Shown: piece after piece, positions 1-64,000 of the stretch
Position numbering within the stretch: position 1 is the first letter of the stretch
How the letters are laid out: each line of letters begins with the position of its first letter
Assembly (NCBI GenBank): GCA_965223415.1
Contig: OZ245002.1
Location: 3,808,001 to 3,872,000 of the forward strand
Reading direction: 5' to 3'
Source of the DNA: Myxococcota bacterium
GTDB taxonomy: Bacteria; Myxococcota_A; UBA9160; UBA6930
Length of the DNA stretch: 64,000 nucleotides
Made by a program: the position numbers and the translations under genes
Notes under the pieces: generated by a model
What the model saw: only the letters and a program-made list of their open reading frames with translations
What the model was told of the DNA's origin: nothing
Databases searched by the model: none

Positions 1-1095
1 GCGACCCAACGCGACCGTGATCGACATGGGGGTGGCGAGCCCGAGCGCGCAGGGGCAGGCGACGATCAGCACGGCCACCGCGGCCAGCACGCCGTGGGCG
101 AGGCGCGGCTCCGGCCCGAGGAGCCACCACGCGCCCAGCGCGACCAGGGCGAAGAGGACCACCGCTGGCACGAACCAGGCCGCCACTGCGTCGGCCAGGT
201 TCTGGGCCGGCGCCCGGCTGCGCTGGGCCTCGGCCACGCGCTGGGCGATGCGCGAGAGCAGCGTGTCCGCGCCCACCCGGGTCGCCTCCATCACCAGGCC
301 ACCGCTGCCGTTCAGGGTGCCCCCGGTCAGCTCGTCGCCGGCGGCCTTGGCCACGGGGATCGGCTCGCCGGTCACCATCGACTCGTCGACGGAGCTGGAG
401 CCGGAGACGACGACGCCGTCGACGGGCACCGCTTCACCGGGGCGTACCCGCAGCCGATCGCCCGGGTGCACGTGACAGATCGGCACGTCCTCGTCCTGGC
501 CGTCAGCGCCGATGCGCAGGGCGCGAGCGGGCGCCCGGTCGAGGAGCGAGCGCAGCGCGTCGCCGGTGCGGCGGCGCGCGCGCAGCTCGATCACCTGGCC
601 GAGCAGCACGAGGGTCACGATCACGGCGGCACTCTCGTAGTAGACCGCCGGGCGGCCGTCTGGGCCGCGGAAGGTCTCCGGGAAGACGTCGGGGAAGAGG
701 GTGGCCGCCAGGCTGGCGAGGAACGCGATGCCCGTGCCGAGGGCGATCAGCGTGAACATGTTGCCGCGGCCGGCCCGGATCGACGCCCAGCCGCGGGCGA
801 AGAAGGGCGCGCCGCCCCACAGCACGACCGGTGCCGCCAGGGCGAGCTGGATCCACGGCGAGGGCTCCCGGCCGAGGCCCATGCTTCCCATCGTCCAGAC
901 GAGGAGCGGGCCCGCCAGCAGCGCGCACACGACGAAGCGGCGCTGCATGTCGCGCAGCTCGCCGTCGTCCTCCGCCTCGGCGCCGGGCATCGCGGGCTCC
1001 AGCGCCATGCCGCAATGAGGGCAGGGGCCGGGTTCGGGCTCCTCCACCCCCGGGCACATGGGGCAGATCCAGGTCCCTGCCCCGCCGGTGCTCAC
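1..1095 (-). CDS. copA: Cu(I)-translocating P1B-type ATPase, N-terminal part (runs off the window start)
   Basis: Manual translation from GTG at 1095 (GTGA overlap with the csoR stop): WICPMCPG...[10 protein letters not shown] metal-binding domain, DESMVTGEP actuator motif, [15 protein letters not shown] transmembrane motif. Confidence 0.93.
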
Positions 1096-1376
1096 CGGCC
1101 GACCCGCCCGAACTTCGCGAACACCTCGAGCAGCTCGTCCTTCTTGCGCTTCCGCTCTGCGGCGCTGCCGCCGGTGAAGGCATCGGCCACGCAGGTCTCC
1201 ACGTGACTGCCGAGGATCAGCTTTCCCACCTGGTCGAGGGCGCCCCGTACGGCCGCGATCTGCAGCAGCACGTCCACGCAGTAGCGGTCCTCGTCGAGCA
1301 TGCGCTGGATGCCGGCCACCTGCCCCGCCACCCGCTTGAGCCGCTTCTCCACCGCCGTCCGCGTCGCGTCGTCCAT
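1092..1376 (-). CDS. csoR: CsoR/RcnR-family copper-sensing repressor
   Basis: [15 protein letters not shown]...[12 protein letters not shown]...HVETCV (C-H-C ligand set); translationally coupled to copA. Confidence 0.93.
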
Positions 1377-1383
1377 ACTGGAT

Positions 1384-1412
1384 ACTATATACCCCTATGG
1401 GGTATAAGGCAA
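1384..1412 (-). promoter_or_regulatory. csoR-copA sigma70-type promoter with CsoR operator in the spacer
   Basis: Minus strand TTGCCT-N17-TATAGT-N7-ATG; palindrome TATACCCC-TAT-GGGGTATA (1388-1406) matches the C-tract/G-tract CsoR operator style. Confidence 0.85.
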
Positions 1413-1413
1413 G

Positions 1414-1484
1414 TGAGACAAGGGGACGTTCCTTTCTGTCTCACGGCGAAGCCGTGAGACAGAAAGGAACGTCCCCTTGTCTCA
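1414..1484. repeat. REP/REPIN-like palindrome (type C)
   Basis: 34-bp perfect arms TGAGACAAGGGGACGTTCCTTTCTGTCTCACGGC with a GAA loop; includes the stop codon of the WYL gene. Confidence 0.9.
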
Positions 1485-2450
1485 GTACCGTTCGAGGGTG
1501 GCGCGGAGCTCGCGGGCGACGGCTTCGGCGAGGGAGGCGGGCTCCAGAACGCGGACGCCGGGGCCGAAGGAGAGGATCCAGCGCACCAGCTCCTCGCCGG
1601 TGCCCACCTCCACGCGCAGCTCCACCCGGCCGTCGTCCCGGACGCTGGCCTGCTGGCTCGGGTGCCAGGCGTGCTCCTGGACGTAGAGGGCCCAGCGCGG
1701 CTCGAAGAGCAGGCGCACCGGCTCGGGAGCCTCCACCACGACGCCGAAGGAGGCGGCGGTGTAGGCATCGAAGTCGAAATCGTCCGGCACCGTGAAGGGG
1801 CGCTCGGTCAGGCTCGCCTCGCGCACCCGGTCGACGGCGAAGGTGCGCACCTCGCCGCTCTTGTGGTCGTGGCCGATCACGTAGAGGCCGCCGTTCTTGT
1901 ACCAGACCCGGTAGGGGTCCAGGTCCCGCGCGCCCCGCTCGCCGGTCCGGCCCGTCTGGTACTCCATCGCCACCGTGCGGTGCTCGAGCACGGCCTCGTT
2001 GAGCACGCGGATCACGTCCCGCAGCTCGTCGTAGCGCTTGTGGGGGCCGGGCTGGATCCGGAAGGAGTCCCGCAGCTGCTCGAGGAAGCCCGCCAGCTCC
2101 GGGCCCAGGCTCGCCCGCACCTTGGCCATGGCCGAGTGGATCGAGTCGTGGAAGACCGTGCCCTGGAGGATGCCCAGCAGGTCCTCGCCGAACGCCAGGG
2201 CCAGCACCTCGTCGGCAGTGAAGGGGGCGTCGGCGAGCTCGAAGGTCTCGTACAGGCGGTAGAAGACGCGGCCGTCGCGCTTCTCGCTCGTGACCGGGAA
2301 GCCCGCGTACATGAGCGCATCCAGATCGCGGTAGACGGTGCGGCGGTGCACCTCCAGATCCCGGGCCAGGTCGTCGAGGCCGACGCCGTAGCGGCTACGG
2401 GCCAGGCGCTGGATCAGGCGCCACTGCCGGGCGAGCTGGTCGCCGCGCAT
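1482..2450 (-). CDS. HTH-WYL-WCX transcriptional regulator (PafB/PafC/YafY-like)
   Basis: N-terminal wHTH (LARDLEVHRRTVYRDLDAL), WYL domain (RDLDPYRVWYKNGGLYVIGHD...RTFAVDRV), C-terminal WCX (RWILSFGPGVRVLEP). Confidence 0.9.
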   Translation of the reverse strand: MRGDQLARQWRLIQRLARSRYGVGLDDLARDLEVHRRTVYRDLDALMYAGFPVTSEKRDGRVFYRLYETFELADAPFTADEVLALAFGEDLLGILQGTVFHDSIHSAMAKVRASLGPELAGFLEQLRDSFRIQPGPHKRYDELRDVIRVLNEAVLEHRTVAMEYQTGRTGERGARDLDPYRVWYKNGGLYVIGHDHKSGEVRTFAVDRVREASLTERPFTVPDDFDFDAYTAASFGVVVEAPEPVRLLFEPRWALYVQEHAWHPSQQASVRDDGRVELRVEVGTGEELVRWILSFGPGVRVLEPASLAEAVARELRATLERY

Positions 2451-2456
2451 CGGGCG

Positions 2457-3023
2457 TTACTTGTTCACCCGCTCCACGTACTCGCCGGTGCGGGTGTCGA
2501 CGCGGACCACCTCGCCCTCCTTGATGAAGAGCGGCACCTGCACGACGGCGCCGGTCTCGAGGGTGGCGGGCTTGGTGGCGCCGGAGGCGGTGTCGCCCTT
2601 CACGCCGGGATCGGTCTGAGTGATCTCCGCGTGGATGAAAGCGGGAAGCTCGATGTTGATCGGAGACCCCTTGTACAGGATCACGTCGACCTCGACGTTC
2701 TCCTTCAGGAACTTGACCGTGTCGCCCACCTGCTCCTTCGGGATCGACATCTGGTCGTAGCTCTCGTTGTCCATGAACACGAGGCCTTCGCTGTCCGCGT
2801 AGAGGAACTGCATGTTGCGCTCGTCCACGTCGGCCTCGGCCACCTTCTCGCCGGCGCGAAAGGTCTTCTCGAGCGTCCGGCCCGTGCGCAAGTTCTTGAT
2901 CTTCGTGCGTACGAAGGCGCCGCCCTTGCCCGGCTTCACGTGCTGGAAGTAGGTCATGACGAACGGCTCGCCGTCCAGCTCGATCTTGAGCCCGTTCTTG
3001 AAGTTCGACGTGTCGACCGCCAT
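2457..3023 (-). CDS. efp: Translation elongation factor P
   Basis: HVKPGKGGAFVRTK loop; PGVKGDT...KPATLETG...VPLFI. Confidence 0.97.
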   Translation of the reverse strand: MAVDTSNFKNGLKIELDGEPFVMTYFQHVKPGKGGAFVRTKIKNLRTGRTLEKTFRAGEKVAEADVDERNMQFLYADSEGLVFMDNESYDQMSIPKEQVGDTVKFLKENVEVDVILYKGSPINIELPAFIHAEITQTDPGVKGDTASGATKPATLETGAVVQVPLFIKEGEVVRVDTRTGEYVERVNK

Positions 3024-3062
3024 AAGCCGTTGGATCTCCAGGGGATTCGGGGCGGGAGAGAA

Positions 3063-3113
3063 TAGCGGCTGCGCCGTGTCCGGCTAGCGCCTGCGCCGTG
3101 TCCAGCTAGCGGC
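3063..3113. repeat. 22-bp tandem repeat (about 2.3 copies)
   Basis: TAGCGGCTGCGCCGTGTCCGGC / TAGCGCCTGCGCCGTGTCCAGC / TAGCGGC between the acyltransferase stop and efp. Confidence 0.7.
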
Positions 3114-3993
3114 GACGGAGCGCGTCCACCATGCCCTGGACGTGCTCCCGGACGTCCCGGGCGGCCTTCTCCGGCGCCTTTCGCGAGAGGGTCTCCGGCG
3201 TGATCGCGGGCCCGTAGCGGATGCGGTAGCGCACCGGCAGCGGGATCAGGGGGAAGGTGACCGGGATGGGCAGCGTCGGCATCCCCAGGCGGCGGGCCAC
3301 GCCTTGCAGGTCCGCGATCACCGGCGCCTGGCTCTCGGGCCCCGTCAAGGCGACGGGCACCACGGGAACGTTGGCACGCACGGCCTCCTCCACGAAGCCC
3401 GGATGGAAGGGCTCCAGGAGGAAGCGGGAGAGGAAGCTCTTGCCGATGCCGGCGGCGCCCTCTGGGAACACCAGCACGCGCTCGCCGCCGGCGAGCAAGG
3501 CGCGGAAGTTCTCCCTCGTGCCGATCACCTGGCCCACGGCGGCGTAGAACGGCTGGATCACCGGGAGGTCCTGCACCCAACGGTCCACCAGCGAGCGCAG
3601 CACCCGGGGCGGGTCGCCCTGGAAGAGGCCGTCGGCGATGAGCATGGCGCCGTCGAAAGGCAGCACGCCGCCGTGATTGGCCACCAGGATGGCGGGCCCC
3701 TCTGCCGGCACGTGCTCGAAGCCGTGGCTGCGGACGCGGAACCAGCGGTGGTAGAGGAACTCGGCGAAGGGCCGGACGCGCTCGATCGCTTCCGGGTCGA
3801 GGCCGAAGGGGTCGTCCAGGGGCCGGGGAGTGCGAGGCAGGGCGCCCCGGTCGCGCAGCCGCTCGCGAAGGCCGTCGAGCGCCTGCAGCCAGAGCTCCGC
3901 CTCCTCGCCGGGAGGGCGCCGCCCCGTCGGTCCGGTGGGCCCTAGCAGGCCCTCCACCAGCTCTCCGATCGACTCCTGGTCGGTGTGCACCAT
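3106..3993 (-). CDS. Lysophospholipid acyltransferase (PlsC family)
   Basis: ANHGGVLPFD (HX4D-like) and VLVFPEG motifs. Confidence 0.85.
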   Translation of the reverse strand: MVHTDQESIGELVEGLLGPTGPTGRRPPGEEAELWLQALDGLRERLRDRGALPRTPRPLDDPFGLDPEAIERVRPFAEFLYHRWFRVRSHGFEHVPAEGPAILVANHGGVLPFDGAMLIADGLFQGDPPRVLRSLVDRWVQDLPVIQPFYAAVGQVIGTRENFRALLAGGERVLVFPEGAAGIGKSFLSRFLLEPFHPGFVEEAVRANVPVVPVALTGPESQAPVIADLQGVARRLGMPTLPIPVTFPLIPLPVRYRIRYGPAITPETLSRKAPEKAARDVREHVQGMVDALRRR

Positions 3994-4073
3994 TCGTGGT
4001 CAAGGTATCGACGCGAGCGGGCGACCGCCCGGACGGTCTACCCTCCGCGGCCCGCCTCCGCGAAAGGGTCACC

Positions 4074-6308
4074 ATGCTCGTCCGCATTCTCCTCGTCCTC
4101 GCGCTGCTGGCCGCCGCCGGCCTGGCCGTGATCCACTACCTGGGTACCGGCGGTGGTGTGCCGGTTCCGGACGGCGGTACGCCCCAGGCGCGAACGATCG
4201 ACGACGCCGTGGTGGCCGCCCGGGCCGCCGCCGCCGCCGCCGCCGCCGACGAGCTGGGCGTGGCCCGTCCGAAGCAGATCCTGTTCGGCGATCTCCACGT
4301 CCACTCCACCTTCTCCTTCGACGCGTTCCAGATGAGCCTGCCGATGGCGGGGGGCGACGGTGCTCACCCGGTGGCCGACGCCTGCGACTTCGCCCGCCAT
4401 TGCGCGGCCCTCGACTTCTGGTCGATCAACGACCACGCGGTGACCCTCGGCCCCCGCCGGTGGGCGGAGACCGTCGACACCATGCGCCAGTGCAATGCGG
4501 TCGGAACCGACCCGGCGAACCCGGACACGGTGGCCTTCCTCGGCTGGGAATGGACTCAGGTGGGCACGACGCCGAAGAACCACTATGGGCACAAGAACGT
4601 GATCGTGCGCGACCTCGAGGACGGGAAGATCCCTGCGCGCCCGATCAGCTCGGGCATTCCGCTTGGCGCGCCGGACGTCGAGGCCGTGGTGCCCTCGCCG
4701 CTGCTCATGGGCCTGTTCGCGCTGGCCGAGCGGGAGACCGGGGGCCCGGAGTTCGCGCGCTACCTGCAGGAGACGGCGGAGATCCAGGACTGCGAGTCGG
4801 GCGTTCCGGTGCGCGACCTGCCCACCGATTGCCGGGAGGCGGCGTCGACGCCGGAGCAGCTCTTCGCCAAGCTTCGCGACTGGAACCTCCCCACGATGGT
4901 GATCCCCCACGGCACGACCTGGGGCTTCTACACGCCGCCGGGCTCCGCCTGGGACAAGCAGATCGCGAACGCGGGCATGCACGACCCGGAACGGCAGCGG
5001 ATCATCGAGGTCTTCAGCGGCCACGGGAACTCGGAGGAGTACGAGCCGTTCCGCGAGGTCGTGTTCGAGGCGGACGGAGGCCGCAGCTGCCCCGCGCCTC
5101 AGGCGGGCTACCTGCCCTCCTGCTGGCGGGCGGGCGAGATCATCGAGGCGCGCTGCCTGGCCGAGGGCGCCGACGCGGACGAGTGCGCCGACCGGGCCGC
5201 GACGGCGCGCCAGCACTTCGTCGACGCGGATCGCAACGGCGGCGCCTCCACCGTGCCCGGTGCCACGGCGGCGGATTGGCAGGACGCCGGCCAGTGCCGC
5301 GATTGCTTCCAGCCGGCCTTCAACTACCGGCCGCGCAGCTCCGTGCAGTACATCCTGTCCCTGGCGAATCCGGAGGCCGAGGGTGAGGCGGACCGCTTCC
5401 GCTTCGGCTTCATCGCCTCGAGCGACAACCACTCCGCACGGCCCGGGACCGGCTACAAGGAGGTGAGTCGCGCCGAGTTCACCGAGGCCCGCTTCGGGAA
5501 CTTCGTGAACACGCCCCTGGGTGAGGTGCCCGAGAGGGAGCCGGTCGCCCACTCGGAGCCGATGACCACCGAGTACAGCTCGGCGGTCTTCTCGGTCTTC
5601 GAGACCGAGCGCCAGTCCTCCTTCTTCCTGAACGGCGGCCTGGCGGCGGTCCACTCGGAGGGCCGCAGTCGCGAGGAGATCTGGGACGCGCTCCAGCGCA
5701 AGGAGGTCTACGGCACGAGCGGCCCACGCATCCTGCTGTGGTTCGACCTGCTGAACGGGCCGAACGGCCGGGCCGTGCCGATGGGTGGGGGGGCGACGCT
5801 CGCCGAGCCGCCGATCTTCCAGGTACGCGCCGTGGGCTCCTTCGAGCAGAAACCCGGCTGCCCGGCGGACGCCGCGGCGGCGATGGCGCCGGAGCGGATC
5901 GAACGACTCTGCCAGGGCGAGTGCTACCACCCCTCGGACCGGCGCCGTCCGATCACCCGTCTGGAGGTGGTGCGCATCCGCCCCCAGCAGAGCCGAGACG
6001 AGGACGTGGACCCGCTGATCGAGGACCCGTGGCGGGTCATCCCGTGCAGCGGCGATCCGGCCGGCTGCAGCGCCGCCTTCACGGATCCGGAGTTCACGGG
6101 CTCGGGCCGCGACGCCCTCTACTACGTGCGGGCGGTCGAGGCCGAGAGCCCGGCGGTCCAGGCCGACCCGCTCGGCTGCACCTACGACGAGGAGGGGCGT
6201 TGCGTGACGACGGCGCCCTGCGTCGATCGGCCCTGGGACGACGACTGCATGGCTCCCACCGAGGAGCGGGCCTGGTCCTCGCCGATCTTCGTCGACCACG
6301 CCGAGTGA
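4074..6308 (+). CDS. DUF3604 / PHP-like metal-dependent hydrolase with N-terminal membrane anchor
   Basis: FGDLHVHSTFSFDA, INDHA, SSDNH, YGTSGPRI, ERAWSSPIF motifs; ATG at 4074 precedes a hydrophobic segment. Confidence 0.8.
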   Translation: MLVRILLVLALLAAAGLAVIHYLGTGGGVPVPDGGTPQARTIDDAVVAARAAAAAAAADELGVARPKQILFGDLHVHSTFSFDAFQMSLPMAGGDGAHPVADACDFARHCAALDFWSINDHAVTLGPRRWAETVDTMRQCNAVGTDPANPDTVAFLGWEWTQVGTTPKNHYGHKNVIVRDLEDGKIPARPISSGIPLGAPDVEAVVPSPLLMGLFALAERETGGPEFARYLQETAEIQDCESGVPVRDLPTDCREAASTPEQLFAKLRDWNLPTMVIPHGTTWGFYTPPGSAWDKQIANAGMHDPERQRIIEVFSGHGNSEEYEPFREVVFEADGGRSCPAPQAGYLPSCWRAGEIIEARCLAEGADADECADRAATARQHFVDADRNGGASTVPGATAADWQDAGQCRDCFQPAFNYRPRSSVQYILSLANPEAEGEADRFRFGFIASSDNHSARPGTGYKEVSRAEFTEARFGNFVNTPLGEVPEREPVAHSEPMTTEYSSAVFSVFETERQSSFFLNGGLAAVHSEGRSREEIWDALQRKEVYGTSGPRILLWFDLLNGPNGRAVPMGGGATLAEPPIFQVRAVGSFEQKPGCPADAAAAMAPERIERLCQGECYHPSDRRRPITRLEVVRIRPQQSRDEDVDPLIEDPWRVIPCSGDPAGCSAAFTDPEFTGSGRDALYYVRAVEAESPAVQADPLGCTYDEEGRCVTTAPCVDRPWDDDCMAPTEERAWSSPIFVDHAE

Positions 6309-6346
6309 AGAAACGGGGCCGGAGTTGAGGCTCAACTCCGGCCCCG
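6305..6346. repeat. Shortened REP-like palindrome (type A), likely bidirectional terminator
   Basis: CGGGGCCGGAGTTGAG-G-CTCAACTCCGGCCCCG preceded by GTGAAGAAA; same core as 18310 and 52189; lies between convergent genes. Confidence 0.8.
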
Positions 6347-6354
6347 AAGTCGAA

Positions 6355-7302
6355 TCAGCCCTTGGCTTCCTGCACGGCCGCCGTCAGGGCCGGGACGATC
6401 TCGAAGAGGTCGGCGACGACGCCGAGCTGGGCCACCTCGAAGATGGGGGCGTCCGGATCCTTGTTGATGGCGATGATGAAGTTCGAGCCCTTCATGCCGA
6501 CCAGGTGCTGGATGGCACCCGAGATGCCGGCGGCGACGTAGAGCTTCGGCGTCACCACCTGGCCCGAGGAGCCGACCTGGTACTCGTGGGGGAGCCAGCC
6601 GGCGTCGACCACCGGGCGGGAGGCACCCATGGCACCGCCGAGGGCCTCGGCGAGGGGCTGGATGACCTCCGGGAACTTCTCCGGGTCGCCCACGCCACGG
6701 CCGCCGGAGACGATCACGTCGGCCTTGGAGAGATCGACGCCCTTCGCCTCGGCCACCTTCACCTCGACGAACTTCGCCCGGGCGCCGGAGGTGTCGACGT
6801 TGAGCGTCTCGACGGCGCCGTCGGTCGAGCCCTCGAAGGGGGCCACCGCGCCGGGCTGCACGGTCACGACGGCCTTGTCGCCGGCCACCGTCACCCGGGC
6901 GTCGAGCTTGCCGTTGAAGACGCGGCGGACGTAGGCGCCGTCCGCGAAGTCGAAGACGTCGGACACGAAGGCCACGTCCAGGCCCGCCGCGATGCGCGGA
7001 GCCACGTCCCAGCCCGAGGGCGTGTTCGAGACCAGCACCACGTCGGCGCCGGAGGCCTCGATGCCCGCGCGGATCGCCGCCGTCCAGCCGTCGACGTTGT
7101 AGTTGGCGAGGGAGGCGTCGTCGGCCAGGTAGACCGTGCCTCCCCCCTTCTTCGCGAAGCTCTCGGCCTCGCCGGCCACGCCGCTGCCGATCACGAGGCT
7201 CTTCACGTCCCCGCCGATCTTCTGGGCGAAGGCGGCCAGCTCGTAGCTCGCTTCGCGGATCGCGCCGTCCTTGAGTTCCGTGACGATGAGGATCGTGCCC
7301 AT
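6355..7302 (-). CDS. etfA: Electron transfer flavoprotein alpha subunit
   Basis: [48 protein letters not shown]. Confidence 0.96.
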
Positions 7303-7325
7303 CGCTCTTCTCCTTCCGCCGGCCC

Positions 7326-8108
7326 CTAGAGGAGGCCCAGCTCCTTGATCTTGTTCACGAGCTGGGACACCACCTCGTCGGTGGAGCCCTCGATGATATC
7401 CGCGCCCTCGCCCTTCACCGGCGCGTAGATCTTCTCGATCTGCGCCTTGGCCGCGGCCCCGCCTACCTGGCCCGAGAGGCCGAGATCGCCGGCGCCCTTC
7501 TCGTCGATGGGCTTTTTCTTCGCGGCCATGATGCCCTTGAGCGAGGCGTAGCGGACCTGGTTCAGGCCCGACTGCACCGCGATGAGGCAGGGCTTCGGCA
7601 GGTCCACCACCTCGAGGGCGCCGCCCTCGAGCTCGCGCTCGCAGCGGTAGCCGTCGCCTTCGGCCGTCACGCTCATGACTGCGGTGGCGCTCGGCACGCC
7701 CATCAGCTCGGCCAGCATCGGCGCCACGGCGGAGGCGTTGCCGTCGTCGGACATGAGCCCCATCAGGACCAGGTCCGGGCTCTCCTCCTTGGCCACGGCC
7801 GCCAGCACCTTGGCGATGCCGAGCGCGTCCGAGCCGTCGACCTCCGCATCCTTCACGTGGACGGCGCGGTCGGCGCCCATGCCGAGCGCCGTGCGCAGGG
7901 CCTGGGTCACGCGGTCGGGGCCGATCGACGCCACGACCACTTCGGCCTCGCCGGCGTCCTTGATGCGCAGTGCCTCCTCGAGGGCGAAGGTGTCGTAGCT
8001 GTTGATCTCGAACTTGATGCCGTCTTCCTTGATCCAGGTGCCCGCGCCGTCGATGTCGAGGCGGGCATCCTGGTGCGGCACCTGCTTCAGGCAGACCAGG
8101 ATCTTCAT
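7326..8108 (-). CDS. etfB: Electron transfer flavoprotein beta subunit
   Basis: MKILVCLKQVP, ALEEALRIK, ALGMGADRA, RYASLKGIMAAKKK. Confidence 0.96.
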   Translation of the reverse strand: MKILVCLKQVPHQDARLDIDGAGTWIKEDGIKFEINSYDTFALEEALRIKDAGEAEVVVASIGPDRVTQALRTALGMGADRAVHVKDAEVDGSDALGIAKVLAAVAKEESPDLVLMGLMSDDGNASAVAPMLAELMGVPSATAVMSVTAEGDGYRCERELEGGALEVVDLPKPCLIAVQSGLNQVRYASLKGIMAAKKKPIDEKGAGDLGLSGQVGGAAAKAQIEKIYAPVKGEGADIIEGSTDEVVSQLVNKIKELGLL

Positions 8109-8275
8109 GGGGACAAACTCCGGGTTGCGGTCAATGAGGCCCGAGGCGCGCCGGTCCCAGCGATCCCGGAGCGGCCCGGGGGAGGGGAGGGGGCTTCGAG
8201 CGAGGGCGGACGGTAACGGAGTAGGGGGCGCATTTCAACCGACGACCTGGGGGAAAGTGACCCAGATTCACGGGT

Positions 8276-9622
8276 TTACGCGCCGTTCCCGGCGTCCAGC
8301 CGGGCGCGGATCCGGGCGTGCTCGGCCTCGGTCAGGCGGAACCGCGAAAAGATCAGGGCGCCGATCGTGTAGAGGAGGAGGGGGGCACCCCCCATCAGCA
8401 GGAGCATCGATTGCTTCGTGGTGGCGCTCTGCTCCGCGAGCTCCCGGTCGAAGCCGGTCCACTCGAGCACGAGACCAGTGAGCCCCACCATGAGCGCGCC
8501 GCCCACCTTGCTGACGAAGCTCCAGGCTGCGAAGTACGCGCCCTCCTTGCGCTGGCCGGTACGGAACTCGTCCACGTCGACCAGGTCGGCCTTGAGGGCC
8601 TGGCCGAGAGTGGCGCCGCAGGCGCCCGCCGTGCCGGCGAGGAGTGACGAAAAAGCCATCACCGGCCAGTCGCCCTCGCCCACGAAGAGCAGGATCCCGA
8701 ATCCCACGCCGGTCTGGACCATCGCGAAGAGCCACAGCTTGCGCTTCTCGAAGCGGCGGCCGAGACGTACCCACAGCGGGATCGCCGCGAGGGTGCAGCC
8801 CGTGTAGACCATCAGCATGTGCGGCGTGTAGTCCGGCATCTTCATCACGTACTCGAGCACGAAGGGCACCAGCACGCCGATGGCGCCGGTGCCCATGCTC
8901 TCGACGAAGTAGACGAAGAGGATCAGCCGGGCATCCCGGTTCGCCCACACGTCGGCGACGGCCCGTAGGGGGTTGGTGGCGCCGCGGCCCTGGTAGTCGG
9001 AGCGCTCGCCCGGCATGGCCCGCACGCCCCACACGATGAGCGCGATCGAGACCGCGCCCACGCCGAGGGCCAGCAGCTCCGCGTCGCGCGGCTCGCCCTT
9101 CTGCACCACCGACACGCCGTAGGTGTAGGCGCCGACCATCGAGAGGATGCGCACGAACTGGCGGGCGCCGAAGACCCGGTTGCGCGCGAGGGGGTCGTGG
9201 GTGAGCTCCGCGCCGAGGGCCATGTGAGGCACGTCGAAGGCGGTGTACGCGGTGTAGAAGCCGAACACCGCTACGGAGATCCAGGCGTGGAGCGAGAAGC
9301 CCTCGAGGCCGGAAGGCGGCGCGAACATCATCCAGGACAGGAGCGCGATCGGCACGCAGGAGCCGAGCAGCCAGGGCCGCCGCCGCCCCAGGCCGCCGCG
9401 CGTGCGGTCGGAGAGGAAGCCTGCCATCGGGTCCGACACCCCGTCCCAGATCTTCGAGACGAGGAAGATCACGCCGACCACTCCTGGCGACGCACCGAGC
9501 TTGACCGTGGCGAAGTAGAGGTACATCACCACGATGACGTTGTAGATGAAGCTCGGACCGAAGCCCGCCGCCGCGTAGGCGGAGAGTCCGCGCCGGGAGA
9601 GCGGCGGGGAGCTGGCAGGCAC
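8276..9622 (-). CDS. MFS transporter, glycoside-pentoside-hexuronide (MelB-like) family
   Basis: WDGVSDPMAGFLSDRT...GRRRPW and DEFRTGQRKEGAYF motifs; about 12 hydrophobic segments. Confidence 0.88.
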   Translation of the reverse strand: MPASSPPLSRRGLSAYAAAGFGPSFIYNVIVVMYLYFATVKLGASPGVVGVIFLVSKIWDGVSDPMAGFLSDRTRGGLGRRRPWLLGSCVPIALLSWMMFAPPSGLEGFSLHAWISVAVFGFYTAYTAFDVPHMALGAELTHDPLARNRVFGARQFVRILSMVGAYTYGVSVVQKGEPRDAELLALGVGAVSIALIVWGVRAMPGERSDYQGRGATNPLRAVADVWANRDARLILFVYFVESMGTGAIGVLVPFVLEYVMKMPDYTPHMLMVYTGCTLAAIPLWVRLGRRFEKRKLWLFAMVQTGVGFGILLFVGEGDWPVMAFSSLLAGTAGACGATLGQALKADLVDVDEFRTGQRKEGAYFAAWSFVSKVGGALMVGLTGLVLEWTGFDRELAEQSATTKQSMLLLMGGAPLLLYTIGALIFSRFRLTEAEHARIRARLDAGNGA

Positions 9623-9631
9623 GGAGCCCGC

Positions 9632-10333
9632 TCAGTACCCCATGAAGCCGAGGAAGTCCTCGAGCTTGCTCACGCGCAGGTACGGATTCGTGCGCTTCTG
9701 CTCGCCCATCGTCGACGAGGGATCCGCCGCGTAGAGGTGGCCGGGATAGAGCAGCGTCTCGTCGGGGAGCTTGCCGAGCTGGCCGTGGAGGCTCTCGTAG
9801 AGGGCTTCCGGATCGCCGCCGGGCAGGTCGACGCGCCCGCAGCTGCCGAGGAAGAGCGTGTCGCCGGAGACCAGGCTGCCGGGACCGCCAGAGGTCTCCA
9901 CGAGGAAGCACTGGGAGCCGGGCGTGTGCCCCGGCGTGTGGAGCAGCCGGATCGTCACGCTCCCCAGCTCGATCGTGTCGCCGCCCTCGTGGCGCACGAG
10001 CTCGTTCTCACTGAGGCCGGTCACCTGACGAAGGCCCTCCGCCTCGACCTTGTTGACGTGCACCGGCACGGGCCGGCGGGTCATCAGCTCGGCGAGCCCC
10101 TCGATCTCCGTGCCGAAGATCGATCCGCCCACGTGATCCTGGTGATAGTGGGTGACGAGGGCGCCCACCACGTTCATGCCGTCGCCCGCGGCGAGGTCGA
10201 GGAGGCCTTCCACGTTCCAGGCCGGATCCACGACGACACACTCCCGCGTCGCGCGGCTGCCGACGAGGTAGACGAGGTTCGCCATCTCTCCGACGGGGAT
10301 CTGGTGGAAGTAGAGATCGCTGGCATCACTCAC
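9632..10333 (-). CDS. MBL-fold metallo-hydrolase (glyoxalase II-like)
   Basis: THYHQDH, HTPGHTPGS, SGDTLF, YPGH; probable GTG start at 10333. Confidence 0.88.
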   Translation of the reverse strand: MSDASDLYFHQIPVGEMANLVYLVGSRATRECVVVDPAWNVEGLLDLAAGDGMNVVGALVTHYHQDHVGGSIFGTEIEGLAELMTRRPVPVHVNKVEAEGLRQVTGLSENELVRHEGGDTIELGSVTIRLLHTPGHTPGSQCFLVETSGGPGSLVSGDTLFLGSCGRVDLPGGDPEALYESLHGQLGKLPDETLLYPGHLYAADPSSTMGEQKRTNPYLRVSKLEDFLGFMGY

Positions 10334-10389
10334 GCGTCCCAGAATGCCCCGTGCGGCCGGGTACCGCCCGTTGTTTTTCGAGCCACCGC

Positions 10390-10417
10390 TTGACGCGGTT
10401 CCACAGCCGTTCCACAG
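10390..10417 (+). promoter_or_regulatory. Candidate promoter with an 11-bp-period direct repeat (OmpR/PhoB-type site geometry)
   Basis: TTGACG at 10390 followed by GTTCCACAG at 10398 and 10409, upstream of the 10449 gene (RBS AAGGAGG at 10435). Confidence 0.5.
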
Positions 10418-10448
10418 TGGGTGCTCACGACCCCAAGGAGGCTGCTCG

Positions 10449-12134
10449 ATGCGCGCCACACGATCCCTGCCGCTGATCCTCGCCGGACTCCTCATGATGG
10501 TCGCGGCCCAGGCGGGCGCCTTTCCGAAGACCCTCAACGACTGGCAGAATCGCTACGGCGCCTCATCCGCCTCCGGCGACAATGCCGACTGCCAGCTCTG
10601 CCACGTGAACGCCAACGGCGGCGATCCGTGGAACGGCTACGGGTGGGACATGCGGGATGCGCTGGTCGATCTCACCTGCGATGTCAGCGGCGACGGCACC
10701 GTCTCCAACGCCGAAGCACTCTTCTGCATCGAGCTCGACAACTCCGACGGCGACGGCAGCGGCGTCGACAACACCACGGAGATCGGAGTCAGCACCCAGC
10801 CCGGCTGGACGAACGGCGCCTTCAACACCCACTTCTTCAAGTCGGGCCTGGTCACGATGAACAACCCGCCGCCGGCGACGATCGGCAAGCTCGACCCCGA
10901 CGGAACCGAGCCCCCGCCGCCCCCGCCGCCTCCGCCGCCGGACGACGACGCCGACGTGCCTCCCGGGCAGCTCAAGCGCGACACCATCGTGGTGCGCCCG
11001 GGCGAGTCGATCCAGGCCGCCATCGACCGGGCCAAGCCCGGCACGCGGATCTACATCCTGGCGGGCACCTACCGGGAGCTCTCGAACCCGACCAATGCCC
11101 TCAACATCACCAAGAACGGCATCCGCCTGATCGGTCAGGAGACGTCGAACAAGCGCGTGGTCATCGAGAACGCGGGCAACCAGCGCAACGGCATCGTGGT
11201 CGTGCCCGAGGACCGGGTCGACTGCATGAGCTGCCACACCGACCTGGCACCGCCCTTCCCGTTGAAGCCCGGTGTGCCCCTGGGCCTCAAGATGCGGGAT
11301 CCGATGATGACGGGCTTCGAGATCCGCAACATCACGATCCGGGGCTTCGACAACAACGGGCTCTTCACCGAGAACGTCGACGGCTTCAAGATCATCAACG
11401 TGGAGTCGGTGGACAACCGCAACTACGGGATCTTCCCGACCCTCTCGAAGAACGGTATCGTCACCCACAGCCGAGCCACCGGCTCGGACACGGACAGCGG
11501 CATCTGGGTCGAGACCTCCGAGAACGTCGTCGTCAGCCACAACTACGCGGCGGACAACGTCAACGGCATCGAGGTCTCCAACAGCGACGACGTGCTGGTC
11601 GTCCACAACGAGTCGACGAACAACACGATCGGCGCCGCCATCCTGCTGCTTCCGGACATCTTCGACGATCGCCCCGGCGCCAAGCGGATCGACCTTCGCG
11701 ACAACCACTTCCACTCGAACAACCGGCTGAACACCGCGCGCCCCGGATCCATCCTGGCTTCCGTACCGAGGGGGATCGGGGTGATCTATCTCGGCGTGGA
11801 CGACTCGACGGTCGAGGGCAATCTGATCGAGGACAACGAGTTCACCGGGGTTGCCACGGTGGACTACTGCCTGGCGGTGTTGGGGACGCCCTTCGACTGC
11901 GGGCTCGATCCGTCGGTCACGCCCCAGTTCCTGGCGGACCAGTCGGCGACGAACAACGCCATGCTCGGCAACACCATGATCGACAACGGCACGAACCCGG
12001 ATCCGACGAGCCCCTTCGCCTTCACGGCGGCGGACTTCACGCTGCTCACGGCGGGCGATTGGGGGAACTGCTACGAGGGCAACGCGTTCACCACGTTCTT
12101 CTCGTTCCTCGGGGTCCTGCCGCCCTGCAACTGA
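10449..12134 (+). CDS. Secreted c-type-heme-motif protein with right-handed parallel beta-helix domain
   Basis: Signal peptide; CQLCH; poly-Pro linker; beta-helix repeats (NYGIFPT, DSGIWVETS, NGIEVSNS) with inserted CMSCH. Confidence 0.75.
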   Translation: MRATRSLPLILAGLLMMVAAQAGAFPKTLNDWQNRYGASSASGDNADCQLCHVNANGGDPWNGYGWDMRDALVDLTCDVSGDGTVSNAEALFCIELDNSDGDGSGVDNTTEIGVSTQPGWTNGAFNTHFFKSGLVTMNNPPPATIGKLDPDGTEPPPPPPPPPPDDDADVPPGQLKRDTIVVRPGESIQAAIDRAKPGTRIYILAGTYRELSNPTNALNITKNGIRLIGQETSNKRVVIENAGNQRNGIVVVPEDRVDCMSCHTDLAPPFPLKPGVPLGLKMRDPMMTGFEIRNITIRGFDNNGLFTENVDGFKIINVESVDNRNYGIFPTLSKNGIVTHSRATGSDTDSGIWVETSENVVVSHNYAADNVNGIEVSNSDDVLVVHNESTNNTIGAAILLLPDIFDDRPGAKRIDLRDNHFHSNNRLNTARPGSILASVPRGIGVIYLGVDDSTVEGNLIEDNEFTGVATVDYCLAVLGTPFDCGLDPSVTPQFLADQSATNNAMLGNTMIDNGTNPDPTSPFAFTAADFTLLTAGDWGNCYEGNAFTTFFSFLGVLPPCN

Positions 12135-12149
12135 CCCAGCCGGGCGAGG

Positions 12150-13400
12150 TCAGGGCCGAGGCCGCTCCTCGGCCCTGACCTCGAGGCGCTTCGTCTGCCG
12201 GCGGCGCGCTTCGATCTTCGCCAGCTCCTCGAGCTCGGCGGTGCGCTCGCGCAGCTTCCGGATCACCGGGTCCGGCGGGGCGTCGTCGCCTGGCGGCCCG
12301 CTCGCGACCGCCGGCGGCTCCGCTTCGGGCTCGTAGCGGACCGTTCGCGTCACCTCGTGAAGCTCGCCCTTGCGATCGCGCGCGCGGAAGCGGATCTCGT
12401 TGCGGCCGGGGCGAAGCTCGACGAAGGCGTCGAAGCTCCCGTCCGGGAAGACGCGGAGAGCTCGAGCGGGCTCGCCGGTGGTGGCGTTGTCGATCTCGAC
12501 GTCGGCGAGGCCTACCAGGTCGAGCTGGCGCAGGCGGTTCACGATCATGGACGGCTGGGTCACGGCCTCGAGCCGGCCGGAGGTCCAGCCGGTCATGCGT
12601 GCCAGCACGTCGACCCCGGCCTGGGCCTCGGGGCCGATGGCGAAGGCGAACAGCCGGATGTCGTCTCGCCCGGCGGCGATGGCGGCCTCGAGCGCGTAAC
12701 GCTCCGCGCGCCCGCCGTGGATCGGCCGCGTCGGCGCGCCGTCGGAGAGGAAGACGATCGAGCGCAGTCGGTCGTCCGGGAGGCCCTGGGCCGGGCGGAG
12801 CTGGTCGTGGGCGGCGCGGACCGCCGCCTGGTAGTTGGTGCCGGCGCCTTCGCGGTAGAGATCCCGGGGAACGTCGGTGAGGGCCGAGGCCAGTGCGTCG
12901 CGGCTGCTGCCGAGGGGCGCAGCGATCCGCGATTCCTCGGCGAAGGTGACGAGGCCGACCCGGAAGCGCGCCGGGTCCAGCCGCGAGACGAGGGCCCGGG
13001 CCGCCTCGAGCTCGGCAGCCAGAACCGTGTCTTCGAAGTCCTGCTCGTCGCGCAGCCTGCGCACGAGAGGCGAGTCGCCGGTCTGCTCCTCGAGCCAGGC
13101 CAGCAGCTCCGGGTCGGTCCGGCCCCCCGGTCCGTCCCCGTCGAGCTCGAGACCCGAGTCGAGGAGCGTGCTGGCGGACACGTCGAGGGCAATCACCACG
13201 TCGTGGCCCGAGCCCCGGCGCGTGCCGCCGTGGCCCAGCACCTCGATGAGCTCCCGCTCGGAGACCGCGCCGCCCGCGGCCGGCGCGTCCACCTCCAGGA
13301 AGGGGCTCGCCGCGGCCACCGGACGGCCCAGCAGGAGCAGAAGGGCGGAGAGCCTCAGGAGGGTGCGGGCAGCGAGGGGAGCATCCACGGAAGGGAGCAT
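12150..13400 (-). CDS. Secreted VWA-domain protein
   Basis: Signal peptide; MIDAS motif DVSAS, GTNY, IVFLSDG. Confidence 0.8.
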   Translation of the reverse strand: MLPSVDAPLAARTLLRLSALLLLLGRPVAAASPFLEVDAPAAGGAVSERELIEVLGHGGTRRGSGHDVVIALDVSASTLLDSGLELDGDGPGGRTDPELLAWLEEQTGDSPLVRRLRDEQDFEDTVLAAELEAARALVSRLDPARFRVGLVTFAEESRIAAPLGSSRDALASALTDVPRDLYREGAGTNYQAAVRAAHDQLRPAQGLPDDRLRSIVFLSDGAPTRPIHGGRAERYALEAAIAAGRDDIRLFAFAIGPEAQAGVDVLARMTGWTSGRLEAVTQPSMIVNRLRQLDLVGLADVEIDNATTGEPARALRVFPDGSFDAFVELRPGRNEIRFRARDRKGELHEVTRTVRYEPEAEPPAVASGPPGDDAPPDPVIRKLRERTAELEELAKIEARRRQTKRLEVRAEERPRP

Positions 13401-13424
13401 CGCATGGTGCTGCCGGTCCGGCAG

Positions 13425-13736
13425 CTACTCCTCGTCGTGCAGGTGGACCTGCAGCACGTCGCCCTCGAGCTTGACTTCGTACACCTGCACCTCGTCGCCG
13501 TCGTCCAGGCCCTCCCCCGTGCGTACGTGATAGGCGTAGCCGTGGATCGGGCACAGCACGCACTCGCCCTCGAGCGTGCCCTCGCCGAGGCTGCCGCCGG
13601 CGTGGGGGCAGAGATCGTCCATGGCGAAGTAGCCCTCGGCGCTGCGGCCGATGGCCAGGTAGCGGCCGCCCATGTGGAAGGTGCGCACCTCGCCCTCGCG
13701 GAGCTTCGACGCGGGCTCGAGGGTGTGCCAGGCCAC
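13425..13736 (-). CDS. Rieske [2Fe-2S] ferredoxin
   Basis: CPHAG and CPIHG motifs. Confidence 0.92.
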   Translation of the reverse strand: MAWHTLEPASKLREGEVRTFHMGGRYLAIGRSAEGYFAMDDLCPHAGGSLGEGTLEGECVLCPIHGYAYHVRTGEGLDDGDEVQVYEVKLEGDVLQVHLHDEE

Positions 13737-13742
13737 TGCGGG

Positions 13743-14453
13743 CTAGGCGGCGTCGCCCAGTGTCTTCAGGATCCACGCCTCCAGCGTGCCGAGGACCTCG
13801 GCGTGGACCTCCTCCGGCGTCCGGCCGGACTTCTTCGCGACCCGGAGCCCGTGGTCGGCCTCGTCGACCACGTGCAGCTGCACCGGAGCGCCGACCCGCC
13901 CGAGGGTCTTGCGAAGGGCCGGCAGGTCGCAGTGGCGATCCTTGTTCCCCTGGAGGAACAGCATCGGGCTCACCACCCGCCACAGCCGCTCGGCCCGGAG
14001 GTCCTCCGGGTTGTCCTGCTTGTGGAGTGGGAAGCCCATGAAGAAGATGCCCTCGATGCGCAGCCGGGAGGTCGCCGCGTGGGCCGCCGCCAGGGCGCCG
14101 GTGTTCTTCCCGCCGATGAAGACGTGGGCCGGCGCCGCCGTCGGATCCCGCCCCAGCATGTTCACCGCCGAGTGGAAGGTGCGCTGGAGCACCCGCGGAT
14201 CGTCCGGCTTCCGCTTGCCCGCCATCTGATAGGGGAAGCAGAATCGAAGGGTCAGGTACTTCCGCTCGGTGAGCGAGCGCTGAAGGGACTCGATCAGCGG
14301 GTCGTCCTCTGCCGCGCCCTGGGCGAAGACGACGCTGATCCGGGAGCCGGTGGGCCACCACTCCGGAATCCCCAGGACGCCCTTCACCGCTTCCAGGCCG
14401 TGCACAGGCTCCGGCAGGCGGATCTCGATCTCTTCGTACTGGGCCTCGGCCAC
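13743..14453 (-). CDS. Alpha/beta-hydrolase-fold protein with altered nucleophile elbow
   Basis: RFCFPY, IGGKNTG (family normally GGKSMG), GFPLH, FLQGNKD, EADHGL; probable GTG start at 14453. Confidence 0.75.
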   Translation of the reverse strand: MAEAQYEEIEIRLPEPVHGLEAVKGVLGIPEWWPTGSRISVVFAQGAAEDDPLIESLQRSLTERKYLTLRFCFPYQMAGKRKPDDPRVLQRTFHSAVNMLGRDPTAAPAHVFIGGKNTGALAAAHAATSRLRIEGIFFMGFPLHKQDNPEDLRAERLWRVVSPMLFLQGNKDRHCDLPALRKTLGRVGAPVQLHVVDEADHGLRVAKKSGRTPEEVHAEVLGTLEAWILKTLGDAA

Positions 14454-14649
14454 CGCCAATCGGTGCTCTCCTGTCGGGGCTTCCGCTTCCCGCGGGGTGC
14501 CGTCCCTGGGGACACACCCGGCGCGGGTAGGCACGATGGGGCCCGCGCCTCGGGGATTGCCGGCCGGCAGGATACCCGTTCGGCCTGTCGGGGGTAGTGG
14601 GGCCGCTCCCGCCTCGATACCTTCGTCGCTGCAACCCCTCGGGACCACT

Positions 14650-15570
14650 ATGGAAAAAGTCCTCATTACCGGCATCGCCGGGGGCCAGGGACGGCTGCTC
14701 GCCCGCCGGCTGGCCGCGGACGGCGCCGTCTGCGGCGTCGACTGGACAGCGTGGGACGGAGCCCCCGATGGGGTGGCTGTTCACGTCCTCGACCTGCGCA
14801 AGCGCAAGTTCGAGGACGTGATCCGCACCGAGCGCCCGAGCGCGGTCGTCCACCTGGGGATGATCCGCCACTTCAAGGGCGACCCGAAGCGGCGCCACGA
14901 CGTGAACGTGCGGGGCACCAAGCAGCTCCTCGACCACTGTGTCGAGTACGGCGTCCAGAAGATCGTCGTGCTCTCGAGCGGCTACGTCTACGGGGCGTTC
15001 CCGGAGAACCCCTTCTACCTGGACGAGGAGCACCCGCTCTCCGCCAGCCGCAGCTATCCGGAGATCCGCGACCTGGTCGAGGTCGACACCCTGGCCGGCG
15101 CCTTTCTCTGGAAGTACCCGCACATCCGCACCTGCGTGCTCCGCCCGGTGAACGTGCTCGGCGGCCAGGTGCGCTCGATGATCGCCGACTACCTGCGTCG
15201 CGAGCGCGTGCCTACCGTGCTGGGCTTCGACCCGATGATGCAGTTCCTGCACGAGGACGACATGAGCGAGGCCATCGCACTGGCCCTCGCCAAGGGGCTC
15301 CAGGGCATCTTCAACGTCACCGGCCCGGGCCAGGTGCCCCTTCACACCGCCATCGCAGAGACCGGAGGCCAGGCGCTGCCCATCCTCGAACCCCTGTTCC
15401 GGCCGGCGATCCGGATGCTCTTCGGCGCCGGCGTCGTTCCGTGGCCTCCCGGCGCGATCGATTTCCTGAAGTTCCCGGTCACGCTCTCGGGCAAGCGCTT
15501 CGCGGAGGAGACCGGCTTCCAGCCCCTCTTCGGCCTGAACGAGACTTTCACCGCCCTGCAGAAGGGCTGA
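14650..15570 (+). CDS. NAD-dependent epimerase/dehydratase family protein
   Basis: VLITGIAGGQG Rossmann motif, NVRGT, SSGYVYG, QFLHEDD. Confidence 0.85.
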   Translation: MEKVLITGIAGGQGRLLARRLAADGAVCGVDWTAWDGAPDGVAVHVLDLRKRKFEDVIRTERPSAVVHLGMIRHFKGDPKRRHDVNVRGTKQLLDHCVEYGVQKIVVLSSGYVYGAFPENPFYLDEEHPLSASRSYPEIRDLVEVDTLAGAFLWKYPHIRTCVLRPVNVLGGQVRSMIADYLRRERVPTVLGFDPMMQFLHEDDMSEAIALALAKGLQGIFNVTGPGQVPLHTAIAETGGQALPILEPLFRPAIRMLFGAGVVPWPPGAIDFLKFPVTLSGKRFAEETGFQPLFGLNETFTALQKG

Positions 15571-15576
15571 GGGCCG

Positions 15577-16479
15577 ATGGCGTCGCGGCAAGCGCGAGAC
15601 GAGCGGCGGGGCGGGCTGCTGGATGCGATCCGCGGGGCGGTGATGCCCGACGCGGTGGAAGAGCTGCAGCGGGAGATCGCCGATCGCCTCCAGAAGATCC
15701 CCACGATGCTGAACGAGTTCGGCTACGACGCCTTCGGCCTTCACCCGGGGACGGCCCGCCAGAACATGCTCACGGCGGCCCTGGCCTATCGCTACTACTT
15801 CCGGGCCGAGGTCTTCGACATCGACCGCGTGCCATCGACGGGACGGGTGATGCTGATCGGCAACCACGCGGGCCAGCTTCCCTTCGACGGGATGATGATC
15901 GGCGTGGCCATGCTCCTCGAGGCGAATCCGCCGCGTCTCGTGCGGGGCCTGGGCGAGTACTTCATCCCGCGCCTGCCGTTCCTGAGCTTCGCCGCCGAGC
16001 GCGGCGGCAACCTCGTGGGCACGCCGGAGAACTGCGAGGCGCTCCTCGAGGCCGACGAGTGCGTGATGGTGTTTCCGGAGGGCGCCAGGGGGATGGGCAA
16101 GACCTTCGACCAGCGGTACGTCCTCCAGCGCTTCGGTCTGGGCTTCATGCGGATCGCCCTCCAGACGCGCACGCCCATCGTGCCGGTGGGGGTCGTGGGA
16201 TCCGAGGAGCAGGCGCCGGGGTTGGCGAACCTGGAATCGGTCGGGAAGCTCCTCGGTACGCCGGGCTTCCCGATTCCCTTTACCTTTCCCCTGCTCGGGC
16301 CCTTGTGCCTGCTGCCCCTGCCGGTGAAGTACCGGATCCATTTCGGGGAGCCGATGCGCTTCGAGGGAAACAGCAACGACGAGGATCACGTGGTGCAGGC
16401 GAAGGTGACCGAGGTGCGCGCCGCCATCGACGGGCTGCTGGCCACGGGCCGCGAGCAGCGCAAGGGGATCTTCCGATGA
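15577..16479 (+). CDS. Lysophospholipid acyltransferase (PlsC family)
   Basis: GNHAGQLPFD and MVFPEG; paralog of 3106-3993. Confidence 0.85.
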   Translation: MASRQARDERRGGLLDAIRGAVMPDAVEELQREIADRLQKIPTMLNEFGYDAFGLHPGTARQNMLTAALAYRYYFRAEVFDIDRVPSTGRVMLIGNHAGQLPFDGMMIGVAMLLEANPPRLVRGLGEYFIPRLPFLSFAAERGGNLVGTPENCEALLEADECVMVFPEGARGMGKTFDQRYVLQRFGLGFMRIALQTRTPIVPVGVVGSEEQAPGLANLESVGKLLGTPGFPIPFTFPLLGPLCLLPLPVKYRIHFGEPMRFEGNSNDEDHVVQAKVTEVRAAIDGLLATGREQRKGIFR

Positions 16480-17858
16480 GGCGCGCGGGAGCGGCGCTCG
16501 GACTCACCCTCCTCCTGACGGGCTGCGTTGCCGTGCCGGAGACGCCCGGCGCGGCGATGCCCGAGCGGGTTCTCACCACGCCGTCGGCGGGAGCGCCCGC
16601 GGTGCTGGTGGTGGCGAGTGTGGCCGGGCTTCCCGCGGCATTGCCGGCTTCCATGCCCACCCTCGGCGAGCTGGCACGGTCGGGGGTCGTCGCCGAGCGG
16701 GTCGATGTGGTGACGCCGGAGAGTCCCTATCCGGTGCACGCCACCTATCTGAGCGGTCGGCGTCCCCGGGATCACGGCATCCTCGGCGATCGGCTGATCG
16801 GCGAGAAGGGAGTACGCCGGGCGCGGCCCTGGCACGCGAGCCACACCCAGGTTCCCGCCCTGTGGGACGGCCTCGACGGCCCCGTGCTCGCCCTCGACTG
16901 GCCCTCGACCCAGGGCGCGCCCGTCGCGGCGGTGCTTCCGGACGTGCAGCCGACCCGGCGCGACGAGACCTGGCTCTCGGTCATCGCCGATTCGACGACG
17001 CCCTGGCTCCTGGCCCTCGCCAAGGCGGCGCCGCCGACGGTCGCGCGGAGCGGCCCCGAGCGGGATCGCTTCCTGGTCGGCGCGGCCTGCACGGCGCTGA
17101 CGTCGGCGGAGCGTCCCCGGCTGGTGCTGCTGCGGCTGCGGGGCGCCGAGCGCGGGGTCCTCGAGCAGGGTCCCCAGGCGGCGGAGGCGGCCTTCGCCGA
17201 GGTGGACCGCGCCCTCGCCACGCTGCTCGGTTGCCTCGATGCGGGGCCCGGCCTCTCCGATGCCGCCGTGGTGGTGGCCGGGGACCGGGCGCTGCGCCCG
17301 GTGCACACGGCCGTGCGCCCCAACCGAACCCTGGCCCACGCCGGTTTGCAGGACGACGACGGCTGGCAGGCGGTGGCGCGATCGAACGGCGGCTCGGCCT
17401 TCGTCTACGCCCGCGATTCCGAGGCCGCCGTCGCGGCGCGCCGGGCGCTGGCCGCCGAGGCCGAGGGCACCGGCGCTTTCCGGGTGGTGTCCGCCGAGGA
17501 GATGATCGCCGCGGCGGCGGATCCGGAGGCCTGGTTCGGGCTCGAGGCCGAGCCCGGCTTCGCCTTCCTCGACGGGCGGCGCGGGCCGTTCCTCGCGCCG
17601 TCTCCCATGCGGGCGAGCGGGGGCTACCTCACGGCGGGCCGGCGCTCGCCGGCCTTCGTCGCCTGGGGGCGGGGGATCCGCAGCGGGCTGGTCGTGCCGA
17701 GCCTCCATCAGCTGGACGTCGCGCCGACCCTGGCCCAGCTTCTCGACGCCCAGCTGCCCGAGGCCGAGGGCCGCAGCCTGATCGGCCTGCTCCGGGTGCC
17801 GGGCGCCGTGGCCGCGCCTCCGCCCGAGGACGAGCTGGAGGCGACGAGTGGCTGGTGA
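16476..17858 (+). CDS. Lipoprotein of the alkaline phosphatase/NPP superfamily, active site apparently degenerate
   Basis: Lipobox LTGC; ATYLSGRRPRDHGI, LDWPST, FVAWGRGI, LDVAPTLA fold motifs; ATGA overlap with the upstream gene. Confidence 0.7.
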   Translation: MRRAGAALGLTLLLTGCVAVPETPGAAMPERVLTTPSAGAPAVLVVASVAGLPAALPASMPTLGELARSGVVAERVDVVTPESPYPVHATYLSGRRPRDHGILGDRLIGEKGVRRARPWHASHTQVPALWDGLDGPVLALDWPSTQGAPVAAVLPDVQPTRRDETWLSVIADSTTPWLLALAKAAPPTVARSGPERDRFLVGAACTALTSAERPRLVLLRLRGAERGVLEQGPQAAEAAFAEVDRALATLLGCLDAGPGLSDAAVVVAGDRALRPVHTAVRPNRTLAHAGLQDDDGWQAVARSNGGSAFVYARDSEAAVAARRALAAEAEGTGAFRVVSAEEMIAAAADPEAWFGLEAEPGFAFLDGRRGPFLAPSPMRASGGYLTAGRRSPAFVAWGRGIRSGLVVPSLHQLDVAPTLAQLLDAQLPEAEGRSLIGLLRVPGAVAAPPPEDELEATSGW

Positions 17859-18312
17859 TCGCGCGGAGGTGGAGATCGAGCTCGGAACCCGGGAGCAGCG
17901 CCTGTACGACCGGCTCCGCGGCCGCCTGCAGACGCCGGTGCACGGCGCCCCGACGGGCTTCCGCGACGTGGTCCTGCTGCTGCCGGACCTCACGACCCTG
18001 ATGTTCCGCCTGTTGCGGGACGAGCGCGTGGCGGTGGGCGACAAGGCGATCGCGCTCCTCGGGATCGGCTACGTCCTCTCCCCGATCGACGTCCTTCCCG
18101 AGTTCCTGCTCGGCCCGATCGGCCTCGTCGACGACGTGGTGGTGGTCGCTGCCACCCTCTCGCGGCTCGTGAACCACGTCCACCCCGACGTGGTCCGCTC
18201 CCACTGGTCCGGCCAGGGCGACGCCCTCGAAGCCATCCAACGCCTCACCGGCTGGGCCGAGGACCAGTTCACCGGTCGCCTCCGTGGAGTCGTACGCCGC
18301 CTCCTCGGTTAA
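17848..18312 (+). CDS. YkvA/DUF1232 family membrane protein
   Basis: YVLSPIDVLPEFLLGPIGLVDD motif. Confidence 0.85.
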   Translation: MAGDRAEVEIELGTREQRLYDRLRGRLQTPVHGAPTGFRDVVLLLPDLTTLMFRLLRDERVAVGDKAIALLGIGYVLSPIDVLPEFLLGPIGLVDDVVVVAATLSRLVNHVHPDVVRSHWSGQGDALEAIQRLTGWAEDQFTGRLRGVVRRLLG

Positions 18313-18393
18313 GAAACGGGGCCAGAGTTAAGAATGAAGAAACTCTCCCTTTGGGGGGAGTTTCTTCATTCTTAACTCTGGCCCCGTTTCTTA
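18310..18393. repeat. REP/REPIN-like palindrome (type A)
   Basis: 36-bp perfect arms TAAGAAACGGGGCCAGAGTTAAGAATGAAGAAACTC around a 12-nt centre; supplies the TAA stop of the ykvA-like gene; between convergent genes. Confidence 0.9.
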
Positions 18394-18418
18394 CGATGAG
18401 GCAGGTAGGCGCTTTCGG

Positions 18419-18841
18419 CTAGAGCAGGCGGCGCATCTGCTCGCGGTCGGTGGAGGGGATGCGGCGGACGCGGCCGGTGGCGTCGACCAGGGCGTGCTCG
18501 GTGGCGGCGAGGGCGACAGTGCCTTCCGGGCCTTCGATGCGGTAGGCGAGGCGCAGGGAGGCGCCGCGGAGCCACTCGAGCCAGCAGGTGACGGCGACCT
18601 CCTCGTCGAAGCGGGTCACGCGCTTGTAGTCCACCTCGACCCGGGTCGTGGCGAAGTGGCGATCCTCGGACACGTACTCCCGGTACGGCCGGTGGTGCTC
18701 CTCCATCCAGCGGATCCGCGCCAGCTCCAGGTACCGCACGTAGTTCGGGTGATGGACGACGCCCATGGCGTCGGTCTCGTAGAACGGCACCCGATGCCGG
18801 ACGGTGCTGGTCGCCGCTCCGGAGGGCGGGTCGTCGTTCAC
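18419..18841 (-). CDS. Acyl-CoA thioesterase (YbgC/FcbC hotdog family)
   Basis: RVPFYETDAMGVVHHPNYVRYLELAR; GTGA-coupled start. Confidence 0.9.
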   Translation of the reverse strand: MNDDPPSGAATSTVRHRVPFYETDAMGVVHHPNYVRYLELARIRWMEEHHRPYREYVSEDRHFATTRVEVDYKRVTRFDEEVAVTCWLEWLRGASLRLAYRIEGPEGTVALAATEHALVDATGRVRRIPSTDREQMRRLL

Positions 18842-19686
18842 TTCCCGCCGCCCACTGGTGCGAAGAGCTCCGGCTGGTGGGCGGGGTCGCGGACCTCCTG
18901 GGGCAGCTCCGCCGGTCGCTCGTGGGCGAAGGCCGGGCAGGCCCTGCGAAACTCGCACCAGCCGCACAGGCCCGATTCCTTCGGCTCCCACTTGTCCTCC
19001 GCCCGGATCGCGTCGATCGCGAGGGCGGTCTTGCGCCGAAGTCGGTCCCGCTGCTCGTCGCTGCGCTGGGAGATCCGCGTCTGGTTGCGCAGGACGTAGT
19101 GCCAGACCAGGCGGATCTCCCCCTCCTCGCCCATCTGGTCCCGCACGCCCAGCTCGTAGAGCCCGAGCTGGCGATCCGCGTCGAGCTGCTCCTGGCGCGG
19201 AACCCGACGCCCGGTCTTGAAATCGTGGATCTCGAGCACCCCGTCCCGCGCCCGTACCAGCCGGTCGATGATTCCGCGAATTGGGTAGCGGCCCGCCGGG
19301 TCGAGGCGGAACTGGATCTTGGTCTCGAGGCCCAGGGTCTCGTCCAGATCGAAGGGGTAGTGCTGGCGGTAGTAGTTCTCCAGGCAGCGGGCGCCGCTCT
19401 GCCGGTAGGCCTGCGCGTCCATCTCGGCCCGGACGATGCGGATCCGATCCCCGTTCCAGGCCTCGGCCCACAGGGCGTGGTAGCGGTAGATCACGCGCGG
19501 CAGCGACGGCACCATGCCCCGGTCCACGAAAGCGTAGAGCCGCTCGAGCACCTCGTGCACGCGCTTGCCCACGAACGCTTCGATGCCCTCGGTCTCGACC
19601 GGGAGCTTCTCCACGTAGCGGTAGTAGTACTGCCTCGGACAGTTCTCGAAGCAGTTGAGGCTGGACGGACTGAAGGTCTTCTGCAC
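18838..19686 (-). CDS. PD-(D/E)XK nuclease, RecB/Cas4-like, with putative Fe-S cluster
   Basis: SPSSL...CPRQY, GKRVH, GIIDRL, IHDFKTG, QLGLY, C-terminal CGWCEFRRAC. Confidence 0.88.
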   Translation of the reverse strand: MQKTFSPSSLNCFENCPRQYYYRYVEKLPVETEGIEAFVGKRVHEVLERLYAFVDRGMVPSLPRVIYRYHALWAEAWNGDRIRIVRAEMDAQAYRQSGARCLENYYRQHYPFDLDETLGLETKIQFRLDPAGRYPIRGIIDRLVRARDGVLEIHDFKTGRRVPRQEQLDADRQLGLYELGVRDQMGEEGEIRLVWHYVLRNQTRISQRSDEQRDRLRRKTALAIDAIRAEDKWEPKESGLCGWCEFRRACPAFAHERPAELPQEVRDPAHQPELFAPVGGGK

Positions 19687-19719
19687 CCGGACTCGCTGGA
19701 GGCTCTGAGGTCGGGGCGG

Positions 19720-20196
19720 CTAGCGGCCTTGGGGGTCATGCGAGGGTAGCAGCCGTTCCGCCTCCCGGACCACGCGTCGTTCCCCATCGAAGGTGAGTCG
19801 TTCCGCGGCCTCTTCCAGCGGGCACCAGTGGACCCGCTCCATCTCCCCGTCCTGGGCCTGGCCGTCTCCGCTGACGTGCTCCATCAGGAAGTAGTGCACG
19901 ACCTTCGGGACGTGCGCCTCGCGGCCCCGGTGCCAGAAGGCGTAGCGGACCGGCTCGAGGGCGCCGAGCACCCGCGCGACGACGCCGACCTCCTCACGGA
20001 CCTCCCGGACCGCGGCCTCCTCCAGGCTCTCGCCGGGCTCCCGGTGGCCTTTCGGCAGCCGCACGTTGCGGTCCCCGGTGTTCCAGTCCACCTGGTCCGC
20101 GATCAGCACCTCCGGCCCGCCGGCGCCCTGGCGGACCACGACGCCGCCCGCGCTCACCTCCTCGTCTACGCTCCCGCTCACCCGGTCTTCCCCCAC
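19720..20196 (-). CDS. NUDIX hydrolase
   Basis: LPKGHREPGESLEEAAVREVREEVG Nudix box. Confidence 0.9.
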   Translation of the reverse strand: MGEDRVSGSVDEEVSAGGVVVRQGAGGPEVLIADQVDWNTGDRNVRLPKGHREPGESLEEAAVREVREEVGVVARVLGALEPVRYAFWHRGREAHVPKVVHYFLMEHVSGDGQAQDGEMERVHWCPLEEAAERLTFDGERRVVREAERLLPSHDPQGR

Positions 20197-20254
20197 GCGC
20201 TAGAATCGTGTTTTAGCGCGCCCGATCGGCGGCGCGACCCCGCCCTGGAGACCC

Positions 20255-21130
20255 ATGAGCTCGAAGCGTCTCGAACAGGCCTACGCCGAGGCGATCCAGG
20301 GCCTGGCGGTACCCCGCTCCGACGCGCTCGCCAAGGCCGACGAGGAGGGCTACCCGGACTGGGACCAGGCCGTCGTCTGGGTCGAGCGGCTGAAGCGCGT
20401 GATCCTCCACGAGCGCGACGAGGAGGCGCTGGCGAACGAGATCCCGGACCTGGCCGAGGGGCTGCTCGCCCTGCTGGAGCGTGTCCGCCAGGGCCACGAC
20501 CTCGACCCGGAGGCCGCTACCGAGGCTTTCATCGCCCGGCTCCCGGAGGTGCGAGCCCAGCTGGCCGACGACGTGGAGGCGGCCTTCGAGGGGGATCCGG
20601 CCGCCCGGAGCTTCGGCGAGATCATCGTCGCCTATCCCTCGATCCATGCCATCACGATCTACCGGCTCGCTCACGAGCTCTTCCGGCTCGGCGTGCCGCA
20701 GCTTCCGCGGGTGCTGACGGAGCACGCCCACGCGCGCACCGGCATCGACATCCATCCCGGAGCGACCATCGGGCGGCGGCTGTTCATCGATCACGGCACC
20801 GGCGTGGTGATCGGCGAGAGCAGCGAGATCGGTGACAATGTCCGGCTCTACCACGGTGTGACCCTCGGCGCCTTCTCACCCCGCCGCGGCCAGACGATTC
20901 GCGGCACGAAGCGCCACCCGACGATCGGCGACGACGTGACGATCTATCCCGGTGCCACCATCCTGGGCGGCGAGACCGTGATCGGCAGCGGCAGCGTCGT
21001 GAACGGCAACGCCTACGTGACCGAGTCGGTGCCGCCGAACTCGCGGGTCGTGCCCGAGGCGCCGCGGCAGGAGGTGCGCCAACGGGGCGGCACCCGGCCG
21101 GGGGACGAGCAGCTCCATTGGGACATCTGA
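20255..21130 (+). CDS. cysE: Serine O-acetyltransferase
   Basis: GDPAA, TGIDIHPGATIG, FIDHGTGVVIGE, KRHPTIG. Confidence 0.92.
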   Translation: MSSKRLEQAYAEAIQGLAVPRSDALAKADEEGYPDWDQAVVWVERLKRVILHERDEEALANEIPDLAEGLLALLERVRQGHDLDPEAATEAFIARLPEVRAQLADDVEAAFEGDPAARSFGEIIVAYPSIHAITIYRLAHELFRLGVPQLPRVLTEHAHARTGIDIHPGATIGRRLFIDHGTGVVIGESSEIGDNVRLYHGVTLGAFSPRRGQTIRGTKRHPTIGDDVTIYPGATILGGETVIGSGSVVNGNAYVTESVPPNSRVVPEAPRQEVRQRGGTRPGDEQLHWDI

Positions 21131-22050
21131 TCCGCGCCTCCGCGCTCACGGCCGTCGTGCTCGCGGTCGGCTGCTTCCATTCCGCCGCCTTGGAGCCCGA
21201 CCAGGCGGGGGTCGACTTCCCGGTCCAGGGCGAGTACGCCGGCGGCGAGCCGCCGATCGGGGTGCAGGTGGTCGCCACGGGCGGCGGCACGTTCCGCGCG
21301 GTGACGTACGCGGGCGGGCTCCCGGGCGCCGGCGGCGACCCGGTCAGCCGCCAGGTCTTCCCCGGCCGTTGGGACGGCAACGAGGTGGTCTTCGACGGCG
21401 GGCCCGGGCTGCGCATCCGGGAGGGCCAGCTCCAGGCCGGCGCACATCGCCTGCCGAAGCTCGAGCGCGCCAGTCCGACCCTGGGCGCGGCGCCCCCGGA
21501 CGGTGCGGTCGTGCTGTTCGACGGGCAGGGGGCGGGCGGCTTCGACGGCGAGGTCGACGAGCGGGGGCTGCTTGCCGCCGGGGCCACGAGCCGCGAGCGC
21601 TTCGGCAGCTTCGATCTGCACCTGGAGTTCCGCACGCCCTTCATGCCCACCGCGAGCGGGCAGGCCCGGGGCAACAGCGGCGTCTACCTCCAGGGCCGCT
21701 ACGAGGTGCAGATCCTGGATTCCTTCGGCGAGGTCGGAGAGTGGAACGAGTGCGGCGGCATCTACGAGGTGCAGAAACCCGCCGTGAACATGGCCTTCCC
21801 GCCCTTGACCTGGCAGACCTACGACATGCGCTTCCAGGCCGCGCGCTTCGGAGAGGACGGGGAGAAGCTCGCCCCAGCACGTGTGACGGTCCGTCACAAC
21901 GGCGTGGTGATCCAGGACGACGTGGAGCTGCCCGGCCCGACGGGCCTGGGCGATGCCGAGAGCGCCGAGCCCGGCCCGCTCTACCTGCAGGACCACTGGA
22001 ACCCGGTCTTCTTCCGCAACGTCTGGCTCCTTCCCCACTCGCTACCTTGA
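21118..22050 (+). CDS. DUF1080 (3-keto-disaccharide hydrolase-like) lipoprotein
   Basis: LAVGC lipobox; LHLEFRTP, GNSGVYLQGRYEVQILDS, LQDH...FRNVW. Confidence 0.85.
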   Translation: MGHLIRASALTAVVLAVGCFHSAALEPDQAGVDFPVQGEYAGGEPPIGVQVVATGGGTFRAVTYAGGLPGAGGDPVSRQVFPGRWDGNEVVFDGGPGLRIREGQLQAGAHRLPKLERASPTLGAAPPDGAVVLFDGQGAGGFDGEVDERGLLAAGATSRERFGSFDLHLEFRTPFMPTASGQARGNSGVYLQGRYEVQILDSFGEVGEWNECGGIYEVQKPAVNMAFPPLTWQTYDMRFQAARFGEDGEKLAPARVTVRHNGVVIQDDVELPGPTGLGDAESAEPGPLYLQDHWNPVFFRNVWLLPHSLP

Positions 22051-22054
22051 GGCC

Positions 22055-22510
22055 ATGATCGTCCGCAGCGTCGCGCTCCTCTGTCTCGTCGGCATTCTCC
22101 TCGCCGCCCCCGTCGCGGGGGAGGAGAGCTGGGCCTACGGCCTGGCCGGCGACCTGATGAGTCCCTACTGCCCGGGCCGTGCGCTCTCCGAGTGCCCGAG
22201 CCCGAACGCCGAGAAGCTCCGTGTCTGGATCCTCGACCAGGAGAAGGCCGGCCGGAGCCAGGCCGAGGTCGAGGCCCAGCTCTACGAGCAGTTCGGCGAC
22301 CAGCTGCGCCAGTCGCCCAAAGCCGAAGGCGTCGGCCTCGTCGCCTACGCCATTCCCATCGTCGTCTTCCTCGGCGGCGGCCTCCTCGTCGCCGTCTTCC
22401 TCCAGCGCGCCCGCGCCGCCTCCGACCCCGAGCCCGCCACCCCCACCCCCACTCGCCCTACCGCCGACACCGACCTCGAACGCCTCCTCGACGAACAGCT
22501 CGAACGTTAA
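22055..22510 (+). CDS. CcmH-like cytochrome c biogenesis protein
   Basis: Signal peptide, LMSPYCPGRALSECPS, G+S..E....L..+FG motif, C-terminal TM helix. Confidence 0.75.
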   Translation: MIVRSVALLCLVGILLAAPVAGEESWAYGLAGDLMSPYCPGRALSECPSPNAEKLRVWILDQEKAGRSQAEVEAQLYEQFGDQLRQSPKAEGVGLVAYAIPIVVFLGGGLLVAVFLQRARAASDPEPATPTPTRPTADTDLERLLDEQLER

Positions 22511-22538
22511 GTTAGGGGCCGGTTCCGTTTGTTAAGTT
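22506..22538. repeat. Single-arm REP-like unit (type B)
   Basis: GTTAAGTT-AGGGGCCGGTTCCGTTT-GTTAAGTT; core identical to the arms at 55193; contains the stop codons of both convergent genes. Confidence 0.85.
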
Positions 22539-23906
22539 GTGCTCGGTCTGGTCGGTGAAGGTGACGGGGACGCGGAGGGGATCGGCGCGGCCGGGCAGCG
22601 CGATCCAGAGGTCGCCCTGGTGGCGGCCGGGGTGGCGCAGCTTCACGACGAGCTCGCCGGCGCGTTCGGCGAGCTGGGCCACTTCGGCGTGGCCCATGCC
22701 GACATGGAGGCTCGAGCCGACGACGACAGGGCGATCCGAGGTCGGCGTCAGGGCGAGCAGGCGGCAGCCGCCCGCCGGCACCTCGCGCGGCTCGATCGCC
22801 TCGACGACACCGAGCGGGCGGTTCGGCCAGAACTCGTAGACGTGGACCGGCGCTCCCGGAGGCTCGGGCAGCGCCTCCAGATCGAGGCCGAGGTGCGCGG
22901 GGACCGCGCCCGGGTTCCACAGCAGCACCGCGAACCGCCCTCCCCGCAGCGCCGCCGCCACCCCGTGCTCGCCCACCCGGCGCAGGGGCCGGGCCAGCGG
23001 GGGCAGGGCACGCCGCAGCAGGGTCGCCGCCTCGTCGCCGGCCTCGTCCGGGTGGCCGGCCAGCTCCACGTGCCCGCCGAGGCTGGCCAGGGAGAGCTCC
23101 GTCTCGAGCCGGGCCCGCCCCACGCTCGTCTCGATGGGCGGAGGACCCAGGTGCCATAGCCGCCCCGCCTCGTGGGCCCGGGCCGCCAGGTTCGACGCCG
23201 TGCGCACCGCGCCCGCGTCCTTCCCGGCCACGGCGAGGTGGGGGAGCGTCTGGCTGGTCCGGGCGCCGGGCCAGGACACAACGCCCCGGGGCACCACCCG
23301 CCCGCGGCGTTCCGCCGCCGCGCGCTCGGCCCAGGCTTCGAGCAGGGCGTGCTCTTCGCCGCCGACGCCGATCCACACCCGATCGCCGGGGCGCGCGACG
23401 CCTGGCGCCAGAGGAGCCTCCGCCGCACCGGCCTGCGCCGCGAGCCCGCCGCCCTCGGCGTGGATCCGGGCCACGCCGCCGCCCGTGAACCCGGCAAGCC
23501 CGCGAACCGTGCCATGGCGGAACAGACACCAGGCCCCGGTGGGATCGAAGCGTTCGCCCTGGGCCCCCGCGAGTACGAGGCAGGGCTCCTCGCTCCCGAC
23601 CACGGTGTCCGGGCCGCGGTTCTCGATGCCCAGCTGGTGGGTGAGCCCGCGTCCCGCAGCGTCCACCTCCAACACCCAACGCAGCGCCAAGGCACCCCGG
23701 GCGGCCCGCTGCACCTCGATGCGCTCGGCCGGCCCTGCGGCCGTCTTGATGCGCCCGCGCGCGACGATGGTTGGTGCCCCACCGGCGGACCACGGTGTTC
23801 GAAGCACGAGAGGCTGCCCTCCCGGCGCGAGCACGCGCGCCACGCCGCGGCGCGGCTCGACCTCGAGCCGCAGCCCTTCGCAACGCACCTCGATCATCGC
23901 CGACAC
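22512..23906 (-). CDS. Hypothetical protein resembling a degenerate alpha-galactosidase (GH36/GH27-like C-terminus)
   Basis: C-terminal VLLWN...VYEFW...VPAGGCRLL...PVVVGSSLHV resembles alpha-galactosidase C-terminal beta domains; no intact catalytic barrel recognised. Confidence 0.45.
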   Translation of the reverse strand: MSAMIEVRCEGLRLEVEPRRGVARVLAPGGQPLVLRTPWSAGGAPTIVARGRIKTAAGPAERIEVQRAARGALALRWVLEVDAAGRGLTHQLGIENRGPDTVVGSEEPCLVLAGAQGERFDPTGAWCLFRHGTVRGLAGFTGGGVARIHAEGGGLAAQAGAAEAPLAPGVARPGDRVWIGVGGEEHALLEAWAERAAAERRGRVVPRGVVSWPGARTSQTLPHLAVAGKDAGAVRTASNLAARAHEAGRLWHLGPPPIETSVGRARLETELSLASLGGHVELAGHPDEAGDEAATLLRRALPPLARPLRRVGEHGVAAALRGGRFAVLLWNPGAVPAHLGLDLEALPEPPGAPVHVYEFWPNRPLGVVEAIEPREVPAGGCRLLALTPTSDRPVVVGSSLHVGMGHAEVAQLAERAGELVVKLRHPGRHQGDLWIALPGRADPLRVPVTFTDQTEHNLTNGTGP

Positions 23907-23929
23907 AACGGGCCGGTATACTCGCGCCG

Positions 23930-24484
23930 GTGAAGATCTACACCAAGCGCGGCGACGCGGGGGAGACCGATCTGTTCGGCGGCCCCCGCGTCGGCAAGGA
24001 CGACCTGCGCGTCGAGGCCTACGGGGCCGTGGACGAGCTCAACTCCGTGTTGGGCGTCGCGGTCGCTGCTGGCGGCCAGGACGACCTCGCCGCCCTGACC
24101 CGCTCGCTGCAGGGCACGCTCTTCGACCTGGGTGCCTATCTCGCCTCTCCCGATGCGGAGCGGCGCGAGAAGAGCCGCATCCCCGAGCCTCGCATCGAGG
24201 ACGTCGAGGCGCTCGAAGCCCGGATCGACGCCTTCGAGGCCGAGCTCGCTCCGCTGCGCCGCTTCATCCTGCCTGGAGGCACGACCGCGGCCGCGGCCTT
24301 CCACCTGGCTCGCACCGTGTGTCGCCGCGCCGAGCGCCGTGCCGTGGCCCTGGACCGGGCCGAGCCCCTCGATCCCACAGCCCTCCGCTACCTGAACCGC
24401 CTATCCGATCTCTTGTTCGTGCTCGCCCGCGTGGAGAACCACCGGGCGGGCGTCGAGGATGTCGAGTGGGAGGGCGGCGGGTAG
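23930..24484 (+). CDS. pduO: ATP:cob(I)alamin adenosyltransferase (PduO type)
   Basis: KIYTKRGDAGET, AYGAVDELNS, FILPGG, ARTVCRRAER, YLNRLSDLLF. Confidence 0.95.
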   Translation: MKIYTKRGDAGETDLFGGPRVGKDDLRVEAYGAVDELNSVLGVAVAAGGQDDLAALTRSLQGTLFDLGAYLASPDAERREKSRIPEPRIEDVEALEARIDAFEAELAPLRRFILPGGTTAAAAFHLARTVCRRAERRAVALDRAEPLDPTALRYLNRLSDLLFVLARVENHRAGVEDVEWEGGG

Positions 24485-24625
24485 GCCGGGACCCGGCCGC
24501 GGCGGAGCGGACCCGATGATGCGCACCGGCTCCTCGAAGCGCGCGCGGATGCGGGCGCCGAGCCAGAAGGCCGCCACCAGCTCCAGCGCCAGCAGGATCA
24601 ACACCCAACGCCCCAGTCGCTTCAC
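24401..24625 (-). CDS. Small hypothetical membrane protein
   Basis: GTGA-coupled to the meaB stop; one TM segment; overlaps the pduO 3' end by 84 nt. Confidence 0.35.
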   Translation of the reverse strand: MKRLGRWVLILLALELVAAFWLGARIRARFEEPVRIIGSAPPRPGPGLPAALPLDILDARPVVLHAGEHEQEIG

Positions 24626-25635
24626 GTTCCCCCCTCACCGCCGCGGAGGGCGGCCTCGATCTCCCGGCCGAGCTCCTCGCCGAGGGCGAATCCCGAGCGA
24701 TCCGCCGCCGCCGCCAGTCGGGTGGCCAACGCTTCCTCCCCGCCCCACACGGCCAGGCCGTGGCTGCCGTAGCGGTGGAGCAGGCTGGTGCGCACCCCGG
24801 CGTCCCGCCCGCGCCGCCGACGCGCCTCGAGCTCCCGCGGTCGCAGGCTCTCGAGGTGGCTCTCCAGGGCCGCGTCGAGCTCGTCCATCCCCGAGCCGTC
24901 CCGGGCGGAGACGAGGACCACCGGAGGCCGCCACTCGCTCGCCCGTTCGCCGAGGCCCAGTCCCGCCGTCAGCTCGTGTGCGGTCCGCTCGGCCACCGGG
25001 CCGAGGTCTGCCTTGTTCACGGCCAGCACGTCGGGCAGCTCGAGGATGCCCGCCTTCATGAACTGCAGCAGGTCGCCGGCGCCGGGCTGGGCGAGGTAGA
25101 CCAGGGTGTCCGCCAGATCGGCCACTTCGCCTTCGCTCTGCCCGACGCCCACGGTTTCGACCAGCACCACGTCGAAGGCGGCCGCCAGGACCGTCACGCT
25201 GGCGCGGGCCGCTTCGGCGAGCCCGCCCAGCCGGTCTCGGGCGGCCATGGAGCGGAAGAAGACGCCCGGGTCCGCCGCCCCCGAACGCACGCGCATGCGA
25301 TCGCCGAGCAGCGCGCCGCCGGTGCGGCGGCTCGAGGGATCGACGGCCACCACCCCGACGGTCTGCTCCCGCCCGCGGAGGCGGCGCACCAACGCGTCGA
25401 GCAGCGTCGACTTCCCCGCGCCCGGCGCGCCGGTGAGGCCGATGCGCCGGGCCCCGCCCAGCAGCACCTTCTCCTCGAGGGCGGCGAGGAGTGCTGTCGC
25501 CTGGCGGCGCGCCTGCGGCCGGCCGTCGTCCACCAGGTTGAGGGCCGGGGCCACCGCCGAGCGGTCCCGTGCGAGCAGGCGCTCCGCGAGCTCCGGACGA
25601 GCCGCGTTCGGCTCCTCCCCGGCCCCCTCAGCCAA
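24622..25635 (-). CDS. meaB: MeaB/ArgK GTPase chaperone of B12 mutases
   Basis: GLTGAPGAGKST, AVDPSS, GALLGDRMR, ETVGVGQSE, NKAD; probable TTG start. Confidence 0.93.
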   Translation of the reverse strand: MAEGAGEEPNAARPELAERLLARDRSAVAPALNLVDDGRPQARRQATALLAALEEKVLLGGARRIGLTGAPGAGKSTLLDALVRRLRGREQTVGVVAVDPSSRRTGGALLGDRMRVRSGAADPGVFFRSMAARDRLGGLAEAARASVTVLAAAFDVVLVETVGVGQSEGEVADLADTLVYLAQPGAGDLLQFMKAGILELPDVLAVNKADLGPVAERTAHELTAGLGLGERASEWRPPVVLVSARDGSGMDELDAALESHLESLRPRELEARRRRGRDAGVRTSLLHRYGSHGLAVWGGEEALATRLAAAADRSGFALGEELGREIEAALRGGEGGT

Positions 25636-27604
25636 GGGCGCCGCCCGCCTCCACCACGTCGACGATCTCGTCCATGATGCGGGTGAGGTCGAAGTCCTTC
25701 GGCGTGTAGACGCGCTCGACACTGGCGGCGCGCAGGGCGTCGGCATCGTCGTCGGGGATGATGCCGCCGACCACGACCGGAACGGCGAGGCCCTCCGCCC
25801 GCAGCCCCTCGAGGACGTCGAGCACCAGCACCTGATGGGAGCCGGACAGGATCGAGAGGCCGATCACGTGCACCCCCTCGTCGCGGGCCGACTGCACGAT
25901 CTCCTCCGGGGTCAGGCGGATGCCGTCGTAGACGACCTCCATGCCCACGTCGCGGGCCTTCACGGCGATCTGCTCGGCGCCATTGCTGTGGCCGTCGAGG
26001 CCGGGCTTGCCGACCAGGATCTTGAGCGGGCGCCCGAGCTTCTCCCCACAGGCGCGGACGCGCTTCCGGACCTTCTCGTTGGCTTCGTCCGCCACCTGGG
26101 ACTCCCTCGCCACCACGCCGGTGGGGGCGCGGTACTCGCCGAAGAGCTTGCGGAGCGTGTCCGCCCACTGGCCGGTGGTCACCCCCGCATGGGCCGCGCG
26201 GATCGACGGCGGCATCACGTTCTCGCCGTTCGCCAGAGCGTCGCGCAAGCCCTGGAGCGCGGCTTCCACCTCGGCCTCGTTGCGCTTCGCCCGGAACGCG
26301 TTCAGCCGCTCGACCTGCTCGCGCTCCGCCGAGTCGTCCACCTTGAGGATGGCCGTGTCGTCGTCGCCGACCAGGGGCGAGGGCTCGGTCTCGGTGTAGA
26401 CGTTCACGCCGATCACCGGAAGCTCGCCGCTCTCGATCGCGCGCACGCGGGCGGTGTGGGACTCGACCAGACGCTGCTTCATGTAGGCGTTCTCGACGGC
26501 CGCCACGGCCCCGCCCAGGGCGAGCACCCGGTCGAGCTCCTCCTGGGCCGCCTTCTTCAGCTCCTCCACCTTCGCTTCGACGACGTGGGAGCCGTCGAGC
26601 AGGTCCGGGTACTCGAGCAGATCCGTCTCGTAGGCGAGGATCTGCTGGATGCGCAGGGACCACTGCTGGTCCCAGGGCCGCGGCAGCCCCAGCGCCTCGT
26701 TCCAGGCCGGGAGCTGGAGCGCCCGACAGCGGGCCTTCTTCGAGAAGGTGACCCCGAGCGCTTCGAGCACGATGCGCACCACGTTGTTCTCGGGCTGGGC
26801 CTCCGTGAGCCCGAGGCTGTTCACCTGCACGCCGTAGCGGAAGCGGCGGAGCTTCGGATCCTTCACGCCGTAGCGGTCGCGGCCGAGCTCGTCCCACAGC
26901 TCGGTCATCGCCCGGCCCTTGCAGATCTCCTCGACGAAGCGGATGCCCGCGTTCAGGAAGAAGGAGATGCGGCCGAACACCTCGGGGATCACGTCGTCGG
27001 GAACGTCCTCCCGTGCCTTCACCGCATCGAGGACGGCGATCGCGTTGGCCAGAGCGAAGGCGATCTCCTGGACCGGCGTCGCCCCCGCTTCCTGCAGGTG
27101 ATAGGAGCAGATGTTGATCGGGTTCCACTTCGGGATGGCGTGGACCGTGTGGGCGACCATGTCGCTGATCAGCCGCATGGAGGGCTCGGGCGGGAAGACG
27201 TAGGTGCCCCGGGAGAGATACTCCTTGATCAGATCGTTCTGGGTGGTGCCGCGCAGTCGGTCCGCCGCCACCCCCTGCCGCTCGGCGGCGGCCACGTAGA
27301 GCGCCAGCAGCCAGGCGGCCGTGGCGTTGATCGTCATCGAGGTGTTCATCCGGTCGAGGGGGATCTCCCGGAACAGCACCTCCATGTCGCCCAGGTGCCC
27401 GATCGGCACGCCGACCTTGCCGACCTCGCCGCGGGCGAGCGGGTGGTCCGCGTCGTAGCCCGTCTGGGTCGGCAAGTCGAAGGCGACGGACAGGCCGGTC
27501 TGGCCTTTCGCCAGGTTGGTGCGGTAGAGGGCGTTGCTGGCTTCGGCCGAGGAGTGGCCGGAGTAGGTGCGGAACACCCAGGGGCGGTCGCGTTCGGCGG
27601 CCAT
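25628..27604 (-). CDS. meaA: Ethylmalonyl-CoA mutase (MeaA/Ecm), B12-dependent
   Basis: PWVFRTYSGHSSAEASNALYRTNLAKGQTGLSVAFDLPTQ, ICSYHLQEAG, GVQVNSLGLTE, KPGLDGHSNGAEQIA. Confidence 0.93.
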   Translation of the reverse strand: MAAERDRPWVFRTYSGHSSAEASNALYRTNLAKGQTGLSVAFDLPTQTGYDADHPLARGEVGKVGVPIGHLGDMEVLFREIPLDRMNTSMTINATAAWLLALYVAAAERQGVAADRLRGTTQNDLIKEYLSRGTYVFPPEPSMRLISDMVAHTVHAIPKWNPINICSYHLQEAGATPVQEIAFALANAIAVLDAVKAREDVPDDVIPEVFGRISFFLNAGIRFVEEICKGRAMTELWDELGRDRYGVKDPKLRRFRYGVQVNSLGLTEAQPENNVVRIVLEALGVTFSKKARCRALQLPAWNEALGLPRPWDQQWSLRIQQILAYETDLLEYPDLLDGSHVVEAKVEELKKAAQEELDRVLALGGAVAAVENAYMKQRLVESHTARVRAIESGELPVIGVNVYTETEPSPLVGDDDTAILKVDDSAEREQVERLNAFRAKRNEAEVEAALQGLRDALANGENVMPPSIRAAHAGVTTGQWADTLRKLFGEYRAPTGVVARESQVADEANEKVRKRVRACGEKLGRPLKILVGKPGLDGHSNGAEQIAVKARDVGMEVVYDGIRLTPEEIVQSARDEGVHVIGLSILSGSHQVLVLDVLEGLRAEGLAVPVVVGGIIPDDDADALRAASVERVYTPKDFDLTRIMDEIVDVVEAGGALG

Positions 27605-27654
27605 GGAGGACTCCCGTGGCTCGGGCCCGGCCCGGACCCAAGTGCCCGGAAATC

Positions 27655-27694
27655 CTAACGAAACACCCCCGGGGGCACCAGCCGCCGGGGGTGT
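27655..27694 (-). terminator. Rho-independent terminator after the PEP-CTERM genes
   Basis: Stem ACACCCCCGG/CCGGGGGTGT (27663-27694) followed on the minus strand by TTCGTT. Confidence 0.6.
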
Positions 27695-27715
27695 CGAAGG
27701 TCGATCGAGTCGCTG

Positions 27716-28387
27716 TCAGGCTCTTCGGCGGGCCCTCGTCGCCGCGAGTCCCAGCGCCACCAGGAGGGCCAGCTCCGGCTCCGGCACCGCATTCAGGTTG
27801 GCGGTGATGCGAAACTCGAGCGGGCTTCCGACTGTGCTGGTGAAGTCGAGCTGGATCCCACACTGGCCCGGAATGGTGCAGTTGAGGGCCGAGAGAGACA
27901 CCGTCTCGCTGAGGCCCATCGGTCCGACGACCGTACTGCCGCCGAGCAGGCCCTCGACCGTGCCCGTCAGCGTCGCCGTGGCGGCCGGGGGGATCTGGGA
28001 GACCAGCGTGAGCCCCGGCAGCACGGTCTCCGTCACCGTGATTCCGGTGAAGGTGACCATCAGCCCGCTCAGCACGATCTCGTCGACGCCGCCCAGGCCG
28101 GGGCCCGTCAGGGTCAGGGTCGGGATCGACAGGCTCAGCGTCCCCGTGGTGCCTCCGACGACGGAGAGCGAGCCGCTGGCCAGCTCGAGCGAGAGATTGT
28201 CGAAGTCCGGGGTGCCTCCGAGGCACGTAGCGACCGAGGTGCAGGCAACCGCATTGCCCGCGAGGATGCCCGTTCCACCGCTGCTCGACAGCGTGTAGGT
28301 CGTGGCACCCATCGAGCTGGCGGCCAGGATGAGGCCGAGGGAAAGGATTCCAGCGCGGAGGCTGCGGTCGACGCTGCTGCGATCCAT
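27716..28387 (-). CDS. PEP-CTERM sorting-domain protein
   Basis: Signal peptide; Thr/Gly/Ser-rich body; VPEP + TM + RARRRA; probable ATG at 28387 with GGGGAG RBS. Confidence 0.85.
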   Translation of the reverse strand: MDRSSVDRSLRAGILSLGLILAASSMGATTYTLSSSGGTGILAGNAVACTSVATCLGGTPDFDNLSLELASGSLSVVGGTTGTLSLSIPTLTLTGPGLGGVDEIVLSGLMVTFTGITVTETVLPGLTLVSQIPPAATATLTGTVEGLLGGSTVVGPMGLSETVSLSALNCTIPGQCGIQLDFTSTVGSPLEFRITANLNAVPEPELALLVALGLAATRARRRA

Positions 28388-28469
28388 ATCGGCTAGCTCC
28401 CCAACAGGAATGGATGGAGTGATTCCCCGTCGTTTCACGCGTTCGTTGTAAACCCTGTTGAACGACGGA

Positions 28470-29141
28470 TCAAGAGAAGATGCGACGCCTCCGCACGGCG
28501 CAGGCCATGCCGACGGTGAGCAACAGTGCCATGCTCGGCTCCGGCACGCCGAAGAACGTGATGTCGGCCTTCACGATCAGGTCCTCGGTCTCGCCCGGAG
28601 CCAGGGAAGCGTCGATCAGGACGAACGTCACCCCGGTGAGGGTGAGCGCGCCCGTCGTCAGGTCGAAGGTGCCGGTGATAGGCGCGATCGTCGTCGTGCT
28701 GAACGGAATCGTGCCGATCGGTGAGCCGCCAGAGTACGACGTGGCCGACCCACTCACGTCCAGCGGGCCAGCGCTGAACGTGAAGGAGGTCGGGCCTCCC
28801 GCCACCGTTTGCGTGAATCCGGCGTTCGGCACGATCGAGAAGCTGTCGAGCGTGAAGGCATCGGCGCCCCCGTAGGGGGAGCTCAGCGTGATCAAGGCCG
28901 ACGGGCCGCCCGTGATGTCGATGCCGTCGATCGACGGCGCCATGTCGTCGAAGATGATGAAGTTCCCGGTGAGCGGGATGCCGGTATGGGAAAAGAGCGT
29001 CGACCCGCCGACGGTTCCTGTGACGTCGACGTCCCCGCTCGAGAAGGTGTACGTGACCGCGGTCGCGGTGCTGGCGGCCGGCAACAGAAGGCCCAGCAAC
29101 AGAACCAGGGCTGCTCTTCGGTTGAACCACTTGGCGCGCAT
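28470..29141 (-). CDS. PEP-CTERM sorting-domain protein
   Basis: Signal peptide; VPEPSMALLLTVGMACAVRRRR C-terminus. Confidence 0.9.
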   Translation of the reverse strand: MRAKWFNRRAALVLLLGLLLPAASTATAVTYTFSSGDVDVTGTVGGSTLFSHTGIPLTGNFIIFDDMAPSIDGIDITGGPSALITLSSPYGGADAFTLDSFSIVPNAGFTQTVAGGPTSFTFSAGPLDVSGSATSYSGGSPIGTIPFSTTTIAPITGTFDLTTGALTLTGVTFVLIDASLAPGETEDLIVKADITFFGVPEPSMALLLTVGMACAVRRRRIFS

Positions 29142-29241
29142 CCTCGTACTCCCCTTCCCAGGCCCCCGGCTGGCCGGGGGTCGCAAAATCCACTTCCCCT
29201 GGCCAACGGGGGCGAAAGCCAAACTTCCCGCCCCGGGCTTA

Positions 29242-29257
29242 AGCAAGCCCGGTGCCA
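29242..29257 (-). promoter_or_regulatory. Sigma-54 (-24/-12) promoter
   Basis: Minus strand TGGCAC-CGGGC-TTGCT, consensus match, about 100 nt upstream of ATG 29141. Confidence 0.85.
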
Positions 29258-29352
29258 CCTTCAGGGAGCGCGAGTCCGTGGTCTAACCACCTGTCTTCGC
29301 AAAGGAAACCGAGCCGCCCCGCAGGCCGCGCACACAGCCGGCCCAAGAATCG

Positions 29353-29388
29353 GGAAAACCGTTTCCGCAATCGGGGAAGCGATGTTCC
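29353..29388. promoter_or_regulatory. Candidate enhancer (UAS): two GGAA-N6-TTCC palindromes
   Basis: GGAA-AACCGT-TTCC (29353) and GGAA-GCGATG-TTCC (29375), 22 bp apart. Confidence 0.7.
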
Positions 29389-29456
29389 CAAGAACGCAGG
29401 AGCTTCGCCCCGGGGGACCCGGCACGAGGCTCCTTGGATCCAGGCTGGAAGCCGGG

Positions 29457-30092
29457 TCAGCTCCGGATACGCCCCCGAGCCGCGAGGGCCGCGAGGCCCA
29501 GCCCGACGAGAGCCAGCGTGGACGCCTCGGGCACGCCGACGAAGGAGATGCTCTTGAACACGGTGATCTTCTTCCCGCCGTGGAAGAAGTGGAACATCTC
29601 CTCCTTGGCGGCCGTGATCGTGGCCGTGTCGCCGACCACGGTCACGGTGCCGCTCGCCGACGGAACCGTGGAGACGACGTTGAGCGGTCCGAGGTCCCCA
29701 AGAAGGCCTCCGGTGAGGCTCACCATGGCGTCCACGTCGAAGGCGCCTCCCGCCCAGTCCCAGGCGCCGGCGCCCGTGGGCGTGGCGGGCGCCGAGAAGC
29801 CCGGCGCGCTGGTCACGGTGACGTCGATGTCGAGGATGCCGAGCAGGAGCCCGAGGTCGATCGAGTCGCTCACGTCCCACATCACGTCGGTGACGGCCGG
29901 GATCATGTCGTCGAAGGTCGTCGACGTGCCCACGAGGGGCGCCGTGGTGCTCAAGACCGTGGATCCGTCGACGTCGATCTCGAGCAGGGCCGAGCCGCTC
30001 ACGAAGTCGTACGTGATCGGCGAGGCCGCCGCGGGGGAGCCGGCGAGGCACGGCAGCGCGAAGCCGAGGAGGAAGGCCTGAAGGGTACGCAT
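29457..30092 (-). CDS. PEP-CTERM sorting-domain protein (VPEA variant), paralog of 28470-29141
   Basis: Signal peptide; ITYDFVSGS...FDDMIPAV vs VTYTFSSGD...FDDMAPSI; VPEASTLALVGLGLAALAARGRIRS. Confidence 0.88.
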   Translation of the reverse strand: MRTLQAFLLGFALPCLAGSPAAASPITYDFVSGSALLEIDVDGSTVLSTTAPLVGTSTTFDDMIPAVTDVMWDVSDSIDLGLLLGILDIDVTVTSAPGFSAPATPTGAGAWDWAGGAFDVDAMVSLTGGLLGDLGPLNVVSTVPSASGTVTVVGDTATITAAKEEMFHFFHGGKKITVFKSISFVGVPEASTLALVGLGLAALAARGRIRS

Positions 30093-30122
30093 GGGGTTCC
30101 CCCTCATCCTGGGCCATGAGAA

Positions 30123-30138
30123 AGCAAGTCGCATGCCG
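30123..30138 (-). promoter_or_regulatory. Sigma-54 (-24/-12) promoter
   Basis: Minus strand CGGCAT-GCGAC-TTGCT, about 30 nt upstream of ATG 30092. Confidence 0.8.
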
Positions 30139-30201
30139 CTCGGGTTCGCTCTCCAACCGACTGGAAATGCAGCGCCTTTGATCGGGCCGGAAGCCTGAAA
30201 T

Positions 30202-30238
30202 GGAACTTCGGTTCCATTTTTTGTGGAACGACTTTTCC
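30202..30238. promoter_or_regulatory. Candidate enhancer (UAS): two GGAA-N6-TTCC palindromes
   Basis: GGAA-CTTCGG-TTCC (30202) and GGAA-CGACTT-TTCC (30225), 23 bp apart. Confidence 0.7.
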
Positions 30239-30263
30239 CTCCGCCCTGTGCAATGATCCGTCT

Positions 30264-31142
30264 GTGCTGCGTGCCCTCGATCACGTGATCCTGGCCGTGG
30301 AGGATCTTCCCGCCGCGACCCGCAGCTACGTCCGCTTGCTGGGCCGCACGCCGTCCTGGCGGGGAGAGCATCCCGCCATGGGCACCGCCAACGCCTTGTT
30401 CCGCCTCTCGAACATGTACCTGGAGCTGCTGGCCCCGGAGGGAGAGGGCCCGGTCGCGGACATGCTGCGCCGGCGGATCGCCGAGCACGGCGAGGGGCCG
30501 GCGGGCCTGGCCTTCCGCACCGATGACGCGGCCGCGTGCCACGACGCATGGGCGAAGGCCGGGCTCCACCCGGCCGAGCCCGCACCCGGCCTCGGCCGCG
30601 ATGTCGAGTCCGGCGCCTTTCGCGAGTGGAGCAACGTGCACCTGCCGCCGGAGGACACGCGCGGGGTGCTCCTCTTCGCCATCGAGCACCGCACGCCGGA
30701 CGACGTGCTCAGCGAAGCACGCCCCATGGCCGACGAGGCCGCCTGCATCGGCGGGCTCGACCACGCGGTCGTCCAGACCCGCGATCCCGAGGCGGCCATC
30801 CATCTCTACGGCGAGCAGCTCGGCCTTCGCCTCGGCCTCGACCGGGAGTTTCCCCAGTGGGGGTCCCGACTGATCTTCTTCCGCGTCGGCGGCGTCACCG
30901 TCGAGATCGCCGCCCGGCTGAAGGAGGACGGTGAGGCGTCGGCCTCCCGGGACCGGGACTGGCTGTGGGGGCTCTCCTGGAGAGTGAGCGACGCGGACGC
31001 CGCCCGGGCGCGCATGGCCGAGGCCGGCCTCGATGTCTCCGACGTGCGCGATGGCCGCAAGCCTGGCACGAAGGTGTTCACGGTACGTGGGCCGACCCAC
31101 GGGGTACCGACCCTGGTGAAGCAACCCGCCCCGCGGGATTGA
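30264..31142 (+). CDS. Tandem VOC/glyoxalase-family protein
   Basis: LDHVILAVEDL...LELLAP and a second LDHAVVQT...VEI module. Confidence 0.82.
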   Translation: MLRALDHVILAVEDLPAATRSYVRLLGRTPSWRGEHPAMGTANALFRLSNMYLELLAPEGEGPVADMLRRRIAEHGEGPAGLAFRTDDAAACHDAWAKAGLHPAEPAPGLGRDVESGAFREWSNVHLPPEDTRGVLLFAIEHRTPDDVLSEARPMADEAACIGGLDHAVVQTRDPEAAIHLYGEQLGLRLGLDREFPQWGSRLIFFRVGGVTVEIAARLKEDGEASASRDRDWLWGLSWRVSDADAARARMAEAGLDVSDVRDGRKPGTKVFTVRGPTHGVPTLVKQPAPRD

Positions 31143-31184
31143 GTCGAGCTTGACAAATCCCCGCTGGGACGGAGCTTTTCACCC

Positions 31185-32147
31185 ATGGCGCAAACGCACG
31201 ATGGCCTGCCGGGCGATCTCGAAGGCGCGATCCTCGAGCTGAAGGAGCGGCAGAACGCCGTCGTCCTCGCGCACTACTACCAGGAAGACGAGGTCCAGGA
31301 CCTGGCGGACTTCGTCGGCGATTCCCTGGCGCTCGCCCAGGCCGCCTCCCGGGTCGACAAGGACGTCATCGTCTTCTGCGGCGTCCACTTCATGGCGGAG
31401 ACGGCGAAGATCCTGAACCCGGATCGCAAGGTCGTCGTCCCCGACCTCGCGGCCGGCTGCTCCCTGGCCGACGGCTGTCCGCCGGACGAGTTCCAGGAGT
31501 TCATCGACCAGCACCCCGGTGCGAAGGTGCTCTCCTACATCAACTGCTCTGCCCAGGTGAAGGCGATGAGCGATCTCATCTGCACCTCGTCGAACGCGGT
31601 GAAGATGGCCCGCGAGTTCGCCGGCCAGCCCCTGATCGTGGCGCCGGATCGCCACCTGGCCCGCTGGATCGGCCAGCAGGCGAACCGGGACGACCTGATC
31701 GTCTGGCAGGGCGCCTGCATCGTGCACGAGCAGTTCAGCGCCAAGGAGCTGGCCAAGCTGAAGGTGCGTCACCCGGACGCCGAGGTGCTCGCCCATCCCG
31801 AGTGCGAGGCGTCGGTGCTCGACCAGGCGGACTTCATCGCGTCCACCTCGGGCATCATCGCCCGCGCCGTCGAGTCGCCGGCGGAGATCCTCGTCATCGC
31901 CACCGAGGACGGCGTCTTCCACCAGATCGAGAAGAAGCTCGAGGCCGAGGGCAAGAAGAAGACCCTCATCCAGGCCCCGGGCATGGACGAGAGCTGCGCC
32001 TGCAACCGCTGCCCGTTCATGCGCCTGAACACCCTCGAGAAGCTCTACCTCTGCCTGCGCGACCTCGAGCCCGAGGTCACCGTCCCCGAGGACGTGCGCG
32101 TCCGCGCCCTGGCGCCGATCGAGCGCATGCTGGAGCTGTCGGCCTAG
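31185..32147 (+). CDS. nadA: Quinolinate synthase
   Basis: LAHYYQ, GDSLAL, FCGVHFMAETAKILNP, GCSLAD, YINCSA, CIVHE, AHPEC, CPFM. Confidence 0.97.
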   Translation: MAQTHDGLPGDLEGAILELKERQNAVVLAHYYQEDEVQDLADFVGDSLALAQAASRVDKDVIVFCGVHFMAETAKILNPDRKVVVPDLAAGCSLADGCPPDEFQEFIDQHPGAKVLSYINCSAQVKAMSDLICTSSNAVKMAREFAGQPLIVAPDRHLARWIGQQANRDDLIVWQGACIVHEQFSAKELAKLKVRHPDAEVLAHPECEASVLDQADFIASTSGIIARAVESPAEILVIATEDGVFHQIEKKLEAEGKKKTLIQAPGMDESCACNRCPFMRLNTLEKLYLCLRDLEPEVTVPEDVRVRALAPIERMLELSA

Positions 32148-32163
32148 CTTCGGCCGTCGTTCC

Positions 32164-32682
32164 CGGGGCCTCTCGTGCGCGACACCGGGGCGAGGCCGGG
32201 GCCGGCATTGCCTCTCTCCGCTCCTTCTTCGAGGCAACGCGTGGCACCTGCCCTCCGGGCAGGGACCGGGTGCTCCGAGGTCCATCGCAGCTCCGGGCCC
32301 TCGCGGCGTTGAGCCCGCCGGGCACCAGGGCACCGGGGCTCGCTCGACGTCGCTGCGCACCGGCAACGCCACCCCCGGCCTCAGGACCTCGGTGGTTCGC
32401 TAGGGCCCTCGGCTCCAGGGAGCCAGCCTCTTGAGCGACGCGCCGTGGTCGACGAGGCGTGTGTCAGGCCGGGGGGCGGGTGTCGATCGGAGCGGAGCCC
32501 ACCCGCCCCGAACCCCGTCGTCCCTCGATGCGACAACGCCGAGTGGCCCGGAGCTGCGATCGACCCGGTGCCCCCGGTCTCTGACTCGAGGGCCTGCGCC
32601 GCGCGTTGCCGAAGCGCTGGCGGAGTCGGAGAGCGACACCCGGCGCCCGGCCCCGCCCCGGTGTCGCGCACGAGAGGCCCCG
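32164..32682. repeat. Giant imperfect inverted repeat filling the nadA-ferredoxin intergenic region
   Basis: Outer 29 bp CGGGGCCTCTCGTGCGCGACACCGGGGCG match exactly; inner blocks GGCAACGCG, ATCGCAGCTCCGGGCC and CCCCCGGCCT also match in inverted orientation; arms about 230 bp. Confidence 0.85.
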
Positions 32683-32697
32683 CAAGAGACGTCCCGA

Positions 32698-32922
32698 TCA
32701 CGACTCGTAGAGCTTGACGACCTCGACGCTGCCCTTGGGCGCGGCCTCGATGCAGAGATCGCAGAGCACGCACTCGTCCAGGTTCTCCTCGACGATCCGG
32801 AGGCTCCCGTCGTCGTTCTGGGCGAAGATGTCGACGGCGCACACCTCGACGAGCTTCTTGGCCGTCTCGGCGTCCTTCGCGGCTTCGTCGGCGACCTTGA
32901 CGTCGATGAAGAGTCCGGGCAT
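32698..32922 (-). CDS. Small 4Fe-4S ferredoxin-like protein
   Basis: VCAV plus CVLCDLC; TGATG overlap with the upstream alpha-subunit gene. Confidence 0.8.
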   Translation of the reverse strand: MPGLFIDVKVADEAAKDAETAKKLVEVCAVDIFAQNDDGSLRIVEENLDECVLCDLCIEAAPKGSVEVVKLYES

Positions 32923-33830
32923 CAGCTGGCTCCCATGCGCTTGCGCAGGAGATCCGGGATCTCCTCGATGCGCTCTGCCACCGAGATGCCGGCGGCTTCC
33001 ATGCGCTCGATCTTCTCGGCCGTGGTGTCTTCCTTGCCCTCGACGATGGTTCCGGCGTGGCCGAAGCGCATGCCCTTCATCTCGTCCATGAAGCGGCCGG
33101 CCATGAAGGCGACGATCGGGAGGCGCGAGTCGTTCTGCTTGACCCACTCGGCGAGCTCGGCCTCCATGCGGCCGCCGGGCTCTGAGTAGATGGCGATGGC
33201 CTCCGTCTCCGGATCCGCCTCGAAGTAGGCCATCAGCTCGGCGTAGGTGGTGCCGACGATCGCGTCGCCGCCGATCGAGACGCAGGTGCTCTGGCCGAGG
33301 CCGGCGGCGGTCAGCGTCGAGGCGATCTCGGTGGTCATTCCGCCCGAGCGCGACATCACGCCGATCGGTCCCTTCCTGTAGGCCTGCTTGGTGTTGGCGG
33401 CGGGGCCGCCGACGCCGCCCATCTTGGCCTCGTCCGGCGAGATGATGCCCAGGCAGTTCGGTCCGATGATGCGCGCGCCGCGCAGGTTCGCGAGCTCGAC
33501 CATCTGCGCCACCTGGCGGCGTGGGATGTTCTCGGTCACCACCACGATCAGCTGGATGCCGTTCTCGATGGCCTCGAACACGGCGTCCCGGGTGAAACGC
33601 GGCGGTACGGAGACGATCGAGCCGCCCGGGGGGCCACCCTGGGCGTCGCAGATCTCCTTCACGCAGTTGTAGACGGGCACGCCGTAGACGTCGCGCCCGG
33701 CGCGTCCGGGCGTCACCCCGCCGACGATCTTCGCGCCGTAAGCCAGGTTCTCGCGGGTCAGGTTCACGGCCTCGCGGCCGGTGATGCCCTGGATGATGAA
33801 GGTCGTGTCCCTGGAGATGAAGATCGACAT
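32922..33830 (-). CDS. Succinate-CoA ligase alpha-subunit-like protein (SucD family)
   Basis: QGITG, VGGVTPG, IIGPNCLG, SRSGGMT, IGGDAI, phospho-His motif FGHAG. Confidence 0.88.
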   Translation of the reverse strand: MSIFISRDTTFIIQGITGREAVNLTRENLAYGAKIVGGVTPGRAGRDVYGVPVYNCVKEICDAQGGPPGGSIVSVPPRFTRDAVFEAIENGIQLIVVVTENIPRRQVAQMVELANLRGARIIGPNCLGIISPDEAKMGGVGGPAANTKQAYRKGPIGVMSRSGGMTTEIASTLTAAGLGQSTCVSIGGDAIVGTTYAELMAYFEADPETEAIAIYSEPGGRMEAELAEWVKQNDSRLPIVAFMAGRFMDEMKGMRFGHAGTIVEGKEDTTAEKIERMEAAGISVAERIEEIPDLLRKRMGAS

Positions 33831-33838
33831 CGGGCCCT

Positions 33839-35035
33839 CTACAGCTTCGCCACGGCGCGGCCCGCCGCTTCGTACATGGAGACGGAGCGGTCGCAGTACT
33901 CGACCCCGTACTTCTCGAGGATCTTGAAGCCCTCCTCCTCCCACGCTCCCGGAATGCGGAAGATCGAGATCACCTCCGCCGGGTCCTTGCCGCTCTCGAG
34001 GCAGCCCTTGATCACGCCCCGGGCCACGATGTCGACGCGGGTGTTGGAGACGACGTTCATCATCACCGCGATCTTCTCGACGCCGGGCTTGCCCAGGATC
34101 AGCTTGGTCAGGTTGCACGCCTTGCCGACGCTCGGGTTGCCACCGATCTCGCAGTAGTTGGCGGGCTTGCCCCCGTGCTTGCGCACCGCGTCGAAGAGGG
34201 TGAGGGAGCCGCCGCCGGCGCCAATGATGAGGCCCAGGTTGCCGTCGAACTCCACCACGTTTCCAGCCACGCCGCGGTGGTCCACCGCGTTGAGCCGTGC
34301 GCCCTCCAGCTCGAAGGGGGTGGGCGGCCGGGCCTGGCGGGTCTCGTCCTCGCCGATGCCGAGCTCCTCGAGCAGCGCCTGGTGGTCGCCCCGCGCCTCG
34401 GCCTCCATGTCCACGTGGCCGTCGAGGACGATGAACGAGCCGTTCTCGAGCTTCGCCAGCGGGTTGATCTCGGCCAGGGTGAGGTCGTACTCGAGGAACA
34501 GCTGGATCAGCTTGTAGACGATCGGCACCAGCCGGTTGAGATCGCTCCCCGAGACGCCCACCGCCGAGATCGCCTCCTTGGCGATGCGCTCGGACAGCGG
34601 GAGGATCGTCGAGAAGTGGGTGCGGGAGAGGTGCTCCGGATGGGTCTCCGCCACCTCTTCGATGTCGATGCCGCCCATGTCGCTGAAGAGCAGCACGGGC
34701 AGCTTGCGGCGGCCGTCCCAGGTGACCGACACGAAGTACTCGTGGGCGACCGGGCTCTTGGCTTCGACCAGCACCGAGCGCGCGGTCTCGCCGTTCACCA
34801 CGATCGGCAGCACGTGCTCGTACTTCGCGGCCGCCTCCTCCGGCGTGTCGGCGAACTGGACGGCACCCGCCTTCATGCGCCCGCCCGAGAGCACCTGGCT
34901 CTTGACCACGACCGGGCCCGCGATCGCCTCGGCGGCGGCGCGGGCCTCGTCGGGGGAGCCGACCACGCGGCCTTCGCCGAGGGGCATGCCGTGGCGGCGG
35001 AAGAGCGCCTTGGACTCGTACTCGTAGAAGCGCAT
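33839..35035 (-). CDS. Succinate-CoA ligase beta-subunit-like ATP-grasp protein (atypical)
   Basis: YEYESKALF, VVKSQVLSGGRMKAG, GGIDIEE, AEINPL; C-terminal GAGGG and ANYCEIGGNP differ from canonical SucC. Confidence 0.88.
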   Translation of the reverse strand: MRFYEYESKALFRRHGMPLGEGRVVGSPDEARAAAEAIAGPVVVKSQVLSGGRMKAGAVQFADTPEEAAAKYEHVLPIVVNGETARSVLVEAKSPVAHEYFVSVTWDGRRKLPVLLFSDMGGIDIEEVAETHPEHLSRTHFSTILPLSERIAKEAISAVGVSGSDLNRLVPIVYKLIQLFLEYDLTLAEINPLAKLENGSFIVLDGHVDMEAEARGDHQALLEELGIGEDETRQARPPTPFELEGARLNAVDHRGVAGNVVEFDGNLGLIIGAGGGSLTLFDAVRKHGGKPANYCEIGGNPSVGKACNLTKLILGKPGVEKIAVMMNVVSNTRVDIVARGVIKGCLESGKDPAEVISIFRIPGAWEEEGFKILEKYGVEYCDRSVSMYEAAGRAVAKL

Positions 35036-35174
35036 GCAGGTCTCCAGCCGCGAGGGCCCCGGGGGAACGGCGGGGCAGCGTACCACCGGGTCCCCGCCCT
35101 TCAAGGGCCCCCGGGCGGGCTCCCGAGCCGGTGTTAACCTCCCCCTCCTTCGCGAAACGAGGAGCCGAGCGCCG

Positions 35175-36341
35175 ATGCCGACCGTCCCCGCCTACTCGAT
35201 CACCACCGAGGCCATCGCCAAGGAGCAGGAGCGCGTCGGCTCCGATCCCTCCCAGTTCGACGTCTCCAACGTCCTGCAGCTCGATGAGCTCGAGCTCTCG
35301 CCCGTCGGGCCGAACGACGTGCGGATGAAGGTCCTGGCGGTCTCGGCCGAGCACAACATCGACCACGCGACGACTGCCGACACGATCAACATCGCCGACG
35401 CCCGGGGCGGCAAGATCTACCCGGGCAACAGTGCTACGGGCGAGGTGCTCGAGGTCGGCGCCAACGTGACGAAGTTCGTCCCCGGCGACATCGTCATCAC
35501 CCACTGCAACGGAGGGGCGGACGAGTACGGCTTTCCCCTGCGGATCTATGGCTACGACGCCGAGGACTCGATCGGCTGGTACGCCAAGGAGGCGGTGGTC
35601 ACCGACTGGCAGCTGATCAAGGCGCCGCTCGACTGCGGGCTCAACCTGTGGGAGATCGCCGCGCTGCCCCTGCGCGCGCCCACCGCCTACCACCTGTGGC
35701 GCCGCGCGATCGGCATCTACCGGGTGAAGGTCCCCTACGAGCGGCGCGCCCGGATCAACGTGCTGGGCTTCGGCGGCGGCGTCTCCGAGCTCTTCCTGAT
35801 GCTCGCCAAGGCCGAGGGCCACAACGCCTTCTTCTGCTCCGGAAGCCCCGAGCGCCGCGCCGCCCTCGAGAAGCTGGGCATCGTGGGCATCGACCAGAAG
35901 GCCTTCAACCGCTTCGCCAGCCGCGACGACGTGCGCGCCTTCACCAAGGAGTGCCGCCGGCTCACCGACGGCGAGCTGATGCACGCGGTTTGCGACATGC
36001 TGCGGGGCCCGGTCTTCGCCGCCGGCCTCGCGTGCACGGCGCGGCAAGCCGTGAACGTCAGCGCCGGATGGCAGCTCTCCCAGCAGGTCGAGTACAACTC
36101 GACGCTGATGTCGGTGAAGCAGGTGACCATCGACCACACCCACTACGAGACGCCCGAGGGCTGCGAGGCGGCGACCGAGCTCTACGGCAGCGTCTTCAAG
36201 CCGACCCTCCACGACGAGATCTACCGCTGGGACGACCTCCCGCGGGCCCACCAGGAGATGCACCTCAACACCCAGACGGGCATCCCGATCGTCCGCATCG
36301 CCGACGACATGCCGGAGGCGGTGAAGGGCCTCGTTCCCTGA
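35175..36341 (+). CDS. Divergent crotonyl-CoA carboxylase/reductase-like MDR enzyme
   Basis: MDR fold; blocks [35 protein letters not shown] and EIYRWDDLPRAHQEM parallel recalled Ccr blocks; RBS GAGGAG before ATG 35175. Confidence 0.7.
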   Translation: MPTVPAYSITTEAIAKEQERVGSDPSQFDVSNVLQLDELELSPVGPNDVRMKVLAVSAEHNIDHATTADTINIADARGGKIYPGNSATGEVLEVGANVTKFVPGDIVITHCNGGADEYGFPLRIYGYDAEDSIGWYAKEAVVTDWQLIKAPLDCGLNLWEIAALPLRAPTAYHLWRRAIGIYRVKVPYERRARINVLGFGGGVSELFLMLAKAEGHNAFFCSGSPERRAALEKLGIVGIDQKAFNRFASRDDVRAFTKECRRLTDGELMHAVCDMLRGPVFAAGLACTARQAVNVSAGWQLSQQVEYNSTLMSVKQVTIDHTHYETPEGCEAATELYGSVFKPTLHDEIYRWDDLPRAHQEMHLNTQTGIPIVRIADDMPEAVKGLVP

Positions 36342-37222
36342 GCCGATGGATCGCCTTCGCGGTCCTCGTGCTGCTGGTGCCGCTGCTCTACCGCATCGGG
36401 CGGTACGCGCCGCTGTTCGAGGAGCGCGCGGCGCTCGCGATCGATCGGAGCGCGGAGGGCCGCTCCCGCCAGGCTGCGGCGCCCCGGCGCGTGCTGCTCG
36501 TCTCGATCGACGGGCTGGGCCCGAGCCTGCTGGCGGAGGTGCCCACCCCCTTTCTCGATCGCCTCGCAGCCGATGGCCTGCAGGCGGAGGCAGTGACCAC
36601 CGTAGTGCCACCGGTCACCCTCACCTCCCACGCGAGCATGCTCTCCGGCCTCCCGCCGGAGGAGCACGGCGTCTTCTTCAACCGGGTCGAGCCCTGGCGC
36701 GAGCTGCGTTTCGCCACGATCTACACCGATTGCGCCCGGGCCCGCCTGCGCTGCGGCCTCTTCGCCGGCAAGCGCAAGTTCGTCCACTTCGCCGAGCACG
36801 AGCCCGGCGTCGAGCGCTACCAGTACGGCGCCAACGCCGCCGAGGTGCTGTGCCACGCCCTCCGCTACGCGCACCAGCGCGATCCGGACTTCCTGTTCGT
36901 GCACCTCGCGGAGGTGGATCTTACAGGTCACACCGAGGGCTGGGGAAGCGGCCTTCAGGCGCGGGCGCTGCAGGAAATCGATACCCGGCTCGCCGCCTTC
37001 GTCGCGGTCCTGGCGGAGCTCCCGCGGCCCCTCGTCGTGTTGGTCACCAGCGAACACGGCGGCAGTGGGACGAGCCATCACGAGGATACGCCCGCGAACC
37101 GCGAGATCCCCTGGATCCTGTGGGGCGATGGCGTCACCACCGACATCTCGCCGGCTGCCAGCACGCTCGACACCTACACGGCACTTCAGGGATTTCTGCT
37201 GCGATCGGCTCCTGGCAGCTGA
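36338..37222 (+). CDS. Alkaline phosphatase/NPP superfamily protein with N-terminal TM (start uncertain)
   Basis: VLLVSIDGL, PPVTLTSHASMLSG, VDLTGH, TSEHGG; start either CTG 36338 (coupled) or GTG 36368. Confidence 0.8.
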   Translation: MSRWIAFAVLVLLVPLLYRIGRYAPLFEERAALAIDRSAEGRSRQAAAPRRVLLVSIDGLGPSLLAEVPTPFLDRLAADGLQAEAVTTVVPPVTLTSHASMLSGLPPEEHGVFFNRVEPWRELRFATIYTDCARARLRCGLFAGKRKFVHFAEHEPGVERYQYGANAAEVLCHALRYAHQRDPDFLFVHLAEVDLTGHTEGWGSGLQARALQEIDTRLAAFVAVLAELPRPLVVLVTSEHGGSGTSHHEDTPANREIPWILWGDGVTTDISPAASTLDTYTALQGFLLRSAPGS

Positions 37223-37223
37223 C

Positions 37224-38285
37224 TCAACGCGGCGCCACCTCCGTAAAGACGGCCAGCTGCAGCACGTATTCGCCGATGTGCAGGCGGCCGTCGTCGCCGA
37301 TGCCGCCCAGGGCCTTCTTGGCGTTCTGGCGCTCGTACTCGGAGCGCCCGATCGCATTGACGTTGTTGAAGACGTCGAGGGCGGCGGTCACGAGGCGCAG
37401 GTCGTCGCGGCCCGGGATCTCCTGCACGGCCTTCGTTGTGAGGGTGGCGGAGAGGAACTCCGGCGGCACCGGCGCAGCGGTGGTGGCGTGTTCCTCTTCC
37501 CGGACCTGCTCGGTCAGGTACACCGGCGCGATGTGCCGGGCCACGTCGAGACCGAGCAGCGCCGCGCACTGGAACTGGGCCGCGTAGTTGTAGACGCCGT
37601 AGAGCAGGGTCAGGAGCCCCCAGACGATGTAGCTCGAATCCCGGGTGTAGTGGGTCTTGGCCAGGTTCCCGAGCCCGCGGGTGATCCAGAAGATCTCGTC
37701 GGGGCGGAGCACCGAGATGCGCCCGGTCGGGAGCACTTCCCCTTCGCGGAAGTCCTCGGCGACCAGGGCGCCGGGCGTTCGCTTCACCCGGGCGCCGGCC
37801 GGCGGCAGCGCCGCGGCCGCCCCGTCGAAGGCCACCTCGATCTTCTCCCGGTCGTCGAGCGGCGTGCCGTCGTCCGGGAAGGCGTAGCTCCGGCGGCCGT
37901 TCACGATGCACTCGCGGGTCCAGGTGAGGGTGTCGCCGATGGTGCTGCGCACCTGGCAGACGCCAGTGGTGGCGCCATGCTCGCGGAACTTGCGGCCGAG
38001 GACCCGGGTCTCGGCCTCGACGTCGAGGGAGGTCGGCGCCTTGCGGAACAGCACGTTCTTGGCGCCCAGGTTGGCGGGAGAGTTCTCCGACACCGCCGTC
38101 GTCTTGCAGAACGCCGCCAGCTTGAAATAGATGGGGTCGAGGGTGCCCTCGGGCCGCCAGAAGAGCCGCCCGAAGCGCGCCTCGAAAGCCTCGGGGGAGA
38201 CCTCGAGCCCGCGACCCACGGCGCCGCCCGGCACGTCCAGCCCCGGCTTCAGATCCTCGATGAAGAGCCCGGTTTCCTCGGCCAC
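37224..38285 (-). CDS. Divergent mesaconyl-CoA hydratase-like double-hotdog (MaoC) protein
   Basis: GLFIEDLKPG, FCKT..VSENSPANLG, AETRVLG...TGVCQVRS, EDFREGE, TRGLGNLAKTHY parallel recalled Mch blocks; 353 aa. Confidence 0.65.
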   Translation of the reverse strand: MAEETGLFIEDLKPGLDVPGGAVGRGLEVSPEAFEARFGRLFWRPEGTLDPIYFKLAAFCKTTAVSENSPANLGAKNVLFRKAPTSLDVEAETRVLGRKFREHGATTGVCQVRSTIGDTLTWTRECIVNGRRSYAFPDDGTPLDDREKIEVAFDGAAAALPPAGARVKRTPGALVAEDFREGEVLPTGRISVLRPDEIFWITRGLGNLAKTHYTRDSSYIVWGLLTLLYGVYNYAAQFQCAALLGLDVARHIAPVYLTEQVREEEHATTAAPVPPEFLSATLTTKAVQEIPGRDDLRLVTAALDVFNNVNAIGRSEYERQNAKKALGGIGDDGRLHIGEYVLQLAVFTEVAPR

Positions 38286-38467
38286 TGCCGCTCCTCCAGG
38301 AAAGGGGCGGATCCTACTCGTGCCCCCCCGCGGGCGCCACGAGGTCGGCCGGTGACGGACTCCGGGAAGCGTGCTGAGAGCCGGCCGGTGACGGGTCCCC
38401 GGAGGTCATCTATGCTGCCGCCCCGCCCGCGACGGGCCCCTCTCCCCAACCCCTCCCGGAGCCTCCC

Positions 38468-39604
38468 GTGATCGTCGCCGTACCCAAGGACCGTCCCGAG
38501 GAGCGTCGTGTCGCCCTCACGCCGGACGGCGCCAAGACCCTCGCTCGCCAGGAGATCGAGGTGCGCGTGCAGAGCGGCGCCGGAAGCGAGGCGGGCTTCT
38601 CCGACGCCCAGTACGAGAAGGCCGGCGCCAAGGTCGCCGGCGATGCCGTGGCCCTGTTCGGCGAGGCGGACGTGGTGCTGCGGGTGAACGCGCCCACCGG
38701 CGAGGAGCGCAGCCGGCTGCGGAGCGGCAGCGTCTGGATCTCCCTCCTGCGCCCCCTGGACGAGCCCGGGGAGGTGAAGGCCCTGGCGGAGACCGGCGTG
38801 ACGGCCTTCTCCCTCGAGATGGTGCCGCGCATCACCCGCGCCCAGTCGATGGACGTGCTCAGCTCCCAGGCCACCGTCGCCGGATACCGCGCCGTGCTGC
38901 TCGCCGCCGAGCGCCTGCCCAAGATGTTCCCGATGCTGGTGACCGCCGCGGGCACGAGCTCGCCGGCCCGGGTGTTCGTGATCGGCGCCGGCGTGGCCGG
39001 CCTGCAGGCGATCGCCACCGCCAAGCGCCTCGGCGCCGTGGTGGAGGCCTACGACACCCGCGCCGCCGCCGCCGAGCAGGTGGAGAGCGTCGGCGCCAAG
39101 TTCGTCGTGCTCGATCTCGACGCCGGCGATGCCGAGGATGCCGGCGGCTACGCCCGCGAGCAGACCGAGGAGTTCTACGCCGCCCAGCGCAAGCTGATGG
39201 CGGAGAAGGCGGCGGCCAGCGACATCGTGATCACCACCGCCCTCGTGCCCGGTCGTCCGGCGCCGCAGCTCCTCGACGAGGGTGGCGTGGCCGGCATGGC
39301 CGCCGGCTCCGTCATCGTGGATCTGGCCGCGCCGAACGGCGGCAACTGCGCGGGAACCCGTGCCGGTGAAGACGTCGTCGTGGGCGGCGTGCACGTGCTC
39401 GGTCCCCTGAACCTGGCCGGCGAGCTGCCCTTCGACGCGAGCCAGATGTTCAGCAAGAACATCGTGACCTTCCTCCAGAACCTGATCGGTGAGGAGGGGG
39501 CGCTCGCGATCGACCCGGAGGACGAGATCGTGGCGGGCTCCCTCGTCGCGAAGGACGGCGCCGTCGTACACCCGGTCGTACTCGACAAGCTTGGAGGAAG
39601 CTGA
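38468..39604 (+). CDS. pntAA: NAD(P) transhydrogenase alpha subunit, part 1 (domain I)
   Basis: ERRVALTP, VPRITRAQSMDVLSSQA, IGAGVAGLQAIATA, ITTALVPG, GGNC. Confidence 0.95.
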   Translation: MIVAVPKDRPEERRVALTPDGAKTLARQEIEVRVQSGAGSEAGFSDAQYEKAGAKVAGDAVALFGEADVVLRVNAPTGEERSRLRSGSVWISLLRPLDEPGEVKALAETGVTAFSLEMVPRITRAQSMDVLSSQATVAGYRAVLLAAERLPKMFPMLVTAAGTSSPARVFVIGAGVAGLQAIATAKRLGAVVEAYDTRAAAAEQVESVGAKFVVLDLDAGDAEDAGGYAREQTEEFYAAQRKLMAEKAAASDIVITTALVPGRPAPQLLDEGGVAGMAAGSVIVDLAAPNGGNCAGTRAGEDVVVGGVHVLGPLNLAGELPFDASQMFSKNIVTFLQNLIGEEGALAIDPEDEIVAGSLVAKDGAVVHPVVLDKLGGS

Positions 39605-39907
39605 ATGCTCTCCGATCCGGCCGTCGCCCTCACGGTGCTGGTCCTGTCCCTGTTCGTCGGCATCGAGGTCATCTCGAAGGTGCCGCCGCTGCTCCACACG
39701 CCCCTCATGTCCGGCTCGAATGCGATCTCCGGCATCACCATCGTGGGCGCGCTCATCGCGGTGACCTCCGACAACCCGGTCGTCTCGACCTGGTTCGGCT
39801 TCGCCGCGGTGGTGTTCGCCACGATCAACGTGGTGGGGGGCTTCCTGGTGACGAACCGCATGCTCGCCATGTTCAAGCCCAAGCAGATCGAAGGCGGAGA
39901 CAAGTGA
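39605..39907 (+). CDS. pntAB: NAD(P) transhydrogenase alpha subunit, part 2
   Basis: VPPLLHTPLMSGSNAISG, NVVGGFLVTNRMLAMF. Confidence 0.95.
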   Translation: MLSDPAVALTVLVLSLFVGIEVISKVPPLLHTPLMSGSNAISGITIVGALIAVTSDNPVVSTWFGFAAVVFATINVVGGFLVTNRMLAMFKPKQIEGGDK

Positions 39908-41292
39908 GCGTCACCGCCCTGCAGATCGCCTACCTGGCGGCGGCGGTCCTGTTCATCGTCGGCCTGAAGATGCTCTCGTCGGCGAAGACCGCCGCCCGGG
40001 GCAACGCCATCGCCGCGTTCGGCATGGGCGTGGCCATCGTCACCACCCTCGTCGGCCAGGGCGTCCTGGGCTGGGAGTTCATCGTCGGCGGCGTCCTGCT
40101 CGGCTCGGTGATCGGCGCCTTCGCCGCCCTGCGCGTGCAGATGACCGCCATGCCGGAGATGGTGGCGCTCCTGAACGGCTCCGGCGGCGCCGCCTCGGCC
40201 CTGGTCGCCGGCGCCGAGCTGCTCTCCTACGCGAACCGCAGCCAGGTGCCGGACGGTGTCGTGTCCACCGCGATCGTGCTCTCCACCCTGATCGGTGCCG
40301 TCACGGTGACCGGCAGCGTGATCGCCTTCCTGAAGCTGGCCGAGAAGATGCCGGGCCAGCCCATCACCTATCCCGGCCAGCAGTTCGTGAACGCGATCAT
40401 CGGCCTCGGGGTGGTGGCCCTGTGCGTGATGGTGGCGACGAGCCCCCTCGAGCTCGGCCCGTACTGGATCCTGGCCGGCGTGGCGCTGGTGCTCGGCATC
40501 CTGCTCGTCATCCCGATCGGCGGCGCCGACATGCCCGTCGTCATCTCGCTCTTGAACTCCTATTCGGGGCTTGCGGCCTGCGCCACGGGCTTCGTGCTGA
40601 ACAACTCGGGGCTGGTGATCAGCGGCTCCCTGGTGGGCGCGTCGGGCCTGATCCTCACCAAGATCATGTGCGACGCCATGAACCGGTCCCTCGCCAACGT
40701 GCTCTTCGGCGCCTTCGGCGCGGCGCCGGAAGGCGGTGCCGCGGCCGCGGGCGAGCAGGGCACGGTGAAGGGCTACACGGCGGACGACGCCGCGGTGATC
40801 TTCAGCAACGCCCGCTCCTGCATCGTCGTCCCCGGCTACGGCATGGCGGTGGCCCAGGCCCAGCATGCGGTGCGCGAGCTGGCGGATCTCCTCGAGGAGA
40901 AGGGCATCGAGTGCCGCTTCGCGATCCATCCGGTCGCGGGCCGCATGCCCGGGCACATGAACGTGCTGCTGGCCGAGGCGGACGTCAGCTACGAAAAGCT
41001 GATCGAGATGGACGAGATCAATCCGGAGTTCCCCCAGACCGACGTGGCCCTGGTGCTCGGCGCCAACGACGTCGTGAACCCGTCGGCCCGGGCCGACACC
41101 GGGAGCCCGATCTACGGCATGCCGATCCTGGACGTGGATCGCGCCCAGCACGTGTTCGTCATCAAGCGTTCCATGAACCCGGGCTTCGCCGGCGTCCAGA
41201 ACCCGCTCTTCTTCAACGAGAACACGATGATGATCTTCGGCGACGCCAAGGGCACCGTGCTCGCCCTGGTCGACGCCGTCCGCGAGTACTGA
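39904..41292 (+). CDS. pntB: NAD(P) transhydrogenase beta subunit
   Basis: MPEMVALLNG, IGGADMPVVISLLNSYSG, PGYGMAVAQAQH, HPVAGRMPGHMNVLLAEA, GANDVVNP. Confidence 0.97.
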   Translation: MSVTALQIAYLAAAVLFIVGLKMLSSAKTAARGNAIAAFGMGVAIVTTLVGQGVLGWEFIVGGVLLGSVIGAFAALRVQMTAMPEMVALLNGSGGAASALVAGAELLSYANRSQVPDGVVSTAIVLSTLIGAVTVTGSVIAFLKLAEKMPGQPITYPGQQFVNAIIGLGVVALCVMVATSPLELGPYWILAGVALVLGILLVIPIGGADMPVVISLLNSYSGLAACATGFVLNNSGLVISGSLVGASGLILTKIMCDAMNRSLANVLFGAFGAAPEGGAAAAGEQGTVKGYTADDAAVIFSNARSCIVVPGYGMAVAQAQHAVRELADLLEEKGIECRFAIHPVAGRMPGHMNVLLAEADVSYEKLIEMDEINPEFPQTDVALVLGANDVVNPSARADTGSPIYGMPILDVDRAQHVFVIKRSMNPGFAGVQNPLFFNENTMMIFGDAKGTVLALVDAVREY

Positions 41293-41295
41293 GCG

Positions 41296-41997
41296 ATGCC
41301 GGGCGAGGCGCATCCGTTCGGGTTCCTCGTCCATCCGGGGGGCGGCCCCCATCCCGGCGTCGTGCTGATTCCCGACGTCTGGGGCCTCTCGGACCTGTAC
41401 GAGCGACTGGCCACGCGGCTCTCGGAGGAGGGCTTCGCCGTGCTCGTGGTCGATCCCTACCGCAAGACCGGTCGCGGCGAGTTCTCGGACCCGGCCGGCG
41501 CCATGGCCTTCATCCGGGAGCTCTCGGACCCGCTCGTGATCGAGACCGTCCAGGAGGCGGTCGACGACCTGGCGGGCCAGCCGGCGGTGGCGGGTCGCAA
41601 GGTGGGCGTGATCGGCTTCTGCATGGGAGGCATGTACGCGCTGCACGCCGCCTGCAGCTGCAGCGGGGTCTCCGCCGCCGCTCCCTTCTACGGGATGGTC
41701 CGCAACGAGCCCGGCCTCGACCCCGAGAAGAAGCCCCGTTCGCCCATCGACGCCCTGGGCGAGCTCCGCTGTCCGGTGCTCGGTCTGTACGGCGAGGAGG
41801 ATGCGATCATCCCCGTCCGGGACGTCCGCGACCTGGAGGCCGCCCTGGCCGCGGGTCCCCACGACGGTGCGGTCCACCTCTACGCCGGTGCCGGCCACGC
41901 CTTCCTGAACGACACGCGGGAGGACGCCTACCGGCCGGAGCAGGCGGCCGACGCCTGGGCGAAGCTCGTGCCGTTCCTTCGAGAGAAGCTCGGCTAG
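41296..41997 (+). CDS. Dienelactone hydrolase family protein
   Basis: GFCMGG nucleophile, YGEED, AGHAF. Confidence 0.9.
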   Translation: MPGEAHPFGFLVHPGGGPHPGVVLIPDVWGLSDLYERLATRLSEEGFAVLVVDPYRKTGRGEFSDPAGAMAFIRELSDPLVIETVQEAVDDLAGQPAVAGRKVGVIGFCMGGMYALHAACSCSGVSAAAPFYGMVRNEPGLDPEKKPRSPIDALGELRCPVLGLYGEEDAIIPVRDVRDLEAALAAGPHDGAVHLYAGAGHAFLNDTREDAYRPEQAADAWAKLVPFLREKLG

Positions 41998-42183
41998 AGG
42001 CCCGGCTCCCCCCTGATCCCTGCCCCGTCGATCCGGATTGGATTGCGGGACTCCATTCCTGGCGATTCCCTCGAGGCGCCCCCGCGACGCGGGGCCGGCC
42101 GTCCCGGGGATCCCCGTGGCACCGGGGATGGGGGCGGCCGCAGGGCCGGCGGTTGCCCCCATTCGTCCGCCCCGGTGTCGGCC

Positions 42184-42918
42184 CTAGGGCGCGGAGGCGC
42201 TCCGGGCCCGGGCCACGCACAACGCCAGGGTTCGCGTGCGCGTCGCGAAGCGCGTGATCCGCGTGTCGACCCGGACCTCCCGGCCCTCGCCGTCGCGCAG
42301 GCGCCCGGAGAAGTGGCGGGCTCCGTCGCCCTCGGCGATCGCGTCGAGCTCGGTCCACCATCCGGCCCGGTCCGGCTCGGGGACGAAGCCCATCGCGTCG
42401 GCGCCGACGAGCGCATCGCGGGTGGTGGCGAGGAGCGCACCGGCGGCCGGGTTCGCATCGGCGATGCGGCCGGATTCCGGGTCGATGGCGAGGAAGGCAT
42501 CGCCGATGCGATCGATGGCCGCCGAGACGGCCCGGCGACGGGACGGCCGAGGAGCGCCCGAGGCCCGGACCGCCGGCGCGGTCGCCCGCACCGCCTCGCG
42601 GAACCGCGCGACCAGGGGCTCCAGCCGCGCGCTCACCCGCGGAGCCTCCGGCCCCGCGACGGCGCACGCGCCCGCCAGCCACGCGTCCAGGATCGGCCCC
42701 ATGCGCCGCGCGCGAAGGCGCAGCCCCTCGAGGGAGGGCGCGGCGTCGTCGCCCTGGGCCAACGCCATCACGGCGAAGGAGCGCAGCCGGCGCAGGGCCT
42801 CCGCCTCGGTGCTCCCGGCCGCCGGCAGGCCCCGGTCGCGGAGCTCCGCTGCCATCGCCCCTTCGATGGCGCGCCGCTGGCCCAGGAGCCAGGACGCGAG
42901 CTGACGATCGCCCCCCAC
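42184..42918 (-). CDS. PAS-domain-containing protein
   Basis: C-terminal PAS (DAFLAIDPESGRIADANPAAGALL...LVG...LRDGEGREVRV); GTG at 42918 preceded by TACGCT. Confidence 0.7.
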   Translation of the reverse strand: MGGDRQLASWLLGQRRAIEGAMAAELRDRGLPAAGSTEAEALRRLRSFAVMALAQGDDAAPSLEGLRLRARRMGPILDAWLAGACAVAGPEAPRVSARLEPLVARFREAVRATAPAVRASGAPRPSRRRAVSAAIDRIGDAFLAIDPESGRIADANPAAGALLATTRDALVGADAMGFVPEPDRAGWWTELDAIAEGDGARHFSGRLRDGEGREVRVDTRITRFATRTRTLALCVARARSASAP

Positions 42919-42972
42919 CGCTGGAGCGTAGCCGTGCTCAACCGGCGCCGCGCCCGTGCCGATACGCATTCC

Positions 42973-43641
42973 ATGGCCGCACCGACCTCCCGCGAGGATC
43001 TCCCGCCGCCGCGCCACCTCATCCTGGTGTTCGCGCGGGAGGAGGCCTTCGTGCCCATGACCCGCACGATCCTCTCCCGGCTCGGCTACGCGCTCCTCGA
43101 TCCGGAGATGTGGACGGAGTCGAGCTACTGGGCCGAGCGCGAGCCCCAGCTCCTCGTGGTGGACGAGCCCCGCATGGACGAGGTGCGGGCCCTCCGCGCC
43201 CATCGCGGGACGCCCATCCTCCTTCTCTCCGGCCGTCGCGGGGCGCCTCCGGAAGCGCCTCGGCTGCTCGGCGCCGTCCACAAGCCCGCAGGTCTCCACG
43301 AGCTCTACCGCCTGCTCCAGCAGGCCCTCGAGGAGACGCCGCGAACGGCGCCGCGGGTGGCGATCGACCTGCCAGCCCAGGTGCGCCGCGACGGCCAGGA
43401 GTGGGCCGGCGAGGTTCTCTCGCTCTCGGAGAGCGGCTGTCTGCTGCGCACCAGCCAGCCCCTGCCTCTGGGCAGTGCCATCGAGCTCTCCTTCGAGCTG
43501 CCGGGCGGCGACCGCATCGACACCCGGGCCGCCTCGACCTATCAGCTCCTGCCAGACACGGGCCTCGTCTTCGAGGCCACGCCCCCTGCCGGGCGCCGGG
43601 CCATCGCCCAGTTCGTCGAGCGCAGGCTCATCGCCGCCTGA
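42973..43641 (+). CDS. Receiver-like plus PilZ-domain protein
   Basis: PQLLVVD/PILLLS/VHKP receiver-like remnants; RTAPR and SLSESG PilZ motifs. Confidence 0.78.
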   Translation: MAAPTSREDLPPPRHLILVFAREEAFVPMTRTILSRLGYALLDPEMWTESSYWAEREPQLLVVDEPRMDEVRALRAHRGTPILLLSGRRGAPPEAPRLLGAVHKPAGLHELYRLLQQALEETPRTAPRVAIDLPAQVRRDGQEWAGEVLSLSESGCLLRTSQPLPLGSAIELSFELPGGDRIDTRAASTYQLLPDTGLVFEATPPAGRRAIAQFVERRLIAA

Positions 43642-43648
43642 GGCCCGG

Positions 43649-44437
43649 CTACCTCCCGGGTCCGCTCCCCACTCCCTTGAAGAGCGGCATGTTCGATTCG
43701 GTCGCCACGTAGACCACGTTCGGGTTCTCGTTCAGCGTCTGGATCCACAGATAGTGAAGGTAGGAGTTGCTGAGCGTCGAGTTGATGATCTTCTGGGCCT
43801 CGGCCGCGCCTTTGGCCCGGGCGACCTCGATCTCGGCCTCCTTCTTCGCCTGCTCCAGCTCGAACTGCTTCTGCTGCACCCGCTGCTCGGCGGTCAGCTT
43901 GGCCTCGATGCTCTCCCGGAAGCGTTGGGGCAGCTGGATGTCGCGGAGCAGCACGTCGACCACGGTCACGCCGCGGGGCTCGAGGCTCTCCTTGAGACGC
44001 GCCTGGATGCGCGTCGCGATCTGCTGGCGCCCCTCTTCCGAGTAGATGTTGCGCACCGGGTACGCGGAGACCACGTCGCGCAGGGCGCTCCGGAAGTAGG
44101 GCACGACCAGCTTGTCGATGTAGTCCCAGCCGACCGTCTTGCGGATCTGGGGCGCCGTGTCGGGCCGCACCTGGAAGAGCAGGGAGGTCTCGAGCTTGAC
44201 GATCATCCCCTCGGACGAGGGAACGGTGGTCGCCTCCTTGCGCTCCTGGAGCTTGACGTTCCAGGTCTCGATCTGGCGCGCGACCGGGATCACGAAGGTG
44301 ACGCCCTGGGAGACCGGATCGTCGGCGATCGCGCCGAAGCTCTTCTGGACTCCGACCTCGCCGTCCTCGATGACGACGCAGGCCGGGAGCACGAGCAGCA
44401 AGAGAAGCAGGGCTGTGGTCTGGACGGTGCGATGCAT
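43649..44437 (-). CDS. SPFH/prohibitin family protein
   Basis: IEDGEVGV, SALRDVV, LLRDIQLP, IEAKLTAEQ coiled coil; LPAC possible lipobox. Confidence 0.9.
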   Translation of the reverse strand: MHRTVQTTALLLLLLVLPACVVIEDGEVGVQKSFGAIADDPVSQGVTFVIPVARQIETWNVKLQERKEATTVPSSEGMIVKLETSLLFQVRPDTAPQIRKTVGWDYIDKLVVPYFRSALRDVVSAYPVRNIYSEEGRQQIATRIQARLKESLEPRGVTVVDVLLRDIQLPQRFRESIEAKLTAEQRVQQKQFELEQAKKEAEIEVARAKGAAEAQKIINSTLSNSYLHYLWIQTLNENPNVVYVATESNMPLFKGVGSGPGR

Positions 44438-44508
44438 GGCGGTTCTCCTCAGGTGGGTGGACGGAGCCGCCCGAGGATACACTCGGCCGACCACGGCGAG
44501 GAGCCCCG

Positions 44509-45699
44509 ATGAGCGACGCATGGCGCGAGTTCGATCTCTTCCATCCGACCCCGGAGCATCGGCTCCTGGCGGATACCCTGCGTGAGTTCGTGGCTCGCGA
44601 GGTCGAGCCCCAGGCCGCCGAGCACGACCGCCGCGAGGCCTTCAACCTGGCGCTCTTCCGCCAGGCGGGCGAGCTGGGGCTGCTGGGCATCACCCTGCCC
44701 GAGGAGCTGGGCGGAGCCGGCATGGACGCGACGGCGGCGGTGCAGGTGATGGAGGCGCTCTGCACCTCCGATCCCGGCTTCGGGCTGGCCGTGCTCGCCC
44801 ACGCGATCCTGTTCGCCCAGAACGTCAACGTGAACGGCAACGAGCTGCAGCGCAAGCACGTGCTGCCGAAGGCCGCCAGCGGCGAGTGGGTGGGCGGCCT
44901 GTGCATGACCGAGCCGCAGGTCGGCACCGACGTGCTCTCGCTGCGCACGAAGGCCGTCCGGGACGGCGACGAGTACGTGCTGGACGGGGTGAAGACCTTC
45001 ATCACCAACGGCGGCATCGACGACCAGACCCTCGGCGACTGCTTCGTCGTCTACGCGGCCACCGCACCCGGCGAGATCTCGAGCTTCCTGGTCGAGAAGG
45101 GCGACCCGGGCTTCCGGCTCGGCCAGAAGTGGATCGACAAGCTCGGCATGCGGGCGTCGTTCACGGCGGAGCTGGTCTTCCAGCAGGTGCGGATTCCCCT
45201 CGCGCGCCGCATGGGAGAGGAGGGCCAGGGCACGCTCCAGATGATGCGCAACCTGGAGGTCGAGCGGCTCGCCCTTGCCGCCATGGCCCTGGGCATCGCC
45301 CAGCGCTCCCTGCAGGTGATGGTCGGCTACGCGAACGATCGCAGGGCCTTCGGCGTGCCGATCCGGGAGCACGGGCAGATCCAGCGCTACCTGGCGGAGC
45401 ACTTCGCCGCCTGGCGCTCGGCCCGCGCCTTCGTCTACGACACTGCCCGCCAGATCGACCTGGCGTCCACGGGCCAGCGCGTGCTGGCGGACGCGGCGAA
45501 GCTCGTCGCGAGCCAGATGGCCAAGGCCGCCGCCGACGCCGCCATCCAGGTGCTCGGCGGCTACGGCTACATGGGCGAGTACACCGTCGAGCGGCTGTGG
45601 CGGGACGCGAAGCTCCTCGAGATCGGCGGCGGCACGCTGGAGGCGCACCACAAGAACCTCGCGAAGGACCTGTGCCGGAACCCGGCGCTGCTGGACTGA
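44509..45699 (+). CDS. Acyl-CoA dehydrogenase (isovaleryl-CoA dehydrogenase-like)
   Basis: MTEPQVGTD, KTFITNG, KLGMRAS, LEVERL, RAFG, QVLGGYGY, WRDAKLLEIGGGT. Confidence 0.92.
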   Translation: MSDAWREFDLFHPTPEHRLLADTLREFVAREVEPQAAEHDRREAFNLALFRQAGELGLLGITLPEELGGAGMDATAAVQVMEALCTSDPGFGLAVLAHAILFAQNVNVNGNELQRKHVLPKAASGEWVGGLCMTEPQVGTDVLSLRTKAVRDGDEYVLDGVKTFITNGGIDDQTLGDCFVVYAATAPGEISSFLVEKGDPGFRLGQKWIDKLGMRASFTAELVFQQVRIPLARRMGEEGQGTLQMMRNLEVERLALAAMALGIAQRSLQVMVGYANDRRAFGVPIREHGQIQRYLAEHFAAWRSARAFVYDTARQIDLASTGQRVLADAAKLVASQMAKAAADAAIQVLGGYGYMGEYTVERLWRDAKLLEIGGGTLEAHHKNLAKDLCRNPALLD

Positions 45700-45709
45700 G
45701 AGGGAGAGC

Positions 45710-46618
45710 ATGCCGACCGGCCTTCGCACCGAGACGCAGGGTGGCGTCGCGCACATCGTGCTCGCCCGCCCCGAGGCCTACAACACGATCACGCCGGCCC
45801 TGCGTGACGAGCTGGCCGCCGCGATCGACGCCGCCGACGCCGACCGGGACGCGCGGGTGATCCTGCTCCGGGCCGAGGGGCCGGCCTTCTGTGCCGGCTA
45901 CGGCCTCGACTGGTCCACGGACGCCCAGGCCGGGGAACGCCGGGAGGGGGAGGCCGCGGCGACCGAGCCGGGGCCCGCGCCCTGGCGCCCGGGCGGCGAG
46001 CGGAGCACAGCGAAGGTGTGGGACAGCGTCGCCGACTACCGGATGATGTCGGGCTTCGCCCTGACCTACATGAAGCTCTGGTACGCGAGCAAGCCGACCC
46101 TCGCCGCCGTGCAGGGCTGGTGCATCGGCGGCGGCACGGACATGGTGCTGTGCGCGGACCTGATCGTCGCCGGCGAGGGCGCGCGCTTCGGCTATCCGCC
46201 GAGCCGGGTGTGGGGCACGCCGACGACCGCGATGTGGGTCTACCGCATGGGTCTCGAGCAGGCGAAGCGCTACTTGCTCACCGGGGACGAGATCTCCGCC
46301 GCGGAGGCGGCGCGAATGGGGATGATCCTCGAGGTGGTGCCCGACGACGCGCTGCTGGGCCACGCCACCGCACTGGCGGAACGCATGGCCCAGGTGCCGA
46401 CCAACCAGCTCGTGATGCTGAAGCTGCTCTGCAACCAGACCGCCGAGAACATGGGCCTGGCATCGAGTCGCACCCTCGGCACCCTCTTCGACGGCATTGC
46501 CCGCCACACCCAGGAGGGCCTCGACTTCGTCGCCCGGGCCGGCGAGGTGGGCTTCCGGGAGGCGGTGCGGGAGCGCGACGGCGCGCCGTTCGGCGACTAC
46601 GGCAGCCGCAAGCGCTAG
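45710..46618 (+). CDS. Crotonase/enoyl-CoA hydratase family protein
   Basis: AFCAGYGL, KPTLAAVQGWCIGGG, YLLTGD. Confidence 0.9.
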   Translation: MPTGLRTETQGGVAHIVLARPEAYNTITPALRDELAAAIDAADADRDARVILLRAEGPAFCAGYGLDWSTDAQAGERREGEAAATEPGPAPWRPGGERSTAKVWDSVADYRMMSGFALTYMKLWYASKPTLAAVQGWCIGGGTDMVLCADLIVAGEGARFGYPPSRVWGTPTTAMWVYRMGLEQAKRYLLTGDEISAAEAARMGMILEVVPDDALLGHATALAERMAQVPTNQLVMLKLLCNQTAENMGLASSRTLGTLFDGIARHTQEGLDFVARAGEVGFREAVRERDGAPFGDYGSRKR

Positions 46619-47888
46619 CAGGCTGCTGAAAAACCCTGCGTTTCCGTGTTCTCGATGGTAGAAGATGGGTCGGGGGGAGAGAGGATGCGCGGCAGCGACC
46701 GAGAGCAGGGTTCGATGTTCAGCTACGTCTCGCTGGAGACGCGGATTCCGGAGGATCATCCGCTTCGCCCCATGCGGGCGATGGTGGACGAGGCGCTGAG
46801 GGGCCTGTCTCGGCGGTTCTCGGAGCTCTACGCGTCGACGGGCCGGCCGTCGATCCCACCGGAGCGGCTGCTGCGGGCTCTGTTGCTGCAGGTGCTCTAC
46901 TCGATCCGGAGTGAGCGCCAGCTGATGGAGCAGCTCGAGTACAACCTGCTGTTCCGTTGGTTCGTAGGGCTGGGGATGGAGGATGCGGTCTGGGTCCCGA
47001 CGGTCTTCACGAAGAACCGGGACCGGCTGCTGGAAGGGGACGTGGCGGAGGCGTTCTTTGAGGCGGTGCTGGCGCAGGGAAAGGACCACGGCCTTCTGTC
47101 GTCGGAGCACTTCACGGTGGATGGCACGCTGATCGAGGCGTGGGCGAGCCAGAAGAGCTTCCGGGCGAAGGACGGCTCGGGGGACGACGGAGACGACGAT
47201 CCGGGCAACCCGACGGTGAACTTTCGGGGAGAGCGGCGGAGCAACGCGACGCACGAATCGACGACGGATCCCGAGGCGCGGCTGGCGCGCAAGAAGGGCC
47301 AGACCTCGCAGCTGGCCTACATGGGCCATCTGCTGACGGAGAACCGCAACGGCCTGATCGTCTCGGCGCTGCTGACGGAGGCCGATGGCTACGCCGAGCG
47401 GCTGGCAGCGCTGGAGATGGCGGAGGACGTGGCGGGAAGGCGCCGGATCACGCTGGGCGGGGACAAGGGCTACGACACCGAGGAGTTCGTGGCGGGCTGC
47501 CGGAAGCGCAACATCACGCCGCACGTGGCGCAGCACACGACGAATCGGGCCAGCCGGATCGACGGTCGCACGGTCCGTCACGAGGGCTACGCGATCAGCC
47601 AGCACAAACGCAAGCGGATCGAGGAGTGCTTCGGTTGGATGAAGACGGTCGGGGGAATGCGAAAGACGCGTCACCGGGGCACGGATCGGGTCGGGTGGAT
47701 GTTCGTCTTCACGGCGGCGGTCTACAACCTGGTCCGCATACGCAACCTCGTAGAGGTCACATGACGCACCTGCATCGAGACGAGGTACCCCGGATCGCTT
47801 CCGGGATCGAAGAGCGAGCCGAGCGGGCCGCGGGGACCCGCGCCCTCTGGCGTTCTGGCGCCTCTCAGCGCCGAATTTCAGCAGCCTG
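46619..47888 (+). mobile_element. IS5-family insertion sequence (1270 bp)
   Basis: Terminal inverted repeats CAGGCTGCTGAAA / TTTCAGCAGCCTG flanked by CTAG on both sides (46615-46618 and 47889-47892); one transposase gene. Confidence 0.93.
46685..47764 (+). CDS. IS5-family DDE transposase
   Basis: GRPSIPPE, SIRSERQL, NLLFRWFVGL, VDGTLI, GDKGYD, RKRIEECFGW. Confidence 0.95.
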   Translation: MRGSDREQGSMFSYVSLETRIPEDHPLRPMRAMVDEALRGLSRRFSELYASTGRPSIPPERLLRALLLQVLYSIRSERQLMEQLEYNLLFRWFVGLGMEDAVWVPTVFTKNRDRLLEGDVAEAFFEAVLAQGKDHGLLSSEHFTVDGTLIEAWASQKSFRAKDGSGDDGDDDPGNPTVNFRGERRSNATHESTTDPEARLARKKGQTSQLAYMGHLLTENRNGLIVSALLTEADGYAERLAALEMAEDVAGRRRITLGGDKGYDTEEFVAGCRKRNITPHVAQHTTNRASRIDGRTVRHEGYAISQHKRKRIEECFGWMKTVGGMRKTRHRGTDRVGWMFVFTAAVYNLVRIRNLVEVT

Positions 47889-47912
47889 CTAGGCGGGGGC
47901 GGGCCCCCTCTC

Positions 47913-48662
47913 TCACAGGACCTCGCCCTTCAGGAACGCCCGGGCTTCCTCGCTCTCGGGCCCCGCGAAGAAGCGGGCCGCCGGGGCGCGCTCGAGCAGC
48001 CGTCCCTCGTACAGGAACAGGATCTCGTCGGCCATGCGCTCGGCCTGGGCGAGATCGTGGGTGGTCATGACGATCTTCGTGCCGCCGGCGCGAACCGCGC
48101 GGATGGCCTCTTCGAGGGCGCGGGTCGCGCCCGGGTCGAGGGCGGCGGCGGGCTCGTCGAGGAACAGGACGGCCGGGTCCGTCGCCCAGGCCCGGGCCAG
48201 GGCGAGGCGCTGCTGTTCGCCGACCGAGAGCCGGCGGGCCGGGCGATCGGCGAAGGTGAGCAGCCGCGTGTCGCCCAGGACCGTCTCGATGCGCCGTGCG
48301 CGCTCCTCGGTCGAGACGCCGCGCAGGCGCAGGGCGTAGTCGACGTTCGCGGCGACCGAGCGCCGCAGCAGGACCGGGCGCTGGAAGACGAGGGCCCGTG
48401 CATCGCCGGCGCGGGCACCGTCCTCGCCCGCCCAGACGACGCGGCCCTCGCTGGGTCGGAGCAGCCCGTTGCAGACGCGCAGGGCGAGCGTCTTGCCCGC
48501 GCCGTTCGGGCCGAGGATGACGCTACAGGGGCCCGCCTCGAGGGTGAAGGAGAGCCCGTCGAGCAGCCGCAGGCCCCGGTGCTCCCACACGACGCCCTCC
48601 AGGCGAAGCGGAAGGATGCGCGGGCGGCTCGCGCCCGGCCGATCTTCGCTAGGCGGCGGCAC
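47913..48662 (-). CDS. ABC transporter ATPase, tungstate (TupC)-like
   Basis: GPNGAGKT, VFQRPVLLRRSV, LSVGEQQR, FLDEP. Confidence 0.85.
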   Translation of the reverse strand: MPPPSEDRPGASRPRILPLRLEGVVWEHRGLRLLDGLSFTLEAGPCSVILGPNGAGKTLALRVCNGLLRPSEGRVVWAGEDGARAGDARALVFQRPVLLRRSVAANVDYALRLRGVSTEERARRIETVLGDTRLLTFADRPARRLSVGEQQRLALARAWATDPAVLFLDEPAAALDPGATRALEEAIRAVRAGGTKIVMTTHDLAQAERMADEILFLYEGRLLERAPAARFFAGPESEEARAFLKGEVL

Positions 48663-49349
48663 GTCGCGCGGCCTCCTGCATCCACTGGGCGCATCCGTTG
48701 AACGCGATCGCGATCGCGAGCAGCACGAAGCCCAGAGCCAGGGCCAGGGGGAAGTCGCCGCGGCTCGTCTCGAGCACGATGGCCGTGGTCATCACCCGCG
48801 TCCAGTGGGCGATGTTGCCTCCGACGATGATCACGGCGCCCACCTCGGAGATCGCCCTCCCGAAGCCCGCCAGGAGCGTCGTCGCCAGGGAGAAGCGCCC
48901 CTCGTAGAGCAGCGTCGCCACTCGCTGGGCGAAGCCCGCGCCCAGGGAGCGAAGCTGCTCGTCGTACTCCTCGGAGAGATCCTCGATCGCCTGGCGGGTG
49001 AGGGCGGCCACGATGGGCGTCACCAGTAGCGTCTGCGCGATCACCATGGCGGTGGGCGTGTAGAGCAGGCCGAGGGGGCCGAGGGGCCCGGAGCGGGAGA
49101 GCAGCAGATAGGCGAGCAGGCCGATCACCACCGGCGGGAGGCCCATCGACGCGTTCAGCAGGACCACCACGGCCCGCCGTCCCCGGAAGCGGAGCACCCC
49201 GATCGCCGCACCCAGGGGCAGACCCATCAGCGAGGCCAGTAGCAGCGCCGTGCCGCTGACCCGAAGCGAGAGGGCGATGATCTCGACCAGCGCCGGATCC
49301 AGGCTCGTGATCAGGCGCAGCGCGGTCGCGAAGGCCTCCGTGATGTCGC

Positions 49350-49353
<4 letters not shown>
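48649..49353 (-). CDS. ABC transporter permease, tungstate (TupB)-like
   Basis: [36 protein letters not shown]...[12 protein letters not shown]. Confidence 0.88.
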
Positions 49354-51386
<2,033 letters not shown>

Positions 51387-51430
51387 GGCGGAGGAGTCTA
51401 GCTCGCCGTGGCCGCTACCCTGGGCCGGCC

Positions 51431-52195
51431 ATGGGTGATCCGGCCATCGAGGCTTGCGTCGGGAGTGCACACGCGTACGTGCGCCGCGAGGGCGACGAGC
51501 TGGACCTGGTCTTCTTCGAGACGCTGCTGCAGGAGCGCCCGGCGGCCGAGCTACTCGGCGCGCTCGCCGAACGTCAGGACGGGCGTGGCGCCATCGGCGG
51601 CGGTCTCGTCTCGACCTTGCGGGCGCTCCGGCGGCTCGAGGCCCTGGGTCTCGCCGATCATCCGGTGCCCGAGCGCGCCTGCGTGTGGCTGTGCAGCTTG
51701 CAGGACGGGGAGGGCGCCTGGGCGCCGGGGGGAGCTGCCGACGACGAGGAACGCATCGCCTGGACCGGCTGCGTAGGCGGCCTCCTCGCCGGAACGCCGT
51801 TCGCCCGTTCCTCGGTGCTGCGCGGGGCCGAGGCCTTCCTCGCCTCGCGCTGGAGCGTCGAGCGCGTGAAGGGGCCGAGCTACGAGCCCATCCTGGCCTA
51901 CACCCATCTGCTCTCGCAGGTGCCCTCGGAGCTGGCGGACGAGGCGCTGCATCGCTGCGGCCTCGAGCTCGACGCGGGCTTCCGCATGGGCGCGTTCTCC
52001 CCCCTCGCGACCGCCCGCGTCTTCCTGCGCGCCCGCGTCCGCGCGCTCCCGGGCTCCCGGATCGCGGGCTCGGAGCTGGTCGCCTCCCTCCTCGCAGCCC
52101 AACAGCCCGACGGAAGCTGGCCGCCCACAGACCCCGACCAGGACCCGGTCGACGCCACCCTCGAAGCCGTCGAAGCCCTCCTCCGGCTGAGTTAA
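51431..52195 (+). CDS. Hypothetical protein with prenyltransferase/squalene-cyclase-like QW repeats
   Basis: [12 protein letters not shown] and [11 protein letters not shown] repeats. Confidence 0.6.
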
Positions 52196-52270
52196 GAAAC
52201 GGGGCCGGAGTTAAGAATTCAGTTCCCTATAGGGAACTGAATTCTTAACTCCGGCCCCGTTTCTTAACTC
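52189..52270. repeat. 82-bp perfect palindrome, REP/REPIN-like (type A)
   Basis: GAGTTAAGAAACGGGGCCGGAGTTAAGAATTCAGTTCCCTA|TAGGGAACTGAATTCTTAACTCCGGCCCCGTTTCTTAACTC; provides the TAA stops of both convergent genes. Confidence 0.95.
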
Positions 52271-52710
52271 GTCCAGCCGGCGCCGCTCTCCAGGTATTCG
52301 ACGACCTCGATGCCCTGGCCGTCCGGGTCGATCACGAAGAACATCTTCGTGCCGTGAAGGGTGACCGGGGGGCTCATCGTCGGGGCGCCGAGGGCCTTCG
52401 CCTGCTCGTAGGCCGCGTCGGCGTCGTCCACCTCGAGGGAGAGGACGCGCAGGCCCAGGCCCATGGCCGGCGGCGTCTTCGGGTTGAAGGCCATGTCCAT
52501 CAGCTCGACGCGGAAGCCGCCGATGGTGCCGCCCGCGGCGCGGCCGCCTCGCCCGCCGCTGCCGACGAGATCGCCGAGGGCGGCGCCGTCGACCTCGGTC
52601 TCGAACTCCTGGTCCCAGCCGAAGACGTCGCGATAGAAGGCCCTCGAGCGCTCGAGGTCGGTCACCTCGATGGAGACGTGGTCGACGCGGCGGATCGGGA
52701 GCGGCTTCAT
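52264..52710 (-). CDS. VOC/glyoxalase family protein
   Basis: VDHVSIEVTDLERSRAFYRDVFG, VELM, DPDGQGIE. Confidence 0.88.
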   Translation of the reverse strand: MKPLPIRRVDHVSIEVTDLERSRAFYRDVFGWDQEFETEVDGAALGDLVGSGGRGGRAAGGTIGGFRVELMDMAFNPKTPPAMGLGLRVLSLEVDDADAAYEQAKALGAPTMSPPVTLHGTKMFFVIDPDGQGIEVVEYLESGAGWTS

Positions 52711-53519
52711 TCGGGCCACTCCGGCCAGTCCGTCGAGACCCGCGCTTTCCACTCGGGGGTGCGCTTCTGCATGAAGGCCACGGGGCCCTCGATCGCATCC
52801 GGCGCTCCCATCAGCACGTGGTGCAGCGCCGTCTCCTTGCGCTCCACCGCCTCCGGGCCGAGCTCCAGGCTCTCCCACAGCAGGCGCTTGCTGACGGCCA
52901 CGCTGAGCGGCGAGGCGTGGGCGGCGGTGTCGCGGGCCAGGGCGAGGGCGGCCGGCAGCACCTCCTCCGCGGGCAGCACGCGTGAGGCGATGCCCAGGGG
53001 CTCGATCTCCTCCCCGCGGAAGGTCCGGCCGGTGAGCAGGATCTCGGCGGCTCGCGCGATACCGACGAGCCTCGGCAGGGTCCAGTGGGCGTAGGCATCG
53101 GGCATGACGCCCCGGCGCACCTGCACCACGCCGTACTTGCCCTCCCGGGCGAAGAAGCGTACGTCCGCCTGCAGGGCCAGGGTGAGGCCGAGGCCGATGG
53201 CGTGGCCGTTCACCGCGGCGACCACGAGCTTGCGGATGCGGAAGGCCGGGAATGCCACCGCCGCGGCGCTGAAATCGGCGTTGCCGTCCTGGCTCTCGAA
53301 GGTCGCGGCGGCCTCGCTCATGTCCGCCCCGGCGCAGAAGGCCCGGCCCGCACCGCTCAGCACCACGGCGCGGACCTCGTCGTCCTCGTCGCAACGCCGG
53401 TAGGCGTGCTCGAGCTCCTCGCCCATGCGTCCGGTGAAGGTGTTGAGCTGGTCCGGCCGGTCGAGGGTGATCGTCGCTACGCCCTCTTCGACCCGCATCG
53501 CGATGTCCCGATAGTCCAT
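52707..53519 (-). CDS. Enoyl-CoA hydratase/isomerase family protein
   Basis: ITLDRPDQLN, GAGRAFCAGAD, AAVNGHAIGLG, LLTGR. Confidence 0.9.
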   Translation of the reverse strand: MDYRDIAMRVEEGVATITLDRPDQLNTFTGRMGEELEHAYRRCDEDDEVRAVVLSGAGRAFCAGADMSEAAATFESQDGNADFSAAAVAFPAFRIRKLVVAAVNGHAIGLGLTLALQADVRFFAREGKYGVVQVRRGVMPDAYAHWTLPRLVGIARAAEILLTGRTFRGEEIEPLGIASRVLPAEEVLPAALALARDTAAHASPLSVAVSKRLLWESLELGPEAVERKETALHHVLMGAPDAIEGPVAFMQKRTPEWKARVSTDWPEWPE

Positions 53520-53579
53520 GGAGCTTCGGAGGGTAGGGCAGTTTGACAGCGCCTTCCCCACGAAGTACCCAACCGCCCC

Positions 53580-55202
53580 ATGCTGAACCTCGCCGCGGTG
53601 CACGAAGCGATCGCCGTCGAGATCCCCGACCGGGAGTGCCTGGTCTTCCGGGATCGCCGCTTCACCTGGCGCGACGTCACGGACCGGACGCGGCGCCTGG
53701 CGGCCGTGCTGCGAGGCGCGGGCCTCGGCTGCCGGCACGAGCGCGCGGGCCTCGAGAACTGGGAGAGCGGGCAGGACCACGTCGCCCTCTACCTCTACAA
53801 CGGCAACGAGTACCTCGAGGGCATGCTCGGCGCGATGAAGGCGCGCTGCGCGCCCTTCAACGTGAACTATCGCTACGTCGAGGAGGAGCTCCTCTACCTC
53901 TTCGACAACGCGGACGCCAAGGCGGTGATCTTCCACGCCGGCTTCGCGCCGCTCCTCGAGAAGCTGCGCGACCGGCTGCCCCAGGTTCAGCTGTGGCTTC
54001 AGGTGGACGACGGCTCTGGCCAAGCGCTCGCGGGGGCGGTCGACTACGAGGAGGCCCTGGCCGGCGCGACGCCGAAGGCGCCGGAGGGGCTCACGGAAGA
54101 CGATCTCTACATTCTCTACACCGGCGGAACCACGGGCATGCCGAAGGGGGTGCTGTGGCGGCAGGAGGAGGTCATCCAGGCGGCGCTGATGCCTCCCCGC
54201 GTCGAAACCAGCCGGGCGGCACTCGTCGAGCGGGCGAGGAAGGGGAGCCAGGTGCGCTCTCTTCCCACGCCGCCCTTCATGCACGGCGCGGCCCACTGGG
54301 CGGCCTTCACCATGTGGCACGTGGGCGCCTGCGTCGTCGTCCAGTCCGAGACGCAGCACTTCGACCCGGACGACGTGTGGCGCACGGTCGAGCGCGAGAA
54401 GGTGACGGCGATGACGATCGTCGGCGACGCCTTCGCCCGCCCGCTGCTGGACGCCCTCGCGAAGGGCGACTACGACACCTCGAGGGTCCAGACCGTGAGC
54501 TCCGGCGGCGCGATCCTCACCGCCGCCGTGAAGGACGAGCTCCTGCGGGCGCTTCCCCAGGCCCGGGTCCTCGATGTGCTGGGCTCGTCGGAGAGCGGCC
54601 ACCAGGCGACCCAGATCTCGCGCTCCGGCGCCAAGGCCACGACCGGCGACTTCGAGCTGGCGCCGGGCAATGTCGTGCTCAGCGAGGACCTGACCCGGGT
54701 CGTCGCGTCCGACTCCGGGGAGACCGGCTGGCTGGCGCGCACCGGCCCCGTGCCCCTGGGCTACTACAAGGATCCGGAGAAGACCGCCAAGACCTTTCCG
54801 GTGGTGGGCGGGGTGCGCTACTCGGTGCCCGGCGATCGCTGCATCGCCGGCCGGGACGGCAGCCTGAAGCTCCTCGGCCGCGACTCGGTCACGATCAACT
54901 CCGGCGGCGAGAAGATCTTCGCCGAGGAGGTCGAGCACGCCCTCAAGCACCACCCAGCCGTCTACGACGCGGTGGTGACCGGCACGCACCACGAGCGCTT
55001 CGGCCAGCAGGTCACGGCCGTCGTCCAGCTCCGCGAAGGCCAGACCGCCAGCGAAGACGACCTCCGCGCGGCCTGCGAAGCCCACATCGCCCGTTACAAG
55101 CTCCCCCGCGTCTTCGTCTTCGTCGACGCCATCACCCGCGCCCCCAGCGGAAAAGCCGACTACCGCTGGGCCAAAGCCACCGCCGAGTCGGCGTTGCGTT
55201 AG
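53580..55202 (+). CDS. Acyl-CoA synthetase (AMP-forming, FadD19-like)
   Basis: LYTGGTTGMPKGV, GSSESG, GYYKDPEKT, PGD, GRDSVTINSGGEKIF, SGKADY. Confidence 0.92.
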   Translation: MLNLAAVHEAIAVEIPDRECLVFRDRRFTWRDVTDRTRRLAAVLRGAGLGCRHERAGLENWESGQDHVALYLYNGNEYLEGMLGAMKARCAPFNVNYRYVEEELLYLFDNADAKAVIFHAGFAPLLEKLRDRLPQVQLWLQVDDGSGQALAGAVDYEEALAGATPKAPEGLTEDDLYILYTGGTTGMPKGVLWRQEEVIQAALMPPRVETSRAALVERARKGSQVRSLPTPPFMHGAAHWAAFTMWHVGACVVVQSETQHFDPDDVWRTVEREKVTAMTIVGDAFARPLLDALAKGDYDTSRVQTVSSGGAILTAAVKDELLRALPQARVLDVLGSSESGHQATQISRSGAKATTGDFELAPGNVVLSEDLTRVVASDSGETGWLARTGPVPLGYYKDPEKTAKTFPVVGGVRYSVPGDRCIAGRDGSLKLLGRDSVTINSGGEKIFAEEVEHALKHHPAVYDAVVTGTHHERFGQQVTAVVQLREGQTASEDDLRAACEAHIARYKLPRVFVFVDAITRAPSGKADYRWAKATAESALR

Positions 55203-55265
55203 GGGCCGGTTCCGTTTGTTGCGTTGCGAAGCAACGCAACAAACGGAACCGGCCCCTAACGCAAC
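55193..55265. repeat. REP/REPIN-like palindrome (type B)
   Basis: 35-bp perfect arms GTTGCGTT-AGGGGCCGGTTCCGTTT-GTTGCGTTGC with a GAA loop; supplies the TAG stop of the acyl-CoA synthetase. Confidence 0.93.
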
Positions 55266-55267
55266 AC

Positions 55268-55990
55268 CTAGCGGGGGTAGGCGGTGAGGAAGCGGCGGAT
55301 GCGGGCGGCGTTGGCGCCGAGGTCGCCGCGGCCGTCGCGGCTCTTGGAGCGGAGGTCGAGGACGGAGCTGTCGCCGCCCTCGGCGGGGCGGACGCGGATG
55401 ACGACGTCGTCCACGAACTGGAAGACGGCGCTGGTCTCGCGGGCGAGGACGGTGCCGGCGGCAGCGTCGACGGCGATCACCTCCCAGCCGAGCTTCTCGG
55501 CTGTCGCCTCGGCCAGCTCGAGGGCGCGGGCGGGCTCGGCGGCCGTGGCGTGGGGGGCGAGGTCCGGGTAGGCGGCGCGCACCTGCTCGCCGAAGGCCTC
55601 CGGGTAGGCCATGTCGCGGCCCCGCTCCGCCGGGTCCGAGGCGAAGGCCGGCGGGTCGGCGAGATCGGTCGTGATGTCGTTGATCGGCGGCAGGTCGCCG
55701 CTCGGCCCCGCCGAGAGCGCGAGCACGGCCACCAGCACCACGCCACACCCGACGCCGACCCACGCGAGGCCGCGCCCGGACCGTCCGCTGCCCGCCCGCG
55801 TCGCCCGCAGGGCCAGGAGCCCCAGCACCAGCGCCACCAGGCCCTCGAGCAGCCCCAGCCCGAACATCCATTGGAACCCGAACATCGGGCTCACCAGGCC
55901 CAGGTGGATCAGCACCGGGCCCATCACGACGTCGAAGGCGCCGAGCGCGCCCAGGATGCCGGCGGCGAGAGCGAGCTTGGATCGCTGCAT
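55268..55990 (-). CDS. DUF1499 domain membrane protein
   Basis: PPINDITTD, AYPDLAP, FQFVDDVVIRV, DLRSKSRDGRGDLGANAARI. Confidence 0.88.
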   Translation of the reverse strand: MQRSKLALAAGILGALGAFDVVMGPVLIHLGLVSPMFGFQWMFGLGLLEGLVALVLGLLALRATRAGSGRSGRGLAWVGVGCGVVLVAVLALSAGPSGDLPPINDITTDLADPPAFASDPAERGRDMAYPEAFGEQVRAAYPDLAPHATAAEPARALELAEATAEKLGWEVIAVDAAAGTVLARETSAVFQFVDDVVIRVRPAEGGDSSVLDLRSKSRDGRGDLGANAARIRRFLTAYPR

Positions 55991-56115
55991 CCGTTCCCTC
56001 CTGACCCAACGCGGCGCACGGGGCCCCCGCGGGAAGCGGATGCTAGCACGCGCGCCCGCGCTTGCGGGATCGGCCCGGGCCGCGATGATCTCCGCTCCCT
56101 GCGGGAGATGCGCCC

Positions 56116-56895
56116 TTGTCCGATTTCGTCCTCTCCGAGCGCCGCGGCCCGGTCGCCTGGCTCACCCTGAACCGGCCGGACGCCCTCAACGCGCTGTCCG
56201 GCGGCCTGCTCACCGCCCTGGGCGAGCGCCTCGGCGAGGTGGCGGAGGACCCGGAGGCCCGCGCCCTCGTGATCACCGGCGCCGGCCGCGCCTTCGCCGC
56301 CGGCGCCGACATCGCCGAGATGCGCAAGATGACGCCGGCCGAGGGCCGTGCCTTCTCCCAGCTCGGCCACGCTGCCTTCGGCGTGCTCGAGGCCCTGGAG
56401 ATGCCCACCATCGCTGCCGTGAACGGCTTCGCCCTCGGCGGCGGCTGCGAGCTGGCCTGCGCCTGCGACTGGATCTACGCCACCGCCAAGGCCCGCCTCG
56501 GCCAGCCCGAGGTGAACCTGGGCCTGATCCCCGGTTTCGGAGGCACCTCGCGCCTGGCCCGCAAGGTCTCGCCCGGCTGGGTGCGCGAGCTCGTCCTGAC
56601 CGGCGAGCCGATCGGCACCGAAGAGGCCCTCCGCATCGGCCTCGTCAACCGCTGCTTCGAGGACGCGGAGGCCCTCCACGCCGCCGCCCAACGGGCCGGC
56701 GAGACCGTCGCGAAGAAGGGCCCCCGGGCCGTCGCCGTGGCCAAGCGCCTGCTCGTGGAAGGCCCCGACTCGGACGCCCGGGTCGCCCACGCCATGGAGC
56801 AGGAGGCCTTCGGCGGCATCTTCGCCACCGAGGATCGTGCCGAGGGCATGGACGCCTTCCTGGCCAAGCGCGATCCCGAGTTCTCCGGACGTTAG
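56116..56895 (+). CDS. Enoyl-CoA hydratase (Crt-like)
   Basis: AFAAGADI, AVNGFALGGGCEL, GQPEVNLGLIPGFGGT (both catalytic Glu present). Confidence 0.93.
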   Translation: MSDFVLSERRGPVAWLTLNRPDALNALSGGLLTALGERLGEVAEDPEARALVITGAGRAFAAGADIAEMRKMTPAEGRAFSQLGHAAFGVLEALEMPTIAAVNGFALGGGCELACACDWIYATAKARLGQPEVNLGLIPGFGGTSRLARKVSPGWVRELVLTGEPIGTEEALRIGLVNRCFEDAEALHAAAQRAGETVAKKGPRAVAVAKRLLVEGPDSDARVAHAMEQEAFGGIFATEDRAEGMDAFLAKRDPEFSGR

Positions 56896-56918
56896 TCGGA
56901 ATCGGGAGTCTGCCAGCC

Positions 56919-57896
56919 TTGGGCCACTACCTCGTCACCGGAGCGGCGGGCTTCATCGGCGCCCGCACGACGGAGCTGCTTCTCTCCCAGGGGCACACCG
57001 TCCTCGGGCTCGACAACCTGAACGACGCCTACGACGTGCGCGTCAAGCACTTCCGCCTGGGGCGTCTCCGGGAGCAGGAGGGCTTCCGCTTCGTGGAGGC
57101 GAGCGTGGCGGATCCGGCCACTCTCCGCCTTCCCATCCTCCGCGACCACCGCTACGACGGCGTCTTCAACCTGGCCGCCCGCGCTGGCGTGCGCTCCAGC
57201 GTCGAGTACCCGTGGATGTACGTCGAGACCAACATCACGGGCACGCTGAACATGCTGGAGCTGTGCCGCGAGCACGGCATCCCGAAGTTCGTGCTGGCCT
57301 CCACCTCCAGCCTCTACGGCGCCAGCAACCCGTGCCCGTATACGGAAGACCAGGACACGAGCCGGCCGCTCTCTCCCTACGCGGCCTCCAAGGGCGGCGC
57401 CGAGGCGCTGGCCCACACCTACCACGCTCTCCACGGCCTCGACGTGTCGATCCTGCGCTACTTCACCGTCTACGGTCCCGCCGGGCGCCCGGACATGAGC
57501 GTCTTCCGCTTCGTCCAGCGCATCCGCGAAGGCTTCCCGATCATCGTCTACGGGGACGGCAGCATGTCCCGGGACTTCACCTTCGTGGACGACATCGCGC
57601 GCGGCACCATCGCCGCCACCCGACCCCTGGGCTTCGAGATCCTGAACCTCGGCGGGGACCACCCCTACCAGGTGAACGAGCTGATCGGAACCATCGAACA
57701 GGCCCTCGGCCGCAAGGCGATCGTCGAGCACCAGCCCGCGCACCCGGCCGACGTTCCCGCCACCTGGGCGAGCATCGACAAGGCGGCCGCGCTCCTCGAC
57801 TGGCGGCCCGAGATCTCCCTCGCCGACGGCATCGCCGCCAGCGTCGCCTGGTACGAGGCCGAGCGCGACTGGGCCCATCGGGTCGACGCGTACTAG
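56919..57896 (+). CDS. NAD-dependent epimerase (UDP-glucuronate 4-epimerase-like)
   Basis: VTGAAGFIG, LAARAGVR, SPYAASK, RYFTVYGPAGRPDM; TTG start. Confidence 0.9.
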   Translation: MGHYLVTGAAGFIGARTTELLLSQGHTVLGLDNLNDAYDVRVKHFRLGRLREQEGFRFVEASVADPATLRLPILRDHRYDGVFNLAARAGVRSSVEYPWMYVETNITGTLNMLELCREHGIPKFVLASTSSLYGASNPCPYTEDQDTSRPLSPYAASKGGAEALAHTYHALHGLDVSILRYFTVYGPAGRPDMSVFRFVQRIREGFPIIVYGDGSMSRDFTFVDDIARGTIAATRPLGFEILNLGGDHPYQVNELIGTIEQALGRKAIVEHQPAHPADVPATWASIDKAAALLDWRPEISLADGIAASVAWYEAERDWAHRVDAY

Positions 57897-57936
57897 CGCC
57901 GGCGAGACGCCGTCGCCGGAACGGACGGAACCCGCC

Positions 57937-58635
57937 ATGGAGACCCGGACGCGCGCCATCGACGAGGTCTCCGGCTTCTCGGGGGGCGCCGTCGTCGTGG
58001 ACGTCATGCGTGCGTTCACCGTCGCCGCGCACGCTCTCGGGTCCGGAGCCTCCGAGATCGTCCTCGTTCGCGAGCTGGCCAACGCGCTCCGAATGAAGCG
58101 TGAGCTGCCGGGCTCGCTGGCCTTCCAGGACGGCGAACCGGTCTCCGGCTTCGACCTGGCGAACTCGCCGGCGATGCTCCGACGCCTGGAAGTGGCTGGC
58201 CGAACCATCTTCCAACGAACCACCCACGGGACTCGCGGCGCCATCGCGGCGTGCCACTGCGAGCCGCTGTACTGCGCGAGCTTCGCATGCGCCTCGGCGA
58301 CCGCGCGGGAGCTCCGCCTGCTTCGCGATCGCCCCGTCGCCTTCGTCATCACCGGCGACGACGGTCGCGCCGAGGAAGACCTCGCCTGCGCGGCGTTCAT
58401 CACCGCGCTGGCGGAGGACCTGGACACGAGCCCGTTTCCTTTCGCCGAGCGGGCCCGTCGGGCGCGGGCGGCAGAGGGGCTCCGGAGCGCCGTCCGGAAG
58501 GGACACACGGGAGTTCACGAGCAGGACGTGGAGCTCTGTCTCGAGGCCGATGTCGTCGACTTCGCCCTGCGGGCGGAGACCCGGTCGCGCCGGCTCACGC
58601 TTCGGACGAGCCGATCCGACCCTGGGGCCCGTTAA
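57937..58635 (+). CDS. ComB-family (2-phosphosulfolactate phosphatase-like) protein
   Basis: VVVDVMRAFT, FDLANSP, RTTHGT, EDLACA. Confidence 0.85.
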   Translation: METRTRAIDEVSGFSGGAVVVDVMRAFTVAAHALGSGASEIVLVRELANALRMKRELPGSLAFQDGEPVSGFDLANSPAMLRRLEVAGRTIFQRTTHGTRGAIAACHCEPLYCASFACASATARELRLLRDRPVAFVITGDDGRAEEDLACAAFITALAEDLDTSPFPFAERARRARAAEGLRSAVRKGHTGVHEQDVELCLEADVVDFALRAETRSRRLTLRTSRSDPGAR

Positions 58636-60431
58636 CGCCCGCGCCCCCGGAACGGCTCGAGCGTCTCCTCCCACGGAGGGCGCGGCGCCTCCAGACAGGC
58701 GAGCAGGTCGGAGCCTTCCATCGGCTTGCCGAGCAGGTAGCCCTGCACCCGATGGCAGCCGAGGGCCACCAGCTGCTCCACGTCCACCAGCTGCTCGACG
58801 CCCTCGGCCAGAGGAGAGATGCCGAGGCCCGCCGCCATGTGGATCAGGCTGTTCACGATCACCTGGGTGGTGGGATCGGAGGCGAGGGTGGAGACGAAGG
58901 AGCGGTCGATCTTCAGGGTGTCGACCCGGAGCTTCTGGAGCAGGGTGAGGGACGAGTAGCCGGTGCCGAAGTCGTCGAGCGCGACGCGAATGCCAAGGGC
59001 GCGAAGGGCGCGGAGGTTCGTGCGCACGAGGTCGCCCTCGCTGAGGGCGGTCGACTCGGTGATCTCGATCTCGAGGGCGCCGGCGCCCACCCGGTGCTCG
59101 GCCAGGAACGCCGAGACCTCGTCGGCGAAGCCGACCCGCGAGAGCTGCTGGGCCGAGGCGTTGACGGAGATGCGCATGTGGTCGTGGCCGCGCTCCGCCC
59201 AGCGCTGCTGCTCGCGCAACGCCCGGTCCAGCACCCAGGCCCCGATCGGGCCCATCAGCCCCGCTTCCTCGGCGATGGGGATGAACTCCGCGGGAGACAC
59301 CATGCCGCGGGTCGGGTGACGCCAGCGCACCAGAGCCTCTGCACCCAACGCGTCTCCCAGCAGGACGTCGATCTGCGGCTGGTAGTGGAGCACGAGCTGG
59401 TCCTTCTCCAGCGCCTCCCGCAGGCCCCGCACCAGCTCGGCGCGCTCGGCCACCTCGTCGTTCAGGCCGGAGCGGTAGAAGAGGTAGCGGTTCCGCCCCT
59501 CGGCCTTGGCCTCGTACATGGCGATGTCGGCGCGGCGGACCAGCTCGTCCGCGTGCTCCGCGTCGCTCGGCGCCACGGCGATGCCGATGCTCGCCGTGAG
59601 CCACTGGTCGGTGCCCTCGATGCGGAAGGGCCTGGCGAGTGTCTCGAGCACCTTCTCCGCCACCCGACCCGGAACGTGGTGATCCGTGAAGTCGGTGATC
59701 ATCACGATGAATTCGTCGCCGCCCAATCGGGTGATCGCGTCGCTGCGGCGGCTCGTGTCGAGCAGGCGTTTCGCCGCCTGCTTGAGGAGCTCGTCACCGG
59801 CCCGGTGCCCCAGGGTGTCGTTCACCCTCTTGAAGCCGTCGAGGTCCAGGAAGAGCACGGCCAGCTTGGTGCCCCGGCGATGGGCGCCGGCGAGCATCCG
59901 CCCGAGGTACTCGTCGAGCCAATGGCGGTTCGGCAGGCCCGTCAACACGTCGTGGGTCGCCATGTGGTGCTCGCGGCGACGGGCTTCGAGCAGCTGGGCG
60001 CGCAGGCAGTGGCGCTCGAGGGCGTGTCGCGCGGTGCGCACGAGCTCACGGGGCTCGATCTCCTGCTTGCAGACATAGTCCTGGGCGCCGTAGCGCAGGG
60101 CCGCGAGCGCCAGCTCCTCGTGGGCGCGCTCCGCGATCACCACCACCGGCAACACCCGCAGCACCTCCTTGGTGCAGGCGAGCCCCTCTTCCCCCGTACC
60201 CTGCGAGAGGCTCAGGTCGACGAGGGCCAGGTCGAAGGCCTGGCGGCGGGCCAGGGAGAGCGCGGAGGCGGCGTCCACGACGTGGGTGATCGCGATGCCC
60301 GCGGCCTCTTCGCCGAGTGCCTGCCGCATCGCGCGCGCGGAGGCCTCGTCGTCCTCCACGAGCAGGACGCGGATCGGCAGCGCGGGGTCGAGCCGCACGT
60401 GGACGGCGTGCTGGGGAGCGTGGTCACCCAT
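58632..60431 (-). CDS. Response regulator-GGDEF-EAL protein (diguanylate cyclase/phosphodiesterase)
   Basis: REC (VLLVEDD, LVDLSL), GGDEF intact, EALVRW and DDFGTGYSS intact. Confidence 0.95.
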   Translation of the reverse strand: MGDHAPQHAVHVRLDPALPIRVLLVEDDEASARAMRQALGEEAAGIAITHVVDAASALSLARRQAFDLALVDLSLSQGTGEEGLACTKEVLRVLPVVVIAERAHEELALAALRYGAQDYVCKQEIEPRELVRTARHALERHCLRAQLLEARRREHHMATHDVLTGLPNRHWLDEYLGRMLAGAHRRGTKLAVLFLDLDGFKRVNDTLGHRAGDELLKQAAKRLLDTSRRSDAITRLGGDEFIVMITDFTDHHVPGRVAEKVLETLARPFRIEGTDQWLTASIGIAVAPSDAEHADELVRRADIAMYEAKAEGRNRYLFYRSGLNDEVAERAELVRGLREALEKDQLVLHYQPQIDVLLGDALGAEALVRWRHPTRGMVSPAEFIPIAEEAGLMGPIGAWVLDRALREQQRWAERGHDHMRISVNASAQQLSRVGFADEVSAFLAEHRVGAGALEIEITESTALSEGDLVRTNLRALRALGIRVALDDFGTGYSSLTLLQKLRVDTLKIDRSFVSTLASDPTTQVIVNSLIHMAAGLGISPLAEGVEQLVDVEQLVALGCHRVQGYLLGKPMEGSDLLACLEAPRPPWEETLEPFRGRGR

Positions 60432-60558
60432 ACGCCTTCGTGAGTCGGCCCCGCTCGCCTTCGAATTGAGGGCCGAGTGCCGCCCCCGGTGTCGCTTTCG
60501 GCCGATCTCCTGGATTCACCGGGGCGTCTCTGGGGCGGAGGCCCGAAGCGCCCGGGAC

Positions 60559-61161
60559 TCAGCCCGCGGAGAAGCCGGCGAGGTAGGGAAGCGCCCCGCC
60601 GGTCGTCTCGATGGCGTCGCCGGCCTCGAGAAGCACGCGGGTGGCATTCCAGCTGCCCTCGAGGAGCGCCTTGCGGGTGCCGTCGCGCACGCCGGCGGCG
60701 AGCGTGCCGCCCTTGTAGGTGACGCTGCGCGCCCGCAGGTCCACGACCAGCTCCTGGGAAGGGTCGAGCTCGACCGAGTCCATCAGCGCCGCCAGGTCCG
60801 CCTCCGCGAGGGTGACGCAAGGCAGGCCCAGGGCCGTGCAGTTGCCGGCGAAGATCTCGGCGAAGGAGGCGCCGACGAAGGCCCCGTAGCCGAAGCGCAT
60901 CAACGCCTGGGGAGCGTGCTCCCGCGAGGAGCCGCAGCCGAAGTTCTCGCCCACCACCAGGATGCGCGCGCCGGCGAAGCGCTCGTCGTCCAGGGGGTGG
61001 TCGCCCTTGGCCTGCTCGCGGTCGTCCTCGAAGGCGTGCTCGCCGAGCCCGTCGAAGGTGACGCAGCGCAGGAAGCGCGCCGGGATGATGCGATCGGTGT
61101 CGATGTCGCTGCCGCGGACGACGCAGGCGCGTCCCTCCACCCGTTCGATGGCGCTGGCCAT
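60559..61161 (-). CDS. leuD: 3-isopropylmalate dehydratase small subunit
   Basis: IDTDRIIPARFL, NFGCGSSREHAP, SFAEIF. Confidence 0.96.
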   Translation of the reverse strand: MASAIERVEGRACVVRGSDIDTDRIIPARFLRCVTFDGLGEHAFEDDREQAKGDHPLDDERFAGARILVVGENFGCGSSREHAPQALMRFGYGAFVGASFAEIFAGNCTALGLPCVTLAEADLAALMDSVELDPSQELVVDLRARSVTYKGGTLAAGVRDGTRKALLEGSWNATRVLLEAGDAIETTGGALPYLAGFSAG

Positions 61162-61163
61162 GG

Positions 61164-62566
<1,403 letters not shown>

Positions 62567-62570
<4 letters not shown>

Positions 62571-63442
62571 GGGGCCGGGGTTTTAGCAGAATCGGGCAGC
62601 CTGGGCTCCGCGGAAGGGGCGCAGCTCGCTTCTCCACGGTCGGCGAGCGCTCGGGCGTACGCCTCGCGGAGGCGCGTGACCGGGCTCTCGCGGCGGGTCC
62701 CCGCCTCGGGCCGGATCCAATTGCGGCGGATCTCGTCCCAGACGGCACGCAGGCCCAGCGGCCGGGCTCGCGGGTGGGTCTCCATCAGTCGGAGGGCCGG
62801 CGACCCGACCGGGTCCTCCGGCCTCGACACCACCAGCAGCGCCGAGAGCGCGCCGAGGTCTTCACTGCAGCGGCGATCGCCGCCCGCGCGCAGGCCGGCC
62901 TCCAAGGCGGTCATCAGCCGATCCGCCAGCGTCGGCCGGCAGCCGTCCGGCTCCGCGCGGAAGGCGGCCAGGGCGTCCTCGACCACCGCGCTTCGCCACA
63001 ACAGGTTCCCCTGGACGGCCACGCCGCGGTCCGCCCGCGCGCCCGCCCACCCGAAGGTCCACGCGCCCGTGTGCTGGGCCGGCGCGTCCTCGAAGCCGAG
63101 GCCGACGAGACCGTACTGGCGAAGGCGCACGGTCGGCACTCCGAACGTCGAGTCGAACTCAGGCGTCGCGACCCGGGCGAGGGCCTCCGAAGGGCTCCGG
63201 CCGTCGGTCAGGAGCGCCGCCAGGCGGTCCCTTCCCTCGACGTTGGCCAGGGCCTGCGCCACGACGACGCCGGTCGCCGGCACGAGCTTCACCGCGATGT
63301 CGACGCCGCCGATGCACGACGCGATCGCCGCGCCGACCTCCCGCGTCTCCGCATCTACCGCGACGATCGACCAGGTGGCATGGGCGGGCGCTGCTGGAAC
63401 TGCGAAGAGCGAGAGAGTGAGGGCCAGGAGCCTGCGCGACAT
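62567..63442 (-). CDS. DUF1028 (Ntn-hydrolase-like) secreted protein
   Basis: Signal peptide followed by [25 protein letters not shown]. Confidence 0.85.
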
Positions 63443-63530
63443 GTCACCTCCGCGGCGACGATAGCTCCGGAGCGGGGGCCGCCGGCTCCGCCGGCGGGCG
63501 CACGGCTCGGGAGTGCCTAGAGTGTGCGCG

Positions 63531-64000
63531 ATGGATCTCCTGTACACCGCGCACGTCCCGCCCGGCGAGGGCCCGTTCCCGACCATCCTGGCCCTGCACG
63601 GCTGGGGGGCCAACGCCCACGACCTGATCGGTCTGGCCCCGGTGCTCCACGGAGGCGGGGCCCTCGTGCTGAGCCCCCAGGGCCCGGTGGCCTTCGAGAT
63701 CGCCCAAGGCATGCTCGGCTTCGGCTGGTGGCCGATCACCGAAGACCGGGAGATCGACCCCGAGAGCTTCGAGGCCGCCAGCCAGGCCATCGAGCGCTTC
63801 CTCGACGCCGCGGCCGAGCGCTACCCGCTCGACCCGCGCAAGACGGTGCTGCTCGGCTTCAGCCAGGGTGGCGTGATGGCCTACGACCTGGTGCTGCGCC
63901 ACCCCGAGCGCTTCGCCGGGCTCGTGGCCCTCTCGAGCTGGCTGCCGGACCCGATCGAGCGGGCGGTGCCGTCCCAGCCCGCCCTCGAGAACTTCCCCGC
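63531..64000 (+). CDS. Phospholipase/carboxylesterase family hydrolase (partial, runs off the window end)
   Basis: Manual translation MDLLYTAHVP...LALHGWGANAHDL...LLGFSQGG...ALSSWLP. Confidence 0.88.
   Translation, partial: MDLLYTAHVPPGEGPFPTILALHGWGANAHDLIGLAPVLHGGGALVLSPQGPVAFEIAQGMLGFGWWPITEDREIDPESFEAASQAIERFLDAAAERYPLDPRKTVLLGFSQGGVMAYDLVLRHPERFAGLVALSSWLPDPIERAVPSQPALENFP

Follow-up and report, generated by a model that had tools for sequence, protein, structure and literature searches.

The question raised by this locus is why genes that end at certain palindromes almost lack G at their synonymous positions. The window, that is the whole stretch of 64,000 nucleotides analysed (GCA_965223415.1 OZ245002.1:3808001-3872000), comes from a genome of 71% G+C, probably of a member of the Myxococcota, which is assembled as one contig and is 97% complete. 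We measured the depletion as the ratio G/(G+C) at fourfold degenerate sites (hereafter the fourfold G fraction) in 5171 genes, which were predicted on this one assembly with our own simple codon-log-odds caller. A gene was taken to end at an element when the element lay at most 60 nt downstream (n = 344), and 4827 genes with 1403 convergent and 3424 tandem ends served as controls.

In the window, the ccmH-like gene (22055-22510, + strand) receives its TAA stop codon from a single REP arm of family D at 22507-22545 (+ strand, core at 22515-22538). Only 3 of its last 62 codons (22322-22507) end in G, none of the 46 fourfold codons among them does so (43 C, 3 T), and the raw GC skew of this flank (22250-22507, + strand) is -0.42. 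In the last 40 codons of the facing gene (22512-23897, - strand), whose halo lies at 22546-22800, the fourfold sites comprise 2 G and 21 C. At 1414-1484 lies a family C REPIN, a perfect palindrome with 34-nt arms and a 3-nt loop, into which a WYL-like gene (1482-2450, - strand) reads with a fourfold G fraction of 0.14 in its last 40 codons (halo at 1485-1750). The csoR gene (1092-1376, - strand) reads away from this element and carries the mirror image at its 5′ end (1200-1376), where 12 of the 13 fourfold codons among codons 4-20 end in G. A family A REPIN at 18310-18393 (40-nt arms, 98% complementary) is flanked by the 3′ ends of a gene at 17869-18312 (+ strand; halo at 18100-18309, 0.04 in the last 40 codons, raw skew -0.18) and of one at 18419-18841 (- strand; halo at 18394-18650, 0.11, raw skew -0.27). 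At the second family A REPIN (52189-52270, a perfect palindrome with 41-nt arms), the gene at 51431-52195 (+ strand) has a halo at 51950-52188 (0.22, raw skew -0.24), and the gene on the right flank (52264-52752, - strand) has none (0.40). Finally, a family D REPIN at 55193-55265, a perfect palindrome with 35-nt arms, has halos in an acyl-CoA synthetase-like gene (53580-55202, + strand; halo at 54950-55192, 0.10, raw skew -0.26) and in the gene at 55268-55990 (- strand; halo at 55266-55520, 0.00 in the last 40 codons, raw skew -0.25).

Seven element-ended genes of the window fall at percentiles 0-9.5 of all genes for the fourfold G fraction of their last 40 codons. As an internal control, an ordinary 17-bp hairpin that is not a REP (12145-12183) lies between two convergent genes that show no halo (0.61 and 0.48, percentiles 91 and 64), and the gene ends adjoining a short 16-bp palindrome with the family A core only (6314-6346) are likewise without one (0.50 and 0.32). 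The counts given in the preliminary description for the ccmH-like gene and csoR proved exact when we recounted them, and the element-free gene end at 12000-12131 is indeed G-rich (16 G vs 9 C at fourfold sites).

This strand-skewed halo is real and holds genome-wide. Pooled over the last 20 codons, the fourfold G fraction is 0.155 (bootstrap interval 0.140-0.172) in the 344 element-ended genes vs 0.454 (0.449-0.459) in the controls, and the per-gene Mann-Whitney comparison of element-ended with element-free ends gives p = 5e-140. Counted from the stop codon, the fraction is 0.159 in codons 1-10 and 0.151 in codons 11-20, climbing to 0.38 by codon 100. The element-free convergent ends, with which a comparison had been proposed, and the tandem ones have no such skew (0.41-0.47). 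On the strand running into the 135 full palindromes (270 flanks), raw GC skew is -0.28 at 20-40 nt, -0.17 at 80-100 nt, -0.07 at 200-220 nt and about 0 past 320 nt; the decay length estimated from an exponential fit is 191 +/- 25 nt. Both flanks carry the halo in 100 of the 135. The shift is common to all eight fourfold codon families. It does not depend on genome position, every 600-kb segment having similar left and right flanks, nor does the strength of the halo vary with the divergence of the core, the skew being -0.17 in copies with 0 mismatches and -0.19 in those with 5-8.

The elements themselves, which form part of REPIN-RAYT systems, are either REPINs, in which two REP arms are paired, or single REPs. 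Genome-wide we found 373 core matches at 230 loci that lie mostly outside genes and make up four families, A, B, C and D; about 115 of the 134 palindromes scoring at least 14 fall in these families. In 135 full palindromes (44 B, 42 A, 41 C and 8 D), inverted arms of 30-42 nt, perfect in most, pair into a long hairpin. The Y1_Tnp profile has 8 matches in the genome, and four predicted RAYT genes of about 256-279 amino acids match PF01797 above its cut-off, each sitting between inverted single arms of its own family. The N-H-x-H motif is conserved in their alignment, and by these features the RAYTs are predicted Y1/HUH single-strand DNA nucleases, one serving each family. The family C gene is split by a frameshift, possibly an assembly error. 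At 212 loci there is a called gene within 150 nt on each side; 126 of these loci are convergent, 84 tandem and 2 divergent, so that 210 are downstream of one or both genes, and a stop codon lies within 15 nt of the REP core in 281 of the 344 element-ended genes. Inspection of the sequence directly after the palindromes ending at 1484, 18393, 52270 and 55265 revealed no T run of the kind that marks an intrinsic terminator. We also considered an extended imperfect palindrome and rejected it, since the in-register complementarity of the flanks (about 0.31, bins 0.28-0.34; 200 nt, 107 palindromes) is in the range of shifted and cross-element controls (0.27-0.33 per bin).

In many respects these elements resemble the REPIN-RAYT systems of Pseudomonas and Enterobacteria, which also consist of many near-identical short repeats whose inverted arms form hairpins of 65-85 bp, occur in several families per genome, each with arms flanking its own Y1/HUH gene, and lie downstream of genes, often providing the stop codon. 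The location of REPs and their overlap with stop codons are already described in the consulted portion of PMC3733652. Unlike in those systems, however, the arms here have a GGGG(A/C)C head instead of GTAG or CGTC tags, the host is a bacterium of 71% G+C, probably a member of the Myxococcota, and the flanks carry the strand-polarised halo. We found no earlier description of such a halo in the REPIN/RAYT literature, in agreement with the preliminary description: the term "GC skew" is absent from the REPIN/RAYT papers examined, and "skew" from PMC3733652.

Does the halo belong to the transcript or to the element? The suggestion that it follows the element had been founded on csoR, and it is borne out by 67 genes with an element at most 60 nt upstream of their start, in which the fourfold G fraction of codons 1-40 is 0.57-0.59 vs 0.40-0.44. 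This mirror image persists in the 47 of them that have at least 200 codons and a high coding score (0.56; p = 1.7e-8 vs 3363 controls), and it indicates that the halo follows the element, not the transcript. Scored on the incoming strand, the fourfold G fraction is 0.179 in genes reading into the element (210 flanks; baseline 0.43) and 0.413 in genes reading away (40 flanks; baseline 0.57), so that in log-odds the effect is about twice as strong in the former. A purely DNA-level process does not predict this difference, which thus counts against a mutational reading. The shift is also present, though smaller than at fourfold sites, in the non-coding stretch from an element to the start of the next gene (0.42, 266 G and 367 C, vs 0.506 in control upstream DNA).

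The hairpin as such does not make a halo. At 93 element-free gene ends with an ordinary hairpin (score 11-20), none was found (0.41-0.44), and single arms have a halo at least as strong as that of full 35-bp palindromes (0.09 vs 0.179); together, these observations dismiss the hairpin itself as the cause. In families A, B and C, single arms are polarised, with values of 0.00-0.24 in 15 outer flanks and mostly 0.4-0.65 in 13 inner flanks (p = 9e-5), and single arms of family D have a halo on both sides (0.088 and 0.196). The weakest halo is that of family C (0.267 in 58 flanks vs 0.146 in 134 flanks of A and B, p = 1.6e-8). Family C is the one family in which a weak halo and a broken RAYT gene meet.

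The composition of the halo gives some indication of the changes involved. Near elements, twofold purine-ending codons end in A at a frequency of 0.198 vs 0.103, and twofold pyrimidine-ending codons end in T at 0.043 vs 0.117. At codon positions 1 and 2, G is down by 0.023 and 0.017 and A up by 0.019 and 0.019, T is down by 0.013 and 0.007 and C up by 0.017 and 0.005, and total purine is constant. AT skew is +0.079 near elements vs 0.006 far from them (p = 2e-8). The spectrum thus resembles one of transitions, G>A and T>C as read on the incoming strand, rather than of the direct C>G changes proposed earlier; re-equilibration at GC-rich third positions may then produce the gain of C, and a simple equilibrium, C/G = (A/G)/(T/C), would predict a ratio of 5.5 where 4.75 is observed. 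Codon selection is an implausible source of a halo of this size, since all eight codon families shift, the otherwise rare GAA, AAA and CAA codons are commoner in halos, and the cluster of ribosomal-protein, EF-Tu and EF-G genes (20 genes) stays close to the genome-wide value (0.453 vs 0.432). Amino-acid divergence in halo tails was not significantly raised (tail/body identity 0.946 in 57 pairs vs 0.996 in 652, p = 0.32).

Comparison with relatives separated the halo from the genes that carry it. In a RAYT-free sister genus (G007), 31 orthologues have a fourfold G fraction of 0.434 vs 0.128 in the genome studied, and 23 orthologous ends that are element-free in a congener (G003) have 0.40 vs 0.139. 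Such near-baseline values imply that the halo is not intrinsic to the genes. The expectation that orthologues lacking the element would lack the bias was therefore upheld in these two genomes but not at the 18310 site, where two element-free congeners are still G-low at both gene ends (G:C of 3:14 and 4:24; 2:19 and 4:21). In other genomes of at least 64% G+C, 47 RAYT-arm flanks have a skew of -0.175 near the arm vs +0.017 far from it (p = 3e-8), and the 24 REPINs of one genome, G032, have -0.136 vs 0.017 (p = 5e-9). No significant halo was seen at the 15 REPINs of G031, a genome of 73% G+C (-0.036 vs 0.0, p = 0.18), and none in 69 RAYT-arm flanks of genomes below 64% G+C (p = 0.12). The halo thus recurs in other high-GC RAYT-bearing genomes, not in all of them, and is absent from low-GC ones.

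The genomes compared show directly how the halo is built, its polarity and specificity, and how it behaves across the phylogeny. To account for them, we hypothesize, with a probability of about 0.5, that the halo is the cumulative strand-specific mutational footprint of nicking and resynthesis, or of single-strand exposure, at REPs. The process would act again and again at each REP in an orientation-specific manner: the strand leaving the element 5′ to 3′ would become single-stranded, or would be synthesised anew from a 3′-OH at the element outward, along a tract whose decay length is about 190 nt. On that strand, once exposed, C>T and A>G changes would become more frequent through deamination of cytosine and adenine, and G.T mispairs arising when the leaving strand is copied from the incoming strand could be an alternative source of the same changes, which appear as G>A and T>C when read on the incoming strand. 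Where third codon positions have about 92% G+C, such a transition bias would re-equilibrate to a strong gain of C and loss of G. The nicking and resynthesis step, the role of the RAYTs and a mutational rather than selective cause are what we infer from base composition. Besides the stronger effect in genes reading into the element, several results weigh against this reading: the smaller shift of non-coding flanks, the amino-acid divergence of halo tails, G031 and the genomes below 64% G+C, the two-sided halos of single family D arms, the congeners at 18310 and the flat response to core divergence. The earlier idea of a HUH/RAYT-type strand-specific mutation seeded at the hairpin fits the presence of RAYTs, the orientation and polarity of the halo, its presence in non-coding flanks, family C and the orthologues; its hairpin part did not stand.

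A Rho-independent selection on the transcript is a serious alternative, though a less probable one. A G-poor, C-rich 5′ tract would keep the RNA unstructured at 71% G+C, so that the REP hairpin could fold as a 3′-end, termination or stability signal, the host adapting the flanks after insertion. This would suit a halo that is strongest in genes reading into the element (0.179 and 0.09) and half as large in genes reading away, the downstream location of 210 of 212 loci with their adjacent stop codons (281 of 344), and the restriction to high-GC genomes, which would follow if RNA structure were important only when G+C is high; E. coli REPs also act as 3′UTR regulators and partial terminators, according to the consulted portion of bioRxiv 10.64898/2026.03.23.713779. 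However, it has no role for the sense-strand gain of G in downstream genes or for the non-coding skew, ordinary hairpins lack a halo, and single arms, which form weak hairpins, match or exceed 35-bp palindromes. The inner sides of A, B and C arms are without a halo though transcripts from there meet the hairpin too, the shift far exceeds translational selection in the ribosomal cluster, amino-acid usage shifts as well, and the REPINs of G031 have no halo at 73% G+C. In its Rho-dependent form, with the halo as a rut site and REPINs as bidirectional terminators, such selection is very improbable. The classical mark of a rut site is a C>G skew that precedes a pause hairpin, the tract here is C-rich and G-poor and lies 5′ of an RNA hairpin at gene 3′ ends, and some E. 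coli REPs are partly Rho-dependent terminators in the same portion of that preprint, where the REP motif itself has no C>G skew. Unlike the Rho "bubble", the halo is mirrored in genes reading away, extends to non-coding DNA and is tied to REP orientation. The single-contig genome has no detectable rho: PF07497 (Rho_RNA_bind) gave 0 matches, TIGR00767, whose cut-off is 509 bits, scored at best 56.6 and 31, in ATPase-like regions only, and tblastn with the Rho of G007 gave a single 44-bit match. Nor was rho found in five congeners, and it is present in 18 of 18 relatives outside genera g1, g2, g4, g5, g6 and g9. Rho and halo are also uncoupled, G032 having both, G031 neither, the genome studied a halo without Rho, and G007 Rho without REPINs or halo. 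The rut-like selection suggested earlier therefore fails here.

REPINs could also home to pre-existing switches from C-rich to G-rich sequence, for instance unstructured single-stranded targets, the halo then predating the element. The G-low congeners at 18310, the full halos of copies with consensus-identical cores, and the different REPIN families on the same orthologous sites of the genome studied and G003, which suggest favoured sites, speak for this explanation, which we nevertheless consider improbable: orthologous ends in G007 (0.434) and element-free ones in G003 (0.40) are near baseline, and a smooth two-sided gradient over 190 nt is hard to square with target recognition. Suitable targets are also scarce, as only 215 of 4815 element-free ends fall below 0.2 (1.2% in G007) and, among 70 extreme ones inspected, many carry other REP-like remnants. 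That the pattern is an artefact of our simple gene caller or of the single assembly has a negligible chance, since raw GC and AT skew are independent of gene calls, the mirror effect is kept in long, high-scoring genes, contigs of other assemblies show the same pattern, and reading frames and protein similarity to orthologues are preserved under the skew.

The mutational footprint has partial parallels. Strand asymmetry of replication and transcription is usually explained by single-strand exposure with a transition bias, which fits the halo spectrum, and the polarity of both skews agrees: the strand leaving the element has G>C and T>A, with a sign switch at the element like that at an origin. 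In contrast to origins, the halo has a scale of about 200 nt rather than megabases, at least 230 centres per genome and a far larger local amplitude (-0.28) against an almost nil genome-wide skew (at most 0.012 per 200 kb). A replication-type skew was rejected for want of any position dependence along the chromosome and of a clear global skew. Mutagenesis near breaks, nicks and quasi-palindromes is, like the halo, distance-dependent and centred on the cleaved or structure-forming site, and is known from experimental hotspots; we know of no case in which local mutagenesis has reshaped equilibrium codon usage at hundreds of gene ends. If the mutational reading is true, the halo would be a record of DNA processing at the repeat.

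The window holds four long palindromes (1414-1484, 18310-18393, 52189-52270 and 55193-55265) and a single REP arm (about 22507-22545). The genome to which it belongs (G000) is a single contig of 5,833,097 bp with 71% G+C, and a scan of all of it gave 134 palindromes with a score of at least 14, about 115 of which make up four families (A, B, C and D) of near-perfect sequences of 65-85 bp. Using the four arm cores as queries and allowing up to 4 mismatches, we found 373 arms in 230 loci, comprising 135 full palindromes (44 B, 42 A, 41 C and 8 D), 87 single arms, the majority of family D, and 8 tandem D arms. Y1_Tnp (PF01797) has eight matches in the genome, of which four are genes of about 256-279 amino acids, each bracketed by inverted single arms of one family and sharing a conserved N-H-x-H motif in their alignment. 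Since each of these RAYT transposase genes lies between arms of its own family and carries this motif, the elements are REP/REPIN families with cognate RAYTs. The RAYT of family C is split across two reading frames (G000:C1:3235897-3236736, or L007:1465-2304, where an assembly error is also possible), the HUH part being in one frame and the rest, which shares 34% identity with the family B RAYT, in another. Relatives of these genes come mostly from metagenome-assembled genomes labelled Myxococcota or Deltaproteobacteria; among 79 analysable RAYT loci from other genomes, 62 are flanked by inverted arms, with a nearly universal GGGAC(G) head. REPs and REPINs rank among the commonest bacterial repeats, and to our knowledge the role of RAYTs in the cell is not yet known.

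Elements sit mainly at gene ends. Of the 212 loci flanked on either side by a called gene no more than 150 nt away, 126 were convergent, 84 tandem and 2 divergent, and 281 of the 344 genes ending at an element had their stop codon no farther than 15 nt from the core. The stop codon is supplied or abutted by the outer end of the arm, as at 22505-22510, 18310-18312 and 52189-52195 in the window. The available text of PMC3733652 likewise describes REPs downstream of genes, overlapping stop codons.

The preliminary description had reported a scarcity of G at synonymous positions on the strand running into the palindromes, and its codon counts for the window genes were exact on recount. Genome-wide, when G and C at fourfold sites were compared by distance and strand between elements and element-free convergent ends, this halo set element-adjacent ends apart from the rest. 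Averaged over all genes (5171, 90.7% coding, from a purpose-written codon-log-odds caller), G/(G+C) at fourfold sites has no gradient toward the stop and stays at 0.41-0.45 at every distance. In the 344 genes with an element at most 60 nt downstream, the first four 10-codon bins from the stop have values of 0.159, 0.151, 0.173 and 0.208, which climb to 0.38 at codon 100, compared with 0.39-0.47 at element-free ends (1403 convergent, 3424 tandem). Gene by gene, among those with 12 or more informative sites, values below 0.2 were found at 218 of 343 element-bearing ends and at 215 of 4815 others. All eight fourfold codon families shift the same way; near elements, twofold purine codons end more often in A (0.198 vs 0.103) and twofold pyrimidine codons less often in T (0.043 vs 0.117). 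Raw GC skew, which is independent of gene calls, reaches -0.28 on the strand running into the 135 palindromes at 20-40 nt and is about 0 past 320 nt (decay length, 191 +/- 25 nt), and the AT skew is +0.079 close to elements vs 0.006 farther off. Both flanks carry the halo in 100 of the 135 palindromes.

That the skew follows the element and not the transcript had been proposed from csoR only, and the proposal is upheld by 67 genes starting within 60 nt of an element, where the value is 0.57-0.59 in codons 1-40 vs 0.40-0.44 and the baseline is regained by codon 60. This mirror effect persists in 47 long, high-scoring genes (p=1.7e-8), and on a log-odds scale it is about half as strong as in genes reading into an element. 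In tandem arrangements the upstream gene ends at 0.18-0.19 and the downstream gene starts, on the incoming strand, at 0.40-0.43 (baseline 0.57). The non-coding stretch separating an element from the following start codon is also shifted (0.42 vs 0.506 in control upstream DNA), and amino-acid usage changes slightly, one way on one side of the element and the opposite way on the other.

A generic hairpin effect was rejected, because ordinary hairpins 3' of genes without an element (score 11-20, n=93), such as that at 12145 in the window, have no halo. At 6314-6346 in the window, a perfect 16-bp palindrome consisting of the family A core only (CGGGGCCGGAGTTGAG) lies between convergent genes, both of whose ends are halo-free. 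In families A, B and C the halo of a single arm lies only on the outer side, 5' of the strand bearing GGGG(A/C)C (0.00-0.24 in 15 outer flanks vs mostly 0.4-0.65 in 13 inner ones, p=9e-5); in family D both sides of a single arm show it (0.088 and 0.196). The halo of family C, whose RAYT is frameshifted, is weaker (0.267 vs 0.146, p=1.6e-8); between 15 and 75 nt, C stands at 0.269, A at 0.136, B at 0.087 and D at 0.083. Core mismatches, taken as a proxy for the age of the G000 elements, show no trend with halo strength. An extended palindrome was rejected, the flanks being no more complementary in register than their composition predicts, as was a dependence on replication direction, there being no left/right switch or change along the chromosome. 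Neither GC skew nor gene orientation defines an origin or terminus in G000, whose replication-type GC skew is near nil (no more than 0.012 per 200 kb). G000 also has 149 copies of a shorter hairpin, the fifth REP-like type (GAACGCAAC-loop-GTTGCGTTC, with GGAACGTCCCC often coming next), for example in the downstream region of G000:C1:1745532-1748012, and 34 gene ends that carry it without an A-D element show an intermediate halo (0.26). We also observed 19 C followed by 19 G, a perfect 38-bp palindrome, at G000:C1:1111195-1111232.

Comparison with relatives largely rejects the idea that the halo is a pre-existing property of the genes. RAYT-like genes occur in all five congeners; none was found in the two contigs of the sister-genus genome G007, and no long palindromes were found in 800 kb of it (681 genes), where values under 0.2 occur at only 1.2% of gene ends. 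The preliminary description had proposed a comparison with orthologues lacking the element, and their codon bias is not identical: 31 G007 orthologues of element-adjacent genes (at least 45% identity, C-termini aligned to within 15 amino acids) stand at 0.434 vs 0.128 in G000, and 23 orthologous ends without the element from the congener G003 (665 kb compared), some with REP remnants, at 0.40 vs 0.139. The 18310 site is an exception, low G being retained in two congeners without the element. G003's own element-bearing ends (n=12) stand at 0.283 vs 0.447. Its REPIN family differs from those of G000, different families occupying some orthologous sites; in small samples, 4 element sites are shared by the two genomes and 23 occur in G000 only. 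At orthologous intergenic sites on G003 contigs C20 (about 14237-14777) and C16 (about 18998), an AGTCAAC...GGGGACGGGGTTTACAATTGACTTGTT family takes the place of the family C or A of G000. Another conserved non-coding repeat (...CTTCGCTTCTC...GGATCGCGG.GCGGGGGGCGGCCA.CGC.CCATGGCTC...) recurs 3' of genes in G000, G003 and G004, as at G000:C1 about 4578714-4579195 and 3' of ccmH-like orthologues (loci L010 and L011). Farther afield, 47 usable RAYT flanks from genomes of at least 64% G+C have a skew of -0.175 near the arms vs +0.017 far from them (p=3e-8); the decay is similar, and the AT skew is +0.071 vs -0.044. The 69 flanks from lower-GC genomes have no significant skew. Among other RAYT-bearing genomes, the halo is present in G032 (-0.136, p=5e-9; 24 REPINs from 30 loci of 104 arms), and none was detected at the 15 REPINs of G031 (-0.036, p=0.18) or at the REPINs of the low-GC genome G033.

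The halo could reflect selection or mutation. Selection for optimal codons was rejected, since rare A-ending twofold codons increase and the ribosomal cluster is close to the genome average; the shift in the halo is far above any in that cluster. The Rho rut-like tract put forward in the preliminary description fails because no rho gene was detected in this complete genome. Nor was rho found in the 12 relatives of genera g1, g2, g4, g5, g6 and g9, and it was found in all 18 remaining relatives, so that a clade within the family seems to have lost Rho; across G000, G007, G031 and G032, Rho presence and the halo are uncoupled. In its available text, a preprint describes E. coli REPs as partial Rho-dependent terminators, with a REP motif lacking C>G skew (bioRxiv 10.64898/2026.03.23.713779). 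The Rho-less background takes away the most obvious functional explanation. Selection independent of Rho is, in our judgement, a less likely but live alternative, which draws support from the stronger effect where genes read into an element, the smaller shift of non-coding flanks, and the lack of a significant halo in G031 and in low-GC genomes.

Our preferred reading, to which we give a probability of about one half, is that mutations accumulate at REPs through an orientation-specific process. The outgoing strand, with G over C and T over A, matches in polarity a leading or non-transcribed strand beginning at the element. At codon positions 1 and 2 only transitions were seen, G->A and T->C, with a constant purine total, and at fourfold sites of about 92% G+C a doubled G>A with an approximately 2.7-fold T>C would be enough for the C/G ratio (5.5 predicted vs 4.75 observed). 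MutS homologues are present, and in an under-powered comparison the protein divergence of halo tails was not significantly faster. The outgoing strand could be exposed as a single strand or resynthesised outward from the REP, a RAYT nick being the obvious candidate initiator; such nicks would be expected on the strand that bears the complement of the GGGG(A/C)C head. Antisense transcription outward from the element, if it occurs, could produce this polarity by another route. It is plausible, if somewhat less likely than not, that recurrent REP processing by a domesticated HUH nuclease renews or exposes about 200 nt of this strand at each event, and that the element would therefore rewrite the synonymous sites of adjoining host genes and, to a small degree, their amino acids. 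The halo would then be a natural record, at base resolution, of RAYT direction, tract length and intensity at each site, and may fade once the RAYT dies, as family C could illustrate.

The preliminary description knew of no account of such a halo, and our full-text literature searches, whose coverage lies outside subscription journals, have also found none for REPs; 'GC skew' does not occur in the REPIN/RAYT papers that one of them returned, nor 'skew' in the available text of PMC3733652. In at least 7% of G000 genes, it is the adjoining repeat that sets 3'-end codon usage, rather than expression or the bias of the genome as a whole, which matters for analyses of codon usage, dN/dS and horizontal transfer in high-GC bacteria. 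If the halo were selected instead, such bacteria would have a 3'-end signal of a new, Rho-independent kind. The strong, polar, distance-dependent footprint offers a testable handle on the strand, side and reach of RAYT activity, and recurrent processing, if true, would give mobile elements a novel means of shaping host coding sequence while they stay in place.

Follow-up and report, generated by a model that had tools for sequence, protein, structure and literature searches.

Enoyl-CoA carboxylases/reductases (ECRs), among them crotonyl-CoA carboxylase/reductase (Ccr), form the core of synthetic CO2-fixation cycles. In the known pathway, the product of Ccr is ethylmalonyl-CoA, which is the substrate of Ecm. 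The accessible part of a report on the enzyme from K. setae (KsCcr) describes ECRs as the fastest known CO2-fixing enzymes and gives the native numbers of the pocket residues as N81, F170, E171, and H365 (PMC6628652). According to the same part of that report, carboxylation falls to 19% in the N81L variant and to 17% in F170A but stays at 100% in F170Y, tyrosine being natural at position 170; the E171A variant still forms 97% ethylmalonyl-CoA, with a kcat that is 17-fold lower and a Km that is 25-fold higher (PMC6628652). Here we compare with these enzymes the product of a gene from a 64-kb stretch of Myxococcota DNA, all of which was analyzed and which is referred to below as the window.

An MDR protein whose nearest known relatives are ECRs

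The gene under study (Table 1) has a stop-free translation of 388 amino acids plus the stop codon, and its frame has a GC3 of 0.95, which is what a real gene should show at the 71% GC of the window. The mechanical open reading frame (ORF) begins further upstream, at 35034. The methionine at 35175 is the start in all 25 aligned homologues except for two with longer N-terminal calls. An antisense ORF at 32922 to 36611 on the reverse strand (1229 aa) and other overlapping ORFs were rejected as high-GC artefacts, since GC3 is 0.95 only in the forward frame that starts at 35175. No sigma-70 consensus was found in the 139-bp region between the gene and its divergent neighbor, and a promoter and terminator scan returned nothing promoter-like; its single terminator-like site was not above chance.

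The only Pfam matches of the MDR protein are ADH_N (34.6 bits; gathering threshold, 23.5) and ADH_zinc_N (34.8 bits; gathering threshold, 31.8), both of which are weak. The top NCBIfam model was the crotonyl-CoA carboxylase/reductase model TIGR01751 (E 4.4e-22, 78.4 bits, residues 29 to 370). This score lies far under the equivalog cutoff of 378.55 bits; five reference Ccr proteins each score 567 to 670 bits on the same model. The best PDB sequence matches were Ccr proteins, with Methylobacterium extorquens Ccr (4gi2) found at E 6.6e-13 using the single sequence and at 1.1e-17 using the family profile. When the family profile was aligned to the five Ccr proteins with hhalign, the probability was 99.8 and the E value was 1.3e-27 over 329 columns, although identity to Ccr proteins is only about 21 to 27%. 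A Foldseek search with the AF2 model (pLDDT 95.7) placed ECRs at all of ranks 1 to 18 (TMq 0.77 to 0.84; 4gi2 at E 2.8e-28 and 6owe at TMq 0.84), with generic ADHs starting at rank 19 of the 50 ranks listed. Sequence, profile, and fold searches thus agree that the nearest known relatives of the MDR protein are ECRs, as the preliminary description had proposed in calling it a remote Ccr homologue. The six blocks that were matched to Ccr by eye in that description all recur both in the phmmer alignment to 4gi2 and in the hhalign alignment.

The MDR protein shares with ECRs (TIGR01751; nearest solved structures 4gi2, 6owe/6na3, 4a0s CinF, and 4y0k AntE) a zinc-free MDR fold, collinearity over about 330 residues, NADPH-type Rossmann features, and, at some of the loci, nearby genes of the ecm/meaA type or for an epimerase, mesaconyl-CoA hydratase, or malyl-CoA lyase. 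It differs from them in length, with 388 aa compared to 401 to 457 aa in the five reference Ccr proteins, and in the alignments it has neither the N-terminal extension nor the acidic loop insertion ahead of RIWG[FY]E. Its glycine loop is GFGGG instead of GASGGLG, it carries Asp where ECRs have Glu171, and its family has invariant residues of its own (E59, H64, N85, and W299). The AcuI/YhdH acrylyl-CoA reductases are likewise MDR enoyl-CoA reductases that use NADPH, but the MDR protein scores only 15.3 bits on TIGR02823 (cutoff, 297.25) and 11.9 bits on the archaeal model NF041172 (cutoff, 500). It is also below the cutoff of the PIG3 quinone reductase model TIGR02824 (43.6 versus 296.8 bits). 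A reductase of the propionyl-CoA synthase type was considered and rejected, with no such chain appearing among the PDB sequence matches or the 50 listed Foldseek ranks. A search of the ESM Atlas returned only clusters named generically as zinc-binding dehydrogenases. The expectation that automatic annotation would use this name is correct for NCBI, but JGI assigns the name crotonyl-CoA carboxylase/reductase to 24 of the 120 homologues listed.

In a quick IQ-TREE analysis of 55 rows, rooted on two quinone oxidoreductases and thin in its outgroup sampling, the five Ccr proteins group together (99% SH-aLRT), and the MDR protein groups with its relatives in another clade (99%; branch length, 1.11). 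On this tree, the clade that holds the protein is well supported and lies next to Ccr, from which it is separate. Of the two options offered at the outset, a new clade or a reductase derived from ECRs, the distinct clade is borne out; the lineage appears as a sister, neither nested in ECRs nor visibly derived from them. With genomes sampled at one per species, a relative is encoded on 286 stretches. One orthologue, at positions 7974 to 9149 of locus L030, belongs to the cultured Salinilacustrithrix flava. The family is 70 to 89% identical across Myxococcota and Acidimicrobiia, and the enzyme is 75 to 78% identical between the Actinomycetota and Myxococcota-type groups.

Pocket residues and nucleotide-binding loop

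Alignment to the K. setae ECR chain 6na3_A, in which the N/F/E/H indices 83, 172, 173, and 367 are the native numbers plus 2, and hhalign both equate N81 with N61, F170 with Y127, and E171 with D128. For H365, the pairwise alignments are split between H321 and H323, and hhalign and a 56-sequence alignment favor H323. None of the four residues (N61, Y127, D128, and H323) varies among the 26 family members. Sequence and profile alignments therefore uphold the initial reading that Asn, Tyr, and His are kept and that Glu is replaced by Asp. This replacement is shared by every one of the 26 and also by the full wider set of 56 sequences. That set includes distant relatives with 22 to 41% identity to the MDR protein; across it, N61 and D128 never vary, and conservation is at least 90% at Y127 and H323. 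Judged by the mutagenesis of KsCcr, the two residues that weigh most in the choice between carboxylation and reduction are those that the MDR protein has kept. However, the N/Y/D/H set is common to a much wider group of MDR proteins of about 380 aa that occur in other gene contexts, and the pocket alone is therefore no proof of carboxylation. The four residues may be needed for catalysis in general and not for binding CO2. Other polar residues that are invariant in the family are E59, H60, H64, R167, R176, and R177.

The GFGGG nucleotide-binding loop was also confirmed by alignment, with SFGGG taking its place in some family members, and it is followed by S222-G-S-P-E-R227-R228. In the family alignment, the second Rossmann strand has no terminal acidic residue, and R227 and R228 are invariant. 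Together, these features fit NADPH, as in Ccr, and suggest that NADPH is the cofactor. When the MDR protein was aligned to the cinnamyl alcohol dehydrogenase 2cf5, E59, N85, and R167 fell at the positions of the motifs CH[ST]D, GHE, and LLCAG. We take the catalytic zinc ligands of 2cf5 to be the Cys of CH[ST]D, the His of GHE, and the Cys of LLCAG. Because E59, N85, and R167 replace these presumed ligands, a zinc ADH mechanism is unlikely.

Gene neighborhoods in the window and at related loci

Table 1. Features of the MDR gene and its surroundings, with positions counted from the first nucleotide of the window
Feature	Position	Strand	Remarks
PduO-type cobalamin adenosyltransferase	23771..24484	+	
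MeaB-type mutase-associated GTPase	24622..25746	-	TIGR00750, 253.8 bits (cutoff, 240.75)
Fused B12-dependent acyl-CoA mutase, MeaA/ethylmalonyl-CoA mutase type	25628..27604	-	
Two-domain glyoxalase-fold protein	30264..31142	+	Weak methylmalonyl-CoA epimerase match, TIGR03081, 63.8 bits (cutoff, 114.95)
sucD-like alpha subunit (CoA_binding + Ligase_CoA)	32934..33830	-	Downstream of sucC-like gene; 86% identity to sucD-like protein of locus L076
sucC-like ATP-grasp beta subunit, ADP-forming acyl-CoA ligase	33839..35035	-	Divergent from MDR gene
Divergent intergenic region, sucC-like gene/MDR gene	35036..35174	.	139 bp
AGGAG, Shine-Dalgarno-like	35160..35164	+	10 nt 5' of ATG at 35175; read from sequence
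Ccr-like MDR gene (P0001)	35175..36341	+	388-aa zinc-free MDR, enoyl-CoA reductase/carboxylase candidate
pntAA, pntAB, pntB, proton-translocating NAD(P) transhydrogenase	38468..41292	+	NADPH source

The score of the sucC-like protein falls short of the equivalog cutoff for SucC and of that for malate-CoA ligase, and the gene likely starts at 35035 rather than at the ORF start, 35104. Over 98 to 99% of its length, the mutase has 63 to 66% identity to MeaA-type mutases from Paracoccus, Ruegeria, Streptomyces, and Methylobacterium; 2 of its 12 top records are annotated "protein meaA," and it reaches 533 bits against an Mcm equivalog cutoff of 876. Together with the MeaB and adenosyltransferase genes, it lies 7.6 kb upstream of the MDR gene. 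From its sequence, the two-domain glyoxalase-fold protein may be an ethylmalonyl/methylmalonyl-CoA epimerase. In the 64-kb window, tblastn detected neither a thiolase gene nor one for mesaconyl-CoA hydratase or malyl-CoA lyase. A tblastn search with two Ccr proteins detected no canonical ccr in the window or at 80 related loci, the MDR gene being the sole match. The acyl-CoA dehydrogenase at 44509 to 45699, the only one nearby, was considered as a methylsuccinyl-CoA dehydrogenase and rejected, since isovaleryl-CoA dehydrogenases are its best matches (E 6.8e-79, compared to 1.9e-43 for the Mcd structure 6es9).

Neighbors within 8 kb of the relative were then counted by tblastn at the 80 related loci. 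At least one acyl-CoA pathway neighbor is present at 68 loci, and none is present at 12. The most frequent are acetyl-CoA acetyltransferase (thiolase; 36/80) and methylmalonyl-CoA epimerase (35/80), followed by sucC-like genes (22/80, with a median identity of 82%), sucD-like genes (17/80), mesaconyl-CoA hydratase-like genes (16/80), and pntAA (14/80). A two-domain glyoxalase-fold protein of the type seen in the window occurs at 9 of the 80 loci, malyl-CoA lyase occurs at 7, and Ecm occurs at only 3. The arrangement of Ecm and MeaB found in the window recurs at loci L003, L021, and L060. Canonical ccr itself is within 2 kb of meaA in four of the eight plasmid records that hold both genes.

Two recurrent, phylum-specific arrangements are seen among the related loci. 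In Actinomycetota, the MDR relative is adjoined by thiolase and methylmalonyl-CoA epimerase genes; 41 such loci have one or both of these, yet they contain no lyase, hydratase, or ligase gene within 8 kb. At the Myxococcota-type loci, the neighbors are a sucCD-like ligase, a Chloroflexus-type malyl-CoA lyase, a mesaconyl-CoA hydratase, and pntAB. A representative epimerase of the related loci scores 141.7 bits on TIGR03081 (cutoff, 114.95). The best PDB matches of the hydratase are 4e3e and 8hgn, a beta-methylmalyl-CoA dehydratase, and the lyase matches 4l7z, which is labeled as an HpcH/HpaI aldolase and is presumably the Chloroflexus lyase, at E 1.4e-145. Both the lyase and the hydratase have weak matches among itaconate-degradation models (RipC and RipB). 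The presence of ethylmalonyl-CoA pathway genes as neighbors favors carboxylation as the activity of the MDR protein.

Proposed function, alternatives, and the wider family

The distant kinship with Ccr, the near copy of the CO2 pocket, and the ethylmalonyl-CoA pathway neighbors indicate that the MDR protein probably belongs to an uncharacterized second lineage of such enzymes. On balance, we lean slightly toward an NADPH-dependent crotonyl-CoA reductive carboxylase of a noncanonical lineage, sister to the ECRs, that performs the Ccr step of an ethylmalonyl-CoA-type pathway; its substrate, its use of NADPH, and carboxylation are what we infer from the comparisons above. In this reaction, hydride would pass from NADPH to C3 of crotonyl-CoA, and the resulting enolate would then capture CO2 to give (2S)-ethylmalonyl-CoA. 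N61 would anchor the CO2, Y127 would shield the CO2 pocket from water, and D128 and H323 would hold an ordered water. The ethylmalonyl-CoA would be epimerized by the neighboring epimerase and rearranged by the set of Ecm, MeaB, and adenosyltransferase, and PntAB would supply NADPH.

The same ancestry and active-site architecture could also belong to an NADPH-dependent enoyl-CoA reductase that does not carboxylate, in which the enolate is protonated and crotonyl-CoA is converted to butyryl-CoA or acrylyl-CoA to propionyl-CoA. This would agree with the score far under the Ccr equivalog cutoff, the separate clade, the change of Glu to Asp in the pocket, and the same pocket residues in relatives outside ethylmalonyl-CoA pathway contexts, and the adjacency of thiolase at 36 of the 80 loci suits reverse beta-oxidation as well. 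A plain acyl-CoA product is nevertheless hard to square with a bona fide methylmalonyl-CoA epimerase at 35 of the 80 loci and with Ecm and MeaB in the window and at three loci. In addition, N81 and F170, whose loss makes Ccr a reductase, have invariant equivalents in the family, and we consider simple reduction of this kind unlikely.

Other alternatives depart further from Ccr chemistry. It is quite improbable, in our view, that the protein reduces a C5-dicarboxylyl-CoA (for example, mesaconyl-CoA or itaconyl-CoA) to methylsuccinyl-CoA and uses the "CO2 pocket" for the carboxylate of the substrate. It would then be a partner of Ecm and of the lyase, hydratase, and sucCD-like ligase, either in a route for C5 dicarboxylates or in part of the ethylmalonyl-CoA pathway running backward. 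The Myxococcota-type loci, with their sucCD-like ligase, malyl/citramalyl-CoA lyase, and mesaconyl-CoA hydratase-like genes, would suit such a route, as would the weak RipC and RipB matches, the gene context of a distant Burkholderia relative (CoA-transferase III, HpcH lyase, and PrpD-like protein), and the many invariant polar residues (E59, H60, H64, R167, R176, and R177), which fit an anionic substrate. Yet the enzyme is still 75 to 78% identical across groups when the lyase, hydratase, and ligase are missing within 8 kb, as at the 41 Actinomycetota loci, and we count against this reading that we know of no such C5-dicarboxylyl-CoA reductase in these pathways. An unrelated MDR oxidoreductase that acts on an alcohol, aldehyde, or quinone beside coincidental pathway neighbors might be suspected from the generic ADH_N and ADH_zinc_N domains as sole Pfam matches, from the database names ("zinc-binding dehydrogenase" at NCBI and often "NADPH:quinone reductase-like" at JGI), and from the 12 of 80 loci with no acyl-CoA pathway neighbors; 2cf5 is also the second-best PDB sequence match, although over the N-terminal 225 residues only. 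This explanation is very improbable, given that E59, N85, and R167 stand at the presumed zinc-ligand positions of 2cf5, that acyl-CoA pathway genes accompany 68 of the 80 loci in two recurrent phylum-specific arrangements, and that ECRs are nearest by sequence, profile, and fold.

If the MDR protein is a reductive carboxylase, a compact and deeply diverged lineage of 388 aa with a naturally altered Tyr/Asp pocket would allow an independent look at how nature constructs a CO2 pocket and would also be a new scaffold for engineering. If it is only a reductase, the four "CO2-pocket" residues would be insufficient to diagnose carboxylation. A full-text literature search, to which most subscription journals were closed, found no paper on the MDR family or on an Asp variant of the ECR pocket and no assay of any member. 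The accessible parts of two reports mention "ccr" in metagenome-assembled genomes (MAGs), one for marine Acidimicrobiales (PMC4337565) and one for Myxococcota (PMC10576062). As a lineage of reductive carboxylases, the family would give a corrected marker by which environmental Myxococcota and Acidimicrobiia could be screened for the ethylmalonyl-CoA pathway; the present NCBI and JGI annotations are inconsistent.

The wider group of about 380-aa MDR proteins with the motif W-E-[GA]-N-x-x-H-A falls in the same clade as the MDR protein (99% support). Its members are similar in length to the MDR protein and share with it the invariant residues E59, N61, H64, N85, D128, and W299 and the near-invariant residues Y127, R167, and H323, but they are only 22 to 41% identical to it. 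It is possible, although we hold it to be doubtful, that the MDR family and its relatives of this size (W-E-G-N-x-x-H-A, [AG]-Y-D, W-G-G-G, and H-T-H-Y) together form a second, hitherto unrecognized lineage that runs parallel to the ECRs and consists of reductive enoyl-CoA carboxylases with an Asn/Tyr/Asp/His CO2 pocket. Such a lineage would serve central metabolism in Myxococcota and Acidimicrobiia, as an ethylmalonyl-CoA pathway without canonical Ccr, and would provide polyketide extender units through the PKS-linked members of Azospirillum and Streptomyces. No characterized member was found among the database matches of the wider group. It includes proteins from Streptomyces, Actinomadura, Burkholderia, and Azospirillum, and gene context sets some of them apart from the MDR protein: the Burkholderia member (Burkholderia arboris type) has family III CoA-transferase, HpcH lyase, and PrpD-like genes nearby, and the Azospirillum member adjoins a PKS. 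The source records give proteins of this group no other names than "zinc-binding dehydrogenase" and "Alcohol dehydrogenase BadC."

Target gene and protein family

The target frame is open on the forward strand, encodes 388 aa and has a GC3 of 0.95 in a window of 71% GC. The mechanical open reading frame (ORF) around it starts at 35034; the Met of 35175 is the first residue in all but two of 26 aligned homologues, and AGGAG lies 10 nt 5' of this start. The gene is thus real, and its coordinates in the preliminary description are correct. The ORFs that overlap it on either strand, among them an antisense one of 1229 aa, are chance products of GC-rich sequence.

A word-indexed search with the target gave 2160 matches with E of 0.001 or lower. 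Query aside, the 120 matches listed are 75-89% identical and 385-403 aa long. NCBI names those listed "zinc-binding dehydrogenase" or hypothetical, so the generic label predicted for the target is in use for its homologues. In JGI, 24 of these 120 are named "crotonyl-CoA carboxylase/reductase" and another 19 carry the name "NADPH:quinone reductase-like." When 1.84 billion representatives were searched exhaustively with HMMER, no more than 303 proteins reached an E-value of 0.001 or lower, indicating a family set well apart in sequence space. A relative is encoded by 286 stretches of a species-level genome collection. The best 80 of these, used as loci below, comprise by record title 46 from Actinomycetota (34 from Acidimicrobiia), 24 from Myxococcota and a few others; one is from a cultured isolate, Salinilacustrithrix flava. 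A full-text literature search turned up neither a description of the family nor one of an enoyl-CoA carboxylase/reductase (ECR) pocket with Asp in place of Glu. In excerpts of two MAG studies, "ccr" is reported in marine Acidimicrobiales (PMC4337565) and Myxococcota (PMC10576062), and such counts may already include the target family through KEGG-type annotation.

Relation to Ccr and the CO2 pocket

Pfam matches on the target were confined to ADH_N and ADH_zinc_N, both weak. The preliminary description had proposed a remote homologue of crotonyl-CoA carboxylase/reductase (Ccr), and profile, sequence and fold all support this. The best NCBIfam model is the Ccr equivalog TIGR01751 (E 4.4e-22, residues 29-370), but the target scores 78.4 bits, below the 378.55 cutoff; five annotated plasmid-borne Ccr proteins score 567-670 bits. 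The top PDB sequence match is Methylobacterium extorquens Ccr 4gi2 (E 6.6e-13; 1.1e-17 with the family profile), and hhalign aligned 329 columns between the family profile and these five Ccr proteins (Prob 99.8, E 1.3e-27). An AlphaFold2 model built from 56 sequences is confident (pLDDT 95.7, pTM 0.93). In Foldseek against the PDB, ECRs hold ranks 1-18 (TMq 0.77-0.84; 4gi2, CinF 4a0s, 3krt, 3hzz, 6owe/6na3 and AntE 4y0k), and ordinary alcohol dehydrogenases begin at rank 19. The resemblance to Ccr is far above chance, yet the target is outside the Ccr family. A quick IQ-TREE of 55 rows, rooted on two quinone oxidoreductases only, agrees with the separate clade that had been suggested: the Ccr clade (99*) stands apart from the target family plus wider relatives (99*, branch 1.11), within which the family is tight (95*) with very short branches.

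These wider relatives are full-length distant matches 22-41% identical to the target. They share the motifs W-E-[GA]-N-x-x-H-A, [AG]-Y-D, W-G-G-G and H-T-H-Y, and those with any NCBIfam match mostly hit the Ccr model, far under cutoff. Hosts include Streptomyces, Actinomadura, Burkholderia and Azospirillum. The source names are only "zinc-binding dehydrogenase" or UniRef "Alcohol dehydrogenase BadC," and no characterised protein was found among the members. In Burkholderia arboris the neighbours of the relative are a CoA-transferase of family III, an HpcH lyase and a PrpD-like protein. The Azospirillum gene, a single case, lies between a PKS terminus (ER-KR-ACP-TE) with KAS III and an acyl-CoA (AMP-) ligase; a PKS-adjacent setting is typical of ECRs.

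In the alignment with 6na3_A (K. setae ECR), the pocket N, F, E and H fall at chain indices 83, 172, 173 and 367. These are the published N81/F170/E171/H365 (PMC6628652, excerpts) plus 2 for all four residues, which fixes the numbering. N81, F170 and E171 pair with N61, Y127 and D128 of the target. Some pairwise alignments match H365 to H321 and others to H323; hhalign and a larger alignment both give H323. All 26 family members have the same four residues, in keeping with the by-eye claim that Asn, Tyr and His are kept and Glu is replaced by Asp. In excerpts of the study of K. setae Ccr variants (PMC6628652), F170Y gives 100% ethylmalonyl-CoA, Tyr being natural at position 170, and E171A gives 97%, with kcat down 17-fold and Km for crotonyl-CoA up 25-fold. 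The ethylmalonyl-CoA share is 19% for N81L (other effect not determined) and 17% for F170A (kcat 8.3 versus 103 per s for the wild type); E171D is nowhere mentioned in the paper. The target thus differs at the single pocket residue whose loss has the least influence on the choice between carboxylation and reduction.

In the family, the second Rossmann strand has a non-acidic end, after which come the invariant R227 and R228; these features would make the target NADPH-specific. At the motif positions of cinnamyl alcohol dehydrogenase 2cf5 that we take to be zinc ligands, the target carries E59, N85 and R167, and it is very probably zinc-free, as is Ccr. The target shares descent and the pocket Asn, Tyr and His with ECRs and differs from them by Asp128 and its sub-cutoff TIGR01751 score. 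The family is of common stock with ECRs and is proposed to work like them, while falling outside them in membership tests.

Gene neighbourhoods

Features of the window and of wider relatives
Feature	Positions	Strand	Remark
Electron-transfer flavoprotein alpha + beta	6355-8108	-	
ORF with C-terminal PEP-CTERM motif	29457-31124	-	555 aa
Two-domain glyoxalase	30264-31142	+	between mutase and target; weak epimerase match
sucD-like	32934-33830	-	pairs with sucC-like; below succinate-CoA ligase cutoff
sucC-like	33839-35035	-	divergent from target; below succinate-CoA ligase cutoff
Target	35175-36341	+	MDR protein
PF01663 gene	36344-37222	+	within longer ORF 35648-37222; 5' end provisional
IS-type transposase (DUF772 + DDE_Tnp_1)	46646-47764	+	right after acyl-CoA dehydrogenase/enoyl-CoA hydratase pair
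Wider ~380-aa MDR group	proteins P0151-P0266; locus L083 5962-7131; locus L089 3917-5014		shared motifs

A fused B12 mutase lies 7.6 kb upstream of the target. It is below the methylmalonyl-CoA mutase cutoff, and MeaA-type (ethylmalonyl-CoA) mutases from Paracoccus, Ruegeria, Streptomyces and Methylobacterium share 63-66% identity with it. Next to the mutase gene are those for MeaB and a PduO-type adenosyltransferase. Two unrelated genes and then pntAA, pntAB and pntB lie 3' of the target. The electron-transfer flavoprotein subunits could be electron partners for acyl-CoA dehydrogenases of the same metabolism. The sucC-like/sucD-like pair is also under the malate-CoA ligase equivalog cutoff. 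It is strongly conserved (median 82% identity, 22 loci) and in related loci is co-transcribed with malyl-CoA lyase; malate, succinate and a C5 acid are candidate substrates.

The PEP-CTERM ORF has an antisense overlap of ~860 bases with the glyoxalase gene. The glyoxalase is better supported (Pfam E 1.3e-35; GC3 0.90 versus 0.81), so the ORF is shorter than listed or partly spurious. The PF01663 frame is consistent with coding (GC1 0.73, GC2 0.50, GC3 0.88), and its product has a type I phosphodiesterase/nucleotide pyrophosphatase domain (E 8.9e-28) and an N-terminal hydrophobic stretch. A PF01663 protein also lies directly downstream of the MDR gene in L010, the representative locus scanned; its blastp cluster c39, built from locus proteins and not the window product, recurs in L003, L004 and L071.

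Neighbours in the 80 loci were defined as lying within 8 kb, with tblastn identity of at least 45% over at least half of the query. These were thiolase (36 loci), methylmalonyl-CoA epimerase (35), sucC-like (22), sucD-like (17), mesaconyl-CoA hydratase-like (16), pntAA (14), HpcH lyase (7), MeaB (4) and ethylmalonyl-CoA mutase, Ecm (3); 68 loci have at least one and 12 have none. A thiolase/epimerase arrangement occurs in 41 loci, all from Actinomycetota, and a ligase/lyase/hydratase arrangement in 26, 18 of them from Myxococcota; no locus among the 80 has both. The epimerase of a representative locus clears its equivalog cutoff (141.7 versus 114.95 bits). The HpcH lyase matches 4l7z/4l80 (E 1.4e-145), which we take to be the Chloroflexus malyl-CoA/beta-methylmalyl-CoA/citramalyl-CoA lyase of the 3-hydroxypropionate bi-cycle. 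The match of the Myxococcota-type lyase to 4l9y, the Rhodobacter-type Mcl, is far weaker (E 1.1e-57) than that to 4l7z. For the hydratase, matches are to 4e3e and to the beta-methylmalyl-CoA dehydratase 8hgn. The Myxococcota-type malyl-CoA lyase lies just past sucD in L011, L050, L060, L067, L071 and L076. Canonical ccr is absent from the 64-kb window and all 80 loci; it lies within 2 kb of meaA in 4 of 8 plasmid records with coordinates for both.

Candidate function and distribution

The ethylmalonyl-CoA pathway includes the steps of thiolase, epimerase, Ecm/MeaB, mesaconyl-CoA hydratase and malyl-CoA lyase; the one step missing from the neighbour gene set is that carried out by Ccr. Given these neighbours, the missing step, the retained pocket and the transhydrogenase, a crotonyl-CoA reductive carboxylase is the most economical reading, and we regard the target as a candidate for this activity with slightly better than even confidence.

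Three main reservations apply to the carboxylase reading. The N/Y/D/H set characterises the entire wider clade, including members in other gene contexts. The 64 kb of the window hold no thiolase, mesaconyl-CoA hydratase, malyl-CoA lyase or methylsuccinyl-CoA dehydrogenase (Mcd)-like gene, and Ecm is in reach at just 3 of 80 loci. Among the alternatives, a plain enoyl-CoA reductase is unlikely and a C5-dicarboxylyl-CoA reductase more doubtful still. An unrelated oxidoreductase is very improbable; 12 loci have none of the neighbours and 68 have at least one.

Among the 80 loci, family members from Myxococcota and those from Acidimicrobiia share 75-78% identity, in-family tree branches are 0.03-0.16 substitutions per site, and gene order around the gene is wholly different in the two groups. 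The cross-phylum identity suggests that constraint is very strong or that the gene moved between phyla fairly recently. In MAG JBKJLU01, two contigs (L042 and L044) each carry a family copy 75% identical to the query, which may reflect two paralogues in some genomes or a mixed bin.
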